Virus record (IMG/VR): IMGVR_UViG_3300037400_003293
Coordinates: 1,206 to 65,205 of that record
DNA length: 64,000 nucleotides
Direction: 5' to 3' (one strand)
Source: a virus
Lineage: Duplodnaviria; Caudoviricetes
Positions within the stretch are counted from its first letter, which is position 1. Each line of letters starts with the position of its first letter. A model generated the notes under the pieces. It searched no databases and was not told the origin of the DNA. It was given only the letters and a program-made list of their open reading frames with translations. Positions 1 to 64,000 of this stretch are shown piece by piece. A program made the position numbers and the translations under genes.

Positions 1-2
1 AC

Positions 3-1511
3 CGAGATGCCACAACCATATCCCGTAGACGCTATATTTACTCGAGCAATGGTGCCATGGTAGCAGCCTACGGGAAGACAAGTTCCTTGCCGAGTGCTTC
101 TAATCGCATCGGGTACATATACCCGAATACATTGGTTACAAATCTCGGTACGGTAACGTCTTCTGGTATTGGTGGATGGGTTCAAATCAATTGCGAAGGC
201 ACAAGTTGCTATCTGTACACGAGTAATCCAGATAACGTGTTGCATACTTCTTCTGACTCCCCTTCTAACTACGGCAATCTTCGAGGTTGGTATTACGACG
301 GGCAAACAGTCACTTATGATTACACTGGTACGGTAGATACGAATGGTGCGGCAACAATTAACATTTATGCGAGTCGAAGCACAACAAGCACAGTCCTGGC
401 TACGCTCAGTAATAATCAAAATATCAGTTGTATGTACCTGCCGAAGAATTATGCGGACGAGTTTATGCCAGTTAAAATTGGTAACACGGAGGGTTATGTG
501 GAATCCAAATACATTGTAGGAACGAATGCTTATTTAGAGCTTCATCCCGATACGCCCGTTATGCAGAGCATCATCATCAATCATGTCTACCAGAATATTA
601 AACTGGAAGACAATTCTACTTACACTAAGTCATATGATGTGACAATGAAAACGGTTCTGAACAGTTCCAAAGTTGTTATTGAAACAGAACCTATGACCGC
701 CACAGCATACCGTAACATTACCACCAACATTGAATCCAGCGAACTTTCAAAATACCTCAGTCGTATCAATTATTTCTACGGAAAAATGGCGGTTGCCGGG
801 ATCACAGAGGGTATAAGGAACCACAAAGTCGAATTCACAGTTTCTTATTCTAACGGTAACGCTAATACCTATATTGCAGAAATTGAGGTGAAGAATGACG
901 TGCAGGCTGAAACTTATGATTATTATGGGTTTGTCTATGCATATTCCGGAAAGACGGTAAATATGCGCAGTGAGCCAAGCAAATCGTCAACTGTTGTTTA
1001 TCAGGTTCCGGTAAATTCCAGGATTGCCTGTAAGTACGATCCTGCTGAATATGCAGGTGTCGAAGAAGGCGATACGGCTGAGTGGATGCCGGTGCAGTAT
1101 GATGGATATACAGGTTATATGCAGGCTAAGTACATTCGGACGACTAACGCCTATGATGAAGATCCTGGCGGAGAGAGCGAAGACAAGAAGCCTTCGTCGG
1201 TTACCATTGATCGCATTATCTATGAAGGTACAGCAAATGGCTCCGTTGTCGTAAAATTGAAAGACACTTCTTCAGCTCTTCCGCATAAACTAACAGCCGT
1301 CAACAAAACTGAGTATATGATCGCCGCAAGGAGAGCAAACGCGGAAATGGCCACGTATTTCGAGAAGGCCGACGATGCTGGACATTATGCTTGGCACTCA
1401 CATACCGCTCCTTCTTCGTCTATTTTGGCCATTGTGGTGTGTCTTGTTGTGAGATACCAAGACGGCGTTACTAAAGACCTGTTCATTAAGGCCACTAGTT
1501 TCCCACATTAA
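3..1511 (+). CDS. C-terminal part of a large tail-associated protein with SH3b-like cell-wall-binding domains (5'-partial)
   Basis: The frame is open from position 3 (RDATTISRRRYIYSSNGAM...). It has two SH3b-like modules (INIYASRSTTSTVLATL...GYVESKYI; VNMRSEPSKSSTVVYQV...GYMQAKYI) and lies upstream of tail and lysis genes. Confidence 0.65.
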   Translation, partial: RDATTISRRRYIYSSNGAMVAAYGKTSSLPSASNRIGYIYPNTLVTNLGTVTSSGIGGWVQINCEGTSCYLYTSNPDNVLHTSSDSPSNYGNLRGWYYDGQTVTYDYTGTVDTNGAATINIYASRSTTSTVLATLSNNQNISCMYLPKNYADEFMPVKIGNTEGYVESKYIVGTNAYLELHPDTPVMQSIIINHVYQNIKLEDNSTYTKSYDVTMKTVLNSSKVVIETEPMTATAYRNITTNIESSELSKYLSRINYFYGKMAVAGITEGIRNHKVEFTVSYSNGNANTYIAEIEVKNDVQAETYDYYGFVYAYSGKTVNMRSEPSKSSTVVYQVPVNSRIACKYDPAEYAGVEEGDTAEWMPVQYDGYTGYMQAKYIRTTNAYDEDPGGESEDKKPSSVTIDRIIYEGTANGSVVVKLKDTSSALPHKLTAVNKTEYMIAARRANAEMATYFEKADDAGHYAWHSHTAPSSSILAIVVCLVVRYQDGVTKDLFIKATSFPH

Positions 1512-1529
1512 CCGCTAAGGAGGCCTCCT

Positions 1530-1937
1530 ATGACTATTGAGCTCGCAGACGGTACAAAGTTAGAAGGTGTCATTAGCCATTACCAAAACCAGATCTGGAT
1601 CGAGACATCTGTTGAGGTGGCGACAGCGCAGCTCGTAAATCTGCTCAATCCGGAAAAGACCAAGGTCATCACTGAGCATTGGCCGGCACAGGACAAGATC
1701 TATACCGGCTTTACTCGGTGTGACCAGGTCCGAATCAAAGAAGATGGCCATGCTTTGATCTACCTGACAGGGGTCGATGATGCCAAGGTAGAAGAGTATT
1801 GGACCATAGACGAAACCTATTTACCAAAGGAATTCAGAAAGGAGCAAAATCAAAATGGAAGTGAACAAGACGTCGGAAGCGGTACAGATGACGCTGGATC
1901 TGCTGAAAACAGTGAGCCTGCCGGTGGCAACTCTTGA
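1530..1937 (+). CDS. Hypothetical phage protein
   Basis: 135-aa ORF preceded by the RBS AAGGAGG at about 1517-1523. Confidence 0.65.
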   Translation: MTIELADGTKLEGVISHYQNQIWIETSVEVATAQLVNLLNPEKTKVITEHWPAQDKIYTGFTRCDQVRIKEDGHALIYLTGVDDAKVEEYWTIDETYLPKEFRKEQNQNGSEQDVGSGTDDAGSAENSEPAGGNS

Positions 1938-2124
1938 AACCGAGGGCAATAAACTGCTGGTGGCCGTCCACAATCTGGAGCTGGTGCATAAGGCTGTTTC
2001 TGCTATGGAAGAGCAGGTGGACAATCTCGAAGAAGAGATCAACATCCTTAAAACGGAACTTCAGAGAAAGTCCGCTTCTACTCAGGATCAATCCGAAGAT
2101 CAGCAAGAATCTGCCGCTGAGTAA
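1855..2124 (+). CDS. Small coiled-coil protein
   Basis: RBS AAAGGAG at about 1839-1845. Heptad-like LELVHKAVSAMEEQVDNLEEEINILKTEL. Overlaps the upstream gene by 83 nt. Confidence 0.55.
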   Translation: MEVNKTSEAVQMTLDLLKTVSLPVATLETEGNKLLVAVHNLELVHKAVSAMEEQVDNLEEEINILKTELQRKSASTQDQSEDQQESAAE

Positions 2125-2142
2125 GCGGATATCGGAAAGGGG

Positions 2143-2904
2143 ATGAGACCATTGACCTACTATGAAGGAGCTCACGCGATTGCCTTTTCGTCATTGGACG
2201 ACTCTGCAACCCGGAATACCTGGGAAGACTGGTACCTCATTCCCATTTCCAGACCGACCATGAGCATTCCCGGAGCGCAGAGCAAGTTTGTCGAGATTCC
2301 CGGCATGGACGGCAGCTATGATATTAGTGACTATCTGCGTTCGGACACGGCCTTTGCCGACCGTAGTGGAAGTTTCGAGTTTGTGGTGGATAATGACCAT
2401 GCTGAATGGCTGACGATCTACCGCTCTGTCGTTACTTTTCTGCACGGTCAGAGGCTCAAGATGATTCTAACGGATGATCCGGAATGGTATTACGTGGGTC
2501 GGTTTACCGTAGATGAGTGGAAGAGCGAGCCCGCCCGGAGCAAGATTACCATCAGTTACCGGGTGGCCCCGTTCAAATACTCTATCTACGCAGACTTTGC
2601 TCAGAATGTTCTGTGGGATCCGTTCTGCTTCGAGCGGGATATGGATTATAGCGTTCTGTACCACATTCAACTGAATAGCGAGACCAGGACTTATGATATC
2701 GAGGGCTATGGTGTCCGGAATGTCGTCCTGGTCAAACTGGTGAGCGGATCTGGCGGTACGGCTTCCTTTGGCAGTGTTACCAAGCAGGTGAATACCGTTG
2801 GTGTGGAGGTTACTCTCGGCACCGGAAGCCGTATCGGCACAGATCCGCTGACGATTACTGGTACCGGCGTATTTGACGTCGGCTGGCGTAAGGCCAGTCT
2901 GTAA
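2143..2904 (+). CDS. Distal tail (Dit)-like protein
   Basis: Motifs NTWEDWYLIP..RP, VEIPGMDG, LHGQRLKMILTDDPEWYYVGRF and PFKY are typical of Firmicutes siphophage Dit proteins (recall). Confidence 0.75.
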   Translation: MRPLTYYEGAHAIAFSSLDDSATRNTWEDWYLIPISRPTMSIPGAQSKFVEIPGMDGSYDISDYLRSDTAFADRSGSFEFVVDNDHAEWLTIYRSVVTFLHGQRLKMILTDDPEWYYVGRFTVDEWKSEPARSKITISYRVAPFKYSIYADFAQNVLWDPFCFERDMDYSVLYHIQLNSETRTYDIEGYGVRNVVLVKLVSGSGGTASFGSVTKQVNTVGVEVTLGTGSRIGTDPLTITGTGVFDVGWRKASL

Positions 2905-2950
2905 CCGAAATGGAGGAAGTAAAAAGCTATGATATTCCATTGGACAGGGG

Positions 2951-3406
2951 GTGTCGAATATGCCAACCGTTGAGAATTTTACACCACAGGTATTGTGGAC
3001 CACCATCTATGGCCTGTTTGCACTGTGTCTGTTGTTCATGGTTGCATACAAGGTCTATGATGCTGTGCATACCATTCTCGAACGCCGGCGGCAAAAACGG
3101 GAATCGGAAAAGCCCGACTTTGCTGAAGCCGTCAGCCGCAAGGTTATCGAGAAACTGGAGCCTCGATTTAACGAGATCGAGAAGAATCTGGCACGTGACA
3201 AAGCTCGGCTGGATAATCATGAGTCATTTATTACCGACATACGAACATCCCAGCAGGACACACGGGAAGGATTAGCAGCCATTTGTAGATATCTGTTGGC
3301 CATCGCTCAATTTGGTAACATCAGTACCGACAGCAAGGAAATGCGGGAAGCAACCGCAGAAATGAATGCCTATTTGGTATCGAAGCTTGGAGGGAGATCA
3401 AAATGA
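2951..3406 (+). CDS. Membrane-anchored coiled-coil protein (holin-adjacent)
   Basis: N-terminal TM helix (VLWTTIYGLFALCLLFMVAY) followed by a coiled coil; directly upstream of the holin. Confidence 0.6.
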   Translation: MSNMPTVENFTPQVLWTTIYGLFALCLLFMVAYKVYDAVHTILERRRQKRESEKPDFAEAVSRKVIEKLEPRFNEIEKNLARDKARLDNHESFITDIRTSQQDTREGLAAICRYLLAIAQFGNISTDSKEMREATAEMNAYLVSKLGGRSK

Positions 3407-3660
3407 AGGTAAATTGGAGTGTACGTTTCAAGAACGGCGTCTGGCTGAGCTGCTTTTTGTGCAGCCTGGTAACTTTTGTGTACAACGTTCTGGCTATGTT
3501 TGATATTTTTCCGACTGTCACCCAGAACACCGTCATCCAGATCATCGACAATGTTCTGTTGTTCCTGAGCATGATCGGCGTTATTACCGACCCGACGACG
3601 GCTGGGCTGAACGATAGCGAGCGGGCAATGAGTTACACGGAGCCTTGGTCGGACGGCTGA
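3403..3660 (+). CDS. Phage holin (phi LC3-like family)
   Basis: 85 aa; N-terminal MKVNWSVRFKN, two TM segments and C-terminal GVITDPTTAGLNDSERAMSYTEP, the signature of this holin family. Confidence 0.85.
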   Translation: MKVNWSVRFKNGVWLSCFLCSLVTFVYNVLAMFDIFPTVTQNTVIQIIDNVLLFLSMIGVITDPTTAGLNDSERAMSYTEPWSDG

Positions 3661-3661
3661 T

Positions 3662-4039
3662 ATGTGGATTAACGCAAATCCCAATCCGAAGCGCAGAACA
3701 GGTACGGACTGTGTAATCCGGGCAATTTGTTTTGCCTTCGACATGAGCTGGTATGACGTTTATGATGACCTCTGCAGAGTCGGACGCATGGATTGTGAAT
3801 GGGGATGCAACGACACTGTATGGGGTCATTATCTTTTAATGCGAGGATGTACGCCGGTTGTCCTGCCAAAGAAATGCCCGCGCTGCATAGCGATTGCAGA
3901 ATTTGCCAACCAGCATCCTCGTGGAACCTACATCATCGGCACTGGTGGCCATGCTGTTGCTGTGATTGACGGCGATTACTATGACAGTTGGGACTCCGGT
4001 GACGAACTCTCTTCGTTTTTCTGGAAAGTGCCAAGATAA
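3662..4039 (+). CDS. Conserved phage protein with a putative Cys-His-Asp (papain-like) triad
   Basis: DCVIRAIC ... GHAVAVIDGDYYDSWDSG. Confidence 0.55.
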   Translation: MWINANPNPKRRTGTDCVIRAICFAFDMSWYDVYDDLCRVGRMDCEWGCNDTVWGHYLLMRGCTPVVLPKKCPRCIAIAEFANQHPRGTYIIGTGGHAVAVIDGDYYDSWDSGDELSSFFWKVPR

Positions 4040-4054
4040 GAAAGGAGAATAGTC

Positions 4055-4528
4055 ATGGCGTATAACATGTATGGCCAATCCGGATGGAACCCCCAGCAGC
4101 AAATGGGGATGCCTCAGTACAGTTACGGCCAACAGCCAGTGCAGCCAATGCAACAGAGCTTTGCAAACACTCCGGCTATGATTCCTCAGAAACCAGCCTT
4201 TGTCGACGGCGAAATGGCTGCCAGGGCGTTCCAGCTGCCGGAAAATTGGCCTCCGATGGTTCCTCTTTATCTGTGGGACGTGAGCGGCGACGTCTTTTAT
4301 ATGAAGATGATCGGTCAGAACGGCGTACCTATGCCTCTTAGGATTTTCGATTTCAGGGAAAGAGAACCTGCTCCTGCCGGTTATCTGTCCGGAAATGCCG
4401 GCCCGGATATGTCCCAGTATGTTACCAAGAATGACCTGGATCAGCGGTTTAATGAACTGAAGCAGATGATGCAGAGCAATCAAAATGGAGTCAATAACCA
4501 GCAGCAGAATCGAGGTGCTACCAGATGA
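4055..4528 (+). CDS. Q/M/P-rich hypothetical protein
   Basis: RBS GAAAGGAG; low-complexity Gln-rich termini around a core LWDVSGDVFYMKMIGQNGVPMPLRIFDF. Confidence 0.7.
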   Translation: MAYNMYGQSGWNPQQQMGMPQYSYGQQPVQPMQQSFANTPAMIPQKPAFVDGEMAARAFQLPENWPPMVPLYLWDVSGDVFYMKMIGQNGVPMPLRIFDFREREPAPAGYLSGNAGPDMSQYVTKNDLDQRFNELKQMMQSNQNGVNNQQQNRGATR

Positions 4529-4791
4529 GTACCATGTTTAACATGTTCGGTGGGGCTCCCATGACGCCTCAGGCTGCTCAAGCACCTCAGGGGCCTCTGT
4601 CTTTTCAGCAGAAGGTGAATATGGTGCAGCAGGCCATGAACAACCCGCTGATGATCATCCGTCAGAAGTTCCCGGATATTCCTGCGGACATGACGGACCC
4701 AAATCAGATCTATGGATATTTACAACAGACAAGAGGAGTCCCCCCGCAGTTTGCTCAGCAGCTGATGGGGATGTTTGGAGGGATGAGATAA
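4525..4791 (+). CDS. Q/M-rich small hypothetical protein
   Basis: 88-aa ORF translationally coupled to the upstream gene (ATGA overlap). Confidence 0.65.
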   Translation: MSTMFNMFGGAPMTPQAAQAPQGPLSFQQKVNMVQQAMNNPLMIIRQKFPDIPADMTDPNQIYGYLQQTRGVPPQFAQQLMGMFGGMR

Positions 4792-4792
4792 T

Positions 4793-7700
4793 ATGGCCGG
4801 AATCGCGAACGATGTAAAACAGATCCGCCAGGCTTTGTACGGACGGGAGGTCCGGGAAGCGATTGCTCATGGCATTGAGCAGTGCTATTCGGACGTTACC
4901 GCCAGTAAGACCGTAGCGGATACTGCTGCTGCAGCCGCCAATACGGCCACTCAGAACGCTCAAACCGCCACACAGCAGGCCAACCAGGCCCGGGATAATG
5001 CCCAGGCGGTGGCGGATGGGGTTGTCAACCAGTCGATTACGGCTATCAATGACGCGGCAGCCCAGCAGCGGCAGAGTGTCAATGACCTCGGAGACCAGCT
5101 GAAGTCATACATGTCAGAGCATTACAGCGAGACCATTACGAAGGCCGAAGCCAAGGCCAACCGTTCCTCCGTCTCCACAGTCAAACACGCCATTGGTGCG
5201 GACGGGAAGCTGATTCTGACAGATGCTCTGAATGAACCGGCGAAGAAGATGATGATCCATCTGAAACCGAAGCAGGATCTCCACGGATATGATCGTCCGT
5301 GGATTGGCGGTAGTGGGAAGAATTTATTACCAAGTGGCATTGGAAATGGAAGTTATGCAGGCCTTACATGGACAACCAATTCAGATGGTTCCGTTACCTT
5401 GGATGGCACAACAACAGAACAGGTTTGGAACAAATTGTATTTCACAAAAGACTTAACTTTGAAAACCGGAACATATAGGTTTTTAATGAGCGGTGCTTCT
5501 GTTAACGCAAGAATGACGTTCCAAATTGCTAACAAAGCTGAAAACGACCAGTTGTTTGGCACCAGTGGCTCAGATAATACTTTTACGGTTACATCAGATT
5601 ATGTCAATAACATGGTCGCTCGCTTTATTGTTCCAGCAGGAAAGACCTTCGCCAAAGAGACCTTTTTTCCTATGATAATGATCGCTACCGAACCTAATAC
5701 CAACTACGAACCCTACGCCAACGTCTGCCCGATTGAAGGATTTGATGTGGTGGAAGTAGTCAGTACTGGAAAGAATCTGTTTCTGCCGAACAACTGGGCG
5801 AAAGGTTCCATCAACATGTCCGGTAACAACTTTGCCAGTGACTACGGAATCAGGCAGGTTGATTTTCACCATATTGATCCTGATGCTGATTACACATTTT
5901 CTGCCAGCGGCGCATCGGATGACTGTGCATTGTTCGTCTATGACAAAAATTATAACCTTTCTGTTAGATTCCAGTTATGGTCTATTTCTAACGGCAATGG
6001 CCATTATGCTTCTTTTAGAACGCCAAGCGACGCTGCATATTACAAGGTTCGTCTGACAGGTTCTGATTACAGGCCCGACAGGAATATGAACATGCAGTTG
6101 GAGTATGGAACAACGGCCACGGATTATGAACCGTATCATGGCAACACCGTGAATGTCAACCTCATCTCCTCCGCTGGTTCCACAGTCTACGGTGGCACCG
6201 TAACGGTGAATGAGGACGGAAGCGGTACATTAGTTGTGGATACATGCATCGAGGACATGGGTGAAATTAATTGGAGTTATAATGATGATGGCCGTTTCAA
6301 AGGCGCGATGAAAAACCAAATCAAAGGCTATGGCACTTCAGACGCAAGGACCATTGACTTTGCTTGCTCTTGCTATGATGTTCTTAGTGATGGCAGTCCA
6401 TACAATGGAGCTTTAAACGGCGTAATATATTATGCAGCAACTATGTTATGGACACAAGACAATAGATATACAGATTCTGCGCAATACAAATCAGCTATGT
6501 CTGGCCAAACAGTCGCATATCCATTAAATGATCCCGTCACATACCAATTAACTGCTACACAAATTCAAACGGTCATCGGTACAAATCATATCTGGACAGA
6601 CGGAACCAGTTTGGAGCTTGACTACCACGCTGATAGATATGGCAAAGTTGAACGCCTCTTAGCCGCTTTTCCAAAAGATACCGTTGCTGGTGATTTTGCC
6701 ACTTTCACAGATGGTGCCGATGGTTTGCCTGTTGAAAGCCTGACAGCGAATATTGAGCCGAAACAATACTTACATGGTTATGATCATCCGTGGGTTGGCG
6801 GTGCAGGAAAGAACCTTCTTCGTTCTTTTACTAATAACTCATTCTTGGTAACTGGAATCAGGATCCGTACATTGGATGACGGTTCGCTTTGGGTATCTGG
6901 AAAAGCAACCGATACAGTTGAGGCGAGTTTTGTTAGAGTGCCAAGGGATACAACAAAAACATATTTTGTCAATGGATGTCCGTCAGGTGGAAGTACGTCT
7001 TCATATCGAATCATTGTTCGCTTGTTTGAAGGTAATTTAATGGTCGGAACGCTATCTGACATCGGGAATGGTCTCGTTATCCCTCCGAGTGAACAACCGA
7101 CGGCAACAGAAATGCGTGTCGGGATTTGGGTCAACAACGGTTATACAGTGACTGGCATGAATTTTAAGCCTATGGTGATAGTCGGCGATTCGGCAGAACC
7201 ATATGAGCCATACGAAAATATCTGCCCGATTACAGGATGGGACGATGTGTGGTTTGGAGAAAATCTGTTCCACAAAAAAAATATACTTTTCGGTAAAAAC
7301 TGGATCAATGGTTCGGCTATTAACCGTGCCACCGTGTTTATGCAAATGAAGAAAGGCGCAAAATATTACTATCGCATTGCATATCGCGGGACTGCCTGGG
7401 ATTTAGGTATGGTTTATGGTGAGAATAGCGCTATTGGTCAGGGGCAAACCTTCTCTTGGAACACTGGGATGTCGGTCGATACACTAAATAGTCACACGGT
7501 CACTAATACAAATGCATTCTTACAGTTTCAGTGGAATGATGGCGGTCAGACTGACCCAGTTCAGTTGACAGATATAAACACTTGGGATGTCTTTATAAGC
7601 GAAGTTAGTGATCATCCGACGTCCCAAACAGTACCTGTCAAATCTATCTCAGGCTCCACGGTCTACGGCGGAAAACTTACCATTAAAGGTGACGGAAGCG

Positions 7701-8146
7701 GAGAATTAATAGTTGACAGAGCAATGCTTACAGAATCGTCGTTCGCATCAGTAGTTAGTGGAGTTTCGGCCGGCGGATTGCATTGGACGGATAAACTAGA
7801 TCTTACATATACTATCGGTGATGGAAATTCCATATCGTCTCACTTAATGAAGAAAGAGGGAAATGCCGGATGGGCATCAAAGACCCCATGTTATGACGCT
7901 TCAGATGGAAAAGTTATAAGGGTTTATTGTAAATCTGACAATGTTTCTGATTTCAGGAAAGAGATGGCCGGTTTACAGATATGCTATAAAACAACCCCAG
8001 TAACGTATTCTATGACTACTAATGAGGTTTTTACTCTTCTTGGCTCCAACCACATCTTCTGTGACGCCGGGGAAGTCACTGTCACTTATCATGCAGACCC
8101 GACCCTGTTCATCACTAAAAAGATCGCCCAGGCCCTGAACGCCTGA
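4793..8146 (+). CDS. Tail fibre / receptor-binding-like protein with an internally duplicated module
   Basis: 1117 aa; N-terminal coiled coil, then two copies of PKQxLHGYDxPWxGGxGKNLL...YEPY.N.CPI.G...STVYGG...DGSG.L.VD; AT-richer variable inserts. Confidence 0.6.
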   Translation: MAGIANDVKQIRQALYGREVREAIAHGIEQCYSDVTASKTVADTAAAAANTATQNAQTATQQANQARDNAQAVADGVVNQSITAINDAAAQQRQSVNDLGDQLKSYMSEHYSETITKAEAKANRSSVSTVKHAIGADGKLILTDALNEPAKKMMIHLKPKQDLHGYDRPWIGGSGKNLLPSGIGNGSYAGLTWTTNSDGSVTLDGTTTEQVWNKLYFTKDLTLKTGTYRFLMSGASVNARMTFQIANKAENDQLFGTSGSDNTFTVTSDYVNNMVARFIVPAGKTFAKETFFPMIMIATEPNTNYEPYANVCPIEGFDVVEVVSTGKNLFLPNNWAKGSINMSGNNFASDYGIRQVDFHHIDPDADYTFSASGASDDCALFVYDKNYNLSVRFQLWSISNGNGHYASFRTPSDAAYYKVRLTGSDYRPDRNMNMQLEYGTTATDYEPYHGNTVNVNLISSAGSTVYGGTVTVNEDGSGTLVVDTCIEDMGEINWSYNDDGRFKGAMKNQIKGYGTSDARTIDFACSCYDVLSDGSPYNGALNGVIYYAATMLWTQDNRYTDSAQYKSAMSGQTVAYPLNDPVTYQLTATQIQTVIGTNHIWTDGTSLELDYHADRYGKVERLLAAFPKDTVAGDFATFTDGADGLPVESLTANIEPKQYLHGYDHPWVGGAGKNLLRSFTNNSFLVTGIRIRTLDDGSLWVSGKATDTVEASFVRVPRDTTKTYFVNGCPSGGSTSSYRIIVRLFEGNLMVGTLSDIGNGLVIPPSEQPTATEMRVGIWVNNGYTVTGMNFKPMVIVGDSAEPYEPYENICPITGWDDVWFGENLFHKKNILFGKNWINGSAINRATVFMQMKKGAKYYYRIAYRGTAWDLGMVYGENSAIGQGQTFSWNTGMSVDTLNSHTVTNTNAFLQFQWNDGGQTDPVQLTDINTWDVFISEVSDHPTSQTVPVKSISGSTVYGGKLTIKGDGSGELIVDRAMLTESSFASVVSGVSAGGLHWTDKLDLTYTIGDGNSISSHLMKKEGNAGWASKTPCYDASDGKVIRVYCKSDNVSDFRKEMAGLQICYKTTPVTYSMTTNEVFTLLGSNHIFCDAGEVTVTYHADPTLFITKKIAQALNA

Positions 8147-8158
8147 AGGAGGTAGCAC

Positions 8159-8659
8159 ATGTACAGTTTCATCAAATCCATTATCGAAACTGGAAACTTT
8201 AAACTTTCCGACATGGAAACCCGTATCAAGCGCCTGTACGTCACAGGCGATCTGACGGAGGAACAGGTGCCTGAGCTTCTGGCCCTCGCCGCTGAGAACG
8301 CTTCCGATGCCGCCAATGCCAATCTGTACGACATGGTCATTGATCTGATGCGCCGGGTGGATGCCATTGAGTCCAAGGGCATCACCGTCTGGAACAGCCA
8401 GAACAACATCACCGCCAAAGGTCAGACCCGTCTGTATGATATTGATAAGGATGGTACGCTCGATTACGTCCGCTATGACGGCGGTCGTTCCAGCACCTCC
8501 CTGTCTCCCGGAAAGATCGAAGGCTGGGTAAAGACGGATGCTTCAGGCAACGTCACCCACACCATCAGCCGTGACGCGAACGGTAATATCGTCCTGACTC
8601 CGTATGTAGAGCCGGAACCTGAACCCGAACCCGAACCGACTGAAAACGGAGAGCAGTAA
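8159..8659 (+). CDS. Hypothetical phage protein (tail-associated region)
   Basis: RBS AAGGAGG; 166 aa; C-terminal EPEPEPEP repeat. Confidence 0.7.
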   Translation: MYSFIKSIIETGNFKLSDMETRIKRLYVTGDLTEEQVPELLALAAENASDAANANLYDMVIDLMRRVDAIESKGITVWNSQNNITAKGQTRLYDIDKDGTLDYVRYDGGRSSTSLSPGKIEGWVKTDASGNVTHTISRDANGNIVLTPYVEPEPEPEPEPTENGEQ

Positions 8660-8739
8660 TTGACATTTGAAACCAAAGCCGAGGTTGTAACGACTGGGGC
8701 ACGCCTTAGTTGTAGTTTGTAGGCATTTAAATAGGTGTT

Positions 8740-8861
8740 TAAGCGGTGGCGGAATAGGTAGACGCTTATCTGACTAAGGGAGATAGTACGAGGGCAAGAG
8801 TAATCTGAGTCGGCGACCTATGAATGCTCCCATGTGAGGTGCAAATCCTCACTCGCTTAAC
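8740..8861 (+). ncRNA. tRNA-Leu-like RNA with an expanded anticodon/variable region
   Basis: Acceptor TAAGCGG/TCGCTTA; Leu-type D arm TGGCGGAATAGGTAGACGC; T arm GTGAGG-TGCAAAT-CCTCAC. About 69 nt lie between the D and T arms. No encoded CCA. Confidence 0.6.
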
Positions 8862-8895
8862 TTAAATAATACAATAACTTCACGAAGGAGTAAAA

Positions 8896-10344
8896 ATGGC
8901 TTTTATAAACGTCAAATTTACCCGGAAGGAAAATTATGAAGAGTTCAATTGCGCTCCAGGTACGGTAATGAAAGTTCCTTTTGAAGACTATGTCGCCGCC
9001 GTTGTCGCTTCTGAGATCGGAAACTCTGATATTGAAGCTTGTAAAGCTCAGGCCATTGCTGCGAGAACATTTGCCGTCAATAAAGATGTTCTTGAAGGAA
9101 AAGAAATTACAGATAGCAGTGCCAAAGATCAGGCTTTCCGAATTAGTCGTCTGGATGATTATTTATATCCAAATGCGATGAAAGCTGCTGAGTTGACGGA
9201 AGGCCAAATTCTTACCTACAACAGTAAACCGATCGCGGCAGTATATTCTGCTTGTAACGGAGGGCACACTGTCTCGGCGAAAGAGCGCTGGGGCAGTGAG
9301 CGAAAATACTTGCCAGCTCAAGTTGATCCATGGGATAACAGCGCCAAGCGAACAGGTCATGGCGTCGGCATGAGTCAAAGAGGTGCTAAAGCCATGGCTA
9401 AAGCGGGGAAGACCTATGAGGAAATCCTCGCTTTTTATTATCCCGGAACGCAAATTACCGATCTCTGGGCTTTGGAAAAGGAAGAAGGTGAGGGCTTGGT
9501 CAATGCAAAAGATTTCATTGATAAAGTAAAAATTGCTTTAACGGAGCAGTGGGGTTACATCTACGGCACCTGGTATACTTTTTGGACCAAGGAAGACCAA
9601 GCCAGACTCAACAAAACGACAGACAGCAACCGTGCCAAGTCCCGTCAATACGGATCACGGTGGATTGGGCATGTCGTGACCGATTGTTCCGGCCTGGTTT
9701 ATTGGGCCATGAAGCAATTTGGCGTAGAGGTCGCTCATCATGCGACATACCTTTATACAGACTATTGTCGAAACAAAGGCAAACTTATATATGGTGAGCC
9801 TACTGACGGGCACAAGTTGCTGCCAGGGTCTCTCGTCTTCAAGAAAGGAAGCAAAGACAAAATTCATCACGTTGGAATTTACATCGGAAATGACCAAGTG
9901 ATTGAAGCGAAAGGTGCCCAGTATGGAGTCATCGAGTCTTACGTGTTTGATGGCTGGGATTACTGGGGTGAACTGAAAGCCGTCGATTATAGCAACCGTC
10001 AAGAAAAGGAGGAAACCACTATGGATGCCGCAAAAGTTTACAATACCAAAACTGATTCCGTGAATATGCGAAAGAATCCGAGAAAGAATGCCGGTATTCT
10101 TTGCAAAATCCCTGATGATTCCATTGTTTCTGTCATTGATAGATCTGTTCCTGGCTGGTATCAGGTAGAATATGCTGGACGAGTTGGTTGGGTAATGTCC
10201 GATTACCTCATGGATGTCAAACCGGAACCTGTTCAGGAAGAAATGGATCTTACTACACTTGTGCAGCTGATGCGCGCTTCTCTGGAAGGCCTGTCCGAAG
10301 AGCTGACAAAGCTCGAGGAGATTGTCAATAAGACAGTTGGCTGA
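8896..10344 (+). CDS. Multidomain endolysin: SpoIID/LytB-like + NlpC/P60 + SH3b
   Basis: SpoIID-like EDYVAAVVASEI..EACKAQAIAART and GHGVGMSQRGAKAMA; NlpC/P60 DCSGLV...HHVGIYIG; SH3b VNMRKNP...WYQVEYAGRVGWVMSDYL. Confidence 0.85.
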   Translation: MAFINVKFTRKENYEEFNCAPGTVMKVPFEDYVAAVVASEIGNSDIEACKAQAIAARTFAVNKDVLEGKEITDSSAKDQAFRISRLDDYLYPNAMKAAELTEGQILTYNSKPIAAVYSACNGGHTVSAKERWGSERKYLPAQVDPWDNSAKRTGHGVGMSQRGAKAMAKAGKTYEEILAFYYPGTQITDLWALEKEEGEGLVNAKDFIDKVKIALTEQWGYIYGTWYTFWTKEDQARLNKTTDSNRAKSRQYGSRWIGHVVTDCSGLVYWAMKQFGVEVAHHATYLYTDYCRNKGKLIYGEPTDGHKLLPGSLVFKKGSKDKIHHVGIYIGNDQVIEAKGAQYGVIESYVFDGWDYWGELKAVDYSNRQEKEETTMDAAKVYNTKTDSVNMRKNPRKNAGILCKIPDDSIVSVIDRSVPGWYQVEYAGRVGWVMSDYLMDVKPEPVQEEMDLTTLVQLMRASLEGLSEELTKLEEIVNKTVG

Positions 10345-10370
10345 TCGCTGTTTGGCGTCAGGAAGAAGGT

Positions 10371-10409
10371 GGCTCCCTTGGGCTGAGAAGGGAGTCTCTT
10401 TTTATTTTT
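10371..10409 (+). terminator. Intrinsic terminator after the endolysin
   Basis: GGCTCCCTT/AAGGGAGTC stem followed by a T-rich tract. Confidence 0.7.
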
Positions 10410-10436
10410 GGGTCCAATAAATAACGGAGGAGAAAA

Positions 10437-10595
10437 ATGTGGCAAACAGACTACCATATTGTACGTTTCGACAAGTGGTGCAAAAAATGCCAACATGCGG
10501 ATCTCGATGACAACGACGATCCCTGCGCCGAATGTCTTTGCGATCCGGTAAATACCAATGACCGGCAGCCTACATACTTTAAGCCAAAGGAATAA
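10437..10595 (+). CDS. 52-aa Cys-rich protein (CxxC...CxxC), not in the ORF track
   Basis: RBS GGAGGAG; MWQTDYHIVRFDKWCKKCQHADLDDNDDPCAECLCDPVNTNDRQPTYFKPKE*. Confidence 0.7.
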   Translation: MWQTDYHIVRFDKWCKKCQHADLDDNDDPCAECLCDPVNTNDRQPTYFKPKE

Positions 10596-10822
10596 TTTCC
10601 GGAGAAGGGACATTTTTACAATCCCTTCTCTTTTTTTTGTGCGTTCCACGATTTTTACAAGGGCGTTTATGAAGGGAAAGGAGGAATGCCTTGAGAGTAA
10701 TCCTGACCGAAAGAAGGGAGGCCGCATCGGCTTCTCTTTTTCTTTTCTAAGATAGAATTCTAATCTAAGATAGCTTTTTGATTCAAACTTTTCAGCCTCG
10801 TTAGTGAAAGGAGGTTGTTGAC

Positions 10823-11827
10823 ATGAGCAACCGAACAATTTATACTAACGATGTGCTGCAGAACCTTGACAACTACACAGAAACTCGCCTGAAGAATACG
10901 GAAATGAACGATCAGATTAAGTTGATCAATTTTGTGGACATTTGGCTGGATCTTTTTAAGAAGAACTCCATCAAGGAAGCGTCTTTGGCTCGTCTGATTG
11001 TTTCCCGAAAGGCTCTGGAAGATTACACCATCGCTCAAATGAAGATCGGAGACATCAGTTTCTTTGATATTCAGAAGTACATCAATTCCCTGGTAGACGC
11101 CGGTTACAGCATGAGCGGCATCAAGAAACAAACCTTGATCGTCACAGCACCGCTCAAACAGGCCGCTGCTATGCAGGTAATTGCAGCAGATCCATGTGTA
11201 GGCATCAAGATGCCAGTGGAAACGAAGGTAAAGAAAAAGAACCGTCCGGTTGTGGCGTACACTAAGGAAGACCAGGAACGGCTCTTTAAAGAGATCAAAG
11301 AGCATCCGGACAGTGTCGGGTACTTGGCTGTTGGCTTTATGATTGAAACCGGTGTACGTTCCGGGGAACTGATGGCGTTGAAATGGTCTGATATTGAGCT
11401 GGACCGCTGCCGTATGCGGATCCACGCCACCATCATCAACCCTATGTACAATACCGCCGCTTACCAGAATTCGCCAAAGAGCAAAAGCAGCAATCGAACC
11501 ATTCCGCTGACTCCGAAAGCAATCAGCATTCTGAAGAAGCTCCAACAGACCAGAACCACTGAATGGGTCTTCGAAGAGGACGGCGAACGGTATTCCTATC
11601 GCAGATTGGTATACCAGACCAAGAAACTGTGTCGGACGGCTAAAGTGGTGTATTACGGCGAACATGTCTTCCGTCATACCTTCGCCACGAATTGCTATTA
11701 TAAAGGGATCGATGTCAAGATCCTGAGCCGCCTGATGGGGCACAGCAGCGTACAGGTAACCTACAATACCTACATCAACCTGTATGGAGACGGCTTCGAC
11801 ACCATGTATGCAGCGTTGTGTTTCTGA
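10823..11827 (+). CDS. int: Tyrosine integrase
   Basis: Catalytic motifs ETGVRSGELMALKW, HVFRHTFAT and LMGHSSVQVTYNTY; SAM-like core-binding domain; RBS GAAAGGAGG. Confidence 0.95.
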   Translation: MSNRTIYTNDVLQNLDNYTETRLKNTEMNDQIKLINFVDIWLDLFKKNSIKEASLARLIVSRKALEDYTIAQMKIGDISFFDIQKYINSLVDAGYSMSGIKKQTLIVTAPLKQAAAMQVIAADPCVGIKMPVETKVKKKNRPVVAYTKEDQERLFKEIKEHPDSVGYLAVGFMIETGVRSGELMALKWSDIELDRCRMRIHATIINPMYNTAAYQNSPKSKSSNRTIPLTPKAISILKKLQQTRTTEWVFEEDGERYSYRRLVYQTKKLCRTAKVVYYGEHVFRHTFATNCYYKGIDVKILSRLMGHSSVQVTYNTYINLYGDGFDTMYAALCF

Positions 11828-11852
11828 TGCGAAATTTGCAAGCATTATTATG

Positions 11853-11982
11853 AAAGGGACGAATACAAAGGGTTAGCCCAATTAAATAAGTAGCGAGCTC
11901 TAGCTGAATAAGCTTATGTGTGTAGATAAAGTTATCGGACGCTTTGTAATCGTTTAGAGGAATCACAATTCCTCTTCCCTTT
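11853..11982 (+). ncRNA. Putative structured small RNA (cassette payload)
   Basis: Directly follows the repeated motif. AAAGGGA/TCCCTTT closing stem, TACAAAG/CTTTGTA inner stem and GAGGAAT/ATTCCTC hairpin; no credible ORF. Confidence 0.55.
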
Positions 11983-12010
11983 TGTGGTAAAGGTCCTTAC
12001 AAAGAAAAAG

Positions 12011-12055
12011 GTGGATCAGCGACGAGGTTTAGGAGCCCAAAATCGCTGATCCCAC
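12011..12055. terminator. Inverted repeat downstream of the tRNA-Cys fragment (minus strand)
   Basis: GTGGATCAGCGA / TCGCTGATCCCAC; positioned to follow the reconstituted host tRNA after integration. Confidence 0.55.
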
Positions 12056-12063
12056 TGGTTCTT

Positions 12064-12112
12064 TGGAGGCGCCATCCGGATTCGGACCGGAGCATAAAGG
12101 TTTTGCAGACCT
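12064..12112 (-). mobile_element. attP core = 3' half of tRNA-Cys(GCA)
   Basis: The reverse complement reads AGGT-CTGCAAA-ACCT TTATGC TCCGG-TCCGAAT-CCGGA TGGCGCCTCCA (anticodon arm GCA, T arm, acceptor and CCA). The 5' half is absent. It lies about 240 nt downstream of int. Confidence 0.85.
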
Positions 12113-12210
12113 CTGAAAGAAAGGACGGGTGAGTTTCTGTGTAGTCTAATATGAAGAAATATGCGAGCTTATACGAAAAATACACAGGCTTTTGTGAAGG
12201 AGGTGGCAAT

Positions 12211-12525
12211 ATGTCGTTAGATAGTTATTTAATGGTTTGCGGAATTGGAAGGTTTGTTGCTTGCTCATATGAACAGGTAAAATCGATTTTATCAAAACTG
12301 AACGAGGTTGCTAATTCACAAGGTTGGATTTCCATACAGAATATATTGGACATTGTTAATGATGCAATTCCTGAGATGGAAATGAAAGCAAGAGGAATCG
12401 CGCCTTGGTATCTTGATAAGGTTGGTTATTCCTTTAAAGATGAGCAGACTCAGCCATTCCAATTGACGACTGCTACATATAACGGGCTGTGTATATATGG
12501 CATCTACCCGACAAAAGAGGGCTAA
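12211..12525 (+). CDS. Hypothetical protein
   Basis: RBS GAAGGAGG before ATG 12211; preceded by a motif variant at 12172. Confidence 0.6.
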   Translation: MSLDSYLMVCGIGRFVACSYEQVKSILSKLNEVANSQGWISIQNILDIVNDAIPEMEMKARGIAPWYLDKVGYSFKDEQTQPFQLTTATYNGLCIYGIYPTKEG

Positions 12526-12583
12526 CATGGCCCTTTTCTTTTTGAATTGTTTGTGGTACAATAACCGAAAGGAGGAGGATAAA

Positions 12584-12856
12584 ATGAAACTTTATTTGAT
12601 GAAATGTCCTGACTGCGGAGGGCAGTTGGAAGTCGAAGAAGGCCTTCAGTTCTTCTACTGCAAATATTGTGGGTCTAAAATCCTTGTCGACCAGACAAAG
12701 ATACAAGAAATGGTACACGAGGAGAAGATGAGTGATATTGAGTACAAGAAAAAGCGGCTTGGAACGATCGAAGAGGTTGGTACGCTCATTTTAGTGGGTT
12801 TGATGATCGGCTTTATGTGTCTCATGGCTTTATTAGAATCACTTCATATCATTTGA
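12584..12856 (+). CDS. Zinc-ribbon protein with a C-terminal TM helix
   Basis: CPDCGG...CKYCGS; hydrophobic C-terminus; RBS GAAAGGAGG; extended -10-like TGGTACAAT upstream. Confidence 0.75.
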   Translation: MKLYLMKCPDCGGQLEVEEGLQFFYCKYCGSKILVDQTKIQEMVHEEKMSDIEYKKKRLGTIEEVGTLILVGLMIGFMCLMALLESLHII

Positions 12857-12903
12857 ACAGCTTCGGCTGCTTTTTTTTATTTTTGGGAAAGGTTGTGATT
12901 ACA

Positions 12904-13239
12904 ATGATATCGTGTCAATGGTGTGGGCAGAAAAGCGAGCACTTGATTAAACTGTATGAGGTTCATGGGAAGTACGTCAGCGATCCGTTGCCGGTTTGCA
13001 GGGAGCATTTGATTCCAGGAAAAGATCCATGCCCGGAGAAGCTGTACGAACTGATTGAAGAGGGGGATCAGATCCGTCGGAAGTGGTATGAGGGCGAGGA
13101 GCTCAAGCAAGCGATTGAACGAAGGCTGAACTGGTTTCACCAGCATCCCGGACAGCTTGACCATGCCTGGTCCAATGATTGGGACGGGAACATGAGGTAT
13201 TCCTGGTTCGAAGACCATCCAAACGAAATTACAAGATAA
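12904..13239 (+). CDS. Hypothetical Cys-containing protein
   Basis: CQWCG...C motif; start site uncertain. Confidence 0.5.
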   Translation: MISCQWCGQKSEHLIKLYEVHGKYVSDPLPVCREHLIPGKDPCPEKLYELIEEGDQIRRKWYEGEELKQAIERRLNWFHQHPGQLDHAWSNDWDGNMRYSWFEDHPNEITR

Positions 13240-13302
13240 ACACGATTTTTACAAATGCTGCTATGGAAGCCTTTAACACTTTTGGAAAGGAGAGATAGCA
13301 GT

Positions 13303-13383
13303 ATGTTTGGAGTAGCTGGTGTGCTGCTGATTGCAGCTGGCGTATTTCTGGTTGCCAAGTGGATCAAAGACGGAAATGACTGA
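13303..13383 (+). CDS. 26-aa membrane peptide (not in the ORF track)
   Basis: Motif at 13241 + RBS GAAAGGAG + MFGVAGVLLIAAGVFLVAKWIKDGND* + terminator. Confidence 0.65.
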   Translation: MFGVAGVLLIAAGVFLVAKWIKDGND

Positions 13384-13521
13384 AAAGAAAGAGGGGTCGC
13401 GTGAAGCGGCTTCTCTTTTTTTATTTTTGGAGATGTGATTTGTATGATATTTACAGAGAACGTACATACAATGCTCCTTGAAAATGCCGCTGTTTATGGC
13501 GGACATCAAGGAGGCATGGAT

Positions 13522-13950
13522 ATGGGCACTGTAACCAGACCGGAACTGAGCGAGAAAAATCGTTGGTGGATCAGCAAGCACCGCTACTACGAGCTGAAGC
13601 ACTTCTGTCTTCAGTATGAGGATTGGAAGAAAGCGCTTCGGGAGCTGGACGGATATTCGACAGTATCAGCCGTAGCGATGGAAAGAATCAATGTGGGACG
13701 AACCGGAGATCCTACAGCCAATGTGGCACAGATACGGGAGATGTACAGTCACCGGATGCATTTGGTAGAGTCGGCTGCATTCGAGGCCTGTGATCACCAA
13801 TTTTGGTGGGAATTCCTCTTGCGGGCAGTTACGGAGAATGTCAGCTACGATGCTCTGGAGGCACAGTTTGGCATTATGCCCGGCAGCCGCAACGACTGGT
13901 ATGAGCGGTACAGGAGGTTTTTCTGGACGCTGGACAAGATGCGTGAATAA
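13522..13950 (+). CDS. Conserved phage protein, possible transcriptional regulator
   Basis: RBS AAGGAGG; RPELSEKN..WISKHRYYELKHFCLQY; C-terminal helical pattern (SYDALEA...WYERYRRFFW) resembling RinA/ArpU-type regulators (recall only). Confidence 0.55.
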   Translation: MGTVTRPELSEKNRWWISKHRYYELKHFCLQYEDWKKALRELDGYSTVSAVAMERINVGRTGDPTANVAQIREMYSHRMHLVESAAFEACDHQFWWEFLLRAVTENVSYDALEAQFGIMPGSRNDWYERYRRFFWTLDKMRE

Positions 13951-14009
13951 AGTTATCACGCAGGTGACAGGTTTCGTTGCTATGATATTACGATCGGAAG
14001 GAGTATGCA

Positions 14010-14255
14010 ATGTCTGAATTGTTGGTTGGAATCTTGATCGGGCTTGGAGCGGGGGCTGTGGTTACCGCAATCACGGTGTCTCTGCTCATTGATAAATGGT
14101 ATGTGGGAAACCTCAATCTGGATGCCTCGATTCCGGAGGAGCCCTACTACTTTATGGAAGTGGGCCGGGGTATGACACATAAGCTCAGCAAAAACAAGCA
14201 TGTGCTGCTGAACGTCAGGAAGTCCAACTATGAAGACCGGAAGGAAACGAAATAA
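14010..14255 (+). CDS. Small N-terminal TM protein
   Basis: LLVGILIGLGAGAVVTAITV; RBS GGAAGGAG. Confidence 0.7.
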   Translation: MSELLVGILIGLGAGAVVTAITVSLLIDKWYVGNLNLDASIPEEPYYFMEVGRGMTHKLSKNKHVLLNVRKSNYEDRKETK

Positions 14256-14293
14256 TCAGGCCCTGTTGTGGAAGACCGCATTTCAGAAAGGAG

Positions 14294-14788
14294 ATGGAAC
14301 GTATGGATAACAGTATTGAGAGAATGCTTGCAGGTGAAATCGAAACGACCTTATCGGCACTCAAAACCATGAACGCCAATACGGAACAGGCAAAGGCGGA
14401 GCTGATGAAGCTGGCAAGGCTTCAGGAACTCAGAGCCAGGGAACTTGATGCAATCCTGAAGGAAAAGCAATTGGCTGAGACAAGTATGTCGAAAGTAGAC
14501 GAGATGTCTATCCGTAATGCTGAATTGGAGCAGAAGAGAAAGCAGGCGGAAGAAGAACTCGAGATGAAGAAGGCAGAACTGGCTCAAAAAGAAGCTGAAC
14601 TTAAGGAGGCAAAGAAAGGACGCTGGTGGAAGACGGTTCTGGATATTGTCAGCATCGGAGCACCGCTCGGTGTCGGGCTGTATGGGCTGAAGAAAGGATT
14701 TGAGTTCGAGGAGGAGGGAAAGATCTATTCCAGCAGGACTCCTCAATTCGTATCCGGATTCATGAGACTTTTCGGAAAGAAAGGTTGA
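14294..14788 (+). CDS. Coiled-coil protein with a hydrophobic C-terminal segment
   Basis: E/K-rich heptads, then VLDIVSIGAPLGVGLYG; RBS GAAAGGAG. Confidence 0.7.
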   Translation: MERMDNSIERMLAGEIETTLSALKTMNANTEQAKAELMKLARLQELRARELDAILKEKQLAETSMSKVDEMSIRNAELEQKRKQAEEELEMKKAELAQKEAELKEAKKGRWWKTVLDIVSIGAPLGVGLYGLKKGFEFEEEGKIYSSRTPQFVSGFMRLFGKKG

Positions 14789-14865
14789 GCAGAAAAGAGG
14801 CTCTGTGATATTTCACGGGGTCTCTTTCTCTTTTTGGACTTAGACAAAAATAAAGGAGGAACTTT

Positions 14866-15405
14866 ATGCGTACGACTACATTTCAGAAACAGGTAAGCAC
14901 CGGCGAGATCAGCTACATGCACGACCAAGGAATGTCAAATAAGGACATTGCCAAGAGGCTAGGGACGACTTGCGCCACCATCAATCAGTATTTTCCAGAG
15001 GAAAAACGCCGTTATACTAAGGTGACCGAATATGACGTGTACGAGATGGTGAAGCTTTTTGAACAGGGTGTTTCCGTCCAAAAGATAGCTACCAAATTCT
15101 ACTGCTCGAGCAGTACCGTGTATCGCATTCTGACTAATTACGGAATTACATTTGAGAGTAAGCGTGGCGGCCGTCCAAAGAAGAAAAAGGATGTAGGTCT
15201 TCCGGAAGCGCCAAAAGAAGCGGAACAAGCAAACGCAGGCAGGCTGGACCAGGAAAAGGTCGGCATATACCGTGGCCGAATCGGTAAATATGTCGTGGAT
15301 CGGGAAGACAAAACGGCGTCTATTCCGGAGATGATGGGCTGGATGAATAAGGAACAGCTCGGATATTTGATCCGAGATTTAATGATCGTGTGGCAGGAGT
15401 TGTAA
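14866..15405 (+). CDS. Tandem HTH DNA-binding protein
   Basis: GMSNKDIAKRLGTTCATINQY and GVSVQKIATKFYCSSSTVYRIL. Confidence 0.75.
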   Translation: MRTTTFQKQVSTGEISYMHDQGMSNKDIAKRLGTTCATINQYFPEEKRRYTKVTEYDVYEMVKLFEQGVSVQKIATKFYCSSSTVYRILTNYGITFESKRGGRPKKKKDVGLPEAPKEAEQANAGRLDQEKVGIYRGRIGKYVVDREDKTASIPEMMGWMNKEQLGYLIRDLMIVWQEL

Positions 15406-15408
15406 GCG

Positions 15409-15771
15409 ATGCGTTATCACTATGATCGGCCGAAGCATTACAGCAGCCATTACGGAGAGGAATATGTCTGCGATCATCCGGTATACAGTAAGTGTACTCT
15501 GTTCCGTGTGTGGGATCGAGGTCTGGCGGTCATCCAGCAGCGATACGATCCGGGGACAAAGAGAACCTATTGGGGCCCGATCGATCCTTGGCTGACAGAC
15601 CCAATCTACCTGAATCCGGCCTTCCTTGCCTATTTTAAAAAGAGGTCGGACGAGGCAGATGCAACCGGCTGTTATCCAACTGTAACAGTTCGGCAGATCA
15701 TGTGGGCGCTCAAGATGAAACCCATTCCAAAAGAGGTATGGGAGACCGTCTTTGATCGAGCGGAGATATGA
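15409..15771 (+). CDS. Conserved hypothetical phage protein
   Basis: 120-aa ORF coupled to the upstream gene. Confidence 0.65.
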   Translation: MRYHYDRPKHYSSHYGEEYVCDHPVYSKCTLFRVWDRGLAVIQQRYDPGTKRTYWGPIDPWLTDPIYLNPAFLAYFKKRSDEADATGCYPTVTVRQIMWALKMKPIPKEVWETVFDRAEI

Positions 15772-15813
15772 CACGAAATTTTCAAGCCTTCTTATGAAAG
15801 GAGGTTCGATAAT

Positions 15814-15954
15814 ATGGTTTCTATCGGACAATTAGTAGGTTTGTTAGGTTTCGCATTTATTTGTTGGATTTCCGGCTATATCTGTGGAGAAGGACATGCA
15901 TTGATTGACGAGGAGAAAAAGAAAGAAACGGCCTCTATTGCAGAGAAGGAGTGA
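15814..15954 (+). CDS. 46-aa membrane peptide (cassette 1)
   Basis: MVSIGQLVGLLGFAFICWISGYICGEGHALIDEEKKKETASIAEKE*; own motif, RBS and terminator. Confidence 0.7.
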   Translation: MVSIGQLVGLLGFAFICWISGYICGEGHALIDEEKKKETASIAEKE

Positions 15955-16019
15955 GCGCAAAGCCCACTCTTTTTTTTCGCGAAATATACAAGCCTTCCTA
16001 TGAAAGGAAGGTGCTGAAC

Positions 16020-16121
16020 ATGACGCAGGTAGCAGTATTATTCTTACTCGGATGTATGTTAGGTGAGTATCTGGATAAAAGGCAGGAGCGTAAATCAGCT
16101 TCGAAGGAGTATAAGGGGTGA
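16020..16121 (+). CDS. 33-aa membrane peptide (cassette 2)
   Basis: MTQVAVLFLLGCMLGEYLDKRQERKSASKEYKG*; own motif, RBS and terminator. Confidence 0.7.
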   Translation: MTQVAVLFLLGCMLGEYLDKRQERKSASKEYKG

Positions 16122-16184
16122 GCGCAAAGCCTCTCCCTTTTTCACGAAATAAACAGGCTTTCTTATGAAAGGAAGGTGATTAAT

Positions 16185-16289
16185 ATGATCTTTACTCTGA
16201 CATGTATGTTTCTTCTTGGTTGGTTTATTGGCAATTACCAAGGGCACAAAGCAGAGAAAGCAAAGAACAATCCTGATCAAAAGGGGTGA
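16185..16289 (+). CDS. 34-aa membrane peptide (cassette 3)
   Basis: MIFTLTCMFLLGWFIGNYQGHKAEKAKNNPDQKG*; own motif, RBS and terminator. Confidence 0.7.
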   Translation: MIFTLTCMFLLGWFIGNYQGHKAEKAKNNPDQKG

Positions 16290-16378
16290 GCGCAATGCTC
16301 GCTCCTTTTTTTTTTTCACGAAATAAACAGGCCTTCTTATGGAACGGACGAGATCCGTATCGAAAAGGAGGATGGTTT

Positions 16379-16531
16379 ATGGAAATTTTGTTTGTATTGA
16401 TCTTGCTTGGATTAGCGACTGGATGTATTGGACTCGTGATCGCGGCAAGAGCATTCGACTGGTTTTTGGATAAACTGATCCAGTTGATTCGTGAACGGAA
16501 GAGCTCGTGTGAGTGGAGGAATGGCCTGTAA
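16379..16531 (+). CDS. 50-aa membrane peptide (cassette 4)
   Basis: RBS AAAAGGAGG; MEILFVLILLGLATGCIGLVIAARAFDWFLDK... Confidence 0.7.
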   Translation: MEILFVLILLGLATGCIGLVIAARAFDWFLDKLIQLIRERKSSCEWRNGL

Positions 16532-16582
16532 CAAGGGCCATTCTTCTTTTTCACGAATTTTACAATGGGTGTTATGGAAGAG

Positions 16583-16906
16583 ATGTAAGTCTGAGCATTA
16601 GGTAATGCACTTAGATGAAGATGGATGTGGATCGAAACCACACGGACTTACATTACAGTTGCGGATAACAAGAAATTAGTAGGTGACGAAAGTTTCTAAG
16701 AAGCGAGGCTAAGAGAGAGGTAGACTCCTGATCGACCAACATAAAATATCGGCGGTTATCTGAGGGCGCTGCAGCGTCAATGACTGTATAAGAACTAAAA
16801 GTGGCGTGCCACCAAAGCGTGGTCCGATTTACGAAGAGGATTTCGATCATATGCAGTGATCAGAAATTGGTATGGCGAGTAACGACGTGAGTCTTGCAAG
16901 TTCTTA
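16583..16906 (+). ncRNA. Large structured ncRNA with a tRNA-like 5' domain
   Basis: Multiple nested stems found by eye (see findings); bracketed by the repeated motif and a poly-T tract; no RBS-supported ORF. Confidence 0.7.
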
Positions 16907-16940
16907 TTTTTTTTTCACGAATTTTACAAGTGATATTATG

Positions 16941-17023
16941 GAGAAGGAAGAACTGTGACACGCATGTAGTCGATTAGGTTCGACCGGTCTATACGGAGTG
17001 CGTTGCTCCCGTATAGCCTTCTC
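16941..17023 (+). ncRNA. Putative ~85-nt structured RNA (cassette payload)
   Basis: GAGAAGG/CCTTCTC closing stem, GTCGA-TTAGGT-TCGAC and CTATACGGAG/CTCCCGTATAG hairpins, then a T tract. Confidence 0.55.
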
Positions 17024-17052
17024 TTTTTATTTTTCGAAAGGAGCACAAACTT

Positions 17053-17544
17053 ATGGCTGAACCCAATGAACGAAGGATCAAAATTGAAGAGGAGGACATG
17101 GAGCTTTGGATTGATGCACTTGATGACTCTGTCCAAACGGGCGAATCTACAGTCCGGGCAATAAACGTCTGTATGCGTTATTTAACACATTCCGGTGTAC
17201 TTGAACGGATGACATTCATTCAGGCGCTTTTGGACGATGATATATTCAAAGATATTCTCATGTCCAGAAACTGCGGAGAAAAGACATCTAATCATTTGAA
17301 GAGAGCAAGGCTGCTGCTGAAGGAGAGGTGCAAAGAGATGGGTACGGTTAAGGTCCCTGATATTCTGCCATTAGCAAAGGCCGATCCAAAATTGTTTAAA
17401 CAGTTCTCGACTCTCTATAAGTTTTTTGGATGGGATGTCGGTGGTGACAGGCTTCATTATGCTTCAGCTCGTGCGAGCCAGTACAGAAAGAGGGCAGAAG
17501 AGCATGTGGGAGAACGGGATTCTCTTCTGACAGATCAAAAATAG
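17053..17544 (+). CDS. Protein with an RNAP alpha-CTD-like helix-hairpin-helix segment
   Basis: TVRAINVCMR...DILMSRNCGEKT resembles alpha-CTD SVRxxNCLKR...DLMKxRNLGxKS; RBS GAAAGGAG. Confidence 0.5.
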   Translation: MAEPNERRIKIEEEDMELWIDALDDSVQTGESTVRAINVCMRYLTHSGVLERMTFIQALLDDDIFKDILMSRNCGEKTSNHLKRARLLLKERCKEMGTVKVPDILPLAKADPKLFKQFSTLYKFFGWDVGGDRLHYASARASQYRKRAEEHVGERDSLLTDQK

Positions 17545-17561
17545 ATGCAAGGAGGGCTAAT

Positions 17562-17984
17562 ATGAAAGCGTTTCTTAAGACTCTGATCGGCGGGGCTGTA
17601 GGACTTGGAGCGCTGTATGTAGTGGGTAAGATATGTTACAACCTGGGAAAGGACGTGGCAGAGGTTGAACGACAGCTGGAGCCTGCTAAGAATGAAGTGG
17701 TCCATCCAACTGCTTCTGAGGGAACTGGAGAGGCGGAGACTGAGGCTGAAACTGAACAGCCGGCAACTGAAGAAGAACCAGCACAGGAGGCAAAGCATGA
17801 CGGCGGACGATTCATGGATAAAGTCCGAAACGCCAAAGCTTTCCTCAAGATCAAAAAGGCCCTGAGCAGTAATAAGTCTCCAGGTGTACTTGGTTCCCTT
17901 CTCAAGAATCCGGAAGGGGCAAAGATTGAAGCATTTGTGCAGAACGGAGGGGTGAGGATCAATGTAAGGCCTGGAGTCACGTAA
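17562..17984 (+). CDS. N-terminal TM protein with an acidic linker
   Basis: LIGGAVGLGALYVVG; RBS AAGGAGG. Confidence 0.7.
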   Translation: MKAFLKTLIGGAVGLGALYVVGKICYNLGKDVAEVERQLEPAKNEVVHPTASEGTGEAETEAETEQPATEEEPAQEAKHDGGRFMDKVRNAKAFLKIKKALSSNKSPGVLGSLLKNPEGAKIEAFVQNGGVRINVRPGVT

Positions 17985-18043
17985 TTGTCACGAACAAAAC
18001 ACAGTCTTTTATGGAATCATGAACACGAAAGGAGGACAAAATA

Positions 18044-18400
18044 GTGATGAAAATTTATGTGGTTCCTGAAGACGATTCTATTAAAGCGAAGGTAGAGGCT
18101 TATATTCACAATCGAAATGTGGATCTCAAATGTGCGATGGATGAACATCCGATGGAGACTTTAGCGTTCGGAACAGCGGCGATTACGACGTTTGGGGTTG
18201 CCTTGAAGGCAATCCTCAGAAACGTTAATCTCCGTAAAGAGGAACGGTCGAAGAATCTGCGAGTGTGGGATCCGGTACTTGGAATCTACTGGGGATTGAG
18301 GAAAGAAATGAGCCAGAACCAGCAGCTTGAATTTGAGTCTCGCAGGAAGGCAGGTGAAACTTGCGGAGCTATTTTGCAGAGCATGAAGCTGTTGAAATGA
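18044..18400 (+). CDS. Hypothetical membrane-associated protein
   Basis: RBS GAAAGGAGG; central hydrophobic segment; preceded by the motif at 17989. Confidence 0.7.
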   Translation: MMKIYVVPEDDSIKAKVEAYIHNRNVDLKCAMDEHPMETLAFGTAAITTFGVALKAILRNVNLRKEERSKNLRVWDPVLGIYWGLRKEMSQNQQLEFESRRKAGETCGAILQSMKLLK

Positions 18401-18460
18401 GACCGAAAGCAGGGGCGACAAACGCTTCTGCTTTTTGCTTTGAACAGAAAGGAGCATACT

Positions 18461-19282
18461 ATGTGTGATAATTATGTGGATGAAATGCTTATTACAAAAT
18501 GTTTTGATATTGCAAATTCTAAAGGAATCCTTACCGCACACGATATAGCAAACGAGATGAGGCTGGCACGGAAACCGTCTAACAATCCGGTGATTATAGA
18601 TATGTCTAGGCATCCAACGCCCGGACTTATGTATCAGGCAATCTATAAATCGATGAAGTGGCTCCGTAATTACAACAGGGCTTTTAAGAAAGGAGAACCT
18701 ACTATGACTGTAACTGACAATATTACTATTGAGACGGTTGGGAGCATCACCTATGAACCGTGTACCGCTACTGGTTTCAGCTTTACCCTGGACAACCCAA
18801 CCATCACAAAAGATATTATCGATAAGCTCACCATAAAGCCAAATGACGTCGAAGATGCTATCAACCGCGAGCTATTTACCTTTAAGAAACAGGAAGCTCC
18901 GATCCGTCCTCTCCGCTATTGGCAGACTGACAACGGCTGCATCACGGTGGAATGGACCGACCACACCAAGACCACTGTTACCCCGAGTGATCCTGAGCAT
19001 GCGGATGTATTCAGCGGCATCTGTATCGCCTACACCAAGAAGATGTTTGGTAGCACTACCGCCATCATGAGGTCTATTGAACAAGCAAAATGGCTCACGG
19101 ATATGCCAAAACGCCGTAAGGAAACAGAACGCAGGCACATCAAAGAGAGTCGAGAACGGAAACAAAAACGTGCCAAGGAACACCGTGAAGCAATGATTGA
19201 GAGCCGCGTTGAAGACATTAAGATAGAGCAGGAAGCGCAGAAGCGCATTGCTAAAGAAAAGGAGGCAAGCAACAATGCTTAA
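18461..19282 (+). CDS. Hypothetical protein (second in-frame RBS/ATG at 18704)
   Basis: RBS GAAAGGAG before 18461; charged coiled-coil C-terminus. Confidence 0.65.
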   Translation: MCDNYVDEMLITKCFDIANSKGILTAHDIANEMRLARKPSNNPVIIDMSRHPTPGLMYQAIYKSMKWLRNYNRAFKKGEPTMTVTDNITIETVGSITYEPCTATGFSFTLDNPTITKDIIDKLTIKPNDVEDAINRELFTFKKQEAPIRPLRYWQTDNGCITVEWTDHTKTTVTPSDPEHADVFSGICIAYTKKMFGSTTAIMRSIEQAKWLTDMPKRRKETERRHIKESRERKQKRAKEHREAMIESRVEDIKIEQEAQKRIAKEKEASNNA

Positions 19283-19634
19283 TCAAATTGCAATGATATT
19301 TGGTTACTTCATGCTTGTTATGATGGCCCTGTTCTGTCTGTATGTGCTGTATATCACCATCCGTGATCATTTTGCGGAAAAGAAGGCTACAAATAAGAAA
19401 TATCTCGAACATCTGAGGGAAGAAATTGACAATAATGAAAAACGTATCGGACATCTGATTTGCACGACAGCCGAACTTGACGAACGACTTACTCTCCTTG
19501 AGGAAAGCACGAAAAAAACAGAGTCTGCTATGGAAGAACCGAAAGGAGGTATCTGCCATGAAGAAGTTTCTGGGAAACCTGAAGGACCAGATCGTGAGCA
19601 AGTGCGAGAACGCGGACAAGACGAAGGTGCTTAA
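19275..19634 (+). CDS. TM + coiled-coil protein
   Basis: RBS AAGGAGG; IAMIFGYFMLVMMALFCLYVLYI. Confidence 0.65.
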   Translation: MLNQIAMIFGYFMLVMMALFCLYVLYITIRDHFAEKKATNKKYLEHLREEIDNNEKRIGHLICTTAELDERLTLLEESTKKTESAMEEPKGGICHEEVSGKPEGPDREQVRERGQDEGA

Positions 19635-19788
19635 ATGGAGTTGTGTGATTGGTGCCGCAATCTTAGGATTGTTTGGCAACATCCTGGACACCAAGATTAA
19701 GGACCGCGACTATGACGCGTCTGTCAAAGCAGCGATCGCCGAAAAGGTAGCCAAAATCAACATGGGCGATCAGAGTGAAAACGGTTGA
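19558..19788 (+). CDS. Small TM protein
   Basis: RBS GAAAGGAGGT; WSCVIGAAILGLFGNIL. Confidence 0.65.
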   Translation: MKKFLGNLKDQIVSKCENADKTKVLKWSCVIGAAILGLFGNILDTKIKDRDYDASVKAAIAEKVAKINMGDQSENG

Positions 19789-19848
19789 ACCGGAGGGCAA
19801 AGGCATAGCAAATCGCTGTGCCTTTTCTCTTTTGCGAAAGGAGGGAGC

Positions 19849-20283
19849 ATGGATACTGCACAAAGACGTCTCGTCTACATGAAGGATATGGGCTGCATGG
19901 ACCGGCTTCTGACGGTAAGGGAGGCGGTACTTCTCTTAAATGAATGGAGAAGGCTCAATATTCCCAGATACAATCTGGACTTTTCCATCGGATTTTCCAG
20001 AGCCATCACCAGTGGTCATGAGTATGTGTTCCTGAACTATCTGGTGGATCTGCTGATCAAACGGATAGAGAAGGGACACGATGATCCGATTACGGAAGTA
20101 GCCAATTATTACTACGAGCTGGATGAAGTGCTGGCAATGAGCGATGATGATCATTATGTCACCCATCGGTTTGCTTCCTACATGGAGAACGCGACGCATG
20201 ACATCATGAATTATCTGCATAAAAAAGAAAAGGAGCTGAACGAGCATGAGCATGACAGAATGGCTTACCAGAACGGCCAGTAA
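19849..20283 (+). CDS. Hypothetical protein
   Basis: RBS GAAAGGAGGG; 144 aa. Confidence 0.7.
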   Translation: MDTAQRRLVYMKDMGCMDRLLTVREAVLLLNEWRRLNIPRYNLDFSIGFSRAITSGHEYVFLNYLVDLLIKRIEKGHDDPITEVANYYYELDEVLAMSDDDHYVTHRFASYMENATHDIMNYLHKKEKELNEHEHDRMAYQNGQ

Positions 20284-21067
20284 GCTACAAAGGAATCTGC
20301 CGAGTATTCTGACAGGCAGTGGGATATTTCACATGCTTCTGGGAACCGGATTAGCTGTCAAGGCGACGCCGGAAGCCATGCGAAAGATCGAGGAAAAGAA
20401 GGAAGAGGAAGGCCACGAACGGTTGACCTTTTCCCAAACCGTGCAGGCGATATGGCGCTGTTATATTTGGGCAGTGCTGGCAGAAGGCGTCGGTGTCGGA
20501 TGTGTCATTGGCGGCCAGGTGGAGAGCAACAAGCGCCAGGCAGCGCTGACCATGCTGGTTAATTCCGCCGAGATCGGTGCCAGGGAGTTCCAGGAATACC
20601 GTCGTTATGTCCGGGAACGTCTGGGCGAACAGAAAGAAGCGGAAATTCACAACCAGGCCGTACAGACGATAGTAGACCAGACACCACCACCTGCGGATAT
20701 GGCAGGACAGGACATTGTGGATGGCGTTGCGATGAAGCCGGTGTGCTTCCATCGTGACTTCGGACGGTATTTCTATGTGGATTATGATACTGTAGCCGCT
20801 GCCGTCAACCGGCTGAACAAGACCATCACCACCAGTTTGGAAGGATATGTCAGTCTGAACGACTTCTATCGGGAGATTGACGTGTCCACCATCGAGTTTG
20901 GTGACATGATTGGGTGGAGTCTTGAGACCGGGTTGATCGAGATTCCGGATAAAGAAGCTGTAGAGTATGCAAAGCCGCCAGTCGGAGCGCCGAATTGGGT
21001 CGCCTGTTGGGTGCTGGAGTTCACCAATCCCCCGCAGTACGAGTACAAATACTTTCGTAAGCACTAA
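20246..21067 (+). CDS. Conserved phage membrane-associated protein (paralog of 22257-23207)
   Basis: Hydrophobic N-terminus ...GTGLAVKATP; C-terminal YVSLNDFY...IGW. Confidence 0.7.
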   Translation: MSMTEWLTRTASKLQRNLPSILTGSGIFHMLLGTGLAVKATPEAMRKIEEKKEEEGHERLTFSQTVQAIWRCYIWAVLAEGVGVGCVIGGQVESNKRQAALTMLVNSAEIGAREFQEYRRYVRERLGEQKEAEIHNQAVQTIVDQTPPPADMAGQDIVDGVAMKPVCFHRDFGRYFYVDYDTVAAAVNRLNKTITTSLEGYVSLNDFYREIDVSTIEFGDMIGWSLETGLIEIPDKEAVEYAKPPVGAPNWVACWVLEFTNPPQYEYKYFRKH

Positions 21068-21159
21068 GTGGCTGTGCTTTTATGACTAAATCACGATTTT
21101 TTCAAAGTCTGTTATGGACGGAAAGTCCAGATAAAAATATTTGAGAGGAGAAACTCAAA

Positions 21160-21564
21160 ATGGAAGAAAACATCATGACGAACGAAGTAGCGGAACAGGT
21201 GGCTGATCAGCTGATCGACACTGCAACCAACGACATGACCGTGGTTCCTGCGCAGACCTGTGCGCAGCCGGTAGTGGCGTCTTCGAACGGGACTGGCAAG
21301 ACCGTTATGGCGGCTGTTGGTGGATTCATCGGTGGTGTTGCGGTTAGCGCCGCATTTAACCACTGGGTAGCACCGAAGCTGAGTAAGGCTCTGGCCGATC
21401 ACAAGGCGAAGAAAGCCAAGAAGAAGGCTGAGAAGGAAGCGAAGAAAGCGGGCAAGTCCAAGGACAGCAAGAAAGCTGAACCGGAACATCCTGAACCCCA
21501 GAAGCCGTACGATGTTGAGACCATGAAGAAGGATGATCTCAAAATTGACGATCTGGAAAACTGA
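21160..21564 (+). CDS. TM protein with a Lys-rich tail
   Basis: VMAAVGGFIGGVAVSAAF; preceded by the motif at 21092. Confidence 0.7.
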   Translation: MEENIMTNEVAEQVADQLIDTATNDMTVVPAQTCAQPVVASSNGTGKTVMAAVGGFIGGVAVSAAFNHWVAPKLSKALADHKAKKAKKKAEKEAKKAGKSKDSKKAEPEHPEPQKPYDVETMKKDDLKIDDLEN

Positions 21565-21642
21565 CGGCAGAAGCGGAAGCTCATGGATAATCCCATGGGC
21601 TTCTGTTTTTCGTGATCAAAAACGAACAGAAAGGACAGAGGT

Positions 21643-22245
21643 ATGGAACAATATCCTTCCAATAGCGACAAAAGCAGAGAACATACCGATTATTCCAATA
21701 AACATGTAACCGGACCGGCTGTCAGCGGAGGAGCCCGGTGCCGGGAGAAAAACTGGTTGGACCAAGTGCGCGAGTTCTTCGGGATTGCCGAATGTCACAC
21801 CTTTCGTGATTATGTCAGCACGCTGAGCGACGTGACCAACCGTGTATACGGGGCCATTGATACTCTGCTCGGAGGCAGGCCGGCAAACGTCCAGAGCCAG
21901 GTGCCTGGAGCCAGGATTGCCTATGCCAACTATTATAACCAGCAAGCACCCAAAGCACAGCCATCCGGGCAGCAAAAGGCCTTTTTCGCTGCTACCTACG
22001 AGGACCTGGAGTTTGACCTTCGCCAGGATGCGGAAATCGTGCTGCTGCGGATGAATGAGCTGTTGCAGATGTACCAGGCGGTCAGCGTTGGGGATCTGTT
22101 TGACCTGGCCGGGGTTACCAGTCCCAACGGATATACCGATCAGAAGTACGGTTGGACACCTGGAACGATTTCTGGGGCAAGGGTAGTTCCTTTCGGCCGA
22201 AAATACCGGATCGTCGGACTGCCGGTACCGGTTCAGCTCAGATAA
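21643..22245 (+). CDS. Conserved hypothetical phage protein
   Basis: C-terminal AVSVGDLFDLAGV...YGW motif shared with neighbours. Confidence 0.7.
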   Translation: MEQYPSNSDKSREHTDYSNKHVTGPAVSGGARCREKNWLDQVREFFGIAECHTFRDYVSTLSDVTNRVYGAIDTLLGGRPANVQSQVPGARIAYANYYNQQAPKAQPSGQQKAFFAATYEDLEFDLRQDAEIVLLRMNELLQMYQAVSVGDLFDLAGVTSPNGYTDQKYGWTPGTISGARVVPFGRKYRIVGLPVPVQLR

Positions 22246-22256
22246 AGGAGGAGTAT

Positions 22257-23207
22257 ATGAAATTTTCACTGAAAGACATGATCGTGAATGGCGCACATAA
22301 GGTCCGTGCCAAAGTCGGCCCCAAGATGCCTGATATTCTGATGGGCATTGGTACTGCCGGTGTCGTTGGCGGCACAGTAATGGCGTGCCGTGCCACGACG
22401 AACGTTCCCGGAATTATGAAGGATTATCGAGACCAGAAAGCGCAGATCCAGACCGGCCTGGATGAGGACGGCGATCACCGGACGGACGAGGAAATGGCCA
22501 AAGATATTCGCAGGCTCAAGGTCAGGACCGTTGGAAAACTGGCACTGAACTATGCTTCTTCCGCTGCTGTGGAAGGGCTGAGCCTGGCCGGTATGTGGGG
22601 CGGCTATGGCCAGATGAAGACTATGTTCCTGGAGGCGAGCGCCACCTGTGTGACCCTGACAGAAACGATCCGCAAGTGCCGTGAATTCGTTCGCAACGAA
22701 TATGGCGAAGATGCGGAAGAAAAAATGATGCACAACTACCGGGAAGAAGAAGTGCTGAGCACAAACGAGAACGGGGAAACGGTTACCGAAAAGGTCAAGA
22801 TCTACCCCCGTGATCATCATAAGATGCCCAGCCCTTACGCCCGGTATTTCTGCTACGGTGAAGCGACAAGTGCGGAAAAGAGCCTGGATTACAACGTAAC
22901 TTTTCTCAACTGTCTTGAGCCGATCCTGACCAGAAGGCTCAAAGCTCTTAAGAAGATAGCGCTCAATGATGTCTATGACGAACTCGGCATCAAACGGAGC
23001 ATTACCGGCAACCGTGTCGGATGGATCTACGACGAGAAATCGCCCACAGGAGACAACGAGGTAAAACTCCGGGCACGGATCGTGTTCCGTGAAACCGTGG
23101 ATGACTTTGGCAACCCCAACGGTTGGGAAAGAGTGATTATGATCGACCCGAATGTGGACGGAGCCATGGAAAAACGTGCCGTTCAGCTTGGGTTGATGGA
23201 CGAATGA
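22257..23207 (+). CDS. Conserved phage membrane-associated protein
   Basis: RBS AAAGGAGG; LMGIGTAGVVGGTVMACRATT; C-terminal IALNDVYDELGI...VGW. Confidence 0.75.
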   Translation: MKFSLKDMIVNGAHKVRAKVGPKMPDILMGIGTAGVVGGTVMACRATTNVPGIMKDYRDQKAQIQTGLDEDGDHRTDEEMAKDIRRLKVRTVGKLALNYASSAAVEGLSLAGMWGGYGQMKTMFLEASATCVTLTETIRKCREFVRNEYGEDAEEKMMHNYREEEVLSTNENGETVTEKVKIYPRDHHKMPSPYARYFCYGEATSAEKSLDYNVTFLNCLEPILTRRLKALKKIALNDVYDELGIKRSITGNRVGWIYDEKSPTGDNEVKLRARIVFRETVDDFGNPNGWERVIMIDPNVDGAMEKRAVQLGLMDE

Positions 23208-23219
23208 CGGAGGAAGGCC

Positions 23220-23762
23220 ATGAACAAAGGTTTGATATTCGTTGGCGGACTGGCTCTCGGCGCTGCTGCCGGGAGCTTTATGACCCACAAGATCCTGAAG
23301 CAGAACTACGCACAGGCAGCCGAAGAAGAGATCGCCGCGGTCCGGACGGCGCTGCTGGAGGATATACGGAAGCGTCACGGCGAAGAAGCCAAAGAACAGA
23401 AAGAAGAGCAGAAGAAAGCCGCCGTAAATGCTATGACCAAGTACGGCGCTCAGGATGCACAGAAGACTTTGGATAAACAGCCCAAGGCCGAGGTAAAGCC
23501 GCCCTATCCCATTCCTCCGGAAGTGTTTGGCGATCCTGGCAATCCCCATCGTCAGGCTAGTTTTAAAGTGTATCTGGACGGTCCAATCATTGATGACGAC
23601 GATCATCAGGTAAGTCAGAAAGAGTTTGAGCTTGCTGTAGGACGCGGGGCATTGACCTACTTCAATGATGATGAAGACAGTATCTGCATCCGTAACGACG
23701 CGCTGAAGACCGACTATGAGATCGTCCTGCTGAACCGGAACTACGCGGATGACGCTCATTAA
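23220..23762 (+). CDS. N-terminal TM + coiled-coil protein
   Basis: GLIFVGGLALGAAAGSF. Confidence 0.7.
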   Translation: MNKGLIFVGGLALGAAAGSFMTHKILKQNYAQAAEEEIAAVRTALLEDIRKRHGEEAKEQKEEQKKAAVNAMTKYGAQDAQKTLDKQPKAEVKPPYPIPPEVFGDPGNPHRQASFKVYLDGPIIDDDDHQVSQKEFELAVGRGALTYFNDDEDSICIRNDALKTDYEIVLLNRNYADDAH

Positions 23763-23773
23763 CAAGGATATCG

Positions 23774-24364
23774 TTGGAGGCGGTCGCCGTGCGAACTGAA
23801 GAAGGGATGTGGAAACGAGTCGAGCTTGAACGGGATTACTTTAATTGGCTGACTGCCAAGATCCCCGGATGGCGGGACGCGTACCCGGAACTGATTTCCA
23901 AGCTGTACGCGACCCCATTCCGGGTGACCTTATTGCAGGATGAGAACCGTGTAGCTGACGGATTATCTCTCCGGAGCCGATATGCATGGGAGAAAGGACT
24001 GGACCGTCTGGCTCAGGATATTCTCAAGGCCTGTCGACCCTGCGGGATATTAGAATTGATGCTGGCTATGTCTATCCGATGCGAGGAAGAGTATCTGGCT
24101 TCCCCATCAGAGGACGAGCCGCTCGGATCCGCATGGTTCGGACCCATGGTACACAGCCTTGGTCTGGCTCATCAGATGGGTCCGTTCTATGACGAACAGA
24201 GTGTGGAGATAACGCTCCGTACGTTTATGGACCGTCAATACCGTCCGGACGGGTTTGGCAGCCTGTTCTGGATCCGGGGAACACAAGAAGACCTGCGGCA
24301 AATGGAGCTTTGGCGGCAGATGATGCTTTGGATTGAACAAAAGAAACAGGAGGAACAGAAATGA
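23774..24364 (+). CDS. Conserved hypothetical phage protein
   Basis: YFNWL...DENRVADGLSLR...LELMLAMSIRCE...G.GSLF...E.WRQM pattern; exact start uncertain. Confidence 0.7.
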   Translation: MEAVAVRTEEGMWKRVELERDYFNWLTAKIPGWRDAYPELISKLYATPFRVTLLQDENRVADGLSLRSRYAWEKGLDRLAQDILKACRPCGILELMLAMSIRCEEEYLASPSEDEPLGSAWFGPMVHSLGLAHQMGPFYDEQSVEITLRTFMDRQYRPDGFGSLFWIRGTQEDLRQMELWRQMMLWIEQKKQEEQK

Positions 24365-24705
24365 GCGATATGATCAAGAAAGAACATCCCGGCAAGAGCC
24401 TGGGACAGAGTCTGGATATTCTGCGCAAGGATGTCAGCGAGATTGCCGCGGATATTGACGAGCTGTATGGGCTGGATGACGACAACTTCCATGCCATTCA
24501 GGATCTGAGGAAGGCGGTACAGAACTGCAACAAACGGTTCGCTGCCCTGGATCGTCAGGCGAAGGTCCGTCAGTCGAGAAGGATTCTCGGTTGGGGCCTG
24601 CTCGGTGCCGGTATGTACTGTGTTTTCAAGAGCATTCGTGAGATTATCTCCGAACTGAACACGAGGGTGGAGGCTCTCGAAAACAACAAAGAAAGAGACG
24701 GATAA
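24361..24705 (+). CDS. Coiled-coil + TM protein
   Basis: ILGWGLLGAGMYCVF; coupled to the upstream gene. Confidence 0.65.
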   Translation: MSDMIKKEHPGKSLGQSLDILRKDVSEIAADIDELYGLDDDNFHAIQDLRKAVQNCNKRFAALDRQAKVRQSRRILGWGLLGAGMYCVFKSIREIISELNTRVEALENNKERDG

Positions 24706-24711
24706 TAAGCA

Positions 24712-27700
24712 ATGGTCGATTTTTTGATGGTCTCGGAGCGTTTGACCAAAAAAGGCGGCCTGGAAGTCATTGAAATCTATCCCAAGTTCAAGATCAAGAA
24801 CCCAAGCGAAGATCTGATGATCAAGGGAAAAGACTTCTATGCCGTCTGGAACGAACAAAAGGGGCTCTGGTCAACGAACGAACAGGACGTCATCAAGATC
24901 ATCGACGGGGAACTGGACCATTACGCAGAAGAGAACAAAGCACGCTTCGAACCCCGGCCCGTCCGCATCCTGCATATGTGGGATGCGGAAACCGGCATGA
25001 TCGACCGATGGCATACCTATTGCCAGAAACAGATGCGTGATACTTTCCACATGCTGGACGAGAAACTGATATTCAGCAACACCGAAGTGAGGAAAGAAGA
25101 TTACGCGTCAAAGAAACTGCCCTATCCGCTGGAATCAGGGCCCACGCCAGCCTGGGACAAACTGATCGGAACCCTGTATGGGGACAAAGAAAAGCACAAG
25201 ATTGAATGGTGTCTCGGCAGCGTTGTCTCCGGGGACAGCAAGAAGTTGCAGAAGTTCATGGTACTCTACGGCGAACCTGGATCTGGTAAGTCTACCCTGC
25301 TTGATATTATCGACAAGAAGCTCTTTGTCGGGTATACGGACAGCGTAGACAGTAAGGCCCTTGGTTCCGCCAGCAACGTCTTTGCCCTGGAAAGCTTCAA
25401 GAACAACCCGTTGATTGCCATTCAGCACGAGGGTGACCTCAGCAAGATTGAAGATAATACCCGTCTCAACAGCCTGGTCAGCCACGACAAGATGACGGTG
25501 AACGAGAAGTTTAAAGGCATTTATACAAACGCCTTTAAAAGTTTTCTGATCCTGTCATCCAATAAGCCAGTCAAGATTACCGATGCCAAATCCGGTCTGC
25601 TTCGCCGTCTGATAGACGTCAGCCCCACCGGCAACCTGCTTCCGGAAGACGAGTACAACCGTCTCAACCACCAGATCGACTTTGAACTTGGAGCTATCGC
25701 GGATAAATGTCTGCATGTTTACCAGGCCAAACCGGACTATTACCGGACCTATGTGCCCATCAACATGCTTGGAGCCACCAACGACTTCTACAACTTTGTG
25801 ATGGATATGTGGCCAATCTTCAAAAGGCAGGACAACACCACCCTTCAGAGCGCCTGGGGACTGTATAACGACTACTGTGAGAAAGCCCGTGTCGCCTATC
25901 CCTATTCTCAGCGCGCGTTCAAAGAGGAGCTCAAGAACTACTTTCACGAGTTTCAGGAGCGCGCCATGATTGACGGGGTACGGGTGCGGAGTTACTACAG
26001 CGGTTTTCGTGCGGATAAATTCAGTGACGAAGACGAGGAACCTGAAGAGAAACAGGATCCCGGCATTCCGGAATGGCTGCGAATGACAGATCATCAGAGA
26101 AGCCTCCTGGATGATTATCTGGCTGATATGCCGGCACAGTACCCATTAGAAGACGGACGGATGCCGAGGAAATGGCCTAAGTGCACTACTCATCTGCGAG
26201 ATCTGGACACCAGGAAGCTGCATCATGTGCTCGTGCCTGAACAGCTGATCGTGATCGACTTTGATATTTCAGTGAACGGAGAAAAGAACCTTCAGCGAAA
26301 CCTGGAAGAGGCTGCGAAATGGCCGGCAACGTACGCAGAGCTTAGCAAAAGCGGAAAAGCCATCCACCTGCATTACTTCTATACCGGAGACGTGCATGAG
26401 CTGAGCAGTGTGTATGCCGATCAGATCGAGATAAAGACACTGCTGGGTGGTGCGTCTCTGCGCCGGATGCTGACCAAATGCAACGATGTAGAGATCGCTA
26501 CCATCTCCTCTGGCTTACCGAAAAAGGATGTGAAAGCAACGACAGACATTCAACAGATCAAAAGCGAAAAGGCCCTGAGGACCATGATTAGCCGTTGTAT
26601 GCTGCCCAAGGAAGACCCAAAACGCATCAATCCACAGGGCACGAAATCGGCTGTGGACTTCATTGGTAAGCTGCTGACTGAAGCCTATGAAAGTGGTATG
26701 AGCTATGACGTGTCAGACATGTACAACGTTATCGCCAACTTCGCAGCTAAAAGCACTCATCAGGCTCAGGAAGCTTTAAAACTGGTAACCAAACTGCACT
26801 ACAAGAGTAAAGATGACGAGGCCGATGACGAACCACCGTGGACGCCGAAAGATGACGAGCCGCTGGTGTTCTTTGATATTGAGACATTTCAGAATGTTCT
26901 CTTCATCAACTGGAAGGCCATGGAAGACTACTCACCCAAGGACTTCGAAGGAACGCCTGAGGAACGCTGGCATCAGTACATCGAGCGTCTGAAGGTGGAC
27001 CACAAGCCCGTCATCCGGATGGTGAACCCGAAACCGGCGGAAGTCGAAGAATTTCTAAGGCTGAAGTTTGCCGGCTTCAACTGCAGGCGCTATGATAACC
27101 ACGTCATCTACGGACGGATGATGGGTTACAGCAATATGCAGTGCTACATGCTGAGCAAACGTATCATCAGTGGAGATCGAAACGCCTTCTTTGGGGAAGC
27201 CTATAACCTGAGCTATACCGACGTTTACGACTTTGCCAGTGCCGGAAATAAGATGAGCCTCAAGAAGCTGGAGATCAAGATGGGATTCTTCCATCAGGAG
27301 CTCGGCCTCGAATGGGACAAACCGGTGCCGGAAGAGCTGTGGGAAAAGGTAGCCGCTTACTGTGATAACGACGTTCTGGCCACTGAAGCTGCATTCCGAT
27401 ACTTGGAGCCTGACTGGACGGCTCGGCAGATTCTGGCGGATGTAGCCGGGATGACGGTCAATGATACCACCAACAGCCTGACCGCCCGGATCATCTTTGA
27501 CCGGGTCCGCAAACCGCAGGGAGAGTTCAACTACAGAAACCTGAGCCTCCCGGTCAAAGAGCTGACGGACAAGATCATGGCCTTCCTTAAAGACGCCTGT
27601 CCGGAGATGATGCGGGAACTGCATGGCGAGGAAGAGAGCCTGCTTCCTTACTTCCCCGGATATACCTACAAGAACGGCGTCAGCACCTACATGGGCGAGG

Positions 27701-28989
27701 AAGTTGGTGAAGGCGGCTATGTCTATGCCGAGCACGGATATTACGAAGATGTAGCTCTGCTGGACATTGCCAGTATGCACCCTCATTCCATCATCGCGGA
27801 ATGTCTGTTCGGCCCGCGGTTCACCAAACGGTTCAAAGAGATCGTTGACGGACGTGTGGATATTAAGCATGAAGCCTGGGATGAAGTAGATAAGATTCTG
27901 GGCGGAAAACTGACGCCATACGTCAAGCGGGTCAAGAACGGTGAAATGACCAACAAGGACCTGGCGAACGCTCTGAAAACGGCTATTAACTCTGTATACG
28001 GCCTGACATCCGCCGCCTTTGAGAATGCGTTCAGAGACCCGAGAAACATTGATAATATCGTCGCCAAGCGCGGAGCCCTGTTCATGGTGAACTTGAAGAA
28101 GTGCGTCCAGGAACGGGGCTTCACCGTAGCACACATCAAGACGGACTCCATCAAAATTCCAAATGCAACACCTGAGATCATCCAGTTCGTGCAGGAATAC
28201 GGCAAAGAGTATGGATATACCTTCGAGCATGAGGCAACGTACGAGAAGATGTGTCTGGTCAACAATGCCGTATACATCGCCAAATACGCCACTGCTGAGG
28301 CCTGTGAGCATTTGTATGGTCCAGACCACATGCCCAGTGATAACCGCAAGAAAGGCGGCCAGTGGACGGCCACGGGCAAGCAATTCGCCGTTCCGTACGT
28401 GTACAAGACCCTGTTTACCAAGGAACCGATCGTGTTTGAAGATCTATGCGAAACGTTCCAGGTGACAGGGGCTTTGTATTTGGATATGAACGAGAACCTG
28501 CCGGACGTCAGCAAACAGGAAGCGAAGTTGTTGAGTGTTCTCAAAGAACAGGGATACAGCTACGACGAGTGGTTGGATATTCGCAACGAATGGACGCTGG
28601 CCCTGCAAAGCGGGGATCCGGACGCGTTCAGACGGTTCAACAGCGACGTGATGGGCTTCACCAAGGACCTGATGCGGCTGGACGACGAGATTCAGAAAGG
28701 CCACGACTACAAGTTTGTGGGTCGGGTAGGCCTGTTCACGCCGGTCAAACCAGGATGCGGAGGCGGTGAACTGATGCGGGAGAGCGGAGGCAAGTATGCA
28801 TCCGCTACCGGAGCGAAGGGATATCGATGGGTAGAGAGTGATAGCATCGGCGCTACCCGTGCCATCACCGGTTCCGGAAAGCCGATCCTTGGATTGGATG
28901 ATATCGACCGCACTTACTACAACAAGCTGGTGGACGACGCAAGAGAAGCCATCAGCCAATACTGTGATATTGAAAACTTCATTTCATAA
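24712..28989 (+). CDS. Fused SF3 helicase/primase - 3'-5' exonuclease - family B DNA polymerase
   Basis: Walker A GEPGSGKST; prim-pol-like DFD...SKSGKAIHLHY; exonuclease FFDIETF; PolB DIASMHP, KTAINSVYG and HIKTDSIK. Confidence 0.88.
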   Translation: MVDFLMVSERLTKKGGLEVIEIYPKFKIKNPSEDLMIKGKDFYAVWNEQKGLWSTNEQDVIKIIDGELDHYAEENKARFEPRPVRILHMWDAETGMIDRWHTYCQKQMRDTFHMLDEKLIFSNTEVRKEDYASKKLPYPLESGPTPAWDKLIGTLYGDKEKHKIEWCLGSVVSGDSKKLQKFMVLYGEPGSGKSTLLDIIDKKLFVGYTDSVDSKALGSASNVFALESFKNNPLIAIQHEGDLSKIEDNTRLNSLVSHDKMTVNEKFKGIYTNAFKSFLILSSNKPVKITDAKSGLLRRLIDVSPTGNLLPEDEYNRLNHQIDFELGAIADKCLHVYQAKPDYYRTYVPINMLGATNDFYNFVMDMWPIFKRQDNTTLQSAWGLYNDYCEKARVAYPYSQRAFKEELKNYFHEFQERAMIDGVRVRSYYSGFRADKFSDEDEEPEEKQDPGIPEWLRMTDHQRSLLDDYLADMPAQYPLEDGRMPRKWPKCTTHLRDLDTRKLHHVLVPEQLIVIDFDISVNGEKNLQRNLEEAAKWPATYAELSKSGKAIHLHYFYTGDVHELSSVYADQIEIKTLLGGASLRRMLTKCNDVEIATISSGLPKKDVKATTDIQQIKSEKALRTMISRCMLPKEDPKRINPQGTKSAVDFIGKLLTEAYESGMSYDVSDMYNVIANFAAKSTHQAQEALKLVTKLHYKSKDDEADDEPPWTPKDDEPLVFFDIETFQNVLFINWKAMEDYSPKDFEGTPEERWHQYIERLKVDHKPVIRMVNPKPAEVEEFLRLKFAGFNCRRYDNHVIYGRMMGYSNMQCYMLSKRIISGDRNAFFGEAYNLSYTDVYDFASAGNKMSLKKLEIKMGFFHQELGLEWDKPVPEELWEKVAAYCDNDVLATEAAFRYLEPDWTARQILADVAGMTVNDTTNSLTARIIFDRVRKPQGEFNYRNLSLPVKELTDKIMAFLKDACPEMMRELHGEEESLLPYFPGYTYKNGVSTYMGEEVGEGGYVYAEHGYYEDVALLDIASMHPHSIIAECLFGPRFTKRFKEIVDGRVDIKHEAWDEVDKILGGKLTPYVKRVKNGEMTNKDLANALKTAINSVYGLTSAAFENAFRDPRNIDNIVAKRGALFMVNLKKCVQERGFTVAHIKTDSIKIPNATPEIIQFVQEYGKEYGYTFEHEATYEKMCLVNNAVYIAKYATAEACEHLYGPDHMPSDNRKKGGQWTATGKQFAVPYVYKTLFTKEPIVFEDLCETFQVTGALYLDMNENLPDVSKQEAKLLSVLKEQGYSYDEWLDIRNEWTLALQSGDPDAFRRFNSDVMGFTKDLMRLDDEIQKGHDYKFVGRVGLFTPVKPGCGGGELMRESGGKYASATGAKGYRWVESDSIGATRAITGSGKPILGLDDIDRTYYNKLVDDAREAISQYCDIENFIS

Positions 28990-29001
28990 AGGAGAAAAAC
29001 T

Positions 29002-29532
29002 ATGACTAACATGAATCGTATTGCTCTGGATAACACCCGTTTCATCTTCATGACCAACTTCTCCGGCGATCCTGCCCGTGATAAATGGGGTGACGACCGT
29101 CGTAAAGCCAACATCATTATTCCTTCTGAGGATCAGGCCAAGGATATGACCAAGGCCGGCATCAACGTTCGCGTTACCAAGCCCAGGGAGAATGACGATC
29201 CCGCGACATTCAAGCCCGAATATTTTGTGCAGATCCAGACCAAGTACCGTAAGCGCAACCGGGAGGAAGTCAAGTATCCTCCGAATGTCTACCTGGTTAC
29301 TGGGGATAATGATCCGGTGCTGCTTACGGAAGAAACGATCGGCTGCCTGGATAAAATCCGGGTCAAGAATGTCAACTGCATCGTGAATCCGCGAGAGAAC
29401 GATGACGGGAACGGCATCAGTCTGTATGTGCGTACTATGTATGTCGAACAGGATATGGATGACGATCCGTATGCCGCCCTGTATCGCCGGAAACAGGCAA
29501 AGTCCGATGTCATGGATGATGATACCTGGTAA
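29002..29532 (+). CDS. Single-stranded DNA-binding protein (likely)
   Basis: Follows the polymerase; TNFSGDP...RRKANIII; acidic C-terminal tail DVMDDDTW. Confidence 0.65.
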   Translation: MTNMNRIALDNTRFIFMTNFSGDPARDKWGDDRRKANIIIPSEDQAKDMTKAGINVRVTKPRENDDPATFKPEYFVQIQTKYRKRNREEVKYPPNVYLVTGDNDPVLLTEETIGCLDKIRVKNVNCIVNPRENDDGNGISLYVRTMYVEQDMDDDPYAALYRRKQAKSDVMDDDTW

Positions 29533-29574
29533 TACGAAGTTTACATCTGCTCCTATGAAAGGAGCGTGTAGCTT

Positions 29575-29889
29575 ATGAACATCGGTGATTTTGCAGAAAA
29601 GTATTCGGTGACAAAAAGAGAGGTTGCCTATTGGACCGACCTTGGATTGGTTCATCCGAAGATCAACGAGAAGAACGGCTATCAGGACTACGACGCTGAA
29701 AATGAGAAAGAGATTAAGTATGTCATTATTATGAAGGCAGCTGGGATGAAACTGGATCTAGCTCATCTCGGGTTTCTTAAAATGATTCCGGACGATATGT
29801 ATGAACAAATCGTTGTGGAACCTATTCTTGAGGAACGCCGTAGAATGAGTAAGTTCTATGATGACGCCCTCAGCTATGCCAGAGAATAA
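29575..29889 (+). CDS. MerR-family HTH regulator
   Basis: MNIGDFAEKYSVTKREVAYWTDLGLVHP...NGYQDY; own motif (29533) and terminator. Confidence 0.75.
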   Translation: MNIGDFAEKYSVTKREVAYWTDLGLVHPKINEKNGYQDYDAENEKEIKYVIIMKAAGMKLDLAHLGFLKMIPDDMYEQIVVEPILEERRRMSKFYDDALSYARE

Positions 29890-29955
29890 GAGGCACTTAG
29901 CCTCTTTCTCTTTTCCTCGCGAAGTTTACATACTCTGTTACGGGGGTGATTTGCT

Positions 29956-30216
29956 ATGACGAATCAGCGTAAGAAAGTAATTCCTAACTGGCGTGAACGA
30001 CTTGCTTTGTGGGTGATGAGGCACGGAATAGTTGGCAGCAATGGAGACTATACAATCTGCTGGTATAACAAAATACTTGCTAAGATTGCGAGCAAACTCG
30101 TTAAGCAGAACTATTTTGAATGGCTGGAGTATCAGCTCAAAGTGACTGGTTTATGGTTCACGATCGATGAGGAAAACCAGCTTCTGATGGCTGAAACAGC
30201 AAAACAATTGTCTTAA
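29956..30216 (+). CDS. Hypothetical protein
   Basis: Cassette with a motif variant at 29918 and a downstream hairpin. Confidence 0.6.
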   Translation: MTNQRKKVIPNWRERLALWVMRHGIVGSNGDYTICWYNKILAKIASKLVKQNYFEWLEYQLKVTGLWFTIDEENQLLMAETAKQLS

Positions 30217-30289
30217 ACGGACGGAGACTCTGTGATAAACATTGCAGGGTCTCCTGTCTTTTCACGAAATTAGAAAGGAGCTTAGACAA

Positions 30290-31072
30290 ATGAATAACAA
30301 ATTTTTACGGTCTGATTATGAAGAAGTTCGTCCTCTGCTCGATGATGAAAACACTCTGAATGGATCGGGATTCTTAAAAGGCGGGCTTGGCAAAAGACAT
30401 CTGGAAGAGTTTCGTATGTGGCTGGATGGAGCAACCTACCAGAACATCGCTGACACATTCAAAATCAGCCGGGAAATGGCACGCCAGGATGTACGGAAGG
30501 CTGCCCGCATTCTGATGAGTATGCATTTGGATAGCTATGATAAAAAAGAGCTTTCCAATATGGACCGATTTTTTGTTTATATCGGAAAGGTTGCACACGA
30601 AAAAGCATTAGATAGCCGTTACATTCGCGCTGCTAATTGCTTTATCCGTTCTCAGAAAGACTTGGATCACACCGATTTTCTGAAGGCATTAAGAGAAACA
30701 GATATTGAAGACATCCTGATGCTGAAAGGTATCAGAGCAATAGACGCCGCAATCCTTGTCGCCGCGCACAATCGTCTGATTGACGAGTATGTGGAGCCCC
30801 TTCCGGAGTATGAAAAATATCCGGTAAACCATCGTCCGGAGTTGAGGGCATTCCTTCAAAGCGTCGCGGATAAATATGGATATACCATGAACCACATCAC
30901 TCGCGCTGAGAATTGTTTTGTCCGCAACACGAAGGGCTTTGCCCCGGATTATCTGCAAGAATTAAAGGATGCCGACCCGGATACATTCATTACTTGGCGA
31001 AATGCTGGAGCTAAAACAATTGAGTTTCTGCGTCGGGCACATGACGAACTTAATCGGAAGGAGCATAACTAA
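30290..31072 (+). CDS. Sigma4-like HTH + two alpha-CTD-like modules
   Basis: GATYQNIADTFKISREMARQDVRKA; IRAANCFIR...DILMLKGI; TRAENCFVR...WRNAGAKTIEFL. Confidence 0.6.
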   Translation: MNNKFLRSDYEEVRPLLDDENTLNGSGFLKGGLGKRHLEEFRMWLDGATYQNIADTFKISREMARQDVRKAARILMSMHLDSYDKKELSNMDRFFVYIGKVAHEKALDSRYIRAANCFIRSQKDLDHTDFLKALRETDIEDILMLKGIRAIDAAILVAAHNRLIDEYVEPLPEYEKYPVNHRPELRAFLQSVADKYGYTMNHITRAENCFVRNTKGFAPDYLQELKDADPDTFITWRNAGAKTIEFLRRAHDELNRKEHN

Positions 31073-31416
31073 TGGCTGACATGAAATTTATTGGCGGGAC
31101 TTTAATCGTGGACGGTAAGATTGTTATGCGCCAATTAGAACTGATGGTTTTGAAGGAAAAGAGCTTTATTTGGGGTGACGTCCTTGACTCAGATACGCTC
31201 GAAAAAGAACTGTTTAAAAATGGTCCTGTAGATGCTAAGACGGCTCTTGATATTATTGATCGTGTGGAATTAAAGATGAAGCGCGAGCTGGCGACGATGG
31301 ATGCCTACCGTAAATTATTCAAAGAATGGGGAGAGCTTACGGTCGAACAACTTCAGCAAATTGAAGATGATCCGGAATCAGAATACAACAAACTTAGGAG
31401 GAAATATCATGACTAA
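31072..31416 (+). CDS. Hypothetical protein
   Basis: 114 aa; RBS AAGGAG. Confidence 0.6.
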   Translation: MADMKFIGGTLIVDGKIVMRQLELMVLKEKSFIWGDVLDSDTLEKELFKNGPVDAKTALDIIDRVELKMKRELATMDAYRKLFKEWGELTVEQLQQIEDDPESEYNKLRRKYHD

Positions 31417-31651
31417 AACATTCTGTGACCGCTGCGGAAAAGAGATTGAAAGGAAGAGCGGTTTTGGTGGACTGTACGCCTGGATCACTCACCGTACCTA
31501 TTTTGCCAAGCTGAGGATGATCCGATCTTCTATTCCGGATGATGTTGAATGGGAAGAAGACGAACGATATATCTGCCCGGAGTGTGAAACAAGTTACATT
31601 CATTGGTTCATGAACCCGGAAAAGGACGGTGATCCGAATGATAAATCTTGA
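31409..31651 (+). CDS. Zn-finger-like small protein
   Basis: MTKTFCDRCGKEI...ICPEC; RBS AGGAGG. Confidence 0.65.
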   Translation: MTKTFCDRCGKEIERKSGFGGLYAWITHRTYFAKLRMIRSSIPDDVEWEEDERYICPECETSYIHWFMNPEKDGDPNDKS

Positions 31652-31922
31652 AACAGAGCCCATCTTCAGCATTCACATTAGTTTCGCGGATGGGTCCAAT
31701 CCGGTGGTTTACTATAATCTCAATCTCGAGCAGGCTTGTCGGGTGCTGATTGAGTGGAGCGAGGAGTGGATCTTGTCTCCAGCCGGCAATGTAAAGCTTG
31801 ATGACAGCATCTGGTATTGGCACGCCAGAGCGAGGAACCATGATATTCAGGAGGCGATACACGATGACAGTCGAGAATATGAGGTCGCAACTGATTCAGC
31901 GTTATTCGAAGACGATCCGTAA
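31629..31922 (+). CDS. Hypothetical protein
   Basis: 97-aa ORF within an operon; start uncertain. Confidence 0.5.
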   Translation: MIRMINLETEPIFSIHISFADGSNPVVYYNLNLEQACRVLIEWSEEWILSPAGNVKLDDSIWYWHARARNHDIQEAIHDDSREYEVATDSALFEDDP

Positions 31923-32061
31923 TCAGAGGGTTGATCTGATGCCGGACGAACAGGTAATCGCCATTTACCACAGCCTGATCGAGCGGAAAGACCCCAAGAT
32001 CGGCAAGCCAAAGACGCCTGCACGTTCTGAAGTCCGGTGCGAACAGCTTAGCTTCCTATGA
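31864..32061 (+). CDS. Small conserved hypothetical protein
   Basis: RBS AGGAGG; MTVENMR...MPDEQVIAIY. Confidence 0.55.
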   Translation: MTVENMRSQLIQRYSKTIRNQRVDLMPDEQVIAIYHSLIERKDPKIGKPKTPARSEVRCEQLSFL

Positions 32062-33311
32062 TAAAGTTGAGAAAATACCAGCTCGACGCCATCGAAAAGA
32101 TGCACAATGGCTGCGTGCTTTGCGGTGGCGTCGGCAGTGGAAAAAGCCTGACCTCTATTGCTTATTACTACCTGCTGAACGGCGGATGCATGGATAGTCT
32201 GACCGGCGGCGACTTTGTCCCTATGACGAAGCAGCAGGATCTGTATGTCATCACCACCGCCAGAAAGCGGGACACATATGAATGGGAGCTGGAAATGGCT
32301 CCCTTTCTTTTGTCTCCGGATCGCGGTCATGTGGTCGTGGATAGTTGGAATAATGTGCACAAATATGTCTCGGTCAAAAACGCTTTCTTCATCTTCGATG
32401 AGCAGCGGGTTGTCGGCAAGGGTCTGTGGGTAAAAAGCTTTCTGAAGATCGTGAAAAGCAACCAATGGATATTGCTGAGCGCTACCCCTGGAGACAAATG
32501 GGGTGATTATGTCCCATTGTTCCTGGCGAACGGCTTTTACAAGACGAGGAAGGAGTTCAGCGAGCAGCACGAGATCTATTCCAGGTTTACGGACTTCCCA
32601 AAAGTGGAGCGTTATGTCAACACACGGAAGCTCGAATACCTGCGGGATAGGATCCTGGTGGATATGGACTTTGCCCGGCCAACGACGTCCCACCACATTG
32701 ATATTCCTGTGGCATTTGACGGAGCGCAGTACAAGCAAATTTACCGCAGTCGGTTTGACCCATGGGAAAACAAGCCGATCGAGAACGCCGCCGGGCTCTG
32801 CTACTGCCTGAGAAAAGTTGTGAACTCTGACCCAAGCAGGGCTGTTGCATTGATAGAGCTGGCGGAAACCCATCCTAAGATGATCGTGTTCTACAACTTT
32901 GACTATGAGCTGGACATCCTTCGCCAAACCGCTTACCCGGAAAGAACAGTGGTGGCTGAATGGAACGGCCATAAACACGAGCCCATTCCCGTGGAGAGCG
33001 AACGGTGGATTTACCTGGTACAGTACGCAGCGGGAGCAGAGGGATGGAACTGCATTGAGACGGACACAATGGTCTTTTATAGCCAGAACTACAGTTACAA
33101 GACCATGAAGCAGGCGATGGGCAGAACAGACAGGATGAACACGCCATACATCAACCTGTATTACTACCACTTCAAAAGCGCAGCAGCCATTGATATAGCC
33201 ATTGGCCGGGCGCTGAAGAACAAAAAAGAGTTCAATGAAAGGAGATTTGTACGTTGGGATACTACGAAAGCGAGTACGTCCGGAACCAAGAAAAAATCAT
33301 TCGGAAGTTAG
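32058..33311 (+). CDS. SF2 (SNF2-like) helicase
   Basis: LRKYQ, GGVGSGKS, IFDEQ, LSATPG, QYAAGAEGWN and QAMGRTDR. Confidence 0.9.
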   Translation: MIKLRKYQLDAIEKMHNGCVLCGGVGSGKSLTSIAYYYLLNGGCMDSLTGGDFVPMTKQQDLYVITTARKRDTYEWELEMAPFLLSPDRGHVVVDSWNNVHKYVSVKNAFFIFDEQRVVGKGLWVKSFLKIVKSNQWILLSATPGDKWGDYVPLFLANGFYKTRKEFSEQHEIYSRFTDFPKVERYVNTRKLEYLRDRILVDMDFARPTTSHHIDIPVAFDGAQYKQIYRSRFDPWENKPIENAAGLCYCLRKVVNSDPSRAVALIELAETHPKMIVFYNFDYELDILRQTAYPERTVVAEWNGHKHEPIPVESERWIYLVQYAAGAEGWNCIETDTMVFYSQNYSYKTMKQAMGRTDRMNTPYINLYYYHFKSAAAIDIAIGRALKNKKEFNERRFVRWDTTKASTSGTKKKSFGS

Positions 33312-33439
33312 ACGGCATTGAACGGGCGCTCAATCAGATCAACAAAACACTGCAGCGGGGATTATCTCCCAAACCGATTACTTTAGCGGACTTTATTACA
33401 ACAACTGATGGCGCAGAGGAGGAAACAGAAAATGACTGA
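33254..33439 (+). CDS. Small coiled-coil protein
   Basis: 61-aa ORF overlapping the helicase 3' end. Confidence 0.45.
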   Translation: MGYYESEYVRNQEKIIRKLDGIERALNQINKTLQRGLSPKPITLADFITTTDGAEEETEND

Positions 33440-33923
33440 AAATATGACAAAGGCTCTTGCTTGGGTTGGATTTGGTGTTGGGGTTATGGGGATTGCAGCT
33501 GCCGCGTACAGCATGGATCAGGCGAATGCCTGCAAACGGATGATCTCGGATAGTCAGAAGCGCATCAGCGAACTGACGCACGTGGATGTGGACCAGTACA
33601 TCGTCAACGAAGCGGTGAGGAAGGCAGTCCGTGAACAGGCGTCGGAAGCGGTCGGCCACGCTCGCAGACAGATTGAAAAGGACATGAGCGCTGATCTGCG
33701 TAATCGCATTAAGCAGGCCGTGAGTAACAAGACTGATGAAATCAATAAGCAGGTCGCGGATCAGCTGGCCAAGGAAATGGCTGCGGTGGATAAGGACGAG
33801 ATCATCAGCCAGGTGATGGATGCTACCACGGACAAGCTCATTGATAAATTGGGCGATGATCTGGATCGCGAAGTCGGGAAGATGGGCAAGATCTATAAGG
33901 GTATCGCCGCGGTGCTTCAGTGA
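33432..33923 (+). CDS. TM-anchored coiled-coil protein
   Basis: RBS GAGGAGG; ALAWVGFGVGVMGIAAAAY. Confidence 0.7.
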   Translation: MTENMTKALAWVGFGVGVMGIAAAAYSMDQANACKRMISDSQKRISELTHVDVDQYIVNEAVRKAVREQASEAVGHARRQIEKDMSADLRNRIKQAVSNKTDEINKQVADQLAKEMAAVDKDEIISQVMDATTDKLIDKLGDDLDREVGKMGKIYKGIAAVLQ

Positions 33924-33932
33924 GGTGTTTAT

Positions 33933-34145
33933 ATGCTGTTTAAAAGATTCCGTAAAAAGCATGGGCTGTATGATCTCCGAAAAGAAGTTGCCATTTGGGT
34001 TGAAAAGAATATCGGCGCCGAATATGTCGATGGAGCACTTGATAAATACGACAAGATAAACAGCGGCGTGCCAATTGGAGGATTCCAAGAAACGGCAGTA
34101 TTTATCGATATGATTGAACGAATCAAAAAACAAGTGTTGACATAA
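33933..34145 (+). CDS. Hypothetical protein
   Basis: RBS GAGGTG; 70 aa. Confidence 0.6.
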   Translation: MLFKRFRKKHGLYDLRKEVAIWVEKNIGAEYVDGALDKYDKINSGVPIGGFQETAVFIDMIERIKKQVLT

Positions 34146-34154
34146 ATAGGAGTT

Positions 34155-34376
34155 TTGATCATGACTTGTGATAAAAATTGCTCACAGTGTTTTTATGGGT
34201 ATAGACAAGTCGAAAAATACAAGTGTGGCAATAAAAATGTGACATGTGATGGCGAATGCTATAAGTGCCCATTTCGCAAAGAGGAATCCGTAAAATATAT
34301 TTGCAATGTAACACGAAAGGAGTTCAACAATGAAAATTACACAGGCAGGCTGGGAGATCCTGACACCGATCAGTAA
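34155..34376 (+). CDS. Cys-rich small protein
   Basis: CDKNCSQC...CDGECYKCP...C. Confidence 0.55.
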   Translation: MIMTCDKNCSQCFYGYRQVEKYKCGNKNVTCDGECYKCPFRKEESVKYICNVTRKEFNNENYTGRLGDPDTDQ

Positions 34377-34995
34377 GGACGGGCAGGAAGAGCTCAAAGC
34401 CATCGAACAGGCCGCAAGAACCTGTTATAAGAGCGAGGCCAATCCGGATGACGAGCTGGCTGCGGCCAAACTGGTTCTGAGACTGATATCCAACGGTCAC
34501 GAGGCTATGCTGGAGCATCAGTCCTTGTCCGTCCGTTTCATCTGTGACCGGGCTGTCAGCCATGAATTGGTCCGGCACCGGATGGCGTCGTTCGCGCAAG
34601 AAAGTCAGCGCTATTGCAATTACTCTAAAGATAAATTTGGCAATGAGGTCACCTTTGTTCAGCCGTGGTGGATGGATGAAGAAGACGACGTTGGCTACCA
34701 TGATTGGATCCTTGCGTGCGAAGCGGCCGAGAATGCCTATTTCAAACTCCTGGGCTATGGATATCCTCCGCAGAAGGCCAGGATCGTACTCCCGAACTGT
34801 ACGAAAACGGAGATCGTCGTCACGGCCAACTACCGTGAATGGCGGCATATTTTCCGGCTACGGACAGCAAAGGATGCACATCCGGATATGCAGTGGCTGA
34901 TGAACTCTCTGCTTTATGAAGTACAGAAGAAAATTCCTGTGATCTTCGATGATATTTCTGTCAGAAAGATGAGCCAGATCCGCGAAAACGCCTGA
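34330..34995 (+). CDS. thyX: FAD-dependent thymidylate synthase
   Basis: ThyX motif RHRMASFAQESQRY; GHEAMLEH; ARIVLP; ANYREWRH. Confidence 0.95.
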   Translation: MKITQAGWEILTPISKDGQEELKAIEQAARTCYKSEANPDDELAAAKLVLRLISNGHEAMLEHQSLSVRFICDRAVSHELVRHRMASFAQESQRYCNYSKDKFGNEVTFVQPWWMDEEDDVGYHDWILACEAAENAYFKLLGYGYPPQKARIVLPNCTKTEIVVTANYREWRHIFRLRTAKDAHPDMQWLMNSLLYEVQKKIPVIFDDISVRKMSQIRENA

Positions 34996-35033
34996 TGTAA
35001 CACGGTTTTTACAACCAGTGTTATGAAAGGAAG

Positions 35034-35366
35034 GTGTTTTATATGACACGATATGTAGTAGCTTGGTTGGTAGCAAATGCGGTAACTATGATAATGATCT
35101 TGACAATGATCGGGATCAAGATGAGCCGGAGACTCAAGAATCACTACGGACAGTATCATTACCATTATGTGGAGGATTATTATGCTAAGTATGTCACATA
35201 TATGTGTACGAAAGATCCGTGGATGGCAAGATGGTTTTCCGGAAGTAGGGTGATTCATTGGATAAAAGTCTTGACCATTGGATGGTTGGCCGCCGGATGG
35301 ATGCTGAACTGTTACTATGATTTCGAGGAAGCAGAAGACCACTTTGAACTCTATGAGGGGGATTAA
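35034..35366 (+). CDS. Two-TM membrane protein (AT-rich cassette)
   Basis: Motif at 35001 + RBS + hydrophobic segments + terminator 35355-35387. Confidence 0.65.
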   Translation: MFYMTRYVVAWLVANAVTMIMILTMIGIKMSRRLKNHYGQYHYHYVEDYYAKYVTYMCTKDPWMARWFSGSRVIHWIKVLTIGWLAAGWMLNCYYDFEEAEDHFELYEGD

Positions 35367-35387
35367 CAAAGCCCCTTCTTTTTTTTT
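35355..35387 (+). terminator. Intrinsic terminator
   Basis: GAGGGG...CCCCTTC followed by 9 T. Confidence 0.7.
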
Positions 35388-35406
35388 GTGAAAGGAGCAT
35401 GAACAA

Positions 35407-35688
35407 ATGGCCAATAAGAAAAAGATCGGAGAACTGCCTAACAACGAAAAGCTTGGAGAACTGTTGCTGAAAGCTGCAGGTGATCGTTCTTTGAGACAGT
35501 ATGCGAGGGACGCAGGCGTGGCACCAGCAAGATTGTTTGAGATGAAACGTGTGAATGGCCCGAGGCCCACAATTATTTCTCTCCTTAAGCTTACGGAAGG
35601 AAAGGCTGCTCCACAGAATGGTGTAACGCTTTCTGATTTCCTGAGTGCTGCCGGATATGGAAACTGGACGGTGGTTCATCTGTCATGA
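35407..35688 (+). CDS. XRE/Cro-like HTH protein
   Basis: LGELLLKAAGDRSLRQYARDAGVAPARLFEMKR; RBS GTGAAAGGAG. Confidence 0.7.
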   Translation: MANKKKIGELPNNEKLGELLLKAAGDRSLRQYARDAGVAPARLFEMKRVNGPRPTIISLLKLTEGKAAPQNGVTLSDFLSAAGYGNWTVVHLS

Positions 35689-35948
35689 AGACACTCATTG
35701 ATACTTTCAACTCCTGGTGGCCGGCGTGGGTTCCACATGTGCTCGACTATATTGAAGGGCCTGGGAACAGCATTGCAGTTACATTCCAGGACGATGGATA
35801 TATGACAAGCAACGCCGTGTACCATTTTGGGATGAGTGACGATGGTACTGCATTCCTGCACAGAATTGATGAACTGAATGCTACGGACTATACGCCAGAA
35901 AGGATACAGAAATGGTTAGAATCACATGCGACCGTTGCGGACGCGTAA
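35685..35948 (+). CDS. Hypothetical protein
   Basis: Coupled ATGA overlap; 87 aa. Confidence 0.55.
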   Translation: MKTLIDTFNSWWPAWVPHVLDYIEGPGNSIAVTFQDDGYMTSNAVYHFGMSDDGTAFLHRIDELNATDYTPERIQKWLESHATVADA

Positions 35949-36109
35949 TACAGAACAGTGTGCTCCCGTTGATGAATGTAAAATTCCCGGTGCTGGACAT
36001 CTCTCTCAAATACAATTTGATAGAGGAGGCCGGGAAAATAGATCTGTGTGACAATTGTAGGAAAGAATTCTTCGACTGGTTGAATGTAAAGGAGGAAAAT
36101 GAAGAATGA
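35912..36109 (+). CDS. Zn-finger-like small protein
   Basis: CDRCG...DLCDNC. Confidence 0.6.
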   Translation: MVRITCDRCGRVIQNSVLPLMNVKFPVLDISLKYNLIEEAGKIDLCDNCRKEFFDWLNVKEENEE

Positions 36110-36348
36110 GTCTGTCTCAGGAACCTGTAGCATTGCTCGATCAGTGCCATGGATATTTTGTGAAGTTTACGAGCGCGGTGGATGGAAGGGATTTTTACAT
36201 TGATCCTTCCCGGGTGATGAAGATTGATGAGATTCCGATGGGCACTCGTATGGTGCTGGAGGGAAATATTATTGTCATTGCCAAGGAGCCTTTGGACGCT
36301 GTGCTTTATGCATTGACCGGCGTGGAACCGGATGGAGAGAAGGCATGA
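36106..36348 (+). CDS. Hypothetical protein
   Basis: RBS AAGGAGG; 80 aa. Confidence 0.6.
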   Translation: MSLSQEPVALLDQCHGYFVKFTSAVDGRDFYIDPSRVMKIDEIPMGTRMVLEGNIIVIAKEPLDAVLYALTGVEPDGEKA

Positions 36349-36354
36349 CAGCTT

Positions 36355-36549
36355 GTGATTGCTCCAAATTATGCTGGGCCACAGTCGCCATGTGATAAGG
36401 ATTGCAGCAAAAGGAGCCCAACTTGTCACGGTGAGTGCGTCCGTTGGAAGGCGTACGAGGAGAGACGACGAGCCTATCTCGAGGAAATTTATAGGCGGAA
36501 ACAGGCTATTCCGTACCGCAAAAAGAGGAATAATGGAGGCATGTGGTGA
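36355..36549 (+). CDS. Cys-rich small protein
   Basis: PCDKDCSKRSPTCHGECVRW. Confidence 0.55.
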   Translation: MIAPNYAGPQSPCDKDCSKRSPTCHGECVRWKAYEERRRAYLEEIYRRKQAIPYRKKRNNGGMW

Positions 36550-36568
36550 GGCAAAAAGGCAATTTTAG

Positions 36569-36860
36569 TGGCCACTTTGGCCATTTTCAAAAGTGGCCAT
36601 TTTCGGTCAAAAGTGGCCAATTGGCCAAATTTCGGGTAGTTAGTCATGACTAATTGTGTCAAAAATGTGTCACGATGGCCAAAAAAGTGGCCAATTGCCC
36701 GGGTTCTGCCCACTTTTAAAAACAAAAGTGGCCACACCTTTTTGCCTGATACCACAGGGGTTTTCGTCAAAAGTGGCCAATTGCCCACCCTTTTTCTTAT
36801 TTATTATAGAAAAAATTTTTATATATAATAAATAGGAAATTACCCGGGCAAATGGCCAAT
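36569..36860. repeat. TGGCCA / AAGTGGCCA repeat cluster with an AT-rich patch (putative replication origin)
   Basis: 10 TGGCCA palindromes in about 290 nt, five as AAGTGGCCA; AT-rich 36791-36840. Confidence 0.7.
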
Positions 36861-37040
36861 TCACAAATTTTGATATTTTTCACCAAATTCTGCCTGTGCT
36901 TTTGCACGGGCTTTTCTGTTTCGACCAAAACCGGCTAACGGGCTGAAAAAAACGAAATTTACAAGCCCTATTATGAAGAGAGAGTGACTCATGCACTTTC
37001 TCTTCTTTTGGTCGATTTTTGATAAAGGAGGATGCACTGC

Positions 37041-37391
37041 TTGAGTACGCCATTGGAAAGCGCGTTTCAGTCAAGGTTGAGAAAACAGATTGGAAAGCTG
37101 CTTCCGGGAGCCATCCTGATTAAGTTGCCAAGCGGCAACAAGCAGGGCATTCCTGATCTATTGATACTTTACAAATCCAAATGGGCGACACTGGAATGCA
37201 AGAGAAGCGCAACTGCCTCTCACCGCCCTAACCAGGATTGGTATGTGAAGACAATGGATCATATGTCCTTTAGCCGATTTATCTACCCGGAAAACCGGGA
37301 CAAGATATTGAAGGAGCTTCTTGATTTTATGAAGACCGAGAAAGGACACGACCAAAATGAAATTCAACCAACACTCAAACCTTCTAGGTAG
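37041..37391 (+). CDS. VRR-NUC domain nuclease
   Basis: ESAFQ...GIPDL...LECK...RPNQ; TTG start after RBS AAAGGAGG. Confidence 0.85.
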   Translation: MSTPLESAFQSRLRKQIGKLLPGAILIKLPSGNKQGIPDLLILYKSKWATLECKRSATASHRPNQDWYVKTMDHMSFSRFIYPENRDKILKELLDFMKTEKGHDQNEIQPTLKPSR

Positions 37392-37914
37392 TCATGCGTT
37401 TCTGAGCGCCAGCAATTATCACTGGATTAACTATGACGAAGAAAAGCTGATTACAAGTTACAAGAACTTTACGGCTTCTCAGCGCGGCACAGAGCTGCAT
37501 GAATTTGCAGCCACATGTATCAGGCTCGGACAAAAGCTGCCACGCAGCAACAAAACCCTGAATATGTATGTGAACGATGCCATCGGTTACAAGATGACGC
37601 CGGAGCAAGTTCTCTACTACTCTGATACTTGTTATGGCACAGCAGATTCAATTGTCTTCCGGGACGATAAGCTTAGGATCCACGATCTGAAAACCGGAGC
37701 GATCCCGGCGCACATGGAGCAGCTGATGGTGTATACCGCGCTGTTCTGTCTTGAATACAAGATGAAGCCGGGTTTGATTGACATGGAACTTCGTATCTAC
37801 CAGAACGATGACATCGTCATCTATGTTCCGCAGGCAGATGAGATCCTGCCAATCATTGATAAAATCATCAAGTTTGACAAGCTGATCAATCGGCTGAAAG
37901 AACAGGAGGGATAA
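37357..37914 (+). CDS. PD-(D/E)XK (Cas4/RecB-like) exonuclease
   Basis: RGTELHE, GTADSI, IHDLKTG and QLMVY. Confidence 0.8.
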   Translation: MKFNQHSNLLGSHAFLSASNYHWINYDEEKLITSYKNFTASQRGTELHEFAATCIRLGQKLPRSNKTLNMYVNDAIGYKMTPEQVLYYSDTCYGTADSIVFRDDKLRIHDLKTGAIPAHMEQLMVYTALFCLEYKMKPGLIDMELRIYQNDDIVIYVPQADEILPIIDKIIKFDKLINRLKEQEG

Positions 37915-37916
37915 GC

Positions 37917-40889
37917 ATGGATAATTTACTGTTGGAAATGCTGTCTCTCTATTCTGGCGATCCTCTGGATCTGTACTTGATGAATGACGAGACACTGGAA
38001 CACGCTTATGAAGCGCAGGGCATCGGTGCCACAGGTGCTGGCGGAAGAACAAGAGAAGCCAGCTCTCAGGGTATTGGATCGGGAAGATACAGGAAAGGCA
38101 CCGGCGACAATCCTTATCAGCATGGATTCAGCAACTTCCTGGATCGTGTGGACTATTATAAACGCTCTGGTGTGACCAATCAGAAAGATTTGGCCAAGCT
38201 GTGTGGATGTGAAAATACGACTGATTTTCGTATTGCTTACTCTCAGGCTTTGCATGAGTGGAAGGTCAACCGTGCTGCCACTGCGCAGGCAATGCTGGAC
38301 AGCGGTAAGTACAAGACCAAGAAAGCAGTTGCTGAAGCGCTTGGCATTCGGGATACTACTCTCACTTCCTGGCTGAATCCCAAGTCTTTGGAGCGAGTCA
38401 ACCAGGCGCAGAATGTGGCGGATTTCCTGGAGAACCAGCTCAAAGAAAAGAAAATGATAGATGTTGGTGTCGGTGTAGAGAGGGAACTCAACTGCAGCCG
38501 CACCAAACTGGCTGAAGCCTTGGCCATCCTTGAGCAAAAAGGATACAACGTGTATGGCGGCCGTGTGCCGCAGGCAACGAATCCTGGAAAGAAGACAACG
38601 CTTAGCGTGCTGGCAGATACTGATCAGAAATGGAGTGATGTTTATAATCATCCCGAATTGATACAATCTGTGGCAGACTATATTGTCCGTCAAGATGGCG
38701 AAGGCAATGACGTTGTTCAGAAGAAATGGCAATATCCCGAGTCTTTGGATAGCTCCAGACTGATGATCCGTTATCGTGACGATAAAGCGTACGATGGCCA
38801 CACCGGTTGGGAGAAGGACGGAACCATTGAACTGCGCCGAAATGTGCCTGATTTGGATCTGCAAGGCAGCCACTATGCTCAGGTCCGCATCATGGTAGAT
38901 GGAAATAAGTACCTTAAAGGTATGGCGCTTTATTCTGACCATATGCCAGATGGTGTTGATGTGGTATTTAATACCAATAAGACACCCGGCGAAGATGTTC
39001 TAAAGAACATTAAGAAAGATCCCGATAATCCTTTTGGTGCATTGCTTCGCAATGAAGGCGGTCAGTATACTTATGAAGATAAAGATGGCAACACCAAGCT
39101 TGGGTTGATCAACAAGACCAGGCAGGAAGGCGACTGGGAAGATTGGAAGGATTCTCTTCCTTCTCAGTTTTTGGCCAAACAGCCTATTGCTCTCATTGAT
39201 AAACAGCTGAATAAGACGATTGAAGAGAAACAGGCTGAGTTCGATGAGATTATGGCGCTGACCAACCCGACAGTAAAGAAGTCGTTGTTGGCTGATTTTG
39301 CTGAAGCCTGTGATTACCAATCTGTTCATATGCAAGCAGCCGCTTTACCTAGGCAGAAGTATCAGGTATTATTGCCTGTTCCTACCTTGAATGATAATGA
39401 GGTTTATGCTCCTTATTACAAGAACGGCGAAACAATTGCTTGTATCCGATTCCCAAACCAAGGATTGTTTGAGATTGCCATTTGCAAGGTAAATAATAAC
39501 AATCCGCAGGGTGTGGAAATGATCGGCAATTCAATGGACGCTATCGGATTGAACAAAGCTAACGCAGATCGTCTGTCCGGTGCTGATAATGATGGCGATA
39601 CTGTTCTTTGCGTCCCCTGCAATGATCCCAAATACAGCGACACAAAGATTATGAACCAGCCGCTGTTGGAAGGATTGCGTGATTTTGATCCCAAAGTCCA
39701 GTACAGGTGTGATCACATTGAGACACGTACAGAGCGGGTTAAGAAAAAAGATAAATTTGGTAATGTCCTTAAAGACGAAGACGGAAATCCCGTTTATGAG
39801 GAAAAAGAAGTAGAGCATTATTTCCGAAACGGGAAAGAGTTCAAGCCAATGACTCGTACTCAGATGGAAATGGGGATCGTTAGCAATTTGATGATGGATG
39901 CTACGCTTCGTGGCGCGTCTGATGATGATAAAGCTGCGATTGCCCGCCATTGTCAGGTCGTTATCGACGCAGAAAAGCACCATCTGGACTGGCAGCAGAG
40001 TGCCATTGATAATCATATTAAGGAGCTCAAAAAGAAATACCAGGAACGGATTGATGATGAGGACGGATCTTATCATTATGGCGCTTCCACTTTGATAACG
40101 AGAGCCAAATCGCCTACACAGATTGTCAAACCTACAGGTGCTCCTCATATTGACCCTGAAACCGGCAAATTATATTACACAGATAAACAAAAGAAACCGC
40201 AAACTTATTATGATAAAAAGACTGGCAAGACCAAGGTCCGCATGGAAGATGTGGCACTGCTGGAGACAAAAGATAGCGCCTTTGATCTGGTGTCTGATAT
40301 GCACAATGCCAAGGAGCTGGCATATGCCAAGTTCTCTGATACGCTGCGTGATATGGCCAACCAAGCTCGAAAGGTTATTGCCAATACCGGAGACATCCAG
40401 TTTAATAAGCAGGCGGAAGCCAAATACCATGAAGAAGCGGAGCACTTATTGAGCGAATTGATGATTTCTGAAATGAATGCTCCACGTGAGCGTATGGCCC
40501 AGCTGTATGCCCGCGGTATAACCCTGGCCAAGCTGCGGGACAATCCCGATATGACCAAAAAAGAGCAGAGAAAGGCAAGTCAATCTGCCTTGGCGGAAGG
40601 AAGAGTTCGTTTTGGTGCACATCGACATAAAATCGATATTTCTCCAAGAGAATGGGAAGCGATTCAGGCCGGTGCGATCAATAAAACAAAACTGACCGCC
40701 ATCCTCAAATATGCAGACTCCGATAAAGTGCGCAATTATGCCACACCGAAGGCTTCTACCAATTTGACGCCTGGTCAGGTGAACCGTATTAAGAGTGCAT
40801 TGGCTAGCGGCGTTTCTCCTTCTTCTTTGGCCGAGCAATATCATGTGTCTGTGTCTGCTATTAACGCCTATAGAAAGAAGAAATCGTAA
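37917..40889 (+). CDS. Single-subunit two-barrel (DPBB) RNA polymerase-like protein with HTH domains
   Basis: Catalytic-like LSGADNDGDT preceded by RFP; HTH segments KTKKAVAEALGIRDTTLTSWL and GVSPSSLAEQYHVSVSAI. Confidence 0.7.
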   Translation: MDNLLLEMLSLYSGDPLDLYLMNDETLEHAYEAQGIGATGAGGRTREASSQGIGSGRYRKGTGDNPYQHGFSNFLDRVDYYKRSGVTNQKDLAKLCGCENTTDFRIAYSQALHEWKVNRAATAQAMLDSGKYKTKKAVAEALGIRDTTLTSWLNPKSLERVNQAQNVADFLENQLKEKKMIDVGVGVERELNCSRTKLAEALAILEQKGYNVYGGRVPQATNPGKKTTLSVLADTDQKWSDVYNHPELIQSVADYIVRQDGEGNDVVQKKWQYPESLDSSRLMIRYRDDKAYDGHTGWEKDGTIELRRNVPDLDLQGSHYAQVRIMVDGNKYLKGMALYSDHMPDGVDVVFNTNKTPGEDVLKNIKKDPDNPFGALLRNEGGQYTYEDKDGNTKLGLINKTRQEGDWEDWKDSLPSQFLAKQPIALIDKQLNKTIEEKQAEFDEIMALTNPTVKKSLLADFAEACDYQSVHMQAAALPRQKYQVLLPVPTLNDNEVYAPYYKNGETIACIRFPNQGLFEIAICKVNNNNPQGVEMIGNSMDAIGLNKANADRLSGADNDGDTVLCVPCNDPKYSDTKIMNQPLLEGLRDFDPKVQYRCDHIETRTERVKKKDKFGNVLKDEDGNPVYEEKEVEHYFRNGKEFKPMTRTQMEMGIVSNLMMDATLRGASDDDKAAIARHCQVVIDAEKHHLDWQQSAIDNHIKELKKKYQERIDDEDGSYHYGASTLITRAKSPTQIVKPTGAPHIDPETGKLYYTDKQKKPQTYYDKKTGKTKVRMEDVALLETKDSAFDLVSDMHNAKELAYAKFSDTLRDMANQARKVIANTGDIQFNKQAEAKYHEEAEHLLSELMISEMNAPRERMAQLYARGITLAKLRDNPDMTKKEQRKASQSALAEGRVRFGAHRHKIDISPREWEAIQAGAINKTKLTAILKYADSDKVRNYATPKASTNLTPGQVNRIKSALASGVSPSSLAEQYHVSVSAINAYRKKKS

Positions 40890-40905
40890 GAAAGGAGTGA
40901 TCTGA

Positions 40906-41160
40906 GTGTCTGGAGAATGCGCAATCACTACATTCGACAATCCTTACGATCCTTTTACTCAGTTTGATCACTGGTTTCTGTACGATTGCGAAAAAGGTTA
41001 TTATTCTTGCGGCTATTTGGCGAGAATTGCACGTTTAGCAAACGCAATGACAGAAGAAGAAAAGGATGCTGAAGTTGAACGAGCAATTGATGAGATTATT
41101 TCGTTCGATTTCATGGGAATTTACAAGAAAGTGTACAGAAAAGAGCCAGTTTCAGCATAA
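40906..41160 (+). CDS. Conserved hypothetical phage protein
   Basis: RBS GAAAGGAG; TTFDNPYDPFTQFDHW. Confidence 0.75.
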   Translation: MSGECAITTFDNPYDPFTQFDHWFLYDCEKGYYSCGYLARIARLANAMTEEEKDAEVERAIDEIISFDFMGIYKKVYRKEPVSA

Positions 41161-41283
41161 TTCTGCACCAAACAACAAAAGAAAGGCTAAAAATGAAGCA
41201 CATTTCGTTCAAATTTATGGGAAAAACATACAAACAATGCACAGAGAGGCGTGTAACTGCCCAAAACTGACATAAACCGCATA

Positions 41284-41360
41284 GGGAGGGGGTCCGAAAA
41301 AACACACCCCCTCCCCTTATCGCGGGGTTCTTCGATTTTCCTCCGGGGGACATTTTTGGA
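41284..41360. other. Putative cos / packaging region
   Basis: Perfect 10-bp IR GGGAGGGGGT/ACCCCCTCCC plus G/C runs in the intergenic gap just before the terS-like/HNH/terL genes. The location is inferred. Confidence 0.45.
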
Positions 41361-41393
41361 TAGTGAATTCTGGAATCGGTCGATTTGCAACAT

Positions 41394-41534
41394 TTGAATG
41401 AGTCTATGGGATGGCGGACGTGTTTCATGGGTCACCTCCTTTCGGTCATGATACTTTCAGTGTTCTTTTTGGTTGTGCAGCTTTTTCCAACCATGCTCCT
41501 TTCACCACTGAAACCCTCTCATAGACTCATTCAA
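41394..41534. ncRNA. Structured element closed by a 15-bp IR, with two anti-SD loops
   Basis: TTGAATGAGTCTATG/CATAGACTCATTCAA; inner stems TCATG/CATGA, TTTCAGTG/CACTGAAA and GGTTG/CAACC. Confidence 0.55.
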
Positions 41535-41599
41535 GTGCTGCAAAGCATGTAAAAACTCAATAGAACAGGAGATGAAGTACCATCAAAAGCACGGATAGT

Positions 41600-41923
41600 A
41601 TGGAGTCTCCTCGGGCTCCGAGACGATTGAGGCCTGGTTTGTCCCCTGAGGCCGATGAAAATCAGCTGATTTCCCTCTCCATCGACGCTGCAAAGAAGAT
41701 GTTGGTCGAGGGAACTGCTCCAACGTCTATTGTTCTGCATTACTTGAAGCTCGCTACCACCAGGGAACGGATGGAACGCGAAATGATGGCCACGCAGAAG
41801 GAACTAATGGAAGCCAAGAAGCAGGCGCTCGAATCTCAGGCCAAAGTGGAACAGCTATACGCCGATGCCATGAAGGCCATGCAGCGTTACAGCGGTTATG
41901 GTGATACGGATGAGCCGCACTGA
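41600..41923 (+). CDS. Conserved protein at the start of the packaging module (possible terminase small subunit)
   Basis: PEADENQLISL...GTAPTSIVLHYLKLATTRE; position before HNH/TerL. Confidence 0.6.
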   Translation: MESPRAPRRLRPGLSPEADENQLISLSIDAAKKMLVEGTAPTSIVLHYLKLATTRERMEREMMATQKELMEAKKQALESQAKVEQLYADAMKAMQRYSGYGDTDEPH

Positions 41924-42335
41924 TCTTCGAACATACACGGAGCTTTCCAAACTCAAGACGTTTGCTGAGCGGTTTGAATACCTGAAGCTGAATGGTGAAG
42001 TTGGTAAAGATACTTTCGGATACGACCGGTACCTGAACCAGCGTTTTTACCATTCTCCCGAATGGCGTCGGATTCGAGATCAGATTATTGTGCGAGACAA
42101 TGGCTGTGATCTTGGTGTAGAAGGTTATACCATCTATGACAAGATCTACATCCACCATATGAATCCGATCACCGTTATGGATATTTACACCACTTCCGGT
42201 CTGCTTACCATGCCGGAGTTTCTTATATGTGTGTCATATGAAACACATAATGCCATTCACTATGGAGATGCATCAAAGCTCAGGAGTGATCCGGTAGAAC
42301 GGCGTCCGAACGACACCTGCCCCTGGAAATTATAG
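41898..42335 (+). CDS. HNH endonuclease
   Basis: WRRIRDQIIVRDNGCDLG...IHHMNP...THNAIH. Confidence 0.85.
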   Translation: MVIRMSRTDLRTYTELSKLKTFAERFEYLKLNGEVGKDTFGYDRYLNQRFYHSPEWRRIRDQIIVRDNGCDLGVEGYTIYDKIYIHHMNPITVMDIYTTSGLLTMPEFLICVSYETHNAIHYGDASKLRSDPVERRPNDTCPWKL

Positions 42336-42339
42336 GAGG

Positions 42340-42711
42340 TTGCTTATGGAAGACAGCATTTTACGGTCTGTCAGAAAGGTCTGTGGACCGGGTGCGGAAA
42401 GTGGCGATTTCGACACTGACCTCATCATACATATTAACTCCGTGCTGTCTATCCTTCAGCAACTAGGCGTAGGCCCGGAGAATGGATACTATGTCGATAG
42501 TGACGCTCAGACATGGGACGACTATTTGGGCGAAAATTCCTTTCACCTCAATATGGTGAAGTCCTATTTATGTGCAAAGGTTCGGTTGCTCTTCGATCCC
42601 CCAGTTTCTTCGGCGGTGTTGAACAGCCTTGAACATTTGTGTTCTGAGTTCGAATGGCGGTCTAACGTAGCCGCCGAAAATAAAGCATTAGAGGAGGCGA
42701 AGAGTTCATGA
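42340..42711 (+). CDS. Head-tail connector-like protein
   Basis: SIL.SVRK...FDTDLIIHINS...L.QLGVGP...KVRLLFDPP (recall of phage connector families). Confidence 0.6.
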   Translation: MLMEDSILRSVRKVCGPGAESGDFDTDLIIHINSVLSILQQLGVGPENGYYVDSDAQTWDDYLGENSFHLNMVKSYLCAKVRLLFDPPVSSAVLNSLEHLCSEFEWRSNVAAENKALEEAKSS

Positions 42712-43664
42712 ATGTTGTTCTTACCACTGTTGATCATGATTCTTCGCTGATGCATCACGGTGTAAAAGGCATGAAGCGAGGTGTCCGCCTATACCAGTAC
42801 GAGGACGGAACTTATACGCCACTCGGCCGGATTCATTACGGAATTGGTAAAGGCCGTGAAAAAGGCGAACCTGAAAAATCCGATCGCCAGAAAGAAAAAG
42901 AGCTAAAGGCCAATATTTCCGATAAGATTAAACAATTTAGTGAGAATCGTAAGGCAAAAGCTGAAGCTCGTACCAAGGAAAAAGAAGCCGAACAGAAGCA
43001 ACGTGAGGATGCTCGAAAAGAAATTCGGAATCTGTCTGATCAGGAACTAAACACAAGACTTGCCAGGTTACAAAAGGAAAAGCAGTATTCCGAACTCCTG
43101 AACGAACGAGAGAACCGTGAAAAAGGTCCTGTTCGTGCCGCAGTTAGTAAACTCCTTAAAGAAGCTGCTGAAAACCTGGCAAGAAAGACACTAAATGAAG
43201 TCGTCGATCAAGTCATTCGTAGAGGCAAGAGCAAGATTCAGGAAAAAACAGCTATCAAACTCGGTGATTATAAAGACGTAGATCCTTATAGTCTTAGTCC
43301 TGATAAACTGAAGGCCGTCTCCGATGCATTTAATACAGCAGCAAATCTTATGCGCAACAAATATGCTGTCGAACACGAGGGCAGGAATCCAAACGACAAT
43401 AACAACCAAAATCAAAATAATCAGCAAAAGCAGAAAAACCAAAACGACAACCCACAGCCAAAACAACAAAACAACGACAAGCCTGCTTCAGATAATAAGT
43501 CAAAGAAACAAGACAAGAAACAAGACAAGAAAGAAAAACAGAAGAATAAGCAGCAGGATCGAGTGGAAGCCATGGCAAGGTCCGGAAAGACTTTCGAAGA
43601 GATCGCTAAATCTCTCCACATTTCCGAATCCATGGTCTACAAATATTTGGAAGACCTGGTGTGA
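42708..43664 (+). CDS. HHGxKGMK-motif protein 1
   Basis: LMHHGVKGMKRGVRLYQYEDGTYT; charged and Q/N/K low-complexity body; C-terminal HTH-like GKTFEEIAKSLHISESMVYKYL. Confidence 0.75.
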   Translation: MNVVLTTVDHDSSLMHHGVKGMKRGVRLYQYEDGTYTPLGRIHYGIGKGREKGEPEKSDRQKEKELKANISDKIKQFSENRKAKAEARTKEKEAEQKQREDARKEIRNLSDQELNTRLARLQKEKQYSELLNERENREKGPVRAAVSKLLKEAAENLARKTLNEVVDQVIRRGKSKIQEKTAIKLGDYKDVDPYSLSPDKLKAVSDAFNTAANLMRNKYAVEHEGRNPNDNNNQNQNNQQKQKNQNDNPQPKQQNNDKPASDNKSKKQDKKQDKKEKQKNKQQDRVEAMARSGKTFEEIAKSLHISESMVYKYLEDLV

Positions 43665-43669
43665 CATAG

Positions 43670-45409
43670 ATGATCTCTAACACAGCCGTACCAAAGTATT
43701 ATGGCGAATTTCGCGCAAAAGTTCTGGCTGGACTCATTCCTGTCTGCGAAACAATAGAAATGCAAATGCACCGGATTGACGACATGATTGCCAATCCGGA
43801 ATTTTATTACGACGATCAAGCCATTGATGGGTTCATCGCATTCTGTGAAGAAGAGATGACTTTGACCGATGGCGGCGATCTTAAGCTACTTGAGACCTTC
43901 AAGCTCTGGGCGGAGTCCATCTTTGCCTGGTTTAGGTACGAGGAGCAGCAGATCCCGGTCCCAAATCCAGACGGAAGCGTTTGGATGAAGACCAAGTATG
44001 TGAAGAAACGGGTCGTCAATGAACTGTATCTGATCATTCCACGAAGCGCGGCCAAGACACTATTCGCCACGTTGATCCAGGCCTATTTCCTGGTCATCGA
44101 CACGACCACTACTCACCAGATTGCCGTCGCCTATACGACCGATCAGGCCGACGAGACCCTCGCGCCTTTCCGTACAGCCATTACGCGCAGTAAAGGCCCG
44201 CTGTTTAAGTTCCTGACAGAAGGTAACCTGCACAACACAACAGGCAGCACAGCCAACCGTCCGAAACTGTATTCCAGCAAGCGCGGAATCGAGATGTCTC
44301 TGACGAACAGTTACATCGAAACGGTACCCATGAGAGTGGACCGTCTACAGTCCGTCCGAACCAAGGTCATTACCATTGACGAATGGTTGAGCTGCGATGT
44401 ACGAGACAATGTATTTCAGGCCTGTCGACAGAGCTGTGCTAAAACTCCGGACTATTTGATCGTTGCTATCAGCTCCGAAGGAACCATCCGAAATGCAATC
44501 GGAGACGATGTCAAAATGGACCTGTTGAAGGTTCTACGCGGCGAGATTTATGCCCCATGGCAAGCCATCTGGTATTACAAGCTGGATGACATTCGTGAGG
44601 TAAATCATCCGGAACTGTGGCTGAAAGCAAATCCGAATTTAAACTACACCGTTACCTACGAGACCTACCAACGGGACGTTGAACTGGCAGAAAAGTCACC
44701 ATCGGCTCGAAATGATATTCTGGCTAAACGGTTTAACCTGCCGATGGAAGGCTCTACCTATTTCTTCACCTACAATGAAACACTTCCTCACGCTCCGCAC
44801 CAATACTGGCAAATGCCATGTGCTATGGGCTGCGACTTAAGTCAGGGGGATGACTTCTGCGCGTTTACGTTCATGTTCCCATTGCGAGACGGGACGTTTG
44901 GAATTAAAACCAGGAACTACATCAGTCAACTGACATTTGATAAGTTGACACCTTCCATGCACATAAAATACCAGGAATTCATCAACGAGGACAGTCTATG
45001 TGTTATGGATGGGACGGTTCTCGATATGATGGCCGTATACGACGATCTCGACAGGTTCATCATCGAGCATGAATACGACGTCCGTTGTATGGGATTTGAC
45101 CCGTATAACGCCAAGGACTTCGTAGCAAGATGGGAGAGCGAAAACGGGCCGTTCGGCATTGAGAAGGTTATTCAGGGTTCTCGTACAGAATCGGTTCCGT
45201 TGGGCGAGTTGAAGAAACTGTCCGAAGAGCGAATGTTGATCTTTGACGAGAAGCTGATGATGTTCGCTATGGGCAACTGTATGACTGTAGAGGACAATAA
45301 TGGCAACCGGAAACTGCTGAAGAAGCGGGCCGATCAGAAGATTGACGCCGTTGCAGCTATGATGGATGCCTACATTGCGTACAAACTGAATCGCGATGCA
45401 TTCGAATAA
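43670..45409 (+). CDS. terL: Terminase large subunit
   Basis: Walker A-like PRSAAKT, Walker B TIDEW, coupling ISSEG, and nuclease MGCDLS ... KIDAVAAMMDA. Confidence 0.9.
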   Translation: MISNTAVPKYYGEFRAKVLAGLIPVCETIEMQMHRIDDMIANPEFYYDDQAIDGFIAFCEEEMTLTDGGDLKLLETFKLWAESIFAWFRYEEQQIPVPNPDGSVWMKTKYVKKRVVNELYLIIPRSAAKTLFATLIQAYFLVIDTTTTHQIAVAYTTDQADETLAPFRTAITRSKGPLFKFLTEGNLHNTTGSTANRPKLYSSKRGIEMSLTNSYIETVPMRVDRLQSVRTKVITIDEWLSCDVRDNVFQACRQSCAKTPDYLIVAISSEGTIRNAIGDDVKMDLLKVLRGEIYAPWQAIWYYKLDDIREVNHPELWLKANPNLNYTVTYETYQRDVELAEKSPSARNDILAKRFNLPMEGSTYFFTYNETLPHAPHQYWQMPCAMGCDLSQGDDFCAFTFMFPLRDGTFGIKTRNYISQLTFDKLTPSMHIKYQEFINEDSLCVMDGTVLDMMAVYDDLDRFIIEHEYDVRCMGFDPYNAKDFVARWESENGPFGIEKVIQGSRTESVPLGELKKLSEERMLIFDEKLMMFAMGNCMTVEDNNGNRKLLKKRADQKIDAVAAMMDAYIAYKLNRDAFE

Positions 45410-45426
45410 TTAGCGAGGTACTTATT

Positions 45427-46131
45427 ATGGACATCGTTTTATGTACTCGGGAAGAGGCCGAGAATTACTTAGCTCATTACGGCGTTCCGGGCATGAAACG
45501 AAATGTCCGCCGCTGGCAGAATGAGGACGGCACCTATACCAATGCTGGCAAGATCCATTACGGAATTGGCGACGGCAGACAGGCCGCTGCTAAACAGGAA
45601 CCGAAGCGTAAGTTTACTTTTGGTGCAACTTCGAAACCATCATCTTCTGGGAATGGTCAGCGGAAGTTTACTTTTAGTTCCGGGAATCAGGCGTCGCCAC
45701 AGCCAGCAACACGCAGCAATCAAAATGGACGGAATTTTTCTGCGCAAGGGCGAAAAGTCAATGTGACCGGAGTTGCTAAGCAGGCGACCATTGGCCAAGG
45801 CTATTCTACAAACGGTCCTGTTTCTGGGCAAGAGAACGATAGCGTGCAGTATGAAGCTTATCGTAATTTTCTTTCTGGTTTTTTGCCTGTTGCATTTAAA
45901 GAATTGGAAAAAGGAACAGACTTTTCTGTGTATGCTTCTCCGGTAGATAGCATTCCTGGCAAATTGGCAAAGGAGTATCTTGCCCGATCCGGCCTTCTGC
46001 CACAAGAGATCCTCGACGTTTTCGATGATAATATGTACCAGTTCTTTTATAAACGTTGGATGTCAAATCCAAATTCCAAATTCTCAAAGTTTGTCAACGA
46101 GACGATGGCCAAAAACAATAAATCCAAATAG
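45427..46131 (+). CDS. HYGxxGMK-motif protein 2
   Basis: YLAHYGVPGMKRNVRRWQNEDGTYT. Confidence 0.75.
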   Translation: MDIVLCTREEAENYLAHYGVPGMKRNVRRWQNEDGTYTNAGKIHYGIGDGRQAAAKQEPKRKFTFGATSKPSSSGNGQRKFTFSSGNQASPQPATRSNQNGRNFSAQGRKVNVTGVAKQATIGQGYSTNGPVSGQENDSVQYEAYRNFLSGFLPVAFKELEKGTDFSVYASPVDSIPGKLAKEYLARSGLLPQEILDVFDDNMYQFFYKRWMSNPNSKFSKFVNETMAKNNKSK

Positions 46132-46144
46132 TCGGAGGTAAGCT

Positions 46145-47380
46145 ATGGAAATTATTTTGTGCGCAAAAGAGACCGCCGATGACTATTTGATGCATCATGG
46201 CGTAAAAGGCATGAAACGTGGCGTTCTGCGTTGGCAGAATAAAGACGGAAGCTTAACTCCAGAAGGGTATAAGCATTATGCTGAAATGTATGGCTGGGGC
46301 AAGAAGCTGAAGAAGGCGGAACGTCTTCAGAACAAGGCCGATAAGGCGGCCGATAAAGCTGAAAAAGCTTCGCGAAAGGCGGACGACGATTATGTCAAGT
46401 CTTACAAAGCTGAACGTAAGAACGAAAGGTGGAGCACAGAACGTCGTCAGGAAAAGGCCGATCGCGCTAAGGAACTTGCTGGCGAAAGCAAAGCTAAGTC
46501 CGATCTGCTGTCTGTAAAAGCCCGACAAGCTCAGAAAAAGGCTTCCGATTATGCTGACAAGCTTCAGCGTAAAGAGGATAAACTGTCTAAGTTTATGAAT
46601 GAAGATGGTTCTCTGAACGACGAAGCTCTCCGGAAGTACACCTACACCACTGGTGTGCCAGGCGAAAGAAAGATGTCGCTTGTCGGTAGAATGATCTTTG
46701 GTAGAGAATACTCTAATAAATTCAACAAAGACCATACCATGTCTAAAGAAGATGTTAAGGCATGGGAAGAAGCCGAACGGAAGAAATTTGATGAAGAATC
46801 CGAAGATAGACGTAGAAAGGTTAAAGAACTGGATGACGTGCATAATGAGATCATGAGCGGATTCGACGATCGTTCTGATGACGACAAAAAGAAGCTTGGC
46901 GATCGTGTATTAAAGATACTAGATGATACCGGTAATGGTAAATTTGATTTTGGAAATGAAAGCGGCACCGATGCCACCAATTGGCGGGGAATACGGACTT
47001 GGCTAACAGATCGTGTATTTGAAAAATCTGGCGAAATAGATTCTGGTTATTATATACCAGGAACAAATGCATCCAAAGCACGTGATCCTATTAACAAAGC
47101 CATTGACAATCTTGACAAACGCCGTAACGAAATGAAGAAAGAAATTGGCTATGTAAGATACGGACCGGACGATTATAAAGAATGGCGTAGAGAAGAAAAG
47201 AGATTGTATTCCGCCCTGCACAAAGATTCTACATGGAAACGCCTCTTACAAGAAAGAGACGAGGCATATAACAAATATGAGTTTAGTAAGTCTTTGTTTG
47301 GAGCGGTTTTAAAAGATATTGGGTTTAATGACACGCCAGAAAATAGAAGAATACTTAGTCTTTATGGCTGGTACGAATAA
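46145..47380 (+). CDS. HHGxKGMK-motif protein 3
   Basis: YLMHHGVKGMKRGVLRWQNKDGSLT; highly charged. Confidence 0.75.
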   Translation: MEIILCAKETADDYLMHHGVKGMKRGVLRWQNKDGSLTPEGYKHYAEMYGWGKKLKKAERLQNKADKAADKAEKASRKADDDYVKSYKAERKNERWSTERRQEKADRAKELAGESKAKSDLLSVKARQAQKKASDYADKLQRKEDKLSKFMNEDGSLNDEALRKYTYTTGVPGERKMSLVGRMIFGREYSNKFNKDHTMSKEDVKAWEEAERKKFDEESEDRRRKVKELDDVHNEIMSGFDDRSDDDKKKLGDRVLKILDDTGNGKFDFGNESGTDATNWRGIRTWLTDRVFEKSGEIDSGYYIPGTNASKARDPINKAIDNLDKRRNEMKKEIGYVRYGPDDYKEWRREEKRLYSALHKDSTWKRLLQERDEAYNKYEFSKSLFGAVLKDIGFNDTPENRRILSLYGWYE

Positions 47381-47402
47381 ATAAATCCGGAGGGACCAGA
47401 AT

Positions 47403-48662
47403 ATGGGACTGTTAAGCCGATTCCGGAATGCCTGGAATGTATTTAAGAATAAGGACCCGACGTTGTCTATTGATACGGGTCCTGGATACTGGGCCCGGCC
47501 GGATCGGATGCGATTCAGCCGGGGAAATGAACGAAGTATTATTACAGCGGTATTCAACCGGATTGCTATGGATGTCGCCGCAATTCCAATTCAGCATGTC
47601 CGCACAGATGAAAACGGCCGGTACAAAGAGACGATCCAGAGTCATATCAACAATTGTTTGACGCTGGAGGCAAATCTCGACCAAACCGGCCGTGCTTTTA
47701 TTCAGGATGCGGTTCAAAGCATGTTCGATGAGGGCTGTGTGGCCCTGGTACCAATTGACTCGGATGATGAGCCAAAAGACTCCGGTAACTTCCCGGTATA
47801 TACGATCCGAACTGGACGTATTGTTGAGTGGTTCCCTGAGTATATTAAGGTGAATGTCTATAACGAACTGACAGGGAAACGGGAAGACATTAAGGTACTT
47901 AAATCTACGACAGCGATTATTGAGAATCCGATGTACTCTGTGATGAATGAGCCAAGTTCCACCATGCAAAGGCTGGCAAGGAAGTTGGCTCTTTTGGACG
48001 TGGTGGATGAACAGGCTTCGAGCGGTCGTTTGGATATGATCATCCAGCTCCCGTACGTCATCAAGACACCGGCACGGCGTGAACAAGCTGAGATCCGCCG
48101 TAAGGATATTGAGCGCCAGCTGGCGGAAGGCAAGTACGGTATCGCCTATACTGATGGCACCGAGCGTATCACACAGCTGAACCGTCCGGTGGAAAACAAC
48201 CTGATGAAGCAGATCGAGTACCTTACCAATCTTCTGTTCAGCCAGGTTGGCGTGACTCAGGCAATTCTCGATGGATCTGCGGATGAACAGGCCATGATGA
48301 ATTACACCAACCGGATTCTGGAGCCGATCCTGAGTGCTTTCGTGGATGAAATGAAGCGGAAGTTCCTGACCAACACCGCCAGGACACAGCATCAAACCTT
48401 TATGTATTTCCGTGAGCCGTTCCGTCTCATTTCCAGCAGCGACATTGCAGAGATCGCGGATAAGTTTACCAGAAACGAGATCATGACGTCCAATGAAATT
48501 CGTCAGATTATCGGCATGAAGCCCAGCGATGATCCGAGCGCCGATGAACTTCGGAACAAGAACCTGAGCGCTCCTGCCGGCAGTCAACCGGGCGCTGGTC
48601 CGACAGAGGCCGGGCCAGGACTGTCTCCGGAACTTGAAGCATTGCTCGATCAAGGGGGATAA
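47403..48662 (+). CDS. Portal protein
   Basis: HK97-like portal layout; C-terminal IMTSNEIRQIIGM; lies between terL and the protease. Confidence 0.9.
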   Translation: MGLLSRFRNAWNVFKNKDPTLSIDTGPGYWARPDRMRFSRGNERSIITAVFNRIAMDVAAIPIQHVRTDENGRYKETIQSHINNCLTLEANLDQTGRAFIQDAVQSMFDEGCVALVPIDSDDEPKDSGNFPVYTIRTGRIVEWFPEYIKVNVYNELTGKREDIKVLKSTTAIIENPMYSVMNEPSSTMQRLARKLALLDVVDEQASSGRLDMIIQLPYVIKTPARREQAEIRRKDIERQLAEGKYGIAYTDGTERITQLNRPVENNLMKQIEYLTNLLFSQVGVTQAILDGSADEQAMMNYTNRILEPILSAFVDEMKRKFLTNTARTQHQTFMYFREPFRLISSSDIAEIADKFTRNEIMTSNEIRQIIGMKPSDDPSADELRNKNLSAPAGSQPGAGPTEAGPGLSPELEALLDQGG

Positions 48663-48667
48663 GGAAA

Positions 48668-50572
48668 ATGACCTATGATTTTTGCGGGTACGCGACCAGG
48701 AATAATGTGAAATGTTCCGATGGCCGCGTGATCCTGAAAGACGCTTTCCGTGACGACGACGGAAAGAAAGTCCCATTGGTGTGGAATCACCAGCACAACA
48801 GCCCGGATACTGTTCTCGGGCACGCCATCCTGGAAAACCGTGATGATGGCGTTTATGCGTATGCCACTTTCAACGACACGGATTCCGGCCAGCGTGCTAA
48901 AGAGCTCGTTCGTCACGGTGACGTCAATGCGCTGAGCATCTACGCAAATAAGCTGCGTGAGACCGCCGGCCGTGTCATGCATGGGGTGATTCGGGAAGTT
49001 AGCCTGGTATATGCCGGGGCGAATCCTGAAGCATATATTGACTCTTTTGTCGCCCACAGCGACGGCGATGTGACTGAAGACCGGTCCCAGGGCTGGTTCT
49101 ATTCCGGTATGGAAGGTGAGCTGTACCATGCGGAGTCCGAAGATACACAGGACGAGGAACAGGATGAAGCGGCTGCCGAACCCGAGGAAGAGCTGACCCA
49201 CGCCGACGAGGACGAAGGAAAAGGCGAAGGCGACGGAGAGAATAAAGGCGACTCCGGAGAGGACGATTCCGACGAGGGCGTTGATGCGATCCTCGAGACG
49301 TTCACGGACAAGCAGAAAGCAGTAGTAATGGCCATGGTCGACAGTATTCTGGAGCAGGCCGAGAAGAACAAATCCGAAGACAATCAAAATGAGGAGGAAT
49401 CCGACATGAAACATAATGCTTTTGACCAGGAATTGGTCGAGCAGGGTAGCACCCTTTCCCACAGCGACGAGGTCAAGATTCTTGAAATGGCCAAGTCTTC
49501 CAGCATCGGCACTCTGAAGGGTGCTATGAAGGCGTTTGTTGAAGACGCTGAGCTGGCCCACGGCTTCGATAGCCAGAGCCTGACTCTGCTGTTCCCTGAA
49601 CATAAAGACCTGAAGACCGGCGCGCCTGAGATGCTGACGGATGACCAGGGCTGGATCACCAAGGTCCTGAACAAGGTCTCTAAGAGCCCTCTGACCCACG
49701 TCCGTGTCCGCTTTACCGATATCCGTCAGATCGAAGAAGCGAACCGTGCCAAGGGTTATAAGCAGAAGGGCACCCAGAAAGCCCTGACCGGTGACATCAG
49801 CGTGGTCTATCGCGTCACCGATCCCCAGACCATCTACATCCGCAGTGACCTGCCCAGGGACGATGTCCTTGACATTCAGGACTTCGACTACGTGCAGTAC
49901 ATGTACAACATCGACCGTATGAACCTCAACGAGGAACTGGCTACCGCGATCATGCTGGGCGACGGCCGTGCTGTTGGCGATCAGTACAAGATCAAGGAAG
50001 ACAAAATCATCCCTGTCTGGACGGACAACGAGCTGTTCACCATTCACCGTAAGGTGGACTTCGCCGCTATGAAGGCCTCCCTGCAGGGCACCAACACCAA
50101 TCAGTATTTCGGCGACAACTTCGTCTATGCTGAAGGCTTCGTGCAGGAGCTCCTGTATGGCCGTGAGGACGCCAAGAATGTCGGTCAGGCTGACCTGTAC
50201 ATCACGCCCCACATGCTTAACGTTATGCTGCTGGCCCGTGATCGCAACGGCCGTCGTATTTACGGCACCGTCAGCGAGCTGCAGAGCGCTCTGAACGTCG
50301 CTTCCATCACCACCGCTGAACAGTTCGAAGGTAAGATCCGTACGGATGCCACCACTGGCAAGAAGTACAAGCTGCTGGCGATGCTGTACAACCTGAAGAA
50401 CTATCAGTTGGGTGCCGCCAAGGGTGGCGAAATCACTCATTTCACTGATTTCGACATCAACTTCAACACTCTGCAGAGCCTGTTGGAGACCCGTACTTCC
50501 GGTATGAACACCCGCCCGCTGAGCGCGCTGGTTCTGGAAGAAGAAGTGGTCGAAGAACCCGAGAATCCCTGA
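48668..50572 (+). CDS. Prohead protease - major capsid fusion
   Basis: N-terminal protease (VPLVWNHQH, LSIYA, EVSLVYAGANP), acidic linker, then the capsid domain from MKHNAF (in-frame RBS at 49391-49397). Confidence 0.85.
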   Translation: MTYDFCGYATRNNVKCSDGRVILKDAFRDDDGKKVPLVWNHQHNSPDTVLGHAILENRDDGVYAYATFNDTDSGQRAKELVRHGDVNALSIYANKLRETAGRVMHGVIREVSLVYAGANPEAYIDSFVAHSDGDVTEDRSQGWFYSGMEGELYHAESEDTQDEEQDEAAAEPEEELTHADEDEGKGEGDGENKGDSGEDDSDEGVDAILETFTDKQKAVVMAMVDSILEQAEKNKSEDNQNEEESDMKHNAFDQELVEQGSTLSHSDEVKILEMAKSSSIGTLKGAMKAFVEDAELAHGFDSQSLTLLFPEHKDLKTGAPEMLTDDQGWITKVLNKVSKSPLTHVRVRFTDIRQIEEANRAKGYKQKGTQKALTGDISVVYRVTDPQTIYIRSDLPRDDVLDIQDFDYVQYMYNIDRMNLNEELATAIMLGDGRAVGDQYKIKEDKIIPVWTDNELFTIHRKVDFAAMKASLQGTNTNQYFGDNFVYAEGFVQELLYGREDAKNVGQADLYITPHMLNVMLLARDRNGRRIYGTVSELQSALNVASITTAEQFEGKIRTDATTGKKYKLLAMLYNLKNYQLGAAKGGEITHFTDFDINFNTLQSLLETRTSGMNTRPLSALVLEEEVVEEPENP

Positions 50573-50594
50573 TTAAATCAGGAGGAGATTCAAA

Positions 50595-50915
50595 ATGGCA
50601 AGATATAGCGGCGACATCGGCTTTATCGAAAATAAGCTGACTGCCCCCGGGAAGTGGAAGCCCCAGACGACAAAACGCCATTATTATGGGGACGTCAATC
50701 GTTCCATCCGTAAGCTGGAGGCTGGTCCTGGAGTGAACGACAACGTAGTGATCAACAATGAGATCAGCATCATTGCAGATCCCTACGCCACTGCCCATGT
50801 CTTTGCCATCCGGTTTGCCGAGTGGCAGGGGGTACAGTGGAAGGTAACCAATGCTGAGATTCTGTATCCCCGTATTGTTCTGACTCTGGGAGGGATTTAC
50901 CATGGGAACTCGTGA
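50595..50915 (+). CDS. Head closure / stopper-like protein
   Basis: Position after the capsid; W.V...E..YPR..L.LGG. Confidence 0.65.
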   Translation: MARYSGDIGFIENKLTAPGKWKPQTTKRHYYGDVNRSIRKLEAGPGVNDNVVINNEISIIADPYATAHVFAIRFAEWQGVQWKVTNAEILYPRIVLTLGGIYHGNS

Positions 50916-51207
50916 GGATTTGGATGCCTTGCTAACTGAGACCCTTGGCAGCGAATCCGTTTATTACCAGCCTCCCGAGAATTTACAGATGACCTATCCG
51001 TGCATCGTGTATTCTCAGGACAAGCCATATGTTCGACATGCCAACAATAAAACCTATCATCGGAGGAAGGCCTACAAGCTTCTCTACATCTCCTACGATT
51101 CAGACGAGGAAGTTGTCGATAAGCTGACAGGCCTTCCTTACTGTTCGATGGGCGAACCTTATACCGCAGACAACCTGTATCACTATCCGTACACTATATA
51201 CTTCTGA
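50902..51207 (+). CDS. Tail terminator-like protein
   Basis: VYYQPP...YPCIVY pattern. Confidence 0.65.
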   Translation: MGTREDLDALLTETLGSESVYYQPPENLQMTYPCIVYSQDKPYVRHANNKTYHRRKAYKLLYISYDSDEEVVDKLTGLPYCSMGEPYTADNLYHYPYTIYF

Positions 51208-51222
51208 TGAGGAGGAAACACC

Positions 51223-51873
51223 ATGAGCAAATTGACTTGGGACGGCATCGGCAAGAAAGAGTTTGAAGTCGGTGTAAGCCAGGGCGTTCTGTTCCTGTAT
51301 GACGATACGGCGAAGAAGTGGCTCGGCATTCCGTGGAATGGTCTGACCAACGTCACTGAATCCCCCGAAGGCGGCGACCCTGAAGAGTTCTACGCCGACA
51401 ACACGCTGTATGCCGTTCTTCGTGGTAACGAAACTTTCGGTGGCAGTATTGAAGGCTTCACCTATCCGCCCGAATTTGAAGCCTGCATCGGTCATGCCGA
51501 GCTGGGCAATGGCGTGTATATCGGTCAGCAGACCCGTAAGACCTTTGGTCTGGCCTATCGCAGTGAGGTCGGTAACGACACCAACCCCAACGCTGGCTAT
51601 AAGCTCCATCTGGTCTACAACTGTACCGCCAATGCTTCCGAGATGAGTCACGACACCACCGAGGATAGCCCGAACCTGGAGCCCATGAGCTTCGACTACA
51701 ACTCCACCCCGACTCCGGTTCCCGGCCACAAGCCCACCAGCTCTGTGACCATTGACAGCCGTACTGCTACTGACACGGTCCTGAAGAAGATCGAGGATGC
51801 TATCTACGGCACCGAAAATGCAGACGCCTATCTCCCGCTGCCAGAAGAGCTGATTTCTATGCTCACCACCTGA
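51223..51873 (+). CDS. Major tail protein
   Basis: LTWD...E.GV..GVL...WNGLT.V.ESPEGG...YADN...E.F..SIE.FTYP.EF (phi13/C2-like MTP). Confidence 0.9.
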   Translation: MSKLTWDGIGKKEFEVGVSQGVLFLYDDTAKKWLGIPWNGLTNVTESPEGGDPEEFYADNTLYAVLRGNETFGGSIEGFTYPPEFEACIGHAELGNGVYIGQQTRKTFGLAYRSEVGNDTNPNAGYKLHLVYNCTANASEMSHDTTEDSPNLEPMSFDYNSTPTPVPGHKPTSSVTIDSRTATDTVLKKIEDAIYGTENADAYLPLPEELISMLTT

Positions 51874-51989
51874 TCTGGGCAGCGAAATCCCATTCTCCAC
51901 TGAGCGATTGACGCCGATGGGATGACAGATACGGCCGGAACGAAAAGAGATAACGGCCGTGATCTTTTTAAGTGAAAGGAGCATTCAAA

Positions 51990-52454
51990 ATGATCAAGAA
52001 AACCCTCACCTATCTCGATTACGAGGGCGCGGAGCATACGAAGGATTTTTACTTCAGTATGAGCCAGACGGAATTTACCCTTCTGAACAACAAGATTCCC
52101 GGCGGGTTTGACACCTACCTCAAGCGGATCCAGGAAGATCACAACGAGGAAAAACTGATCGACCTGCTGACTACCTTCATCATCGAAGGCTATGGCGAAC
52201 GGACACCGGATGGCCTCGGCTTCATCAAGGAAGATATTCAAGGCCGCAAACTCGGTAAGCTGTTCGTCTGCACGGAGGCCTGTGATAATCTGATCACAGA
52301 ACTGTTTGAGAAAGAAAATAATATCGGCGCATTCATCATTGGAATGCTGCCCAAGTCCATCCAGGGCAAGGCTGAAGCCGAGTTCAAGAAGGTTGTGGAC
52401 GACGCTTCAAAAGATGGGGACAAGATCGTTTCCCTTCCGACCACAACCGAATAA
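51990..52454 (+). CDS. Tail assembly chaperone
   Basis: MIKKTLTYLDYEG...DFYF...; follows the MTP; RBS GTGAAAGGAG. Confidence 0.75.
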   Translation: MIKKTLTYLDYEGAEHTKDFYFSMSQTEFTLLNNKIPGGFDTYLKRIQEDHNEEKLIDLLTTFIIEGYGERTPDGLGFIKEDIQGRKLGKLFVCTEACDNLITELFEKENNIGAFIIGMLPKSIQGKAEAEFKKVVDDASKDGDKIVSLPTTTE

Positions 52455-52466
52455 TTCTGTTTTTAC

Positions 52467-52500
52467 GTCCCCGGCATAATATTTCCGGGGACTTTTTGTT
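52467..52500 (+). terminator. Intrinsic terminator
   Basis: GTCCCCGG/CCGGGGAC + TTTTTG. Confidence 0.7.
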
Positions 52501-52514
52501 TTTCGGAGGTATAT

Positions 52515-53060
52515 ATGCTTACGCTGACCATTCCAGACGGTGATTTCTGGGACGAGGCACACCAGCGATTCGTCATTGTTAAAGGCCAGGCCATTCAGGT
52601 GGAGCACAGTCTGATCTCTGTCAGCAAGTGGGAGGCCAAATGGAAGAAGGCATTTTTGAGCCAAGCCCCGAGAACAGGGGACGAGCTCGTCGACTACATC
52701 CGTTGCATGACTGTGACTCACGTAAGCGATCCGAATCTGTATCTCTGCATCACCGGAAGCCATATTGCGGAAGTACAGGCGTACATTGACGATCCGATGA
52801 GTGCGCTCCGGTTCCGCGGAGAGGCCAATAAGAAACCACAGGGTTATACCAAACCCAAAACTTCTGAGCAGATCTATGCCGCCATGGTATTGCTCGGCAT
52901 CCCGTTTGAGTGTGAGAAATGGCATTTAAACCGGCTGCTGACATTGATCCATGAGTGCGAACTGCTGAACAATGGCGGAAAGATGAGCCGAAAAGATTCC
53001 GCCAAAATGATGTCGCAGATGAATGCCGCCCGCAGGGCTAAATACCATACCCGAGGATAA
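52515..53060 (+). CDS. Second tail assembly chaperone-like protein
   Basis: EHSLISVSKWE.KW...IP.ECEKWHLNRLLTLI. Confidence 0.7.
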   Translation: MLTLTIPDGDFWDEAHQRFVIVKGQAIQVEHSLISVSKWEAKWKKAFLSQAPRTGDELVDYIRCMTVTHVSDPNLYLCITGSHIAEVQAYIDDPMSALRFRGEANKKPQGYTKPKTSEQIYAAMVLLGIPFECEKWHLNRLLTLIHECELLNNGGKMSRKDSAKMMSQMNAARRAKYHTRG

Positions 53061-53075
53061 GGAGGCGATTTCTGG

Positions 53076-53471
53076 ATGGGCAGGAGTTCTCCGCTCGTAG
53101 TTAAACAAAGTGGCGAGTTCAAGAATTTCGAGCGATTTCTCCAGAAAGACCGCCGCTTGAAAGCTCTGAAAAAAGCTTTGGATAAATTTGGACGACGGGG
53201 CGTGGACGCATTAGCCGCCGCGACCCCGGTCCGAACTGGCGTTACAGCTGCGAGCTGGCGTTATAACATCGCTATTAACAAAGATGGTGTTTCCATCTAT
53301 TGGTGCAATGACAATCTGGCGTCTGACGGCACCCCTATCGTTAAGTTGCTCGTACGAGGCCACGGGACCCGTGATGGGCATTATATTCGGGGAAATGACT
53401 TTGTTACCCCCGCGATTCAACCCATTTTCGATGAAATTGCTGATGAGGCATGGGCGGAGGTGATTAAGTAA
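53076..53471 (+). CDS. HK97 gp10-like tail component
   Basis: A.ATPVRTG.TAASW...HGT..G.Y..G..F..PA. Confidence 0.75.
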   Translation: MGRSSPLVVKQSGEFKNFERFLQKDRRLKALKKALDKFGRRGVDALAAATPVRTGVTAASWRYNIAINKDGVSIYWCNDNLASDGTPIVKLLVRGHGTRDGHYIRGNDFVTPAIQPIFDEIADEAWAEVIK

Positions 53472-56400
53472 TGGCGAACGACGTCGAAACCAAAATTGTA
53501 GAGGCGCAATTTCGAAGCGAAGACTTTGATAAAAACATTCGCCGAAGCACCAAGAATGTAGAGGACTTCAAGAAGTCACTGGACTTTGATGACGCCGTCC
53601 GGCAGATGCGGGATGTCGTCGATCAGGGTACGCCGATGTCCACAATGTTCGAAAAGCTGTCAGGCAATGTAGAGAAGCTCGCGAATGAACTCACCGGCAT
53701 CGGAAGCTTATCCACTTATGTTGCACAGAAGATCAAGTCTGCCTGGCAGGGTGCTATGAATAGCATTGAGAGCTTCATGAAGAGCCTGACCAGTGCACAG
53801 ATCAAAGAGGGCAGCAAGAAATATGATGGTTTGCTGAAAGCTGTTCAGACCATCAAGAATGCTACCGGAGACGCTGAAGATTACGTGTATGGTATAATGA
53901 AAGACCTAAACACTTACACGGACGAAACCAGTTATAACTTCAGTGACATGGCAGCTAACATCGGTAAGTTCACCACGGCCGGTGTAAATTTGGGGGATGC
54001 CGAAAAGGAAATGGAAGGCATCGCTAACTGGGCTGCTCTGGCTGGTCAAGGTGTTAATGAAGCCCAGCGGGCCATGTACAACATCAGCCAGGCCATGAGC
54101 GCAGGCTACATGAAGCTGATGGACTACCGAAGCATTCAAAATGCAAATATGGACATCCGCCGATTCCGTGAGGAAGCATTGAAGGCTGCTGTGGCGGTAG
54201 GCGCTTTGACAGAAAAGAACGGCAAGTATTACGCTAAAAAGAAAAAAATGGCCGCTCAGGACACCACGAGCACCACCACAAAAAAGAACTCAAGTAAGAA
54301 GAAGCAGAATGCCGATTCCGGAATGGTGGAGGTCAACATCGACAACTTCACCGATACGCTTTCTTATGGCTGGTTCAACCGGGAAGCTATGGAAAAGGTG
54401 TTTAAGGTTTTCGGTGACAACACGAATGGTATTGGCAAAGAGGCCTATAAGGCTGCACAGCGGTGTATAACCTTTACTGATGCGCTTAATGCAATCAAAG
54501 ACATGTTGTCCACCGGATGGATGCAAACTTACCAGAGTATTTTTGGCAAGCTCAGTGACGCTATGAACCTGTTCAGCGGCATGTGCAACAAGGCCTCCGA
54601 GATGCTTTCTAAGTTTGTCGAGACTCGTAACAAGATTCTTGATCATTGGAGTCTAACCGGTCGTGATTCTTTGTGGGGGGCTCTTGTTGGCGAGATCGAG
54701 GCTCCTGATGGCGATGTCCTTTTTAAGGGTGCCTATGGTCTGTTGGATGCTCTTAGTGACATTGGTGACACCATCTATGAATCCTTCTGGAACCTCGTTA
54801 AGCGATTCGCGGATCCGGCTAAAACAGGCATTTTCGAGAGTGACGACCGCTACAAGTTTAATTATCTTGCGGCTTGTCTTACTCACCTGACCCATTCTGT
54901 TCAGGACTTCACTAACAGTATTAACACCTTCCTGAATAACACTCCCCTTGGTCAGACGGAGACGAGGGCCGATCAGCTGAGACACACCATTGAAGGGATC
55001 TTTGCGGTCGTGTCCATGGTGTTCCATGTGATTAAGGAGGTCGGGCGGTTCGGAGCTACAATTCTCGGTCAGCTTCAGCCGACATTTGATGCAATCGGTT
55101 ACATGATCGGTTATCTGGCCGGTCTGATCACCGGAGATTCTGTAAAAGAGATCCGGAAGAACAATCTCGGTTCATTCCTTCAAAATCTGGCTACTGTACT
55201 GCGTCCGGTAACGGCCATCATCAATACTGTAGTGCTAAATCTGGCTCGTCTGGTCAAGGCAATTGCAGATGTAGGAAGTCAGACCGGAATCACACAGAAA
55301 CTGATATTCGCCCTGCCATTCGTGAAACTGTTGAAGAACCTCAGTCTGTTCCACGTTAAGCTCGGTCTGATCGGTAAAGTTCTCGCTGTTCTCTCCTTTG
55401 CCAAAGTTGCAAATGAGATCGGACGGTTCGCTAAGAGCACGGATATGTTCAAGAAGATCACGGCCAAGAGCAGCGGCACGCTTGGCAAGTTCTGGTCTGT
55501 CATTCAGAACACATTCAGTTCCAAGAACATGAAGTCCATCAAGACGCTGTTTACCAAGAAACTGGTGGCCATGTTCTCCTCCTTCCCAACGGTCGTCGAG
55601 ACAATCAAGACCAAACTTGGCACTTTTGGCCAGAGCATTGTGGGTGTCTTCAGCTGGCTGTTTGAGACCTTGATCGACCCGTTGATCGGCACAGCCAAAG
55701 CGGAAGACTTCTCTGCCCAGCTGGACACGACTTTGACACGGTCTTTGGTTCCCGGCGGAGACAATCCTTCTTCCCGTGGCGAAAGCTTGCTCGGAAGGAT
55801 CCGTGAAGGGTTTACTGCTTTCTTTAAGCCTATCAAGGATTGGTTTGCCAATTTCTTTAACCAGACAATCCCAAATTTGCTTAACAGCGACGGTGTCAAG
55901 GCCATCAAGAATTTCTTCAGTGGCACCACCTTTATGGAAGTGCTGACCAATGCGGTTCAGCTGAAGAAGTGGATGTCTATGGGCAAGATTGGCGCTGGTC
56001 TGGTTTCTTTGGGTAAAGGTTTTAAGTGGATCGGCAAGGGCGGAAAAGTGTTCGGTAAGAACTTGAAGAACCTGAATCTCGCAGGAATCTTCAAGGATAT
56101 GTTTAATATTTCGAACATTATCGGTAGTAATAATACAGATAATAGCAAACGTACCAGCGTTCAGCTCGGCAAATTTGGAAGCCAGCTGTTGCAGATCGCA
56201 GCTGCGGTTGGTGTTCTGGTATTTGCTGCGAACAAATTGTTGGAAATGGATGCGAAGAACCCAGATGCGCTGAAGAATGCCGGAATCGCTTTGGCTGGGT
56301 TACTTGGCGGATTGATTATGGCTGGTGTCGCTGCGAAGTATTTGACTGGCGGCGGAACCGGTTTGTTGGCTATTGCCGCTGGCATCGCTGTTCTGGTGCA

Positions 56401-59400
56401 GACGTTAGATTGGCTGTTCAAAATGCCAGCTGGCGAGTTCGAGCAGGCAGGATGGAAGCTGGCAGCGTTGATGCTCGGGCTGTCTACGGCCATGTGGCTG
56501 GCCACAGGCGGCGTATTTGGCGGTACCCGAAAACTGAAAGGCGTTATCAACTTTGCCCTTGGATTAACTCTGCTGTTAATTCCCATAAAGGAATTGGCGA
56601 AGAACGATAAGGAAATTGATAGTGGCATTCTCAGGCTGGAGGCTCTGATATTGGGTGTCGCGGCGGTCTCTGCCGTGATGGGCGCAACTAAGTTTAGCGG
56701 GTTCAAAGGAATGATCCGGTTTGCTCTTGCCATCACCATTCTTCTGATCCCGATCAAGGAACTTGCCAAAATGAAGATTGTGGATGAAGCGCTTAAGGGC
56801 CTTGGAATGCTTGCATTATTGTTCGGTGAGATCGGCGCACTTGCTCATTTTACGAATGACAAAAAGATCACGCATCTGTCCGGACTGGTTGGCGCAATCG
56901 CGGCTTTAACCGCCATTGGCTGGCTGATTGGCAAAACCATGGATTGGAAACAGGCACTTGTTGGATTCGTACCAATTCTTGCTATGGTGTTCCTTCTCGG
57001 TAAATTCCTGAAGGATGCGTCCGAACTGAAAGCAGACCAGATTAAAGAGATAACCAAGATCTTTAAAGCACTGACCTGGATGATAGCTGTTATTGGTATT
57101 GTTCTTGCGGCAATGAATATTTATCAGTTTGATTATGGGATTACTATAACGTTCTTTGCCGGAGTCTTTGCTTTATTACTTGCTGTTGGTGGTATGTTAA
57201 GACTCGCTTCTAAAACGGATGCTTCAGCTATAGGTAAAATGAGTTTGCTTATGGTGACTCTAATGGCAATGATTGCCGTTACGGCCGGGGCACTCATCTT
57301 CATCAGCCAATATAACCTCGACTGGACAACGATCCTTTCCTTCCTTGGAGGCTTGGCTGCTCTGGTAGCTGTGCTTGGCATATTCCTACCAGTATTGGGC
57401 AAGCTGGATGCTGGATCAGCTATTACAGGCATTCTCGTCCTTGGCGGAGCGATTGTTGTTATCATGGGCGCAATCTCACTTATGTCTAAAGTGCTTTTGG
57501 GCTCTGTTGGTAGTGCATTTACTGAACTGTCTTCCAGATTATCGTTGATGAGTGGACTGCTTCGTGATTTCTTTGGCCAGATGGATCTCATCTCTAAAGA
57601 GAGCACAGCACATGCGATTTCCATCTTTGAAGATTTGAAGAAGCTGATTGACGGCCTTTCTGGTTTCAGTGGATATGAGACGGATATTAGCAGTGTTGAA
57701 CGCCAGCTGATGTATCTCGGCACCGGCCTGACGATGTTTTTCCTTAACGACAGCACCTATCCGTCCCCTGATCAGTCAAACGCTTTCGCTACTCTGAATA
57801 AACTGATCGAAATCAGTCCGAAATTGTCGACCATCTCTTTCGGGAATCTTCCGGCATCCTTGATGTATTTAGGCAGCGGTCTTAGGATATTTGACACTTC
57901 CACCAAAGGCATTGCAGCAGAAACACCTGCATTATCTATGCTGACATCCCTGATTAGCACCGTGGAGAACAAGACAAATGCTTTGAATGGATCCATTGCT
58001 ACAGATCTGATGTATTTGGGCGTCGGCGCGAAACTGTTCAACAATTCTACGAAAGGAATTGTTACAGACAAGCCTCTTGTTCTTAGTCTGCTGCAAAATC
58101 TGTTCGGCATGGCAAATGACATCAATACATTTTCGCAGCTCCCGCTCACGACCTTTACAAGCCAGATGTCTGGACTTGGTGGTGCAATGAGTTTGTATGC
58201 TAAGGGTGCAAAAGAAGTAACTGGTATTGGCACTGAGGAATTGCCTGATGCTACTTCGGCCATTGAGATTCTGAAGTCTATTTGTGCTAGCATTGCCGGC
58301 GAGGACGGGACTGAAGCATTTGTGATTCCCGAGAATCTCCCGGATAAAACAGAGCTTGGTCTGTTTGCTGGGCAGTTAGCAGCTTTGGCAATGGCTTTGG
58401 CCGATTATGCCAATGCCGCAAATAGTTTCCAGGGCGATAGCGCCAGTAAATCCATCGAACTACTGAAGCTCCTTGGTGAAATGGGCGGATATTTGACTCC
58501 GGATAATCTAAGTGCTACTTCTGCTTTTACAGATGCTGGTGTTTCCGGAAATGACGCCAATGGCAATGGGCCTTTAGGTCAGTTTGCGCTGGATGTTGGG
58601 GCGCTCGGTGAAGCACTTGCTTCTTTTGCAACACTTACTGGAGATAAAACATTCGACGCCGGTATGGGTGCACTTACTCATCTGGAAACCATTAATAGCC
58701 TGGTAACAAGCGATGCATTAGCATTTACAAATGCATTCACTAAAGCTGAAGTTAGTGGCAAGGGTTCTGATGGGAACAGCACTCCATTAGGTATGTTTGC
58801 CATGGATATTACGGCCCTCGGAAGTGCATTAAACAGCTTTTCTTCTTTGACAGAAAATACTACATTTAATAATGGTCTCGGCGCTTTGGATAAATTGAGC
58901 GACCTGAATGGCAAGCTTACAGCGCAGAACCTTGCTTTTGTTTCAGCTTTTGCAAATGCTGGTGCTTCCGGTACCGTTCTTAGCAATTTTGGCGAAGATA
59001 TTGGTAATCTTGGTACTGGTCTTGGCGGTTTCGTTAAGAATATAACTATGGAGGACGGCAGTCAGGCCGACTTTGACAATGCAATTCGGGCACTGAACTT
59101 TCTTGTATCCCTTAAGAGTAGATTACCAGATCCATCGTCGTTTATGTCTTGGTTTACGGGTAAAGGTAAAGAGTTTGAGGGACTTGGGGTACAGCTTGAA
59201 TTGCTTGGCCAAGGATTGCATGACTTTAGTGCTAAGATGACGGATATTGGTGACGGCAACAGCGGCATCAATATGGATTCTGTTAATAACGGCATTTCCG
59301 CATTAGCCGGACTGATTCAAGTTATGAACACACTGTCCCTCACACAGCCAAATACTGGAGGTCTTGTGCAGATTGGCGACTTGTTTGTTGCCATGTCCGA

Positions 59401-60070
59401 TCTTGTCACACTATGGTCGGATGAGCAGGGATTATTGTCTGTCAACGGAAAGAGTATCGCCACAGGTATAGCCACCATTGCAAAAGATATAAGTGACGCG
59501 TTTAACGAGGTCAAAGGGATTGATGCAGATGCTATATCCGTTTTCAACGATCTTATGTCCGGTCTTGGCGTGCTTGTTTTGGCAGACCCAAGCGTTGATA
59601 TGCATCAACCAGGCGAAAAGATTATGCAGGGAATGGCTGAGGGTGTCGATTCCAGTAAAGCCATTCTGGTCACGTCAGTTACTACTGCTGTTAAGGGAGC
59701 TTTGGATGCGGTAGACAGCATCGAATACCATCCCATGATCACCCCGATTATCGACCTGAGCAATGTCTCTGGCGATACTCTGGATGATCTGTTCGGTGGT
59801 AACTACCAGCTGAATCTTGGCGACGCACTGAACCGAGCGGCAGCGGCTACTTCCGGCTCTGGTCCGGTAGAGGTCATCGTTCAAAATCAGCTCAGTCTCA
59901 GCACCTTGCAAAGCCAGGTATCGGCGCTTCAGTCGAGTATTGAATCCCTCGGAACTTACATTTCCAACATTCAGTTCGTGCTGAACACAGGAGAATTGGC
60001 AGGCGGCGTGACCGATGGTGTAGACAGAAATTTAGGCAGAAAAACGTTGTACGCTAGCAGAAGAAATTGA
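53471..60070 (+). CDS. Tape measure protein
   Basis: 2199 aa; TMP N-terminal domain (LNTYTDETSYNFSDM..NIGKFT.AG...A.YNISQAM); many TM/Ala-Gly-rich repeats. Confidence 0.93.
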   Translation: MANDVETKIVEAQFRSEDFDKNIRRSTKNVEDFKKSLDFDDAVRQMRDVVDQGTPMSTMFEKLSGNVEKLANELTGIGSLSTYVAQKIKSAWQGAMNSIESFMKSLTSAQIKEGSKKYDGLLKAVQTIKNATGDAEDYVYGIMKDLNTYTDETSYNFSDMAANIGKFTTAGVNLGDAEKEMEGIANWAALAGQGVNEAQRAMYNISQAMSAGYMKLMDYRSIQNANMDIRRFREEALKAAVAVGALTEKNGKYYAKKKKMAAQDTTSTTTKKNSSKKKQNADSGMVEVNIDNFTDTLSYGWFNREAMEKVFKVFGDNTNGIGKEAYKAAQRCITFTDALNAIKDMLSTGWMQTYQSIFGKLSDAMNLFSGMCNKASEMLSKFVETRNKILDHWSLTGRDSLWGALVGEIEAPDGDVLFKGAYGLLDALSDIGDTIYESFWNLVKRFADPAKTGIFESDDRYKFNYLAACLTHLTHSVQDFTNSINTFLNNTPLGQTETRADQLRHTIEGIFAVVSMVFHVIKEVGRFGATILGQLQPTFDAIGYMIGYLAGLITGDSVKEIRKNNLGSFLQNLATVLRPVTAIINTVVLNLARLVKAIADVGSQTGITQKLIFALPFVKLLKNLSLFHVKLGLIGKVLAVLSFAKVANEIGRFAKSTDMFKKITAKSSGTLGKFWSVIQNTFSSKNMKSIKTLFTKKLVAMFSSFPTVVETIKTKLGTFGQSIVGVFSWLFETLIDPLIGTAKAEDFSAQLDTTLTRSLVPGGDNPSSRGESLLGRIREGFTAFFKPIKDWFANFFNQTIPNLLNSDGVKAIKNFFSGTTFMEVLTNAVQLKKWMSMGKIGAGLVSLGKGFKWIGKGGKVFGKNLKNLNLAGIFKDMFNISNIIGSNNTDNSKRTSVQLGKFGSQLLQIAAAVGVLVFAANKLLEMDAKNPDALKNAGIALAGLLGGLIMAGVAAKYLTGGGTGLLAIAAGIAVLVQTLDWLFKMPAGEFEQAGWKLAALMLGLSTAMWLATGGVFGGTRKLKGVINFALGLTLLLIPIKELAKNDKEIDSGILRLEALILGVAAVSAVMGATKFSGFKGMIRFALAITILLIPIKELAKMKIVDEALKGLGMLALLFGEIGALAHFTNDKKITHLSGLVGAIAALTAIGWLIGKTMDWKQALVGFVPILAMVFLLGKFLKDASELKADQIKEITKIFKALTWMIAVIGIVLAAMNIYQFDYGITITFFAGVFALLLAVGGMLRLASKTDASAIGKMSLLMVTLMAMIAVTAGALIFISQYNLDWTTILSFLGGLAALVAVLGIFLPVLGKLDAGSAITGILVLGGAIVVIMGAISLMSKVLLGSVGSAFTELSSRLSLMSGLLRDFFGQMDLISKESTAHAISIFEDLKKLIDGLSGFSGYETDISSVERQLMYLGTGLTMFFLNDSTYPSPDQSNAFATLNKLIEISPKLSTISFGNLPASLMYLGSGLRIFDTSTKGIAAETPALSMLTSLISTVENKTNALNGSIATDLMYLGVGAKLFNNSTKGIVTDKPLVLSLLQNLFGMANDINTFSQLPLTTFTSQMSGLGGAMSLYAKGAKEVTGIGTEELPDATSAIEILKSICASIAGEDGTEAFVIPENLPDKTELGLFAGQLAALAMALADYANAANSFQGDSASKSIELLKLLGEMGGYLTPDNLSATSAFTDAGVSGNDANGNGPLGQFALDVGALGEALASFATLTGDKTFDAGMGALTHLETINSLVTSDALAFTNAFTKAEVSGKGSDGNSTPLGMFAMDITALGSALNSFSSLTENTTFNNGLGALDKLSDLNGKLTAQNLAFVSAFANAGASGTVLSNFGEDIGNLGTGLGGFVKNITMEDGSQADFDNAIRALNFLVSLKSRLPDPSSFMSWFTGKGKEFEGLGVQLELLGQGLHDFSAKMTDIGDGNSGINMDSVNNGISALAGLIQVMNTLSLTQPNTGGLVQIGDLFVAMSDLVTLWSDEQGLLSVNGKSIATGIATIAKDISDAFNEVKGIDADAISVFNDLMSGLGVLVLADPSVDMHQPGEKIMQGMAEGVDSSKAILVTSVTTAVKGALDAVDSIEYHPMITPIIDLSNVSGDTLDDLFGGNYQLNLGDALNRAAAATSGSGPVEVIVQNQLSLSTLQSQVSALQSSIESLGTYISNIQFVLNTGELAGGVTDGVDRNLGRKTLYASRRN

Positions 60071-60117
60071 TGCCGGGGACTCGTTCCCTGGTCTTTTAAA
60101 AGGAGGTCGGGGACCGA

Positions 60118-63100
60118 ATGGCATCGGTTGAAATCTATATTAAGAATTACAAAGGCCCCGATGGAACAGTGATCTCTAGAGAGACGCTGCTTCAGACCAT
60201 CCCGATGACAGGCGATCCGGTCATTACCAATCCGAAAGTGAAAACTGATCTTGGTAAGGCCGGATCGTTTGAATTCGGGCTGGAGCTGAACAGTCCGTAC
60301 TACGACGCTATGATGCAGATGAAAACCATTCTGCGCGTCGTATATTTCGGGGAGACATTGTTCCGCGGAAGGGTTCTGACCATCGACAAAGGCATGGCCA
60401 GAAGCAGAGTAGTTCATTGCGAGGGTGACTTGGCTTTCTTGCTGGACAGTCACCAGGTCGGGGTCAAGGATGACGCCCGGCAAAAAACAGACGTTCTGAC
60501 ATATCTGAGCAGTGTCATAAACCAGCACAACTCAGACGTTGACGATGCAGATAAGCGATTTATCCTCGGTGAAGCGCCATCCAGCTACTCGGACAGCATC
60601 CTGAGCGATCAGCGAGTAGACGTTCCTGCTGATAAGGCGGAACAGAAGTTCGGCAGTTCCGGCTACGACACGTCTATGGATCGTCTGGAAGGACTGTTGA
60701 GCGATTTTGGCGGCTATATGCGGACCAGGTACGATTCTTCGGACGGGACCGTTTTCCTGGACTGGCTGGACAATTACTATCGTCCGTACTCCGGTCAGGA
60801 CATCGAAGTTGCTTCCAATCTGATCGACTTGAGCGGGCAGACAGAAGTCAGCAATCTGTTTACCATCGTCCTACCCATCGGTAAGAAAGATAACGGTGAG
60901 GTATTCATCAACAGCTGGTGGCCAAAAGTAAGCCCGAATCACCCTAAGGTGGACTATATTAAGGTGTCAGAGCTGGCGACGATTCCTTTATATTCGGATG
61001 ATGTGCTGAATTCTGGTTATCATCGGAAGGAAGACTACGCCAATGCCAATGCTCGGTTCGGGAAGATCTGGAAACCTGTTGAGTTTGAGAATGCCAACAC
61101 CCCGCAGAAGCTGTTCAATTATGCTAAAGACTGGATCAAGAATAACTTCATGCCTGAACTGACCCAGTGGGATGTTACCGCGCTGGATCTGAAGTTTGTT
61201 GGCAGTGATCAGAGGGCTTTGTTCACTGGTGACCGGGTGAAACTGGTGCACCCAGAGGTAGACCAGACTTTCATCTCCGTCACCATCATCTCCGCTGAGT
61301 ACGATCTGTACAATCCAGACAAAAACAAATTCAAAATCGGTATTCCAAACCAGCAGATCAACGCTTCCTACGGTGCCAAGCAGAAGAATGCGTCCGGAGC
61401 AAAGTCGGTAAATGCCGGCATTTCCACAGATAATCTGCAGAAGGAGTTGGAGTCTAAGGTCAATTCTCTTCTGGACGATCTCAACCGTGACAGAGATATT
61501 CTTCAGCAGCAGTATATCCTGAAGACAAAGTACAAAGAGAATATCGGGTTGGATGATCCATGGGCCTTCTTGAAATATAAGACAGACTGCATCACCGAGA
61601 AGGATCCAGAGACGGTTGCCAAGGAAACGGCGGAAGCTAACAAACTGCTTACTCAGACATGGCGGACCAAAAATCTTAAGTTGTTGGCTCTGCAACGTAC
61701 AAACGAGTTACAACGTTGGGACGATCCTGTAAAATGGAATGATCCGCAGCTTGTAATTGATAATACCCCTGAATTGAAAGCAAAGCAGGACCAGTTTAAA
61801 ATGGCCGCTACGGTCCATCTCGTACAGGATCTAAACCTTCCGCAAGATCAAGCGATTGTCCTGTTGAACGACTCCATCGAGAATACGAAACTATATAATC
61901 TCGTGGACGATGATGGCAACTGGACGCAGGAAGCATATGACAGTGGCGCTTATGTATGGAATCCAGAAATAAAGTCGATCATCCATAAGGCCAAGCTTGC
62001 TTTTGACGAATCAGATAATAAATCAATAGATGACAGCATCATCTCAAGCTCTTTGCCATGGGCTTCTATAGGATCGGTAGATATTGGTGGCGGAACATTA
62101 AGTGTTAAAGATCTTAAGGATGCATCCTCTGGAGAACTGAAAAAGGTCGTAAGCTTCATCGAGGACAAGGCCGGCATTGAGCTGACCGACACATTGGAGA
62201 ACCTCAAAACGAGCTTTAACCTCGATGGCCTGGCCATTATCGAAGGCATCAAGGATAAGGCATCTGCCGGCTGGAAGAAGGTTGTCGACCTCGCCGGCGG
62301 ATTGCTCAATACCACGTCCGTTTCTGATACTGTTACCGGTATTTGGAACCAGACTGTTGAGGCTCTTGGCGGACTGGTCAGCGGTACTAGCGAAAAGAAG
62401 CAGAACGGCGATAAGGAAACGTTTCTGAACATTATCAACGGTTTGCTTGCCGGTTCCAGCAAGGAAAAAGAAGGAAGCACTGACGTCGATAAATCCATTG
62501 ATTTTCTTTCTGGCACGCTCACCGGGAGCGAGACCCAGACTGAATCCACAGGTATCAAAAGTAAACTGTTTGATATTCTTGGTATGTTTCTTGGCCGCGA
62601 GGAAACAAAGACTGGTCAGGACACCAGCAAAACTTTCTTCCTCGGCAACGACAAAGCCCAGGTAGACGGCACCACCGGCACTGCTTCCTTCGGTGAAGGA
62701 TATGAATGGATGGTCACGCTGAACGACACTGTTGGCAATGAGCGTGGCTTTGTTTCTGCAAAAGACTTCCAAGCGGTTCAGTCCATCCCCAGCTTCAAGA
62801 CAAAATTTGCTGCAGTGGATAAATTCGTTGCTAATCAGGCCACCTTCAATGACACTTATACAAAGAAATTGACAGCTGCAGAAGCATACATTAACAAGAT
62901 CAATTCTACTTCTGTCGATGCAGACGCATATGTTTCTGCCGGACATGGCTCATTTAACAGTGTAAATGTCAAGAATGGTTTGACTGCAAATACTGTTACC
63001 GGGAACTCGATGAAGATAAAAGTTGCCGGCCCGAATAATACTTCAGAAGATGCTGATCTTAGCCTATGTTTCTCCAGTGCAGTGAGCAGTTTCAAAGATG

Positions 63101-63999
63101 GTGTATGGACTCTCACCCTCTATAAGATAGGCGGTGGATCGCAAGACGTCCCTTTCGACCTTACGGCGACTGACTGGTATAAGAATCAGATCGCCGGTGA
63201 GTATAACGATGGTTGGGATGCCGCTGTTGATGTTTCCAGTATTCCGGAGATTATCTCATCTTCTACGGAAAAGGGAAGTATGACCGCTTCCTGGCCAAAT
63301 AAAAAGACGGTCGGATCGGATGTCACTCGCGGCACTACAGAGATGACCTTCCGCCTTGAGGTGAATCAGAACGATGCATTTATTCGGGTAGAAGGGGACA
63401 ATGATACTTACAAAGATTATGCTCACATAACACACAACCAATACAAAAATGGTCAAAATGCTACAAAGGTCAAGAAAGGTACCTGGTCTGGTAAGGCTAT
63501 TACCTTTACTACAGATGCCCCGACACCGAATGCTAATGCGGCTCAGACACTGACTTTGTCATGGAATAATGACACTGGCTGGTCATGGGATGACGATAAT
63601 GGTTATCAACAGAAATACCAGATTAAAGATGGTAATACAGTTGTTGATACTGTTTATGCCACGATTCCGGGTATGGCTGTTGGCCTGACAGAGCCTGGCA
63701 CTCAGAAGTCTACATGGTGGAAAACATCCGGCACCAATGCTAATAAGTATGTGGTTCCTGGCACTTCAGCAGCTGCTTATCTGGCTACTGATACAGCTAA
63801 AGATCATCCTCTTAGCAGTCTAAAGACCGGCTCTGATATTGTCATTACCCCGACTGAAGCTCTGAACTCAGTTAAGGTCAAGAAAGGTACCTGGTCTGGT
63901 AAGGCTATTACCTTTACTACAGATGCCCCGACACCGAATGCTAATGCGGCTCAGACACTGACTTTGTCATGGAATAATGACACTGGCTGGTCATGGGAT
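60118..63999 (+). CDS. Large tail protein with an N-terminal prophage endopeptidase/Tal-like domain (3'-partial)
   Basis: RBS AAAGGAGG; MASVEIY...GSFEF...LFRGRV...CEGDLAFLLDS. Spot-checked in frame to the window end; absent from the ORF track, presumably because no stop lies inside the window. Confidence 0.75.
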   Translation, partial: MASVEIYIKNYKGPDGTVISRETLLQTIPMTGDPVITNPKVKTDLGKAGSFEFGLELNSPYYDAMMQMKTILRVVYFGETLFRGRVLTIDKGMARSRVVHCEGDLAFLLDSHQVGVKDDARQKTDVLTYLSSVINQHNSDVDDADKRFILGEAPSSYSDSILSDQRVDVPADKAEQKFGSSGYDTSMDRLEGLLSDFGGYMRTRYDSSDGTVFLDWLDNYYRPYSGQDIEVASNLIDLSGQTEVSNLFTIVLPIGKKDNGEVFINSWWPKVSPNHPKVDYIKVSELATIPLYSDDVLNSGYHRKEDYANANARFGKIWKPVEFENANTPQKLFNYAKDWIKNNFMPELTQWDVTALDLKFVGSDQRALFTGDRVKLVHPEVDQTFISVTIISAEYDLYNPDKNKFKIGIPNQQINASYGAKQKNASGAKSVNAGISTDNLQKELESKVNSLLDDLNRDRDILQQQYILKTKYKENIGLDDPWAFLKYKTDCITEKDPETVAKETAEANKLLTQTWRTKNLKLLALQRTNELQRWDDPVKWNDPQLVIDNTPELKAKQDQFKMAATVHLVQDLNLPQDQAIVLLNDSIENTKLYNLVDDDGNWTQEAYDSGAYVWNPEIKSIIHKAKLAFDESDNKSIDDSIISSSLPWASIGSVDIGGGTLSVKDLKDASSGELKKVVSFIEDKAGIELTDTLENLKTSFNLDGLAIIEGIKDKASAGWKKVVDLAGGLLNTTSVSDTVTGIWNQTVEALGGLVSGTSEKKQNGDKETFLNIINGLLAGSSKEKEGSTDVDKSIDFLSGTLTGSETQTESTGIKSKLFDILGMFLGREETKTGQDTSKTFFLGNDKAQVDGTTGTASFGEGYEWMVTLNDTVGNERGFVSAKDFQAVQSIPSFKTKFAAVDKFVANQATFNDTYTKKLTAAEAYINKINSTSVDADAYVSAGHGSFNSVNVKNGLTANTVTGNSMKIKVAGPNNTSEDADLSLCFSSAVSSFKDGVWTLTLYKIGGGSQDVPFDLTATDWYKNQIAGEYNDGWDAAVDVSSIPEIISSSTEKGSMTASWPNKKTVGSDVTRGTTEMTFRLEVNQNDAFIRVEGDNDTYKDYAHITHNQYKNGQNATKVKKGTWSGKAITFTTDAPTPNANAAQTLTLSWNNDTGWSWDDDNGYQQKYQIKDGNTVVDTVYATIPGMAVGLTEPGTQKSTWWKTSGTNANKYVVPGTSAAAYLATDTAKDHPLSSLKTGSDIVITPTEALNSVKVKKGTWSGKAITFTTDAPTPNANAAQTLTLSWNNDTGWSWD

Positions 64000-64000
64000 G
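63466..64000 (+). repeat. Exact direct repeat of at least 127 nt (63466-63592 and 63874-64000), 408-nt period
   Basis: Identical sequence encoding KVKKGTWSGKAITFTTDAPTPNANAAQTLTLSWNNDTGWSWD; the second copy is cut by the window edge. Confidence 0.9.

Follow-up and report, generated by a model that had tools for sequence, protein, structure and literature searches.

The window analyzed here is a 64,000-nt stretch (positions 1,206 to 65,205 of IMG/VR record IMGVR_UViG_3300037400_003293) of the 65,205-bp genome of a gut phage. Between 10.6 and 37 kb it carries 17 strong copies of a motif with the consensus ca-CGAAWTTT-ACA-N5-T-N-Y-TATG-RA, all on the plus strand and standing before early and replication genes, and a gene for a two-barrel RNA polymerase homologue lies downstream of the last copy. 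The features are listed below in window coordinates, with position weight matrix (PWM) scores and with the distances of Shine-Dalgarno sequences (SD) and start codons counted from the G of TATG.

10647..10673, plus strand: copy 1 (CG at 10649, G of TATG at 10671), PWM 36.0; after a T-rich terminator tail; output a ~70-nt RNA or 19-codon micro-ORF, ending at the terminator 10711-10741, upstream of the integrase gene
10782..10808, plus strand: possible degenerate copy (CA for CG, AGTG for TATG), PWM 10.3; abuts the integrase SD
11828..11854, plus strand: copy 2 (GCA for ACA), PWM 33.5; 3 nt past the integrase stop codon; output a ~130-nt structured RNA, 11852-11983
12172..12198, plus strand: copy 3 (TGTG variant), PWM 30.8; SD 1 nt after G; ATG at 12211 of a 104-codon ORF
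13241..13267, plus strand: copy 4, PWM 35.2; abuts a stop codon; then a 26-aa membrane micro-ORF (13304-13384) and a terminator
14246..14272, plus strand: copy 5 (TCA and TGTG variants), PWM 30.8; overlaps the upstream stop codon; before an ORF ending at 14788
15772..15798, plus strand: copy 6, PWM 42.6; first of four tandem micro-peptide cassettes; SD +2, ATG +18
15978..16004, plus strand: copy 7, PWM 40.9; after an 8-T run; SD +2, ATG +18
16143..16169, plus strand: copy 8, PWM 42.0; after a terminator; SD +2, ATG +18
16317..16343, plus strand: copy 9, PWM 38.4; after the terminator 16279-16309 and an 11-T run; then a 50-codon ORF
16552..16578, plus strand: copy 10, PWM 38.8; after a terminator; output a ~325-nt non-coding RNA, 16576-16905 (from folding), in which no RBS-led ORF was found
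16916..16942, plus strand: copy 11, PWM 34.2; after a 9-T run; output a ~85-nt RNA, 16940-17023
17989..18015, plus strand: copy 12, PWM 27.2; after a stop codon; before ORF 18044-18400
19508..19534, plus strand: copy 13, PWM 31.7; before a 76-codon ORF starting at 19558
21092..21118, plus strand: copy 14 (TCA variant), PWM 37.9; after a stop codon; before ORF 21160-21564 and the conserved DUF6353/primase-polymerase block
29533..29559, plus strand: copy 15, PWM 33.3; 1 nt past the stop codon of the ssDNA-binding protein; SD +2; then the MerR-like ORF 29575-29889
29918..29944, plus strand: possible weak 18th copy (TACG for TATG), PWM 12.7; before ORF 29956-30216
35001..35027, plus strand: copy 16, PWM 35.3; after a stop codon; SD +2; then a 107-codon ORF
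36951..36977, plus strand: copy 17, PWM 37.8; heads the endonuclease-exonuclease-polymerase operon
36975..37009, plus strand: 12-bp hairpin followed by UUUU, its 5′ end exactly at the G of TATG of copy 17
37917..40889, plus strand: homologue of two-barrel RNA polymerases, single-chain, 990 aa (phrog_4291, E 4e-281)

Exact matches to AWWTWWACA-N8-TATGRA number 8 against 0.00 expected, and with up to two mismatches there are 21 against 3.0 expected, 19 of them on the plus strand. A PWM derived from the aligned sites was then scanned over the whole 65,205-bp genome. The 17 sites scored 27–43, the next best reached 12.7 (29920) and 10.3 (10784), and nothing on the minus strand of the whole genome scored at least 8, giving 17 strong copies and two degenerate or weak candidates. 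The initial annotation had described 16 copies on the plus strand; the strand is borne out by the scan, and the count rises to 17. The CG dinucleotide, the CA of ACA, the 8-nt spacing between ACA and TATG and the pattern T.TG are invariant in 17/17 copies, and an additional T three bases 5′ of TATG is found in 16. The three conserved blocks thereby occupy 27 contiguous bp, in which CACGAA lies 12 nt from a −10-like hexamer, T-N-T-T-A-T, with no A at its second position. The initial annotation had judged the 8-nt spacing unfit for sigma70; the 12-nt distance is likewise much too short for a sigma-70-type factor.

Every one of the 17 sites is intergenic or overlaps merely the stop codon of the upstream gene. 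Six copies lie directly 3′ of a run of 4–11 T residues that forms a terminator tail, and a seventh follows a terminator by about 40 nt. The PWM revealed no site in the regions of the structural, packaging and lysis genes (window positions 1-10,600 and 37,000-64,000) or in the 1,205 genome bases outside the window. Site-by-site placement thus agrees with the earlier observations that copies usually follow a terminator or stop codon, precede an RBS or an RNA and are missing from structural genes; the motif is not equally common in coding or late regions, its sites being intergenic and its count in late genes zero.

The position of the G within TATG is closely tied to what lies downstream. At six sites, the SD (AAGGAGG or AAGGAAGG) begins 1–2 nt after this G, and the start codon follows at +15 to +18. 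Folding of the RNAs beginning at 11852, 16940 and 36975 confirmed that the first stem starts at the G of TATG, as had been proposed: in the RNA downstream of copy 2, the G itself is base-paired to the 3′ end immediately ahead of the U run, and the closing stem of the copy 11 RNA starts at the same nucleotide. A small RNA of similar build begins at the corresponding motif position in Arthrobacter phage Makai, and the start of a tRNA-like gene in phage FP_oengus lies 1 nt past the G. The hairpin at copy 17 (−17.9 kcal/mol, z = −3.5) is listed as terminator-like and is a candidate attenuator or short RNA gating the polymerase operon. The position of copy 17 is also occupied in the relatives G005, G001, G002, FP_oengus, Crocheter, Kardesai, DrGrey and P1046. 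G005, G001, G002, FP_oengus and Crocheter each have a hairpin of other sequence at this location, and in P1046 a hairpin is displaced downstream by a few bases. The polymerase-operon leader hairpins of five Firmicutes relatives and of the Gordonia phage Crocheter differ in sequence but start at the G of TATG. Because the SD and the closing stems of the RNAs sit in fixed register with this G, transcription likely starts there, a start that the geometry of sigma-70 promoters cannot give.

The 990-aa protein shares 31–34% identity with polymerases from Lactococcus phages P118 and P1046 (phage 1706 group). The phage 1706 polymerase was listed as one of five distant 'YonO-like' families (PMC2919709). 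R511-x-P513 and D557-x-D559-G-D561 are invariant in 50 homologues, and the invariance of the DxDGD catalytic motif argues that the putative polymerase is active. An AF2 model (pLDDT 83) contains helix-turn-helix (HTH) regions at both ends, and a Foldseek search with this model retrieved QDE-1 (E 6e-9) as well as P74-26 gp62 and a phage gp64 RNA polymerase, 8f72 (E ~1e-6). Comparison with the single YonO sequence produced no match; hhalign of the 990-aa family against the YonO family gave E 2e-4 over 188 columns in the catalytic region, at a profile probability of only 46%, so the relationship is very remote.

The initial annotation had proposed a scan of relatives, which found the motif in polymerase-bearing phages from two bacterial phyla. 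By de novo discovery or iterated scanning, the same three blocks with the 8-nt spacing were recovered in polymerase-carrying phages of Faecalibacterium, Lactococcus, Streptomyces, Gordonia and Arthrobacter (G001, G002, FP_oengus, Lactococcus P1046, Streptomyces DrGrey, Gordonia Crocheter, and Arthrobacter Kardesai and Makai). In these relatives, polymerase identity is 31–58%, host G+C is 34–60%, and there are 0 minus-strand sites. In the reverse test, IMG/VR contigs were chosen by the DNA motif alone, and 32 of 49 encoded the polymerase, among them 18 of the 19 that were at least 90% complete. The non-structural proteins common to all five distant relatives comprise the enzymes primase-polymerase, helicase, endonuclease, exonuclease and polymerase, together with two function-unassigned proteins (one with a DUF6353 domain) and an 84-aa protein. 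No free-standing HTH protein is common to these five, no Sigma70_r2 domain was found, and neither a sigma factor nor a repressor is common to all motif-bearing phages. These phages have common ancestry (bioRxiv 10.1101/842583), so part of the co-occurrence of motif and polymerase could stem from shared descent and not from a link in function.

Taken together, the homology of the enzyme, the two-way co-occurrence, the geometry and the lack of a shared sigma factor or repressor support the suggestion of the initial annotation that the motif copies are promoters of the phage's own polymerase. We consider it likely, from sequence comparison, that the 17 copies are read by the product of 37917-40889, and propose this protein as the reader of the 27-base motif. 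The other possibility that had been raised, a phage-modified host enzyme, is disfavored. The promoter would be compact, spanning about 27 bp from roughly −24 to +3, with the start at or next to the G of TATG. The polymerase's own HTH domains might recognize the upstream blocks (CACGAA, about −24 to −19; TTTACA, −17 to −12), perhaps independently of any additional factor, while the A/T-rich block T-N-T-TAT (−6 to −1) would melt, like the TATA block of T7-type promoters. Initiation would occur with the purine-rich G-R-A-A-G-G, which in many cassettes would already constitute the SD. Each promoter, mostly with an intrinsic terminator, could form a small independent unit expressing one micro-peptide or small RNA, or else a gene for early functions or replication. 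Copy 17, preceding the polymerase operon, would place the polymerase under positive feedback, and the hairpin and U run directly after it may gate this loop. With its gene behind its own promoter, first expression of the polymerase needs another route; neither a host promoter, nor read-through, nor a virion-carried enzyme was identified as that route. Late genes have no copy of the motif, and the reading of the copies as promoters of the phage polymerase does not account for late transcription.

The motif might instead be a promoter for the host RNA polymerase, in which the hexamer before the G (TATAAT, TATAGT or TnTTAT) acts as a −10 element and a phage-encoded activator or unrecognized sigma-like factor binds the upstream blocks; in a variant, the HTH domains of the 990-aa protein possibly act as a transcription factor only. 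A perfect host −10 hexamer, TATAAT or TATAGT, stands before the G in the lineages of actinophages and lactococcal phages (Kardesai, Makai, Crocheter, DrGrey and P1046), and host sigma-A could therefore also use those copies; G001 and G002 carry TATTAT. The −10 element alone suffices for many actinobacterial promoters, and among the several small HTH proteins of this phage, one gives a weak Sigma70_r4 match. We nevertheless regard a host promoter as unlikely, since the hexamer of this phage and of FP_oengus is without the essential A at its second position, the upstream block is merely 12 nt away, and a start 6–8 nt past the hexamer would lie within the SD at six sites and disrupt the stems that close the RNAs and the leader hairpins. 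Furthermore, the small HTH proteins are not common across lineages and none of the proteins has a detected Sigma70_r2 domain, a single 27-bp motif is not expected from the sigma factors of Clostridia, Lactococcus and Actinobacteria, and the invariant DxDGD speaks for a protein that polymerizes.

Elements that do not start transcription were also weighed. Co-oriented, intergenic and numerous sites recall the stoperators of cluster A mycobacteriophages and cluster CA Rhodococcus phages, which are asymmetric, lie in one orientation to transcription and number tens of copies (PMC5559632, PMC13313380), and this phage has an integrase; alternatively or in addition, the copies could be boundary sequences at which gene cassettes are shuffled, as has been proposed for cluster AU phages, where gene translocations and deletions between repeat copies are reported (10.1101/2020.01.10.891226). 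We find an operator or boundary role improbable. Stoperators are 13–14 bp, are bound by the immunity repressor and occur genome-wide, whereas the motif here is 27 bp, with no late-gene copies. Unlike stoperators, it is kept in relatives without an integrase or recognizable repressor, in register with the SD and RNA 5′ ends. Relatives that keep it and are described as virulent or integrase-less are phage 1706 (title of Garneau 2008) and Arthrobacter clusters. No repressor gene is common to the motif-bearing phages, and the fixed distance to SD or RNA stem and the conservation across phyla impose a constraint far above what a patch of homology needs. If repeated promoters also recombine, this would be a by-product that is compatible with transcription by the phage polymerase. 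The strict strand specificity of the motif and its location directly 5′ of ribosome-binding sites would also suit an RNA-level element in longer read-through transcripts, one that marks a processing site, enhances translation or forms a leader bound by a protein. This we judge very improbable: with six copies abutting a terminator tail and one more ~40 nt past a terminator, the motif would often be largely untranscribed, copies also stand before non-coding RNAs and a tRNA-like gene, and the conserved stretch stops where the RNA structures start.

Promoters read by the phage's own polymerase would resemble several known systems. T7/T3/SP6-type promoters are contiguous elements of 23–30 bp without −35/−10 spacing, have an A/T-rich block just before +1 and start at a G followed by purines; many co-oriented copies are paired with hairpin terminators, and the polymerase gene lies on the same phage. 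The present motif shares the contiguous layout, the A/T-rich block before the G, the G followed by purines, the co-oriented copies, the terminators and the presence of its own polymerase. The T7-type enzymes, however, have a right-hand fold as opposed to two double-psi barrels here, and the promoter sequences show no homology; the actinophage version, CCTATAGTGAG, looks like the T7 core in reverse complement only by chance.

In all cluster AU Arthrobacter phages, a 32-bp intergenic repeat flanks each small gene at 28.5–30 kb (Giantsbane preprint, 10.1101/2020.01.10.891226); the preprint reads the repeat as a recombination boundary and draws no link to transcription or to the polymerase gene. 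The repeat region of the AU phage Makai contains TCGCA-N4-TTACA-N5-TATAATGA nine times, in most cases directly behind a terminator. Judging from place and pattern, the repeat is very probably the same element as the present motif.

A precedent for enzyme-specific promoter motifs is provided by Thermus phage P23-45, whose phage-encoded single-chain two-barrel polymerases gp64 (non-virion) and gp96 (virion) each have their own multi-copy motif upstream of mapped starts (bioRxiv 10.1101/2022.12.01.518664). The nearest solved phage structures to the 990-aa model are P74-26 gp62, a close homologue of gp64, and a phage gp64 polymerase (8f72). Enzymes of this type measure ~590 aa in the solved chains, whereas the 990-aa protein has HTH regions at both ends, and the hosts and phage lineages are unrelated to those of this phage. 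The P23-45 motifs are described as GC-rich and AT-rich only.

YonO of the Bacillus prophage SPbeta is likewise a single-chain two-barrel polymerase of a Firmicutes phage, and the catalytic region with R-x-P-H and DxDGD is common to both. The YonO transcript with a single mapped start begins with a non-coding RNA (Forrest et al. 2017, PMC5467207), as do several cassettes here. YonO transcribes one late operon, in contrast to the 17 putative promoters for early and replication genes, with none for late genes, in this phage. The promoter sequence of YonO was left undefined (PMC5467207). Downstream of yonO homologues, the sequence TAATCG-N3-5-T(A)AGGGAG is conserved, and SPbeta carries TAAT-NN-TCATTTATGARGG twice, once between the primer-extension primers of PMC5467207; this yonO-associated sequence differs from the 17-copy motif, though it likewise ends in TTATG-purine. 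A near-identical signal accompanies the polymerase studied here across phages of very different bacteria, and gives this enzyme family a concrete promoter candidate.

The repeated motif is a 27-bp, three-block signal (ca-CGAAWTTT-ACA-N5-T-N-Y-TATG-RA) carried on the + strand between 10.6 and 37 kb of the window. Its exact pattern has 8 matches in the window, where none is expected, and allowing two mismatches gives 21 matches against an expectation of 3. Alignment of the sites yields a longer form, (C)A-CG-A-W-W5-(A)CA-N5-T-N-Y-T-A-T-G-R-A-(A-G-G), in which CG, CA, T.TG and the spacing of 8 nt never vary. A weight matrix sets 17 sites (scores 27-43) apart from the rest of the genome; the next scores are 12.7 and 10.3, each upstream of a gene, and nothing on the minus strand exceeds 8 in the genome scan. 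All 17 sites are intergenic or overlap a stop codon only, six of them lying directly behind the T run of a terminator and a seventh approximately 40 nt past one, and the late region contains no copy in the same scan. These placements agree with the initial annotation, which had associated the copies with terminators and stop codons and had noticed none among the structural genes; its count of 16 becomes 17 with the matrix, and the rest of its motif description was correct. The 17 copies on the + strand, against none on the minus strand, thus form the array of many co-oriented, contiguous copies upstream of transcription units that is expected of promoters used by a phage polymerase.

The 65,205-bp record from which the window (bases 1206-65205) is taken is rated complete in IMG/VR, and all long ORFs of the window lie on the + strand.

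Gene order in the window, + strand
Tail and lysis genes, including an endolysin with SpoIID, NlpC/P60 and SH3 domains
Tyrosine integrase gene
Run of very small genes and RNAs
Replication block: two DUF6353 proteins, a 1425-aa primase-polymerase, an ssDNA-binding protein and a helicase
Endonuclease, Cas4-like exonuclease, 990-aa protein (37917-40889) and 84-aa protein (40906-41160)
Non-coding stretch of 440 nt (41161-41600), then terminase, portal, capsid and tail genes

The domain set of the endolysin points to a Gram-positive host. In relatives with defined ends, no other large gene stands between the gene for the 990-aa protein and the right end, and therefore the physical ends of this phage are probably located near 41.2-41.6 kb. 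The stretch 41161-41600 separates the polymerase block from the packaging genes and, by synteny with actinophages having defined ends, is likely to represent the cos/pac region; an inverted repeat rich in G/C, GGGAGGGGGT...ACCCCCTCCC, is located within it around 41286-41330.

Searches of the 990-aa protein against Pfam and against PDB sequences returned nothing significant, and its placement derives only from PHROGs, fold and profile-profile comparison. The protein matches PHROGs family 4291 (E 4e-281). Its sequence includes IRFPNQG and SGADNDGD, corresponding to the R-x-P and subsequent metal-binding DxDGD loop of two-barrel enzymes resembling YonO, the polymerase of prophage SPbeta, and residues R511, P513, D557, D559, G560 and D561 do not vary across 50 aligned homologues with identities as low as 39%. 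The AlphaFold model (pLDDT 83, pTM 0.70) has the overall fold of a two-barrel polymerase: Foldseek matched it with probability 1.00 to QDE-1 (E 6e-9), to P74-26 gp62 and to a phage gp64 polymerase (8f72), the latter two at E about 1e-6. Plant RDR2 was matched as well, and the large subunits of cellular RNA polymerases more weakly. The TM-scores to two-barrel structures are low (0.27-0.42) owing to extra domains. Membership in the T7 family of single-subunit polymerases was rejected, as the right-hand (Pol I-like) fold is not present and the top structures are two-barrel. The family profile does not match the single YonO sequence; against a 14-member YonO alignment it gives E 2e-4 and a probability of 46% over the catalytic 188 columns. 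Judged by sequence and predicted fold, the phage appears through this protein to encode its own RNA polymerase. Within the YonO-like branch, DNA-dependent RNA synthesis has been demonstrated for YonO alone (PMC5467207).

The polymerase family is large, with at least 8,000 proteins (all significant matches), 1,661 representatives at 50% clustering and at least 250 sequenced phage records, and its database members are frequently annotated with Sigma70_r4, GerE or HTH_23 domains. Of the distant YonO-like families listed by Ruprich-Robert and Thuriaux, five in number, one is that of "phage 1706" (PMC2919709). Koert and co-workers recognised this protein, which bears HTH domains at each end, as a signature of a phage supercluster comprising Arthrobacter clusters AM, AU and AW, Gordonia DJ, Rhodococcus CC, Microbacterium EL, Streptomyces BI, the Lactococcus 1706-like phages and FP_oengus, in a preprint in which the word "promoter" does not occur (bioRxiv 10.1101/842583). 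In every relative inspected, from phages of Clostridia through to actinophages, the 84-aa protein (phrog_4303; 37-67% identity) is encoded immediately 3′ of the polymerase; it is a candidate partner of that enzyme.

Relatives were located through the protein, because the polymerase region had no match in the phage collection by megablast. The initial annotation had proposed scanning the genome and its relatives for the motif, and the same signal is recovered from polymerase-bearing relatives by matrix, by iteration and by a model-free search. With the matrix of this phage, + strand hits number 9 in G001, 7 in G002 and 15 in FP_oengus, with none on the minus strand. Iteration from weak seeds yields 12 sites in P1046 (34% G+C), one of which is intra-coding and doubtful, and 11 in DrGrey (60% G+C); in both, the minus strand has no site. 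The model-free search sought the largest cluster of mutually similar 28-mers within non-coding windows; its top cluster is the motif in G000, G001, G002, FP_oengus, Crocheter and Kardesai, and in P1046 and DrGrey it consists of the terminators immediately upstream of the motif. The three blocks and their spacing are identical across lineages, and the letters vary by lineage.

Versions of the motif in phages carrying the polymerase
This phage: CACGAAATTTACA-N5-TnTTATGRA
G001 and G002: TTCGCGAAATTTTCT-N4-GTATTATGRA
FP_oengus: GACGCGAAAAATnCA-N4-CTTTATGGA
Lactococcus phage P1046: TTCACAwGTTTTACA-N4-CTATAGTAGA
Streptomyces phage DrGrey: TCGCA-N4-TTACA-nGnCCTATArTGAGACCCC
Gordonia phage Crocheter: CTCGCATATATTACACGTCCTATAATGAGACCCC
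Arthrobacter phage Kardesai: TCGCGTAAATTACAAGGGGTATAATGA

In the reverse direction, IMG/VR was scanned for CGAAWWTTNCA-N5-T-NN-TATGRA and the polymerase was then sought in 49 of the matching contigs. Among the matches listed, the enzyme is encoded by 32 of the 49 contigs; at a completeness of 90% or more the figure is 18 of 19, and the lone exception, a contig of 215 kb, is probably a chance match to the motif. Motif and polymerase are jointly inherited across hosts, among phages that all share ancestry.

The sequences that follow the motif indicate where transcription might begin. At six sites a Shine-Dalgarno sequence, AAGGAGG or AAGGAAGG, starts 1 or 2 nt past the G of TATG, and the start codon follows at +15 to +18. 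In three short RNA cassettes the closing stem begins with this same G and its other arm lies just before a U run, in accord with an earlier observation that the first stem begins at or directly after TATG. The copy at 36953 is followed directly by a 12-bp hairpin and UUUU, again starting at the G (36975-37009), and hairpins of differing sequence occupy the same position relative to the motif in G005 (L009), G001, G002, FP_oengus (L025, from 27708) and Crocheter (L101, from 43087). The hairpin at the head of the polymerase operon of P1046 (L027, from 39886) begins a few bases past the G. This hairpin and U run, heading the endonuclease-exonuclease-polymerase operon, look like a conserved attenuator or a tiny gating RNA. 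In FP_oengus a tRNA-like gene starts one base past the G; ARAGORN places it at 2935-3006 (L025), with an aberrant 2-base anticodon. The register of the Shine-Dalgarno sequences and RNA stems fits a transcription start at or beside the G.

A small RNA of the Arthrobacter phage Makai (L218, 31343-31420 in record coordinates) likewise has a closing stem that begins at the G, together with a T-arm-like GGTTCGAATCC. Its closing stem, GAGAAG.../...CTTCTC, is very similar to that of the approximately 85-nt RNA at 16940-17023 of the window (GGAGAAGG/CCTTCTC), and the latter RNA may be conserved between phyla. Rfam at gathering thresholds gave no family matches across the window, so that the RNAs following the motif copies have no family name.

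A promoter for the host sigma-70 enzyme would be expected to present -35 and -10 hexamers 16-19 nt apart, the latter TAnnnT, and a start 6-8 nt downstream of it. The -35 look-alike TTTACA lies only 5 nt upstream of the sole -10-like A/T-rich hexamer of the motif, and CACGAA lies 12 nt upstream, an arrangement as unlike sigma-70 promoters as the initial annotation had judged from the 8 nt between ACA and TATG. No conserved hexamer occurs 17 nt downstream of TTTACA in the aligned copies. In this phage the hexamer itself reads T-N-T-T-A-T, position 2 being A at just 3 of the 17 sites, and a start 6-8 nt past it would fall within the Shine-Dalgarno sequence at six sites and would cut into the RNA stems. 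The motif therefore fails as a sigma-70 promoter on spacing and, in this phage, on hexamer and start. The actinophage and lactococcal versions do possess a -10 hexamer (TATAAT, TATAGT), and because this is a perfect match, dual use by the host enzyme is possible in those phages. A sigma-70 consensus scan produced 17 matches in the early region versus 14.6 in shuffled sequence, which is no excess, and revealed no convincing host promoter for the polymerase operon. The top match of the early region, TTGACA-17-TATACT at 10818-10846 (11/12), overlaps the integrase start codon and so cannot serve the integrase gene.

Recognition of the motif by another phage protein was considered by comparing the complete ORF set of this phage with five distant relatives. 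Structural proteins aside, only a 200-aa protein, a DUF6353 protein, the primase-polymerase, helicase, endonuclease, exonuclease, polymerase and 84-aa protein have counterparts in every one of the five; the 200-aa protein and the 84-aa protein 3′ of the polymerase have no assigned function. None of the free-standing HTH proteins (14866-15405; MerR-like, 29575-29889; 30242-31072, which has a weak Sigma70_r4 match) is common to the five, and no ORF of this phage has a Sigma70_r2 domain. A phage sigma factor and a repressor operator are both weakened as explanations by these observations. A stoperator or operator array, as in temperate phages, was rejected on further grounds: no repressor-like protein is common to the distant relatives, and the motif is present in relatives reported to be virulent or without integrase.

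A separate word, TGATATT, was also rejected as a second promoter class. It is strongly biased towards the + strand (34 versus 3 here, 39 versus 2 in FP_oengus (L025) and 30 versus 1 in G003). In the window, 23 of the 34 copies, about two thirds, share the frame xxT GAT ATT, so that with all coding on a single strand the bias is mainly attributable to codon pairs. FP_oengus has 14 copies outside long ORFs, for which there is no codon-pair explanation.

Taken together, the sequence comparisons make it likely that the motif represents a promoter class for a branch of two-barrel phage polymerases. The original proposal that these elements are promoters of the phage's own polymerase is probably right, being supported by the fold of the enzyme, its co-occurrence with the motif and the register of the predicted start. 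Such a promoter class would be new to the literature, and the polymerase branch itself is without earlier characterisation. The element appears to have been encountered previously: a preprint on the Arthrobacter phage Giantsbane describes a 32-bp repeat on either side of every gene in a cassette of five (28.5-30 kb), present throughout the cluster AU phages, and reads it as a recombination boundary (10.1101/2020.01.10.891226). The corresponding region of the AU phage Makai contains nine motif copies, mostly directly behind terminators; the element had thus very probably been noticed already, with no promoter role assigned to it. In the literature searched, including papers on the related actinophage clusters, the motif is nowhere described as a promoter.

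A more far-reaching reading, which we offer tentatively and regard in its entirety as rather doubtful, is that the motif is a complete, self-sufficient promoter of a large family of single-chain two-barrel enzymes with their own sigma-4-like HTH domains, such that the enzyme alone would locate and melt it and initiate at the G of TATG with no help from a host or phage factor, the pair having been kept from Clostridia phages to those of Actinobacteria. In this temperate member, a polymerase gene under its own promoter, together with the leader terminator, would constitute an autocatalytic on/off loop replacing the classical repressor switch.

The polymerase operon is positioned behind a copy of its own candidate promoter. 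The first polymerase molecules might arise by read-through, from a weak host promoter or from packaged enzyme. Transcription of the late genes could come from the last promoter, reading on through the genome ends once the DNA has circularised, with the leader hairpin as a possible control point; alternatively, these genes might depend on another signal.

For the polymerase family, these results provide a 27-bp candidate promoter, a predicted start nucleotide and natural variants from seven lineages, and culturable phage-host pairs with this polymerase and motif are found in Lactococcus, Streptomyces, Gordonia, Arthrobacter and Faecalibacterium. If correct, the promoter assignment would explain how arrays of tiny genes and small RNAs are expressed in a supercluster spanning two bacterial phyla, would demonstrate sigma-free promoter recognition by a minimal relative of cellular RNA polymerases, and might offer a compact, host-factor-independent transcription system for Gram-positive bacteria.

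A further point of comparison is YonO, which was shown to be a polymerase in 2017 by authors who left open the DNA sequence that such enzymes recognise and their need for helper factors; they mapped a single start, ahead of yonK and an unannotated RNA, and did not define the promoter (PMC5467207). The published start (B. subtilis 168 position 2225998) was bracketed on the SPbeta record by the primer sequences of that paper only. The sequence TAAT-NN-TCATTTATGARGG occurs exactly twice in the 134 kb of SPbeta (L028, NC_001884), both times in the yonN-yonK gap on the transcribed strand, and one copy falls between the two primer-extension oligonucleotides.

Copies of TAAT-NN-TCATTTATGARGG in SPbeta (NC_001884)
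60434-60452, minus strand
60591-60609, minus strand

Between yonO and yonN (SPbeta 61210-61235) there is a related box, ATAATCGTCATAAGGGAG, and boxes of this type recur downstream of many yonO homologues (L030, L031, L041, L073, L085, L097 and others); the form TAATCG-N3-5-T(A)AGGGAG is found 90-200 nt downstream of many of them. The SPbeta word TCATTTATGA was rejected as a general signal of yonO loci, since it is not conserved in the more distant ones, where a different box, TAATCG...TAAGGGAG, is conserved. On sequence grounds, the TAAT-NN-TCATTTATGARGG and ATAATCGTCATAAGGGAG boxes are candidates for the YonO promoter. The proposed promoters of the present phage would resemble T7-type promoters in function and be unrelated to them by descent. 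The candidate YonO signal differs from the motif described here, but the two are alike in that an A/T-rich end is followed by a purine-rich start.

Follow-up and report, generated by a model that had tools for sequence, protein, structure and literature searches.

A tandem array of four single-gene units encoding likely membrane micro-peptides behind a family-wide promoter-like motif in an FP_oengus-like gut phage

The stretch of DNA analyzed here, referred to as the window, comprises 64 kb (64,000 nucleotides) and is part of a 65,205-bp IMG/VR virus record. Among its genes are those for a large terminase, a prohead protease, a D5-type primase-helicase and an endolysin with SpoIID, NlpC/P60 and SH3 domains. 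In addition, a 990-aa protein (ORF 37917-40889) matches phrog_4291, a family of YonO/QDE-1-like single-chain RNA polymerases, with an E value of 4e-281. The locus of interest begins directly after the stop codon of a gene that we term the anchor gene. Its product belongs to phrog_17256 (E 7.7e-57), has no assigned function and shares 56% identity with gp09 of Faecalibacterium phage FP_oengus. Viral, metagenome and genome collections contain hundreds of relatives of the anchor gene, many of which lie in prophages of Clostridia genomes. A preprint (bioRxiv 10.1101/842583) describes the FP_oengus-like phages and their polymerase, which bears HTH domains at its termini. Phages and prophages of this kind occur widely among gut Clostridia, for instance in Faecalibacterium, Lachnospiraceae, Oscillospiraceae and Ruminococcus. 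The array-bearing phage is a gut phage of this FP_oengus-like type, temperate, associated with Clostridia and related to Faecalibacterium phage FP_oengus. Searches of a phage collection by megablast and blastn returned no close kin of the window. Likewise, DNA patterns derived from the terminator and from peptide 4 had no match in viral or genome contig collections, and the downstream 163-aa gene had no relative among viral contigs.

Positions 15772-16551 of the window hold four tandem units, with all genes and motifs on the plus strand (Table 1). Each unit follows the same order, starting with a motif of the form CACGAAATWWACA-N8-TATGRA, followed by a Shine-Dalgarno (SD) sequence, an ORF of 33-50 codons and finally a predicted terminator, i.e., a hairpin with a T-run that also carries the stop codon. 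The SD sequence reads AGGAGG or GGAAGGTG and is placed 6-9 nt ahead of the ATG in every unit. Measured from motif to motif, the units are 206, 165, 174 and 235 nt long. Judged by folding energy, three of the four terminator hairpins lie well beyond shuffled controls. With a motif, an ORF led by a ribosome-binding site (RBS) and a terminator in each of them, the four single-gene units put forward in the original prediction are real. Its statement that every stop codon is located in the terminator stem holds for units 1-3, in which the stop codon sits in the 5′ arm within GTGAGCGCAA, but not for unit 4, whose stop codon is part of the loop. The units give rise to three sets of direct repeats: D1 with five copies of 48 nt, D2 with four copies of 51 nt (69-84% identity) and D3 with three copies of 58 nt (62-71% identity, spacings of 167 and 168 nt). 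The repeats described earlier are real, but their period of 167-168 nt is true of the terminator part only. In an alignment of all four units, similarity is confined to the regulatory ends, and the coding bodies have diverged. The GC content of the array is ~0.40-0.43, slightly below that of the flanks (0.47-0.51).

Downstream of the array, two further motif-led stretches lack an RBS-led ORF and resemble RNA genes; scanning the window with Rfam and for tRNAs gave no hit in either case. Positions 16923-17028 are 73-80% identical to three Arthrobacter phages. An ORF at 17053-17544 lies 3′ of the array and of both RNA-like units. A holin reading of the peptides was rejected, the lysis genes being located ~5 kb away.

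Table 1 Features of the array and its surroundings, in coordinates of the window
Feature	Position	Strand	Description
Endolysin	8896-10344		lysis genes ~5 kb from the array
Anchor gene	15409..15771	+	120 aa, phrog_17256
Unit 1 promoter-like motif	15772..15798	+	CACGAAATTTTCA, spacer AGCCTTCT, TATGAA; predicted start at the G of TATG, 15796
Peptide 1 ORF	15814..15954	+	46 aa; SD AGGAGG 15799-15804; apolar residues 7-25; tail mixed, net acidic
Predicted terminator 1	15942..15977	+	hairpin and T-run, -16 kcal/mol, z = -3.3; holds TGA 15952-15954
Unit 2 promoter-like motif	15978..16004	+	predicted start 16002
Peptide 2 ORF	16020..16121	+	33 aa; paralogue of peptide 3
Predicted terminator 2	16113..16142	+	weakest of the four, -12.3 kcal/mol, z = -1.15; holds TGA 16119-16121
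Unit 3 promoter-like motif	16143..16169	+	predicted start 16167
Peptide 3 ORF	16185..16289	+	34 aa; paralogue of peptide 2
Predicted terminator 3	16279..16316	+	-19.4 kcal/mol, z = -5.0; holds TGA 16287-16289
Unit 4 promoter-like motif	16317..16343	+	predicted start 16341
Unit 4 leader	16344-16378	+	35 nt, extra hairpin; SD 16366-16371
Peptide 4 ORF	16379..16531	+	50 aa; 21-residue apolar helix, then strongly amphipathic helix (hydrophobic moment 0.75)
Predicted terminator 4	16515..16551	+	sequence unlike terminators 1-3; -21 kcal/mol, z = -4.75; TAA 16529-16531 in the loop
Two RNA-like motif-led stretches	16552..17052	+	motifs at 16552 and 16916; no RBS-led ORF

The regulatory ends bear on the origin of the units. 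The 8-nt spacer (N8) of the motif shows an identity of 0.79 among the array copies versus 0.34 between these and other motif copies, and 0.45 among motif copies overall. The decamer GTGAGCGCAA was found in terminators 1-3 only. Since the spacer is otherwise variable yet shared within the array, and since GTGAGCGCAA is exclusive to these three terminators, the units descend from one another. On the strength of these regulatory signatures, the four units are tandem duplicates of common descent. The encoded peptides carry a shared mark as well, as a Leu-Leu-Gly at residues 9-12 is present in all four array peptides and in 2 of the 192 unrelated small hydrophobic peptides from relatives that we used as null set. 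The original prediction, which called the peptides paralogous, is supported as far as the descent of the units from one another is concerned.

At the level of the whole peptide, the likeness is uneven. Peptides 2 and 3 reach a Smith-Waterman score of 48 against null maxima of 33-44, and, when searched against 1,885 sequences, a phmmer E value of ~0.01. For peptides 1 and 4, sequence similarity to the other array peptides is not significant. The proposal of four paralogous peptides is therefore borne out for peptides 2 and 3, but for peptides 1 and 4 it is not provable by sequence. A GxxxG motif in the predicted helix was recovered in all four peptides, as proposed; the fourth peptide had been described as merely 'GCIG-like', but its GLATG is a true GxxxG. 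The combined pattern LLGxxxG occurs in three array peptides and in 1 of the 192 null peptides. Lys-rich tails, also part of the earlier description, were seen in peptides 1-3 (peptide 1 still being net acidic overall), but the tail of peptide 4 is Arg-rich. Of the apolar stretches, those of peptides 2 and 3 span about 12-18 residues, which is short for a full bilayer crossing. Taken as a design, an apolar helix with GxxxG followed by a charged tail fits membrane modulators and exclusion proteins, and equally type-I-toxin-like peptides.

Are these ORFs translated? Nine residues are common to peptides 2 and 3, and six of these (F, L, L, G, G and Y) are specified by different codons in the two ORFs, whose coding bodies are only 39% identical in DNA. 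Because shared residues differ in their codons within such diverged DNA, selection appears to have acted on the amino-acid sequence, which argues for translation of both peptides. Peptide 4 was found in six variants of 96-100% identity on ~15 contigs, with all changes being conservative. Counting exact sequences, the anchor protein occurs on five contigs, peptide 4 on four and peptide 1 on one, which is its own; for the window's own lineage, these unequal counts are indirect evidence of unit gain and loss.

No meaningful family match was obtained for the peptides in Pfam, PHROGs, NCBIfam or PADLOC. In a search of 5.8 billion proteins, peptides 1 and 4 retrieved only their own cluster and peptides 2 and 3 retrieved nothing; the latter two are absent from every protein collection searched and were never called by any gene caller. 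Scores in the ESM Atlas did not exceed 0.84, which is chance level. A phmmer search of the 239 related loci, combined with a profile of peptides 2 and 3, returned no homologues other than one weak match for peptide 4. This match suggested membership in the widespread 'KILG...DW..EKK' peptide family (phmmer E 0.008), but the family profile scored peptide 4 at only E 0.68, and we do not claim the link.

With one mismatch allowed, the core CACGAAWTWWACA of the motif that opens each unit occurs 10 times in the window, always on the plus strand, compared with 0.62 occurrences expected from shuffled sequences. Genome-wide we counted about 14 copies (13-14), again on the plus strand without exception. 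These copies are not restricted to the array; the motif also stands ahead of larger genes and of RNA-like stretches. The original prediction had likened the array to a miniature cassette array. A role of the repeats as dedicated cassette or recombination sites has to be given up, as they are ordinary terminator, promoter-like and RBS modules used throughout the genome.

The same motif was found outside the window. Occurrences of the full pattern across 80 related viral loci favor the gene (plus) strand by 104 to 1, and in the FP_oengus genome the motif precedes several small genes. A logo built from 908 distinct contexts of the family displays a T-rich stretch, CGC, aaAaTTACA, a pyrimidine-rich 8-nt spacer and TTATGaAA, with no information beyond. 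The FP_oengus-like family, whose members encode a YonO-like RNA polymerase, shares the motif as a whole.

A conventional reading of the motif as a sigma-70 promoter was considered and rejected. The spacer between TTACA and TATG is only 8 nt, the SD sequence often begins 0-2 nt after TATG, and the motif copies of units 1-4 contain no sigma-70-like site according to a scan for the consensus. The distance to the SD sequence is instructive, as it is 0-2 nt past TATG in 172 of the 908 distinct contexts (19%), units 1-3 included. If TATG were a '-10' element, with a start 7 nt downstream, the RBS would be lost from the transcript, because the SD sequence begins directly behind TATG. In two of the related loci (L156 and L148) and in FP_oengus, tRNA-like genes start 1-4 nt past TATG. 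An initiator-type TATG has a precedent, since the late promoters of the phiKZ non-virion RNA polymerase (nvRNAP) carry TATG with the G as +1 (PMC4666361). We infer that transcription probably starts at, or adjoining, the G of TATG. The founding paper on YonO left the promoter of this polymerase class undefined (PMC5467207). In the phage studied here, the motif is most likely the promoter of the phage's own YonO-like polymerase.

We then turn to the retrievable relatives, all of which have an anchor-gene identity of ≤68% to the window's copy. Past the end of the anchor gene, the site nearly always opens with a motif copy, located 12-16 nt from the gene end, and its content varies by lineage, with ~50 layouts among 80 viral loci. 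Small hydrophobic ORFs led by an RBS follow 16% of 1,362 motif copies (239 loci) versus 3.7% of random positions, a 4.3-fold enrichment, and some of these motif-led ORFs form conserved families. Runs of three such units were observed in 6 of the 239 loci and runs of four in none. Because the members of the three-unit runs in relatives are not paralogues, the tandem duplication in the window is unusual.

Comparing relatives whose flanks are ≥94% identical, we counted 48 distinct unit-sized insertions, many of which have direct repeats of 9-52 nt at their junctions. Two cases illustrate this. The loci L148 and L156 differ by exactly one unit, encoding a 23-aa hydrophobic peptide, and the indel is flanked by a 32-nt repeat consisting of the terminator and the start of the promoter-like motif. 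At the post-anchor site, L096 and L014 have two units, L100 and L103 have one and L101 has none, with the junctions again in the repeated terminator-promoter module. Empty and filled unit sites can thus both be seen in these other lineages. By this comparison, the site 3′ of the phrog_17256 gene is a family-wide hot spot for the gain and loss of single-gene units. The original prediction had viewed the array as expandable by recombination at its repeats, and as a library whose cassettes are shuffled. The former is upheld in the related lineages just named, the comparison covering lineages other than the window's own; for the latter, i.e., the same cassettes in a different order, no evidence was found.

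With a probability of roughly 0.7, we read the array as four autonomous micro-transcription units that arose as tandem duplicates via module recombination, are probably read by the phage polymerase and encode likely membrane peptides. Each unit would combine a composite regulatory module (intrinsic terminator, phage-specific promoter and RBS) with a micro-ORF. The YonO-like single-chain polymerase would recognize CACGAAATWWACA-N8-TATGRA, start at or near the G of TATG and stop at the hairpin of the same unit, yielding mRNAs of ~140-210 nt that begin almost at the SD sequence. Each mRNA would be translated into a peptide of 33-50 residues with an N-terminal apolar helix, which contains the LLG at residues 9-12 and the GxxxG, and a polar, charged C-terminal tail. 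Most likely, these peptides insert into the host cytoplasmic membrane. The units probably arose by unequal recombination between the repeated terminator/promoter modules, after which the coding bodies diverged. As to the role of the peptides, our best guess is that, while the phage grows lytically, they modulate a process at the membrane or envelope of the host, e.g., in superinfection exclusion or host takeover.

A different role for the same products would be that of membrane poisons resembling type I toxins (cf. tandem Ldr, Fst and Ibs), which depolarize the host and whose translation is kept low by RNA structure, an antisense RNA or an anti-RBS RNA. The layout of the peptides, with 33-50 aa, an N-terminal apolar helix and a charged tail, would suit such toxins, as would the arrangement of the units as tandem direct repeats. 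Furthermore, in all four units the CCTTCT-like spacer is able to pair with the SD sequence, at -7 to -16 kcal/mol, and this pairing would mask the RBS on transcripts begun upstream. However, with a start at TATG the anti-SD stretch is absent from the unit's own mRNA. The spacer is pyrimidine-rich throughout the family, and permuting the spacers among the units resulted in equal pairing (0.39 versus 0.36), so that the pairing may be incidental. We accordingly dropped the idea of a designed switch, as the pairing occurs in all four units but displays no unit-specific covariation upon spacer permutation. A scan of 15772-16551 limited to the sigma-70 consensus detected no promoter-like site on the minus strand, all genes and motifs share one strand, and there is no match to known toxin families. 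Overall, we regard a toxin role as unlikely, though it deserves to be kept in mind.

Alternatively, the micro-ORFs could be regulatory leader ORFs, in which the terminating ribosome hinders the hairpin and thereby adjusts how far transcription reads through to the following unit and to the RNAs and the gene at 16552-17544. In all four units the stop codon is indeed part of the terminator hairpin (5′ arm or loop), and the units stand in series ahead of two RNA-like units and ORF 17053-17544. Read-through would nevertheless be unneeded, as every unit, including the downstream ones, has its own promoter copy, and for this reason we rank an effect of the stop codon on termination low. The amino-acid identity kept through synonymous changes and the shared hydrophobic-then-charged design point to the peptide as the product. 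A leader function is in our estimation quite improbable.

The third alternative holds that the units make small non-coding RNAs and that their ORFs are untranslated. It draws on the neighbors at 16552 and 16916, which look like RNA genes and have no RBS-led ORF, and on the failure of gene callers to call peptides 2 and 3. Against it, all four units present a strong SD sequence at the correct spacing, an ATG and an ORF that is first apolar and then charged. The synonymous codon differences at residues that peptides 2 and 3 have kept in common and the conservative variation of peptide 4 indicate coding, and the enrichment of small hydrophobic ORFs behind the motif extends this pattern to the family. 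We give purely non-coding units very little credence. Finally, a dedicated site-specific cassette system of the integron type or a CRISPR-like array, for which a superficial repeat-and-spacer periodicity is the sole support, can be dismissed. The repeats are 60-84% identical rather than near-identical and resolve into terminator, promoter-like motif and RBS, and what looks like 'spacers' are ORFs led by an RBS. Integron gene cassettes are promoterless, bounded by attC sites and served by an IntI integrase, whereas a promoter copy belongs to every unit here and the boundaries are terminator/promoter modules found genome-wide, also ahead of unrelated genes. The indel junctions of relatives lie in plain direct repeats of these modules, as expected of homologous or illegitimate recombination.

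Returning to the reading as autonomous units encoding membrane peptides, a bolder version can be formulated, which we offer only tentatively and would not expect to hold in full. According to this version, FP_oengus-like gut phages would run a gene shuffling similar to that of the promoter-early stem-loops (PeSLs) discussed below on the promoter of their own YonO-like polymerase. The array would represent a recently amplified, diversifying set of membrane micro-proteins that use an LLG/GxxxG helix interface on host membrane targets, e.g., for excluding rival phages or blunting membrane-based defences, with copy number and content tuned by recombination at the modules.

The small genes of FP_oengus-like phages are largely unannotated. 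If our reading is true, the motif provides a concrete candidate promoter for a YonO-like polymerase. It would also flag a class of membrane micro-proteins enriched behind the motif family-wide, which is testable in the cultivable pair of FP_oengus and F. prausnitzii.

Several known systems share parts of this picture. T4 Imm and Sp, which are early superinfection-exclusion proteins, and the host-takeover gene products of SPO1 exemplify small single-pass membrane proteins of phages. Like the predicted membrane peptides of the array, they are small and come from early or accessory regions densely studded with promoters. There is no sequence relationship, however, and the array peptides are much smaller.

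In tandem type I toxin loci, such as the Ldr/Rdl long direct repeats, Ibs/Sib and Fst, every direct repeat contains the gene for a peptide of ~30-50 aa that has a charged tail besides its apolar helix. The array resembles them in its direct repeats encoding small hydrophobic peptides and in the possible masking of the RBS by an upstream complementary stretch. It differs in that a scan for sigma-70 sites found no antisense RNA gene, and in that no sequence match was obtained.

Phage morons are autonomous promoter-gene-terminator units inserted between conserved genes, known from the lambdoid-phage literature and typically expressed from the prophage by the host polymerase. The array units are likewise self-contained, with a predicted promoter and terminator, occupy a site that is variable between relatives, and have a GC content slightly under that of the flanks. 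In contrast to morons, their promoter type suggests expression by a phage polymerase, and four of them stand in tandem, derived from one another.

For the promoter, the closest comparison is offered by phiKZ (Yakunina et al. 2015, PMC4666361). The late promoters of its nvRNAP share with our motif a conserved TATG where the RNA should start and nothing conserved downstream. The middle promoters of phiKZ have an AAanTTACc element upstream (PMC4666361), which resembles AAATTACA of the array motif. On the other hand, the phage is unrelated, its polymerase is multisubunit and the one encoded here is a single chain, the spacing of the upstream element differs, and the start site in the array is a predicted one.

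For the units as a whole, PeSLs are the nearest counterpart. In T4-type phages they have been described as 'mobile regulatory cassettes' (Arbiol et al. 2010, PMC2839356; Comeau et al. 2014, PMC4122927), and recombination between such motifs yields mini-circles. In both systems the repeats are composite, running from the stop codon of one gene through a stem-loop terminator and a promoter to the SD sequence and start of the gene that follows (PMC2839356). Both concentrate their motifs in variable regions ahead of small ORFan genes, and in both, close relatives differ by indels ending in motifs, which in the present case were seen in other FP_oengus-like lineages. The differences concern the promoter, which is not sigma-70-like here but of an initiator-type TATG probably served by the phage's YonO-like polymerase, and the phage, which is a temperate FP_oengus-like Clostridia phage and not a T4-type myovirus. 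In addition, the stem-loop here always precedes the promoter, and the cargo is a run of tandem duplicates. Because promoter class and phage family differ and the cargo consists of tandem duplicates, the array is best read as an analogue of the PeSL system and not as a member of it. If this is true, the idea behind PeSLs, namely that repeated regulatory modules also serve recombination as handles for single-gene units, would reach an unrelated temperate family with a different polymerase.

In three related loci, a tRNA-like gene follows directly on a copy of the motif, the promoter-like sequence ending N8-TATGRA, with a gap of only 1-4 nt between the TATG and the start of the gene. One of these loci is Faecalibacterium phage FP_oengus (L248); the other two are L148 and L156. 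ARAGORN reported abnormal anticodon loops in all three genes. They appear to be stand-alone transcription units driven by the phage motif.

A search of the motif-led unit at window 16552-16915 for an ORF preceded by a Shine-Dalgarno (SD) site found none, and folding gave its terminator hairpin a stability of -6.8 kcal/mol. This unit looks like an RNA gene.

Small ORFs were likewise found behind the motif. The peptide of the fifth micro-gene has a 24-aa relative in the related locus L021, also preceded by the motif, and matched the DLW-39 family of NCBIfam weakly and under the cut-off (E 0.007). The ORF at 19508-19790 is the genome's top candidate, but a weak one (E 0.07), for the 'KILG...DWV.EKKM.EKI' family of 50-56-aa peptides, which is widespread and, in dozens of relatives, occurs downstream of a motif copy. 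Apart from these motif-led ORFs, the core of the 81-aa protein at window 14010-14255 was seen again in 70-82-aa proteins of many relatives.

Features of the window and of related loci
Feature	Location	Remarks
Fifth motif-led micro-gene	window 13241-13383	26-aa hydrophobic peptide, C-terminal KWIKD
81-aa protein	window 14010-14255	apolar helix at N-terminus; conserved core 'D.SDP..PY.F.EL'
Motif-led unit, ~360 nt	window 16552-16915	no RBS-led ORF; weak terminator hairpin
Motif copy and leader RNA before ORF 17053	window 16916-17050	DNA similarity to Arthrobacter phages
Motif-led ORF, 64-76 aa	window 19508-19790	single apolar helix
Motif copy, then polymerase gene downstream	window 36951-40889	motif copy at 36951
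gp04, 36 aa, and preceding motif copy	L248 (FP_oengus, NC_047916) 606-750	apolar helix, Lys-rich tail
tRNA-like gene	L248 (FP_oengus) 1248-1319	ARAGORN 'tRNA-???'
tRNA-like gene	L148 4556-4630	ARAGORN 'tRNA-???'
tRNA-like gene	L156 4408-4482	ARAGORN 'tRNA-???'

If the motif is the promoter of the YonO-like RNA polymerase itself, the copy upstream of the polymerase gene would make expression of the enzyme self-reinforcing. Beyond this copy, in the structural-gene half, no strict copies of the motif were found.

Within the leader region, window 16923-17028 shares 73-80% DNA identity with Arthrobacter phages Giantsbane, Phaby and Shepard in a DNA search of a phage collection, and the counterparts in these phages are unannotated or hypothetical stretches. 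The element is non-coding and common to phages of different host phyla. Its sharing agrees with the common ancestry put forward in bioRxiv 10.1101/842583.

The design of FP_oengus gp04 matches that of units 1-3, the first three of the four tandem motif-led micro-genes of the window: a motif copy lies immediately 5' of gp04, and the spacer of this copy is able to pair with the gp04 SD. FP_oengus is the cultivable reference phage, and gp04 offers a convenient experimental stand-in.

Follow-up and report, generated by a model that had tools for sequence, protein, structure and literature searches.

The 64-kb window analysed here covers almost the whole of a 65.2-kb phage record in IMG/VR, and its long ORFs all lie on the + strand. 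Its primase/polymerase is 53% identical to the counterpart in Faecalibacterium phage FP_oengus, and phages of Arthrobacter, Gordonia, Streptomyces, and Enterococcus also carry relatives of it. The region from 15.7 to 17.1 kb is a row of small units, each running from a shared motif through a payload to a hairpin with a T-run. Four promoter/terminator cassettes at 15772–16551 encode peptides of 37–56 aa, and the last of these (16379–16531, 50 aa) recurs unchanged in seven or more further assemblies. The unit at 16550–16915 is supported as a discrete, ORF-free structured-RNA cassette on the + strand, and we refer to its RNA as RNA1. Its overall layout is as follows.

16550–16915, + strand: the cassette, consisting of motif, ~325-nt RNA, closing stem, and T9
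16550–16578, + strand: promoter-type motif TTCACGAATTTTACAA-N6-TTATGGA, common to all small cassettes of this phage and also present in related phages
16654–16788, + strand: domain 2, a multi-helix fold
16789–16906, + strand: domain 3, a multi-helix fold
16907–16915, + strand: T9 run directly 3' of helix P3a, with the next promoter motif starting at 16914

The sequence TTCACGAATTTTACAA, a perfect copy of the motif, occupies 16550–16565, and a second copy lies at 16914–16929. Allowing up to three mismatches, we found 15 copies of the 16-nt motif core in the window, 13 of them on the + strand, against 2.3 expected, and none of 100 shuffles reached 15. A longer form, CACGAAwTTTACAA-N5-8-TTATGRA, has 13 copies in the window (10645–36975), all of them on the + strand and between genes. 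The motif recurs throughout 80 related-phage loci, and in relatives it lies 0–5 nt upstream of tRNA or tRNA-like genes that end in T-runs. Conservation of a ~30-bp form, CGCGAAATTTACAAG-N4-TATTATGAGA, extends from phages of gut Firmicutes to those of Arthrobacter (L003–L082; L001).

The motif is not σ70-like, because a Shine–Dalgarno (SD) sequence directly follows TTATGRA in the peptide cassettes; the SD immediately after TTATGAA in these micro-peptide cassettes also places the transcription start inside the motif or at its end. Since it is not σ70-like, the motif is a candidate promoter of the YonO-like RNA polymerase of the phage (ORF 37917–40889). This 990-aa ORF is 40.5% identical to the 'putative RNA polymerase' of FP_oengus and carries DNDGD, with ADNDGD at residue 557. 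A preprint describes the FP_oengus homologue as a YonO/crAss-like polymerase common to the whole supercluster to which these phages belong, and makes no mention of promoters or non-coding RNAs (bioRxiv 10.1101/842583). A link between RNA1 and the phage RNA polymerase would have a plausible basis in these features.

At the other end, the T9 run after P3a is probably where the transcript ends, and a closing stem followed by a T-run also terminates the tRNA-like cassettes of related phages. The boundaries given in a first-pass annotation of this DNA, namely an upstream motif and a downstream poly-T, hold, and each sequence feature it listed was found where it had been placed. No + strand ORF of at least 30 aa, nor any SD-led ORF, lies inside 16605–16906. 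All + frames of the unit are interrupted by several stops and none has an SD-led start, in agreement with the earlier statement that there is no RBS-supported ORF. With its promoter-type motif, its closing stem followed by T9, and no ORF, the unit is a candidate for an independent sRNA gene.

Distribution of RNA1 among related phages

Close relatives were collected through the 163-aa ORF downstream, whose near-identical versions in Logan, ENA, and JGI assemblies form a single cluster. Two of these contigs carry RNA1: L098 in full (2036–2357), and L108 as the 3' half (1–157), the contig ending there. The three known copies represent two alleles. In 10–11 close relatives (L099–L101, L104–L106, L109–L112) the slot is empty, its gap of 157–158 nt holding only the next RNA, and RNA1 is dispensable in that close relatives do without it. 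Two further contigs have a different, ORF-poor cassette of 290 nt in the slot (L096:2575–2865 and L097:1510–1800), flanked by near-identical promoter and terminator sequence. This cassette is closed by AACAATG/CATTGTT and a T-run and contains, by eye, a 47-aa ORF without a good SD. We rejected it as a homologue, as it shares only AAG.AGCGAGG.TAAG and CCTGAYCG with RNA1 and has no nhmmer, R1, or R2 match (R1 and R2 being the covariance models described below); we treat it as unrelated to RNA1 or too distant to call. The occurrence of an AAG.AGCGAGG.TAAG-type core in L044 lies within a gene and was put down to chance. Because the slot is polymorphic among close relatives, RNA1 is an accessory cassette, and it appears to be gained or lost by recombination between the repeated promoter/terminator modules.

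L098 comes from a fairly distant phage, with flanking genes ~76% identical to the window in nucleotide sequence, yet the block 16520–17523, which spans RNA1, the cassette after it, and the beginning of ORF 17053, is 87% identical. The homologue search suggested by the first-pass annotation extended the family no further: nhmmer with RNA1 gave no match in 80 related IMG/VR loci, the only relatives being L098 and L108 from the ORF-cluster contigs, and BLAST against 50 whole related phage records returned only chance matches of 14–18 nt. R1, a covariance model of domain 2, found only the window, L098, and L108 among 95 loci and the 50 records. In INPHARED phages, blastn matched only the neighbouring RNA (16923–17028). 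Exact-word scans used five RNA1 words, four of them conserved between the window and L098; these gave only tRNA T-arms or nothing in a viral contig collection, four chance 20-mers in a metagenome contig collection, and nothing in a genome contig collection. RNA1 has no paralogue in the window.

A tRNA-like head in domain 1

The first 71 nt of RNA1 form domain 1, whose parts are listed here.

16583–16593, + strand: 5' strand of the closing stem, ATGTAAGTCTG, pairing with 16643–16653
16595–16608, + strand: D-arm-like hairpin GCAUU-AGGU-AAUGC, with GG in the loop
16609–16625, + strand: 17-nt linker ACUUAGAUGAAGAUGGA, identical in L098
16626–16642, + strand: T-arm-like hairpin UGUGG-AUCGAAA-CCACA, with an invariant stem
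16643–16653, + strand: 3' strand of the closing stem, CGGACUUACAU, pairing with 16583–16593

Domain 1 was compared with R2, a covariance model built from seven tRNA-like genes of related phages (in L003, L004, L014, L032, L034, L052, and L067); the training set held no sequence from the window or from its close relatives of the 163-aa-ORF cluster. When the whole 64-kb window was scanned on both strands with filters off, R2 had a single significant match, at 16587–16650, with a modest score of 18 bits and a rough E value of 0.0036. This match spans model positions 1–72 and is the only one below E 0.9 in the 64 kb; domain 1 of L098 gives the same match at 18.4 bits. The alignment runs from end to end, with the inner 7 bp of the closing stem aligned to the acceptor stem and the two hairpins to the D and T arms, while the linker supplies an anticodon-arm stub (CUU-AGAUG-AAG; 3-bp stem and 5-nt loop in R2) and a 5-nt equivalent of the variable loop. 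Domain 1 aligns to the R2 model over the full length of the latter and sits directly downstream of the promoter motif; it is tRNA-like with the anticodon arm reduced to a stub, which is how it had first been described. Its score is far below the 30–85 bits of true R2 members, which marks it as a derived relative and not a typical member. By this alignment domain 1 is a degenerate tRNA, apparently derived from the tRNA-like genes of related phages. The GG of the D loop would meet the UC of the T loop to form an elbow. Tools for ordinary tRNAs do not recognise it: ARAGORN called no tRNA gene and no tmRNA in the window, and the tRNA family RF00005 had no match at E up to 10.

Between the window and L098 the domain, linker included, hardly varies, with only 4 of its 71 nt changed. 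Three of these changes are G.U/A-U/G-C interchanges in the 11-bp closing stem that keep every pair, which bears out the stem as originally proposed. As such changes interconvert G-C, G.U, and A-U, the pairs form only in the + strand RNA and not in its complement or in DNA cruciforms. The D-arm-like stem is invariant, and its loop changes from A to G in L098 with the GG kept. Domain 1 also folds far better than expected (minimum free energy z = −3.75; 0 of 200 shuffles fold as well).

Promoter-driven tRNA-like genes with odd anticodon loops are present in related phages at L003:9518–9589, L014:9321–9392, L004:5861–5933, L034:5143–5211, L052:5708–5777, L032:7286–7369, and L016:5839–5906. They end in T-runs without an encoded CCA, and ARAGORN gives them 2-nt or 4-nt 'anticodons' or makes no call; their Rfam tRNA scores are 36–63 bits. 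The related-phage cassettes include one normal tRNA-Glu; in several others the anticodon loop is 6 or 8 nt long, or ARAGORN misses the gene. Separately, the 19-mer GTGGATCGAAACCACACGG of domain 1 matches, letter for letter, the T arm carried by tRNA-Tyr-like elements of the tRNA arrays of unrelated large phages. Wider kinship with these jumbo-phage elements was rejected, since the identity stops at the T arm. The tRNA-Tyr(GUA)-like element (L091:20–115, L092:2387–2418, L093:785–876, L094:6290–6380, L095:3538–3629) has a D arm with a stem of 5 bp and a loop of 5 nt. Its variable arm is long, it carries CCA, and it receives no ARAGORN call.

Domains 2 and 3

Domains 2 and 3 abut domain 1 with zero-nucleotide junctions and contain the following elements.

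16654–16659 with 16783–16788, + strand: P2a, TACAGT/ACTGTA, one wobble change
16663–16669 with 16755–16761, + strand: P2b, GGATAAC/GTTATCT, four compensatory pairs
16671–16677 with 16691–16697, + strand: P2c, AGAAATT/AGTTTCT, two compensatory pairs
16698–16712, + strand: invariant single-stranded block AAGAAGCGAGGCUAA
~16713–16730, + strand: variable hairpin, present in both alleles with unrelated sequences
16739–16755, + strand: invariant single-stranded block ACAUAAAAUAUCGGCGG
16765–16769 with 16774–16778, + strand: P2e, GGCGC/GCGTC, invariant and so uninformative for covariation
16789–16796 with 16899–16906, + strand: P3a, closing stem TAAGAACT/AGTTCTTA, two compensatory pairs and one wobble
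16805–16812, + strand: C-rich strand, partner 16819–16823 (local hairpin) or 16868–16874 (long-range)
16826–16835, + strand: invariant block GAUUUACGAA
16840–16850 with 16856–16867, + strand: P3c, variable bulged hairpin, present in both alleles with unrelated sequences
16879–16897, + strand: P3d, GUGA-capped hairpin, invariant

Covariation, which the first-pass annotation had proposed as a check, was examined in the window, L098, and L108, which with two alleles is essentially one pairwise comparison, on a structure taken mainly from the stems first proposed. In the three-sequence alignment the 66 proposed pairs are 97.5% paired, the structure being partly derived from one of the sequences compared. 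Nine pairs have compensatory double changes, against 0–3 in register-shifted controls (three sequences, two alleles), and five more have one-sided G.U-type changes that keep pairing on the + strand only; within the limits of this small set, the excess over the controls points to selection on base pairing.

Among the clearest cases is P2b, where GAUAAC/GUUAUC is replaced by UGCAGC/GCUGCA in the other allele through four double changes. In P3a, UAAGAACU/AGUUCUUA becomes UAGCAGCU/AGCUGUUA by two double changes and a wobble, and L108 carries a third variant, UAACAGCU. P2a keeps its pairing through its one change, so that these three stems stand as first drawn. P2c stands in part: its outer three pairs change from AGA/UCU to GGU/ACC, and its inner four are broken in L098, which has CCC-GUGA-GGG instead. 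Two hairpins of the original description are not upheld. The proposed GTGG-CGTG-CCAC acquires a G-G mismatch in L098 and L108, and its CCAC covaries instead with a downstream GTGG (16819–16823) or a distal UGG(U/C); CCAC/GUGG becomes CCGC/GCGG, and each of the two candidate partners of this C-rich strand shows one compensatory pair. At the place of GATCA-TATGCAG-TGATC, now P3c, L098 and L108 have a different bulged hairpin of 11 bp (one bulge in L098), against a 10-bp stem with one bulge in the window. The alignment is ambiguous at GAG-AGGTAGA-CTC, where L098 has a hairpin ACGG/CCGU.

The substitutions between window and L098 are patchy, clustering in stems and in two hairpins and leaving blocks of 15–43 nt identical. 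Two GUGA-capped hairpins and several single-stranded blocks are invariant or re-created between the alleles. Independent minimum free energy folds of the window and L098 sequences give the same layout of P2a, P2b, P2c, and P2e. The folding energy of the whole RNA is unexceptional (z = −1.0). Domain 2 folds no better than shuffles (z = −0.4), and domain 3 gives z values of −2.5 and −1.8, so that folding energy is informative for domains 1 and 3 only. Several finer readings were rejected: a likeness of GAUUUACGAA to the promoter core covers only 6–8 nt and is at chance level, and neither an 11-nt GNRA receptor at GGCUAAG/UAUGG nor a switch in which J4 (UAAGAAG) pairs with the 3' strand of P3a is conserved in L098.

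Known RNA families and the possible role of RNA1

No Rfam 15 family matched the window at its gathering score, including Y RNA, tmRNA, 6S, RNase P, T-box, GOLLD, ROOL, riboswitches, and ribozymes. Inside 16583–16906 the only match at E ≤ 10 was the SpF41 sRNA (RF02435), which reached 13.6 bits (E 5.8) where its gathering score is 52; SpF41 resembles domain 1 in its closing stem, central hairpin, and T-arm-like hairpin, at a score too far below gathering to count as a match. The Rfam comparison suggested by the first-pass annotation thus left RNA1 without a family. Its idea of a possibly new ornate RNA class is upheld to the extent that RNA1 falls outside every Rfam family, and 'class' is generous for three copies and two alleles. 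Our verdict is that RNA1 is a real, new, and very rare structured non-coding RNA with a tRNA-derived head, which may serve as a tRNA-shaped decoy or scaffold. The first-pass annotation had offered, as candidate roles, a decoy for tRNA-targeting defences or a scaffold for the phage polymerase.

One close likeness is to the tRNA-like genes of FP_oengus-type phages, which have the same promoter motif directly upstream and likewise end in a closing stem and T-run. Unlike a tRNA, with its 5-bp anticodon stem and 7-nt loop, RNA1 has an anticodon arm of only 3 bp with a 5-nt loop, an acceptor-like stem of 11 bp, and, in place of a 3' end at that stem, 255 nt of further structured RNA. In tmRNA, a tRNA-like domain formed by the two ends of the RNA carries CCA. 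In both RNAs an acceptor/T-arm stack with a reduced D region, and with the anticodon arm missing, is linked to other structured RNA. The head of RNA1, however, is closed on itself at the 5' end and lacks CCA, no reading frame for a tag is present, and ARAGORN makes no tmRNA call. GOLLD and ROOL are large ornate RNAs of phages and prophages, ~500–800 nt long, known in thousands of copies and often found beside tRNA genes. RNA1 resembles them in being carried by a phage, in its several domains and apparent lack of protein, and in a genomic setting related to tRNAs, but it has no similarity to their models, is 325 nt long rather than about 500–800, is known from three copies rather than thousands, and, in contrast to them, gives no evidence of multimerisation. 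The bacterial YrlA-type Y RNAs join a tRNA-mimicking module to a Ro-binding stem (PMC4201824). RNA1 is similarly modular, with a T-arm/D-arm elbow mimic lacking a working anticodon arm joined to other structured parts, but its tRNA-like part is at the 5' end instead of within the terminal stem and it is about three times longer. RNA1 also differs from Y RNAs in having no Rfam Y-RNA match and no recognised Ro-binding helix, and Pfam and PHROG scans of about 20 window ORFs gave no match to Ro60 (rsr). By analogy, RNA1 would work most like the modular tRNA-mimicking RNAs, namely the YrlA-type Y RNAs and the tmRNA head, although it has none of their defining features.

We favour the reading, at a probability of roughly 0.55, that RNA1 is a self-contained accessory structured-RNA gene whose product is a tRNA-shaped ligand acting in trans, with domains 2 and 3 as a scaffold. 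The gene would be read from the + strand as an RNA of ~325–335 nt, starting at the motif of this phage family, probably by the phage's YonO-like RNA polymerase, and ending at the U-run that follows P3a. Domain 1 would keep the tRNA elbow and the acceptor/T stack without an anticodon loop or a free CCA end. RNase P and T-box RNAs measure a 12-bp stack of acceptor and T stems; the acceptor-like stem and T stem of domain 1 add up to 16 bp. Without an anticodon loop and a free CCA end, and with a stack of 16 bp instead of 12, the domain could not decode and would be a poor RNase P substrate. The dispensability of RNA1, the near-invariance of domain 1, the missing anticodon loop and free 3' end, and the 16-bp stack argue against decoding, against a bait for anticodon nucleases, and against ordinary tRNA maturation. 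The simplest reading is recognition of the elbow and stack by some factor, with domains 2 and 3 as scaffold: RNA1 would most likely bind or titrate, in trans, a host or phage factor that recognises tRNA shape, and domains 2 and 3 would stabilise it or hold a second partner. An antisense action of the invariant blocks on other phage sequences was rejected, the complementary stretches being at most 10 nt long and at chance level.

A broader proposal, which we consider unlikely, makes RNA1 the most elaborate member of a family-wide system of non-decoding tRNA mimics in the FP_oengus / Lactococcus 1706 / actinophage supercluster, in which the phages' own YonO-like RNA polymerase and a dedicated promoter are used. 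The members would be the tRNA-like genes whose anticodon loops have 6 or 8 nt, the neighbouring RNA at 16941–17023, and RNA1, acting as decoys or hijackers of host machinery that recognises tRNAs, such as tRNA-directed immunity or tRNA-modifying and -processing enzymes; the two extra domains of RNA1 would recruit a second partner.

If RNA1 is instead a processing precursor, its tRNA-like head would be a handle for RNase P, RNase Z, or RNase E, releasing domain 1 or domains 2–3 as the active species. Small RNAs in the tRNA clusters of phage T4 and mascRNA/MALAT1 are precedents for tRNA-linked RNAs. The alignment of domain 1 to a full cloverleaf fits this, the zero-nucleotide junctions would be defined cleavage points, and the tRNA-like genes of related cassettes must be matured by host enzymes. 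We nevertheless think it unlikely, as the acceptor-like and T stems exceed the 12 bp of RNase P and the stem of domain 1 is followed by neither discriminator nor CCA.

A role in cis is very unlikely. RNA1 would here be a 5' region sensing a ligand or factor, with P3a and the U-run as a conditional terminator for the next cassette and ORF 17053–17544. A full copy of the promoter motif (16914–16942) stands between RNA1 and that gene, close relatives lacking RNA1 keep this promoter, leader, and gene unchanged, and there is no conserved antiterminator pairing, the J4/P3a alternative of the window being absent in L098. These points outweigh the atypical form of the terminator, in which the stem before T9 closes a three-way junction, and the fact that RNA1 immediately precedes a second leader-like RNA and a gene.

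It is highly improbable that RNA1 is a non-functional remnant, that is, a decayed tRNA cassette with filler DNA between recombining promoter repeats and stems owed to chance or hitch-hiking. Its rarity and dispensability, the unexceptional folding energy of the whole RNA, and a recombinogenic slot able to hold unrelated sequence would suit such a history; against it stand the excess of compensatory pairs over the slid controls, hairpins swapped for different hairpins at the same place, invariant blocks beside fully diverged stems, and an RNA1 block more conserved than the flanking genes.

Neither strand behaves as protein-coding: the 87 substitutions between window and L098 fall 27/29/31 over the three codon phases, without codon periodicity, and a 65-aa minus-strand ORF (16850 to 16653), whose 66-aa counterpart at that place in L098 is likewise open, is hardly credible as a gene and was rejected, having no SD before either start, differing N-termini, a flat substitution count over codon positions (18/21/22), and conserved residues that only mirror the invariant RNA blocks, in a phage whose every other gene is on the + strand and at a site where G.U-type changes pair on the + strand only.

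The usual explanations for tRNAs encoded by phages are codon usage or the replacement of tRNAs cut by defence systems. On the favoured reading, as a trans-acting tRNA-shaped ligand, RNA1 would be a case in which a phage keeps, under selection, an elbow-bearing, non-decoding RNA fused to two further conserved domains. Should such RNAs act on tRNA-binding factors, whether as decoys or as adaptors, gut Firmicutes phages would offer a compact and testable example of RNA used for counter-defence or to take over the host. With three copies known, its rarity limits its weight and makes it a lineage-specific curiosity for now. The cassettes would also supply ready-made promoters and terminators for work on the YonO-like phage RNA polymerases, about which little is known.

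Other elements of the region deserve mention. The next cassette (window 16916–17052) consists of a promoter, an 83-nt three-way RNA (16941–17023), a T-run, and the RBS of ORF 17053. It is 73–80% identical to unannotated Arthrobacter phage DNA (L001:3000–3108 and 3144–3281; L005:6204–6302), and Giantsbane has two tandem copies. This RNA is far more widespread than RNA1, and in many related gut phages its slot holds a tRNA-like gene, for example L034:5143–5211 and L055:5948–6016. A weak tRNA-like R2 match on the minus strand of the window at 12067–12146 (10 bits, E 1.2) has a good T arm, CCGGUCCGAAUCCGG. The site lies a short way downstream of the gene for the integrase and may represent an attP core that corresponds to a host tRNA gene at its 3' end. 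Promoter-led stretches of 280–460 nt without an SD-led ORF (L016:2985–3445, L067:1323–1785, L032:1674–2003, L038:5490–5770, and window 11854–12210) are possible further non-coding RNA cassettes.
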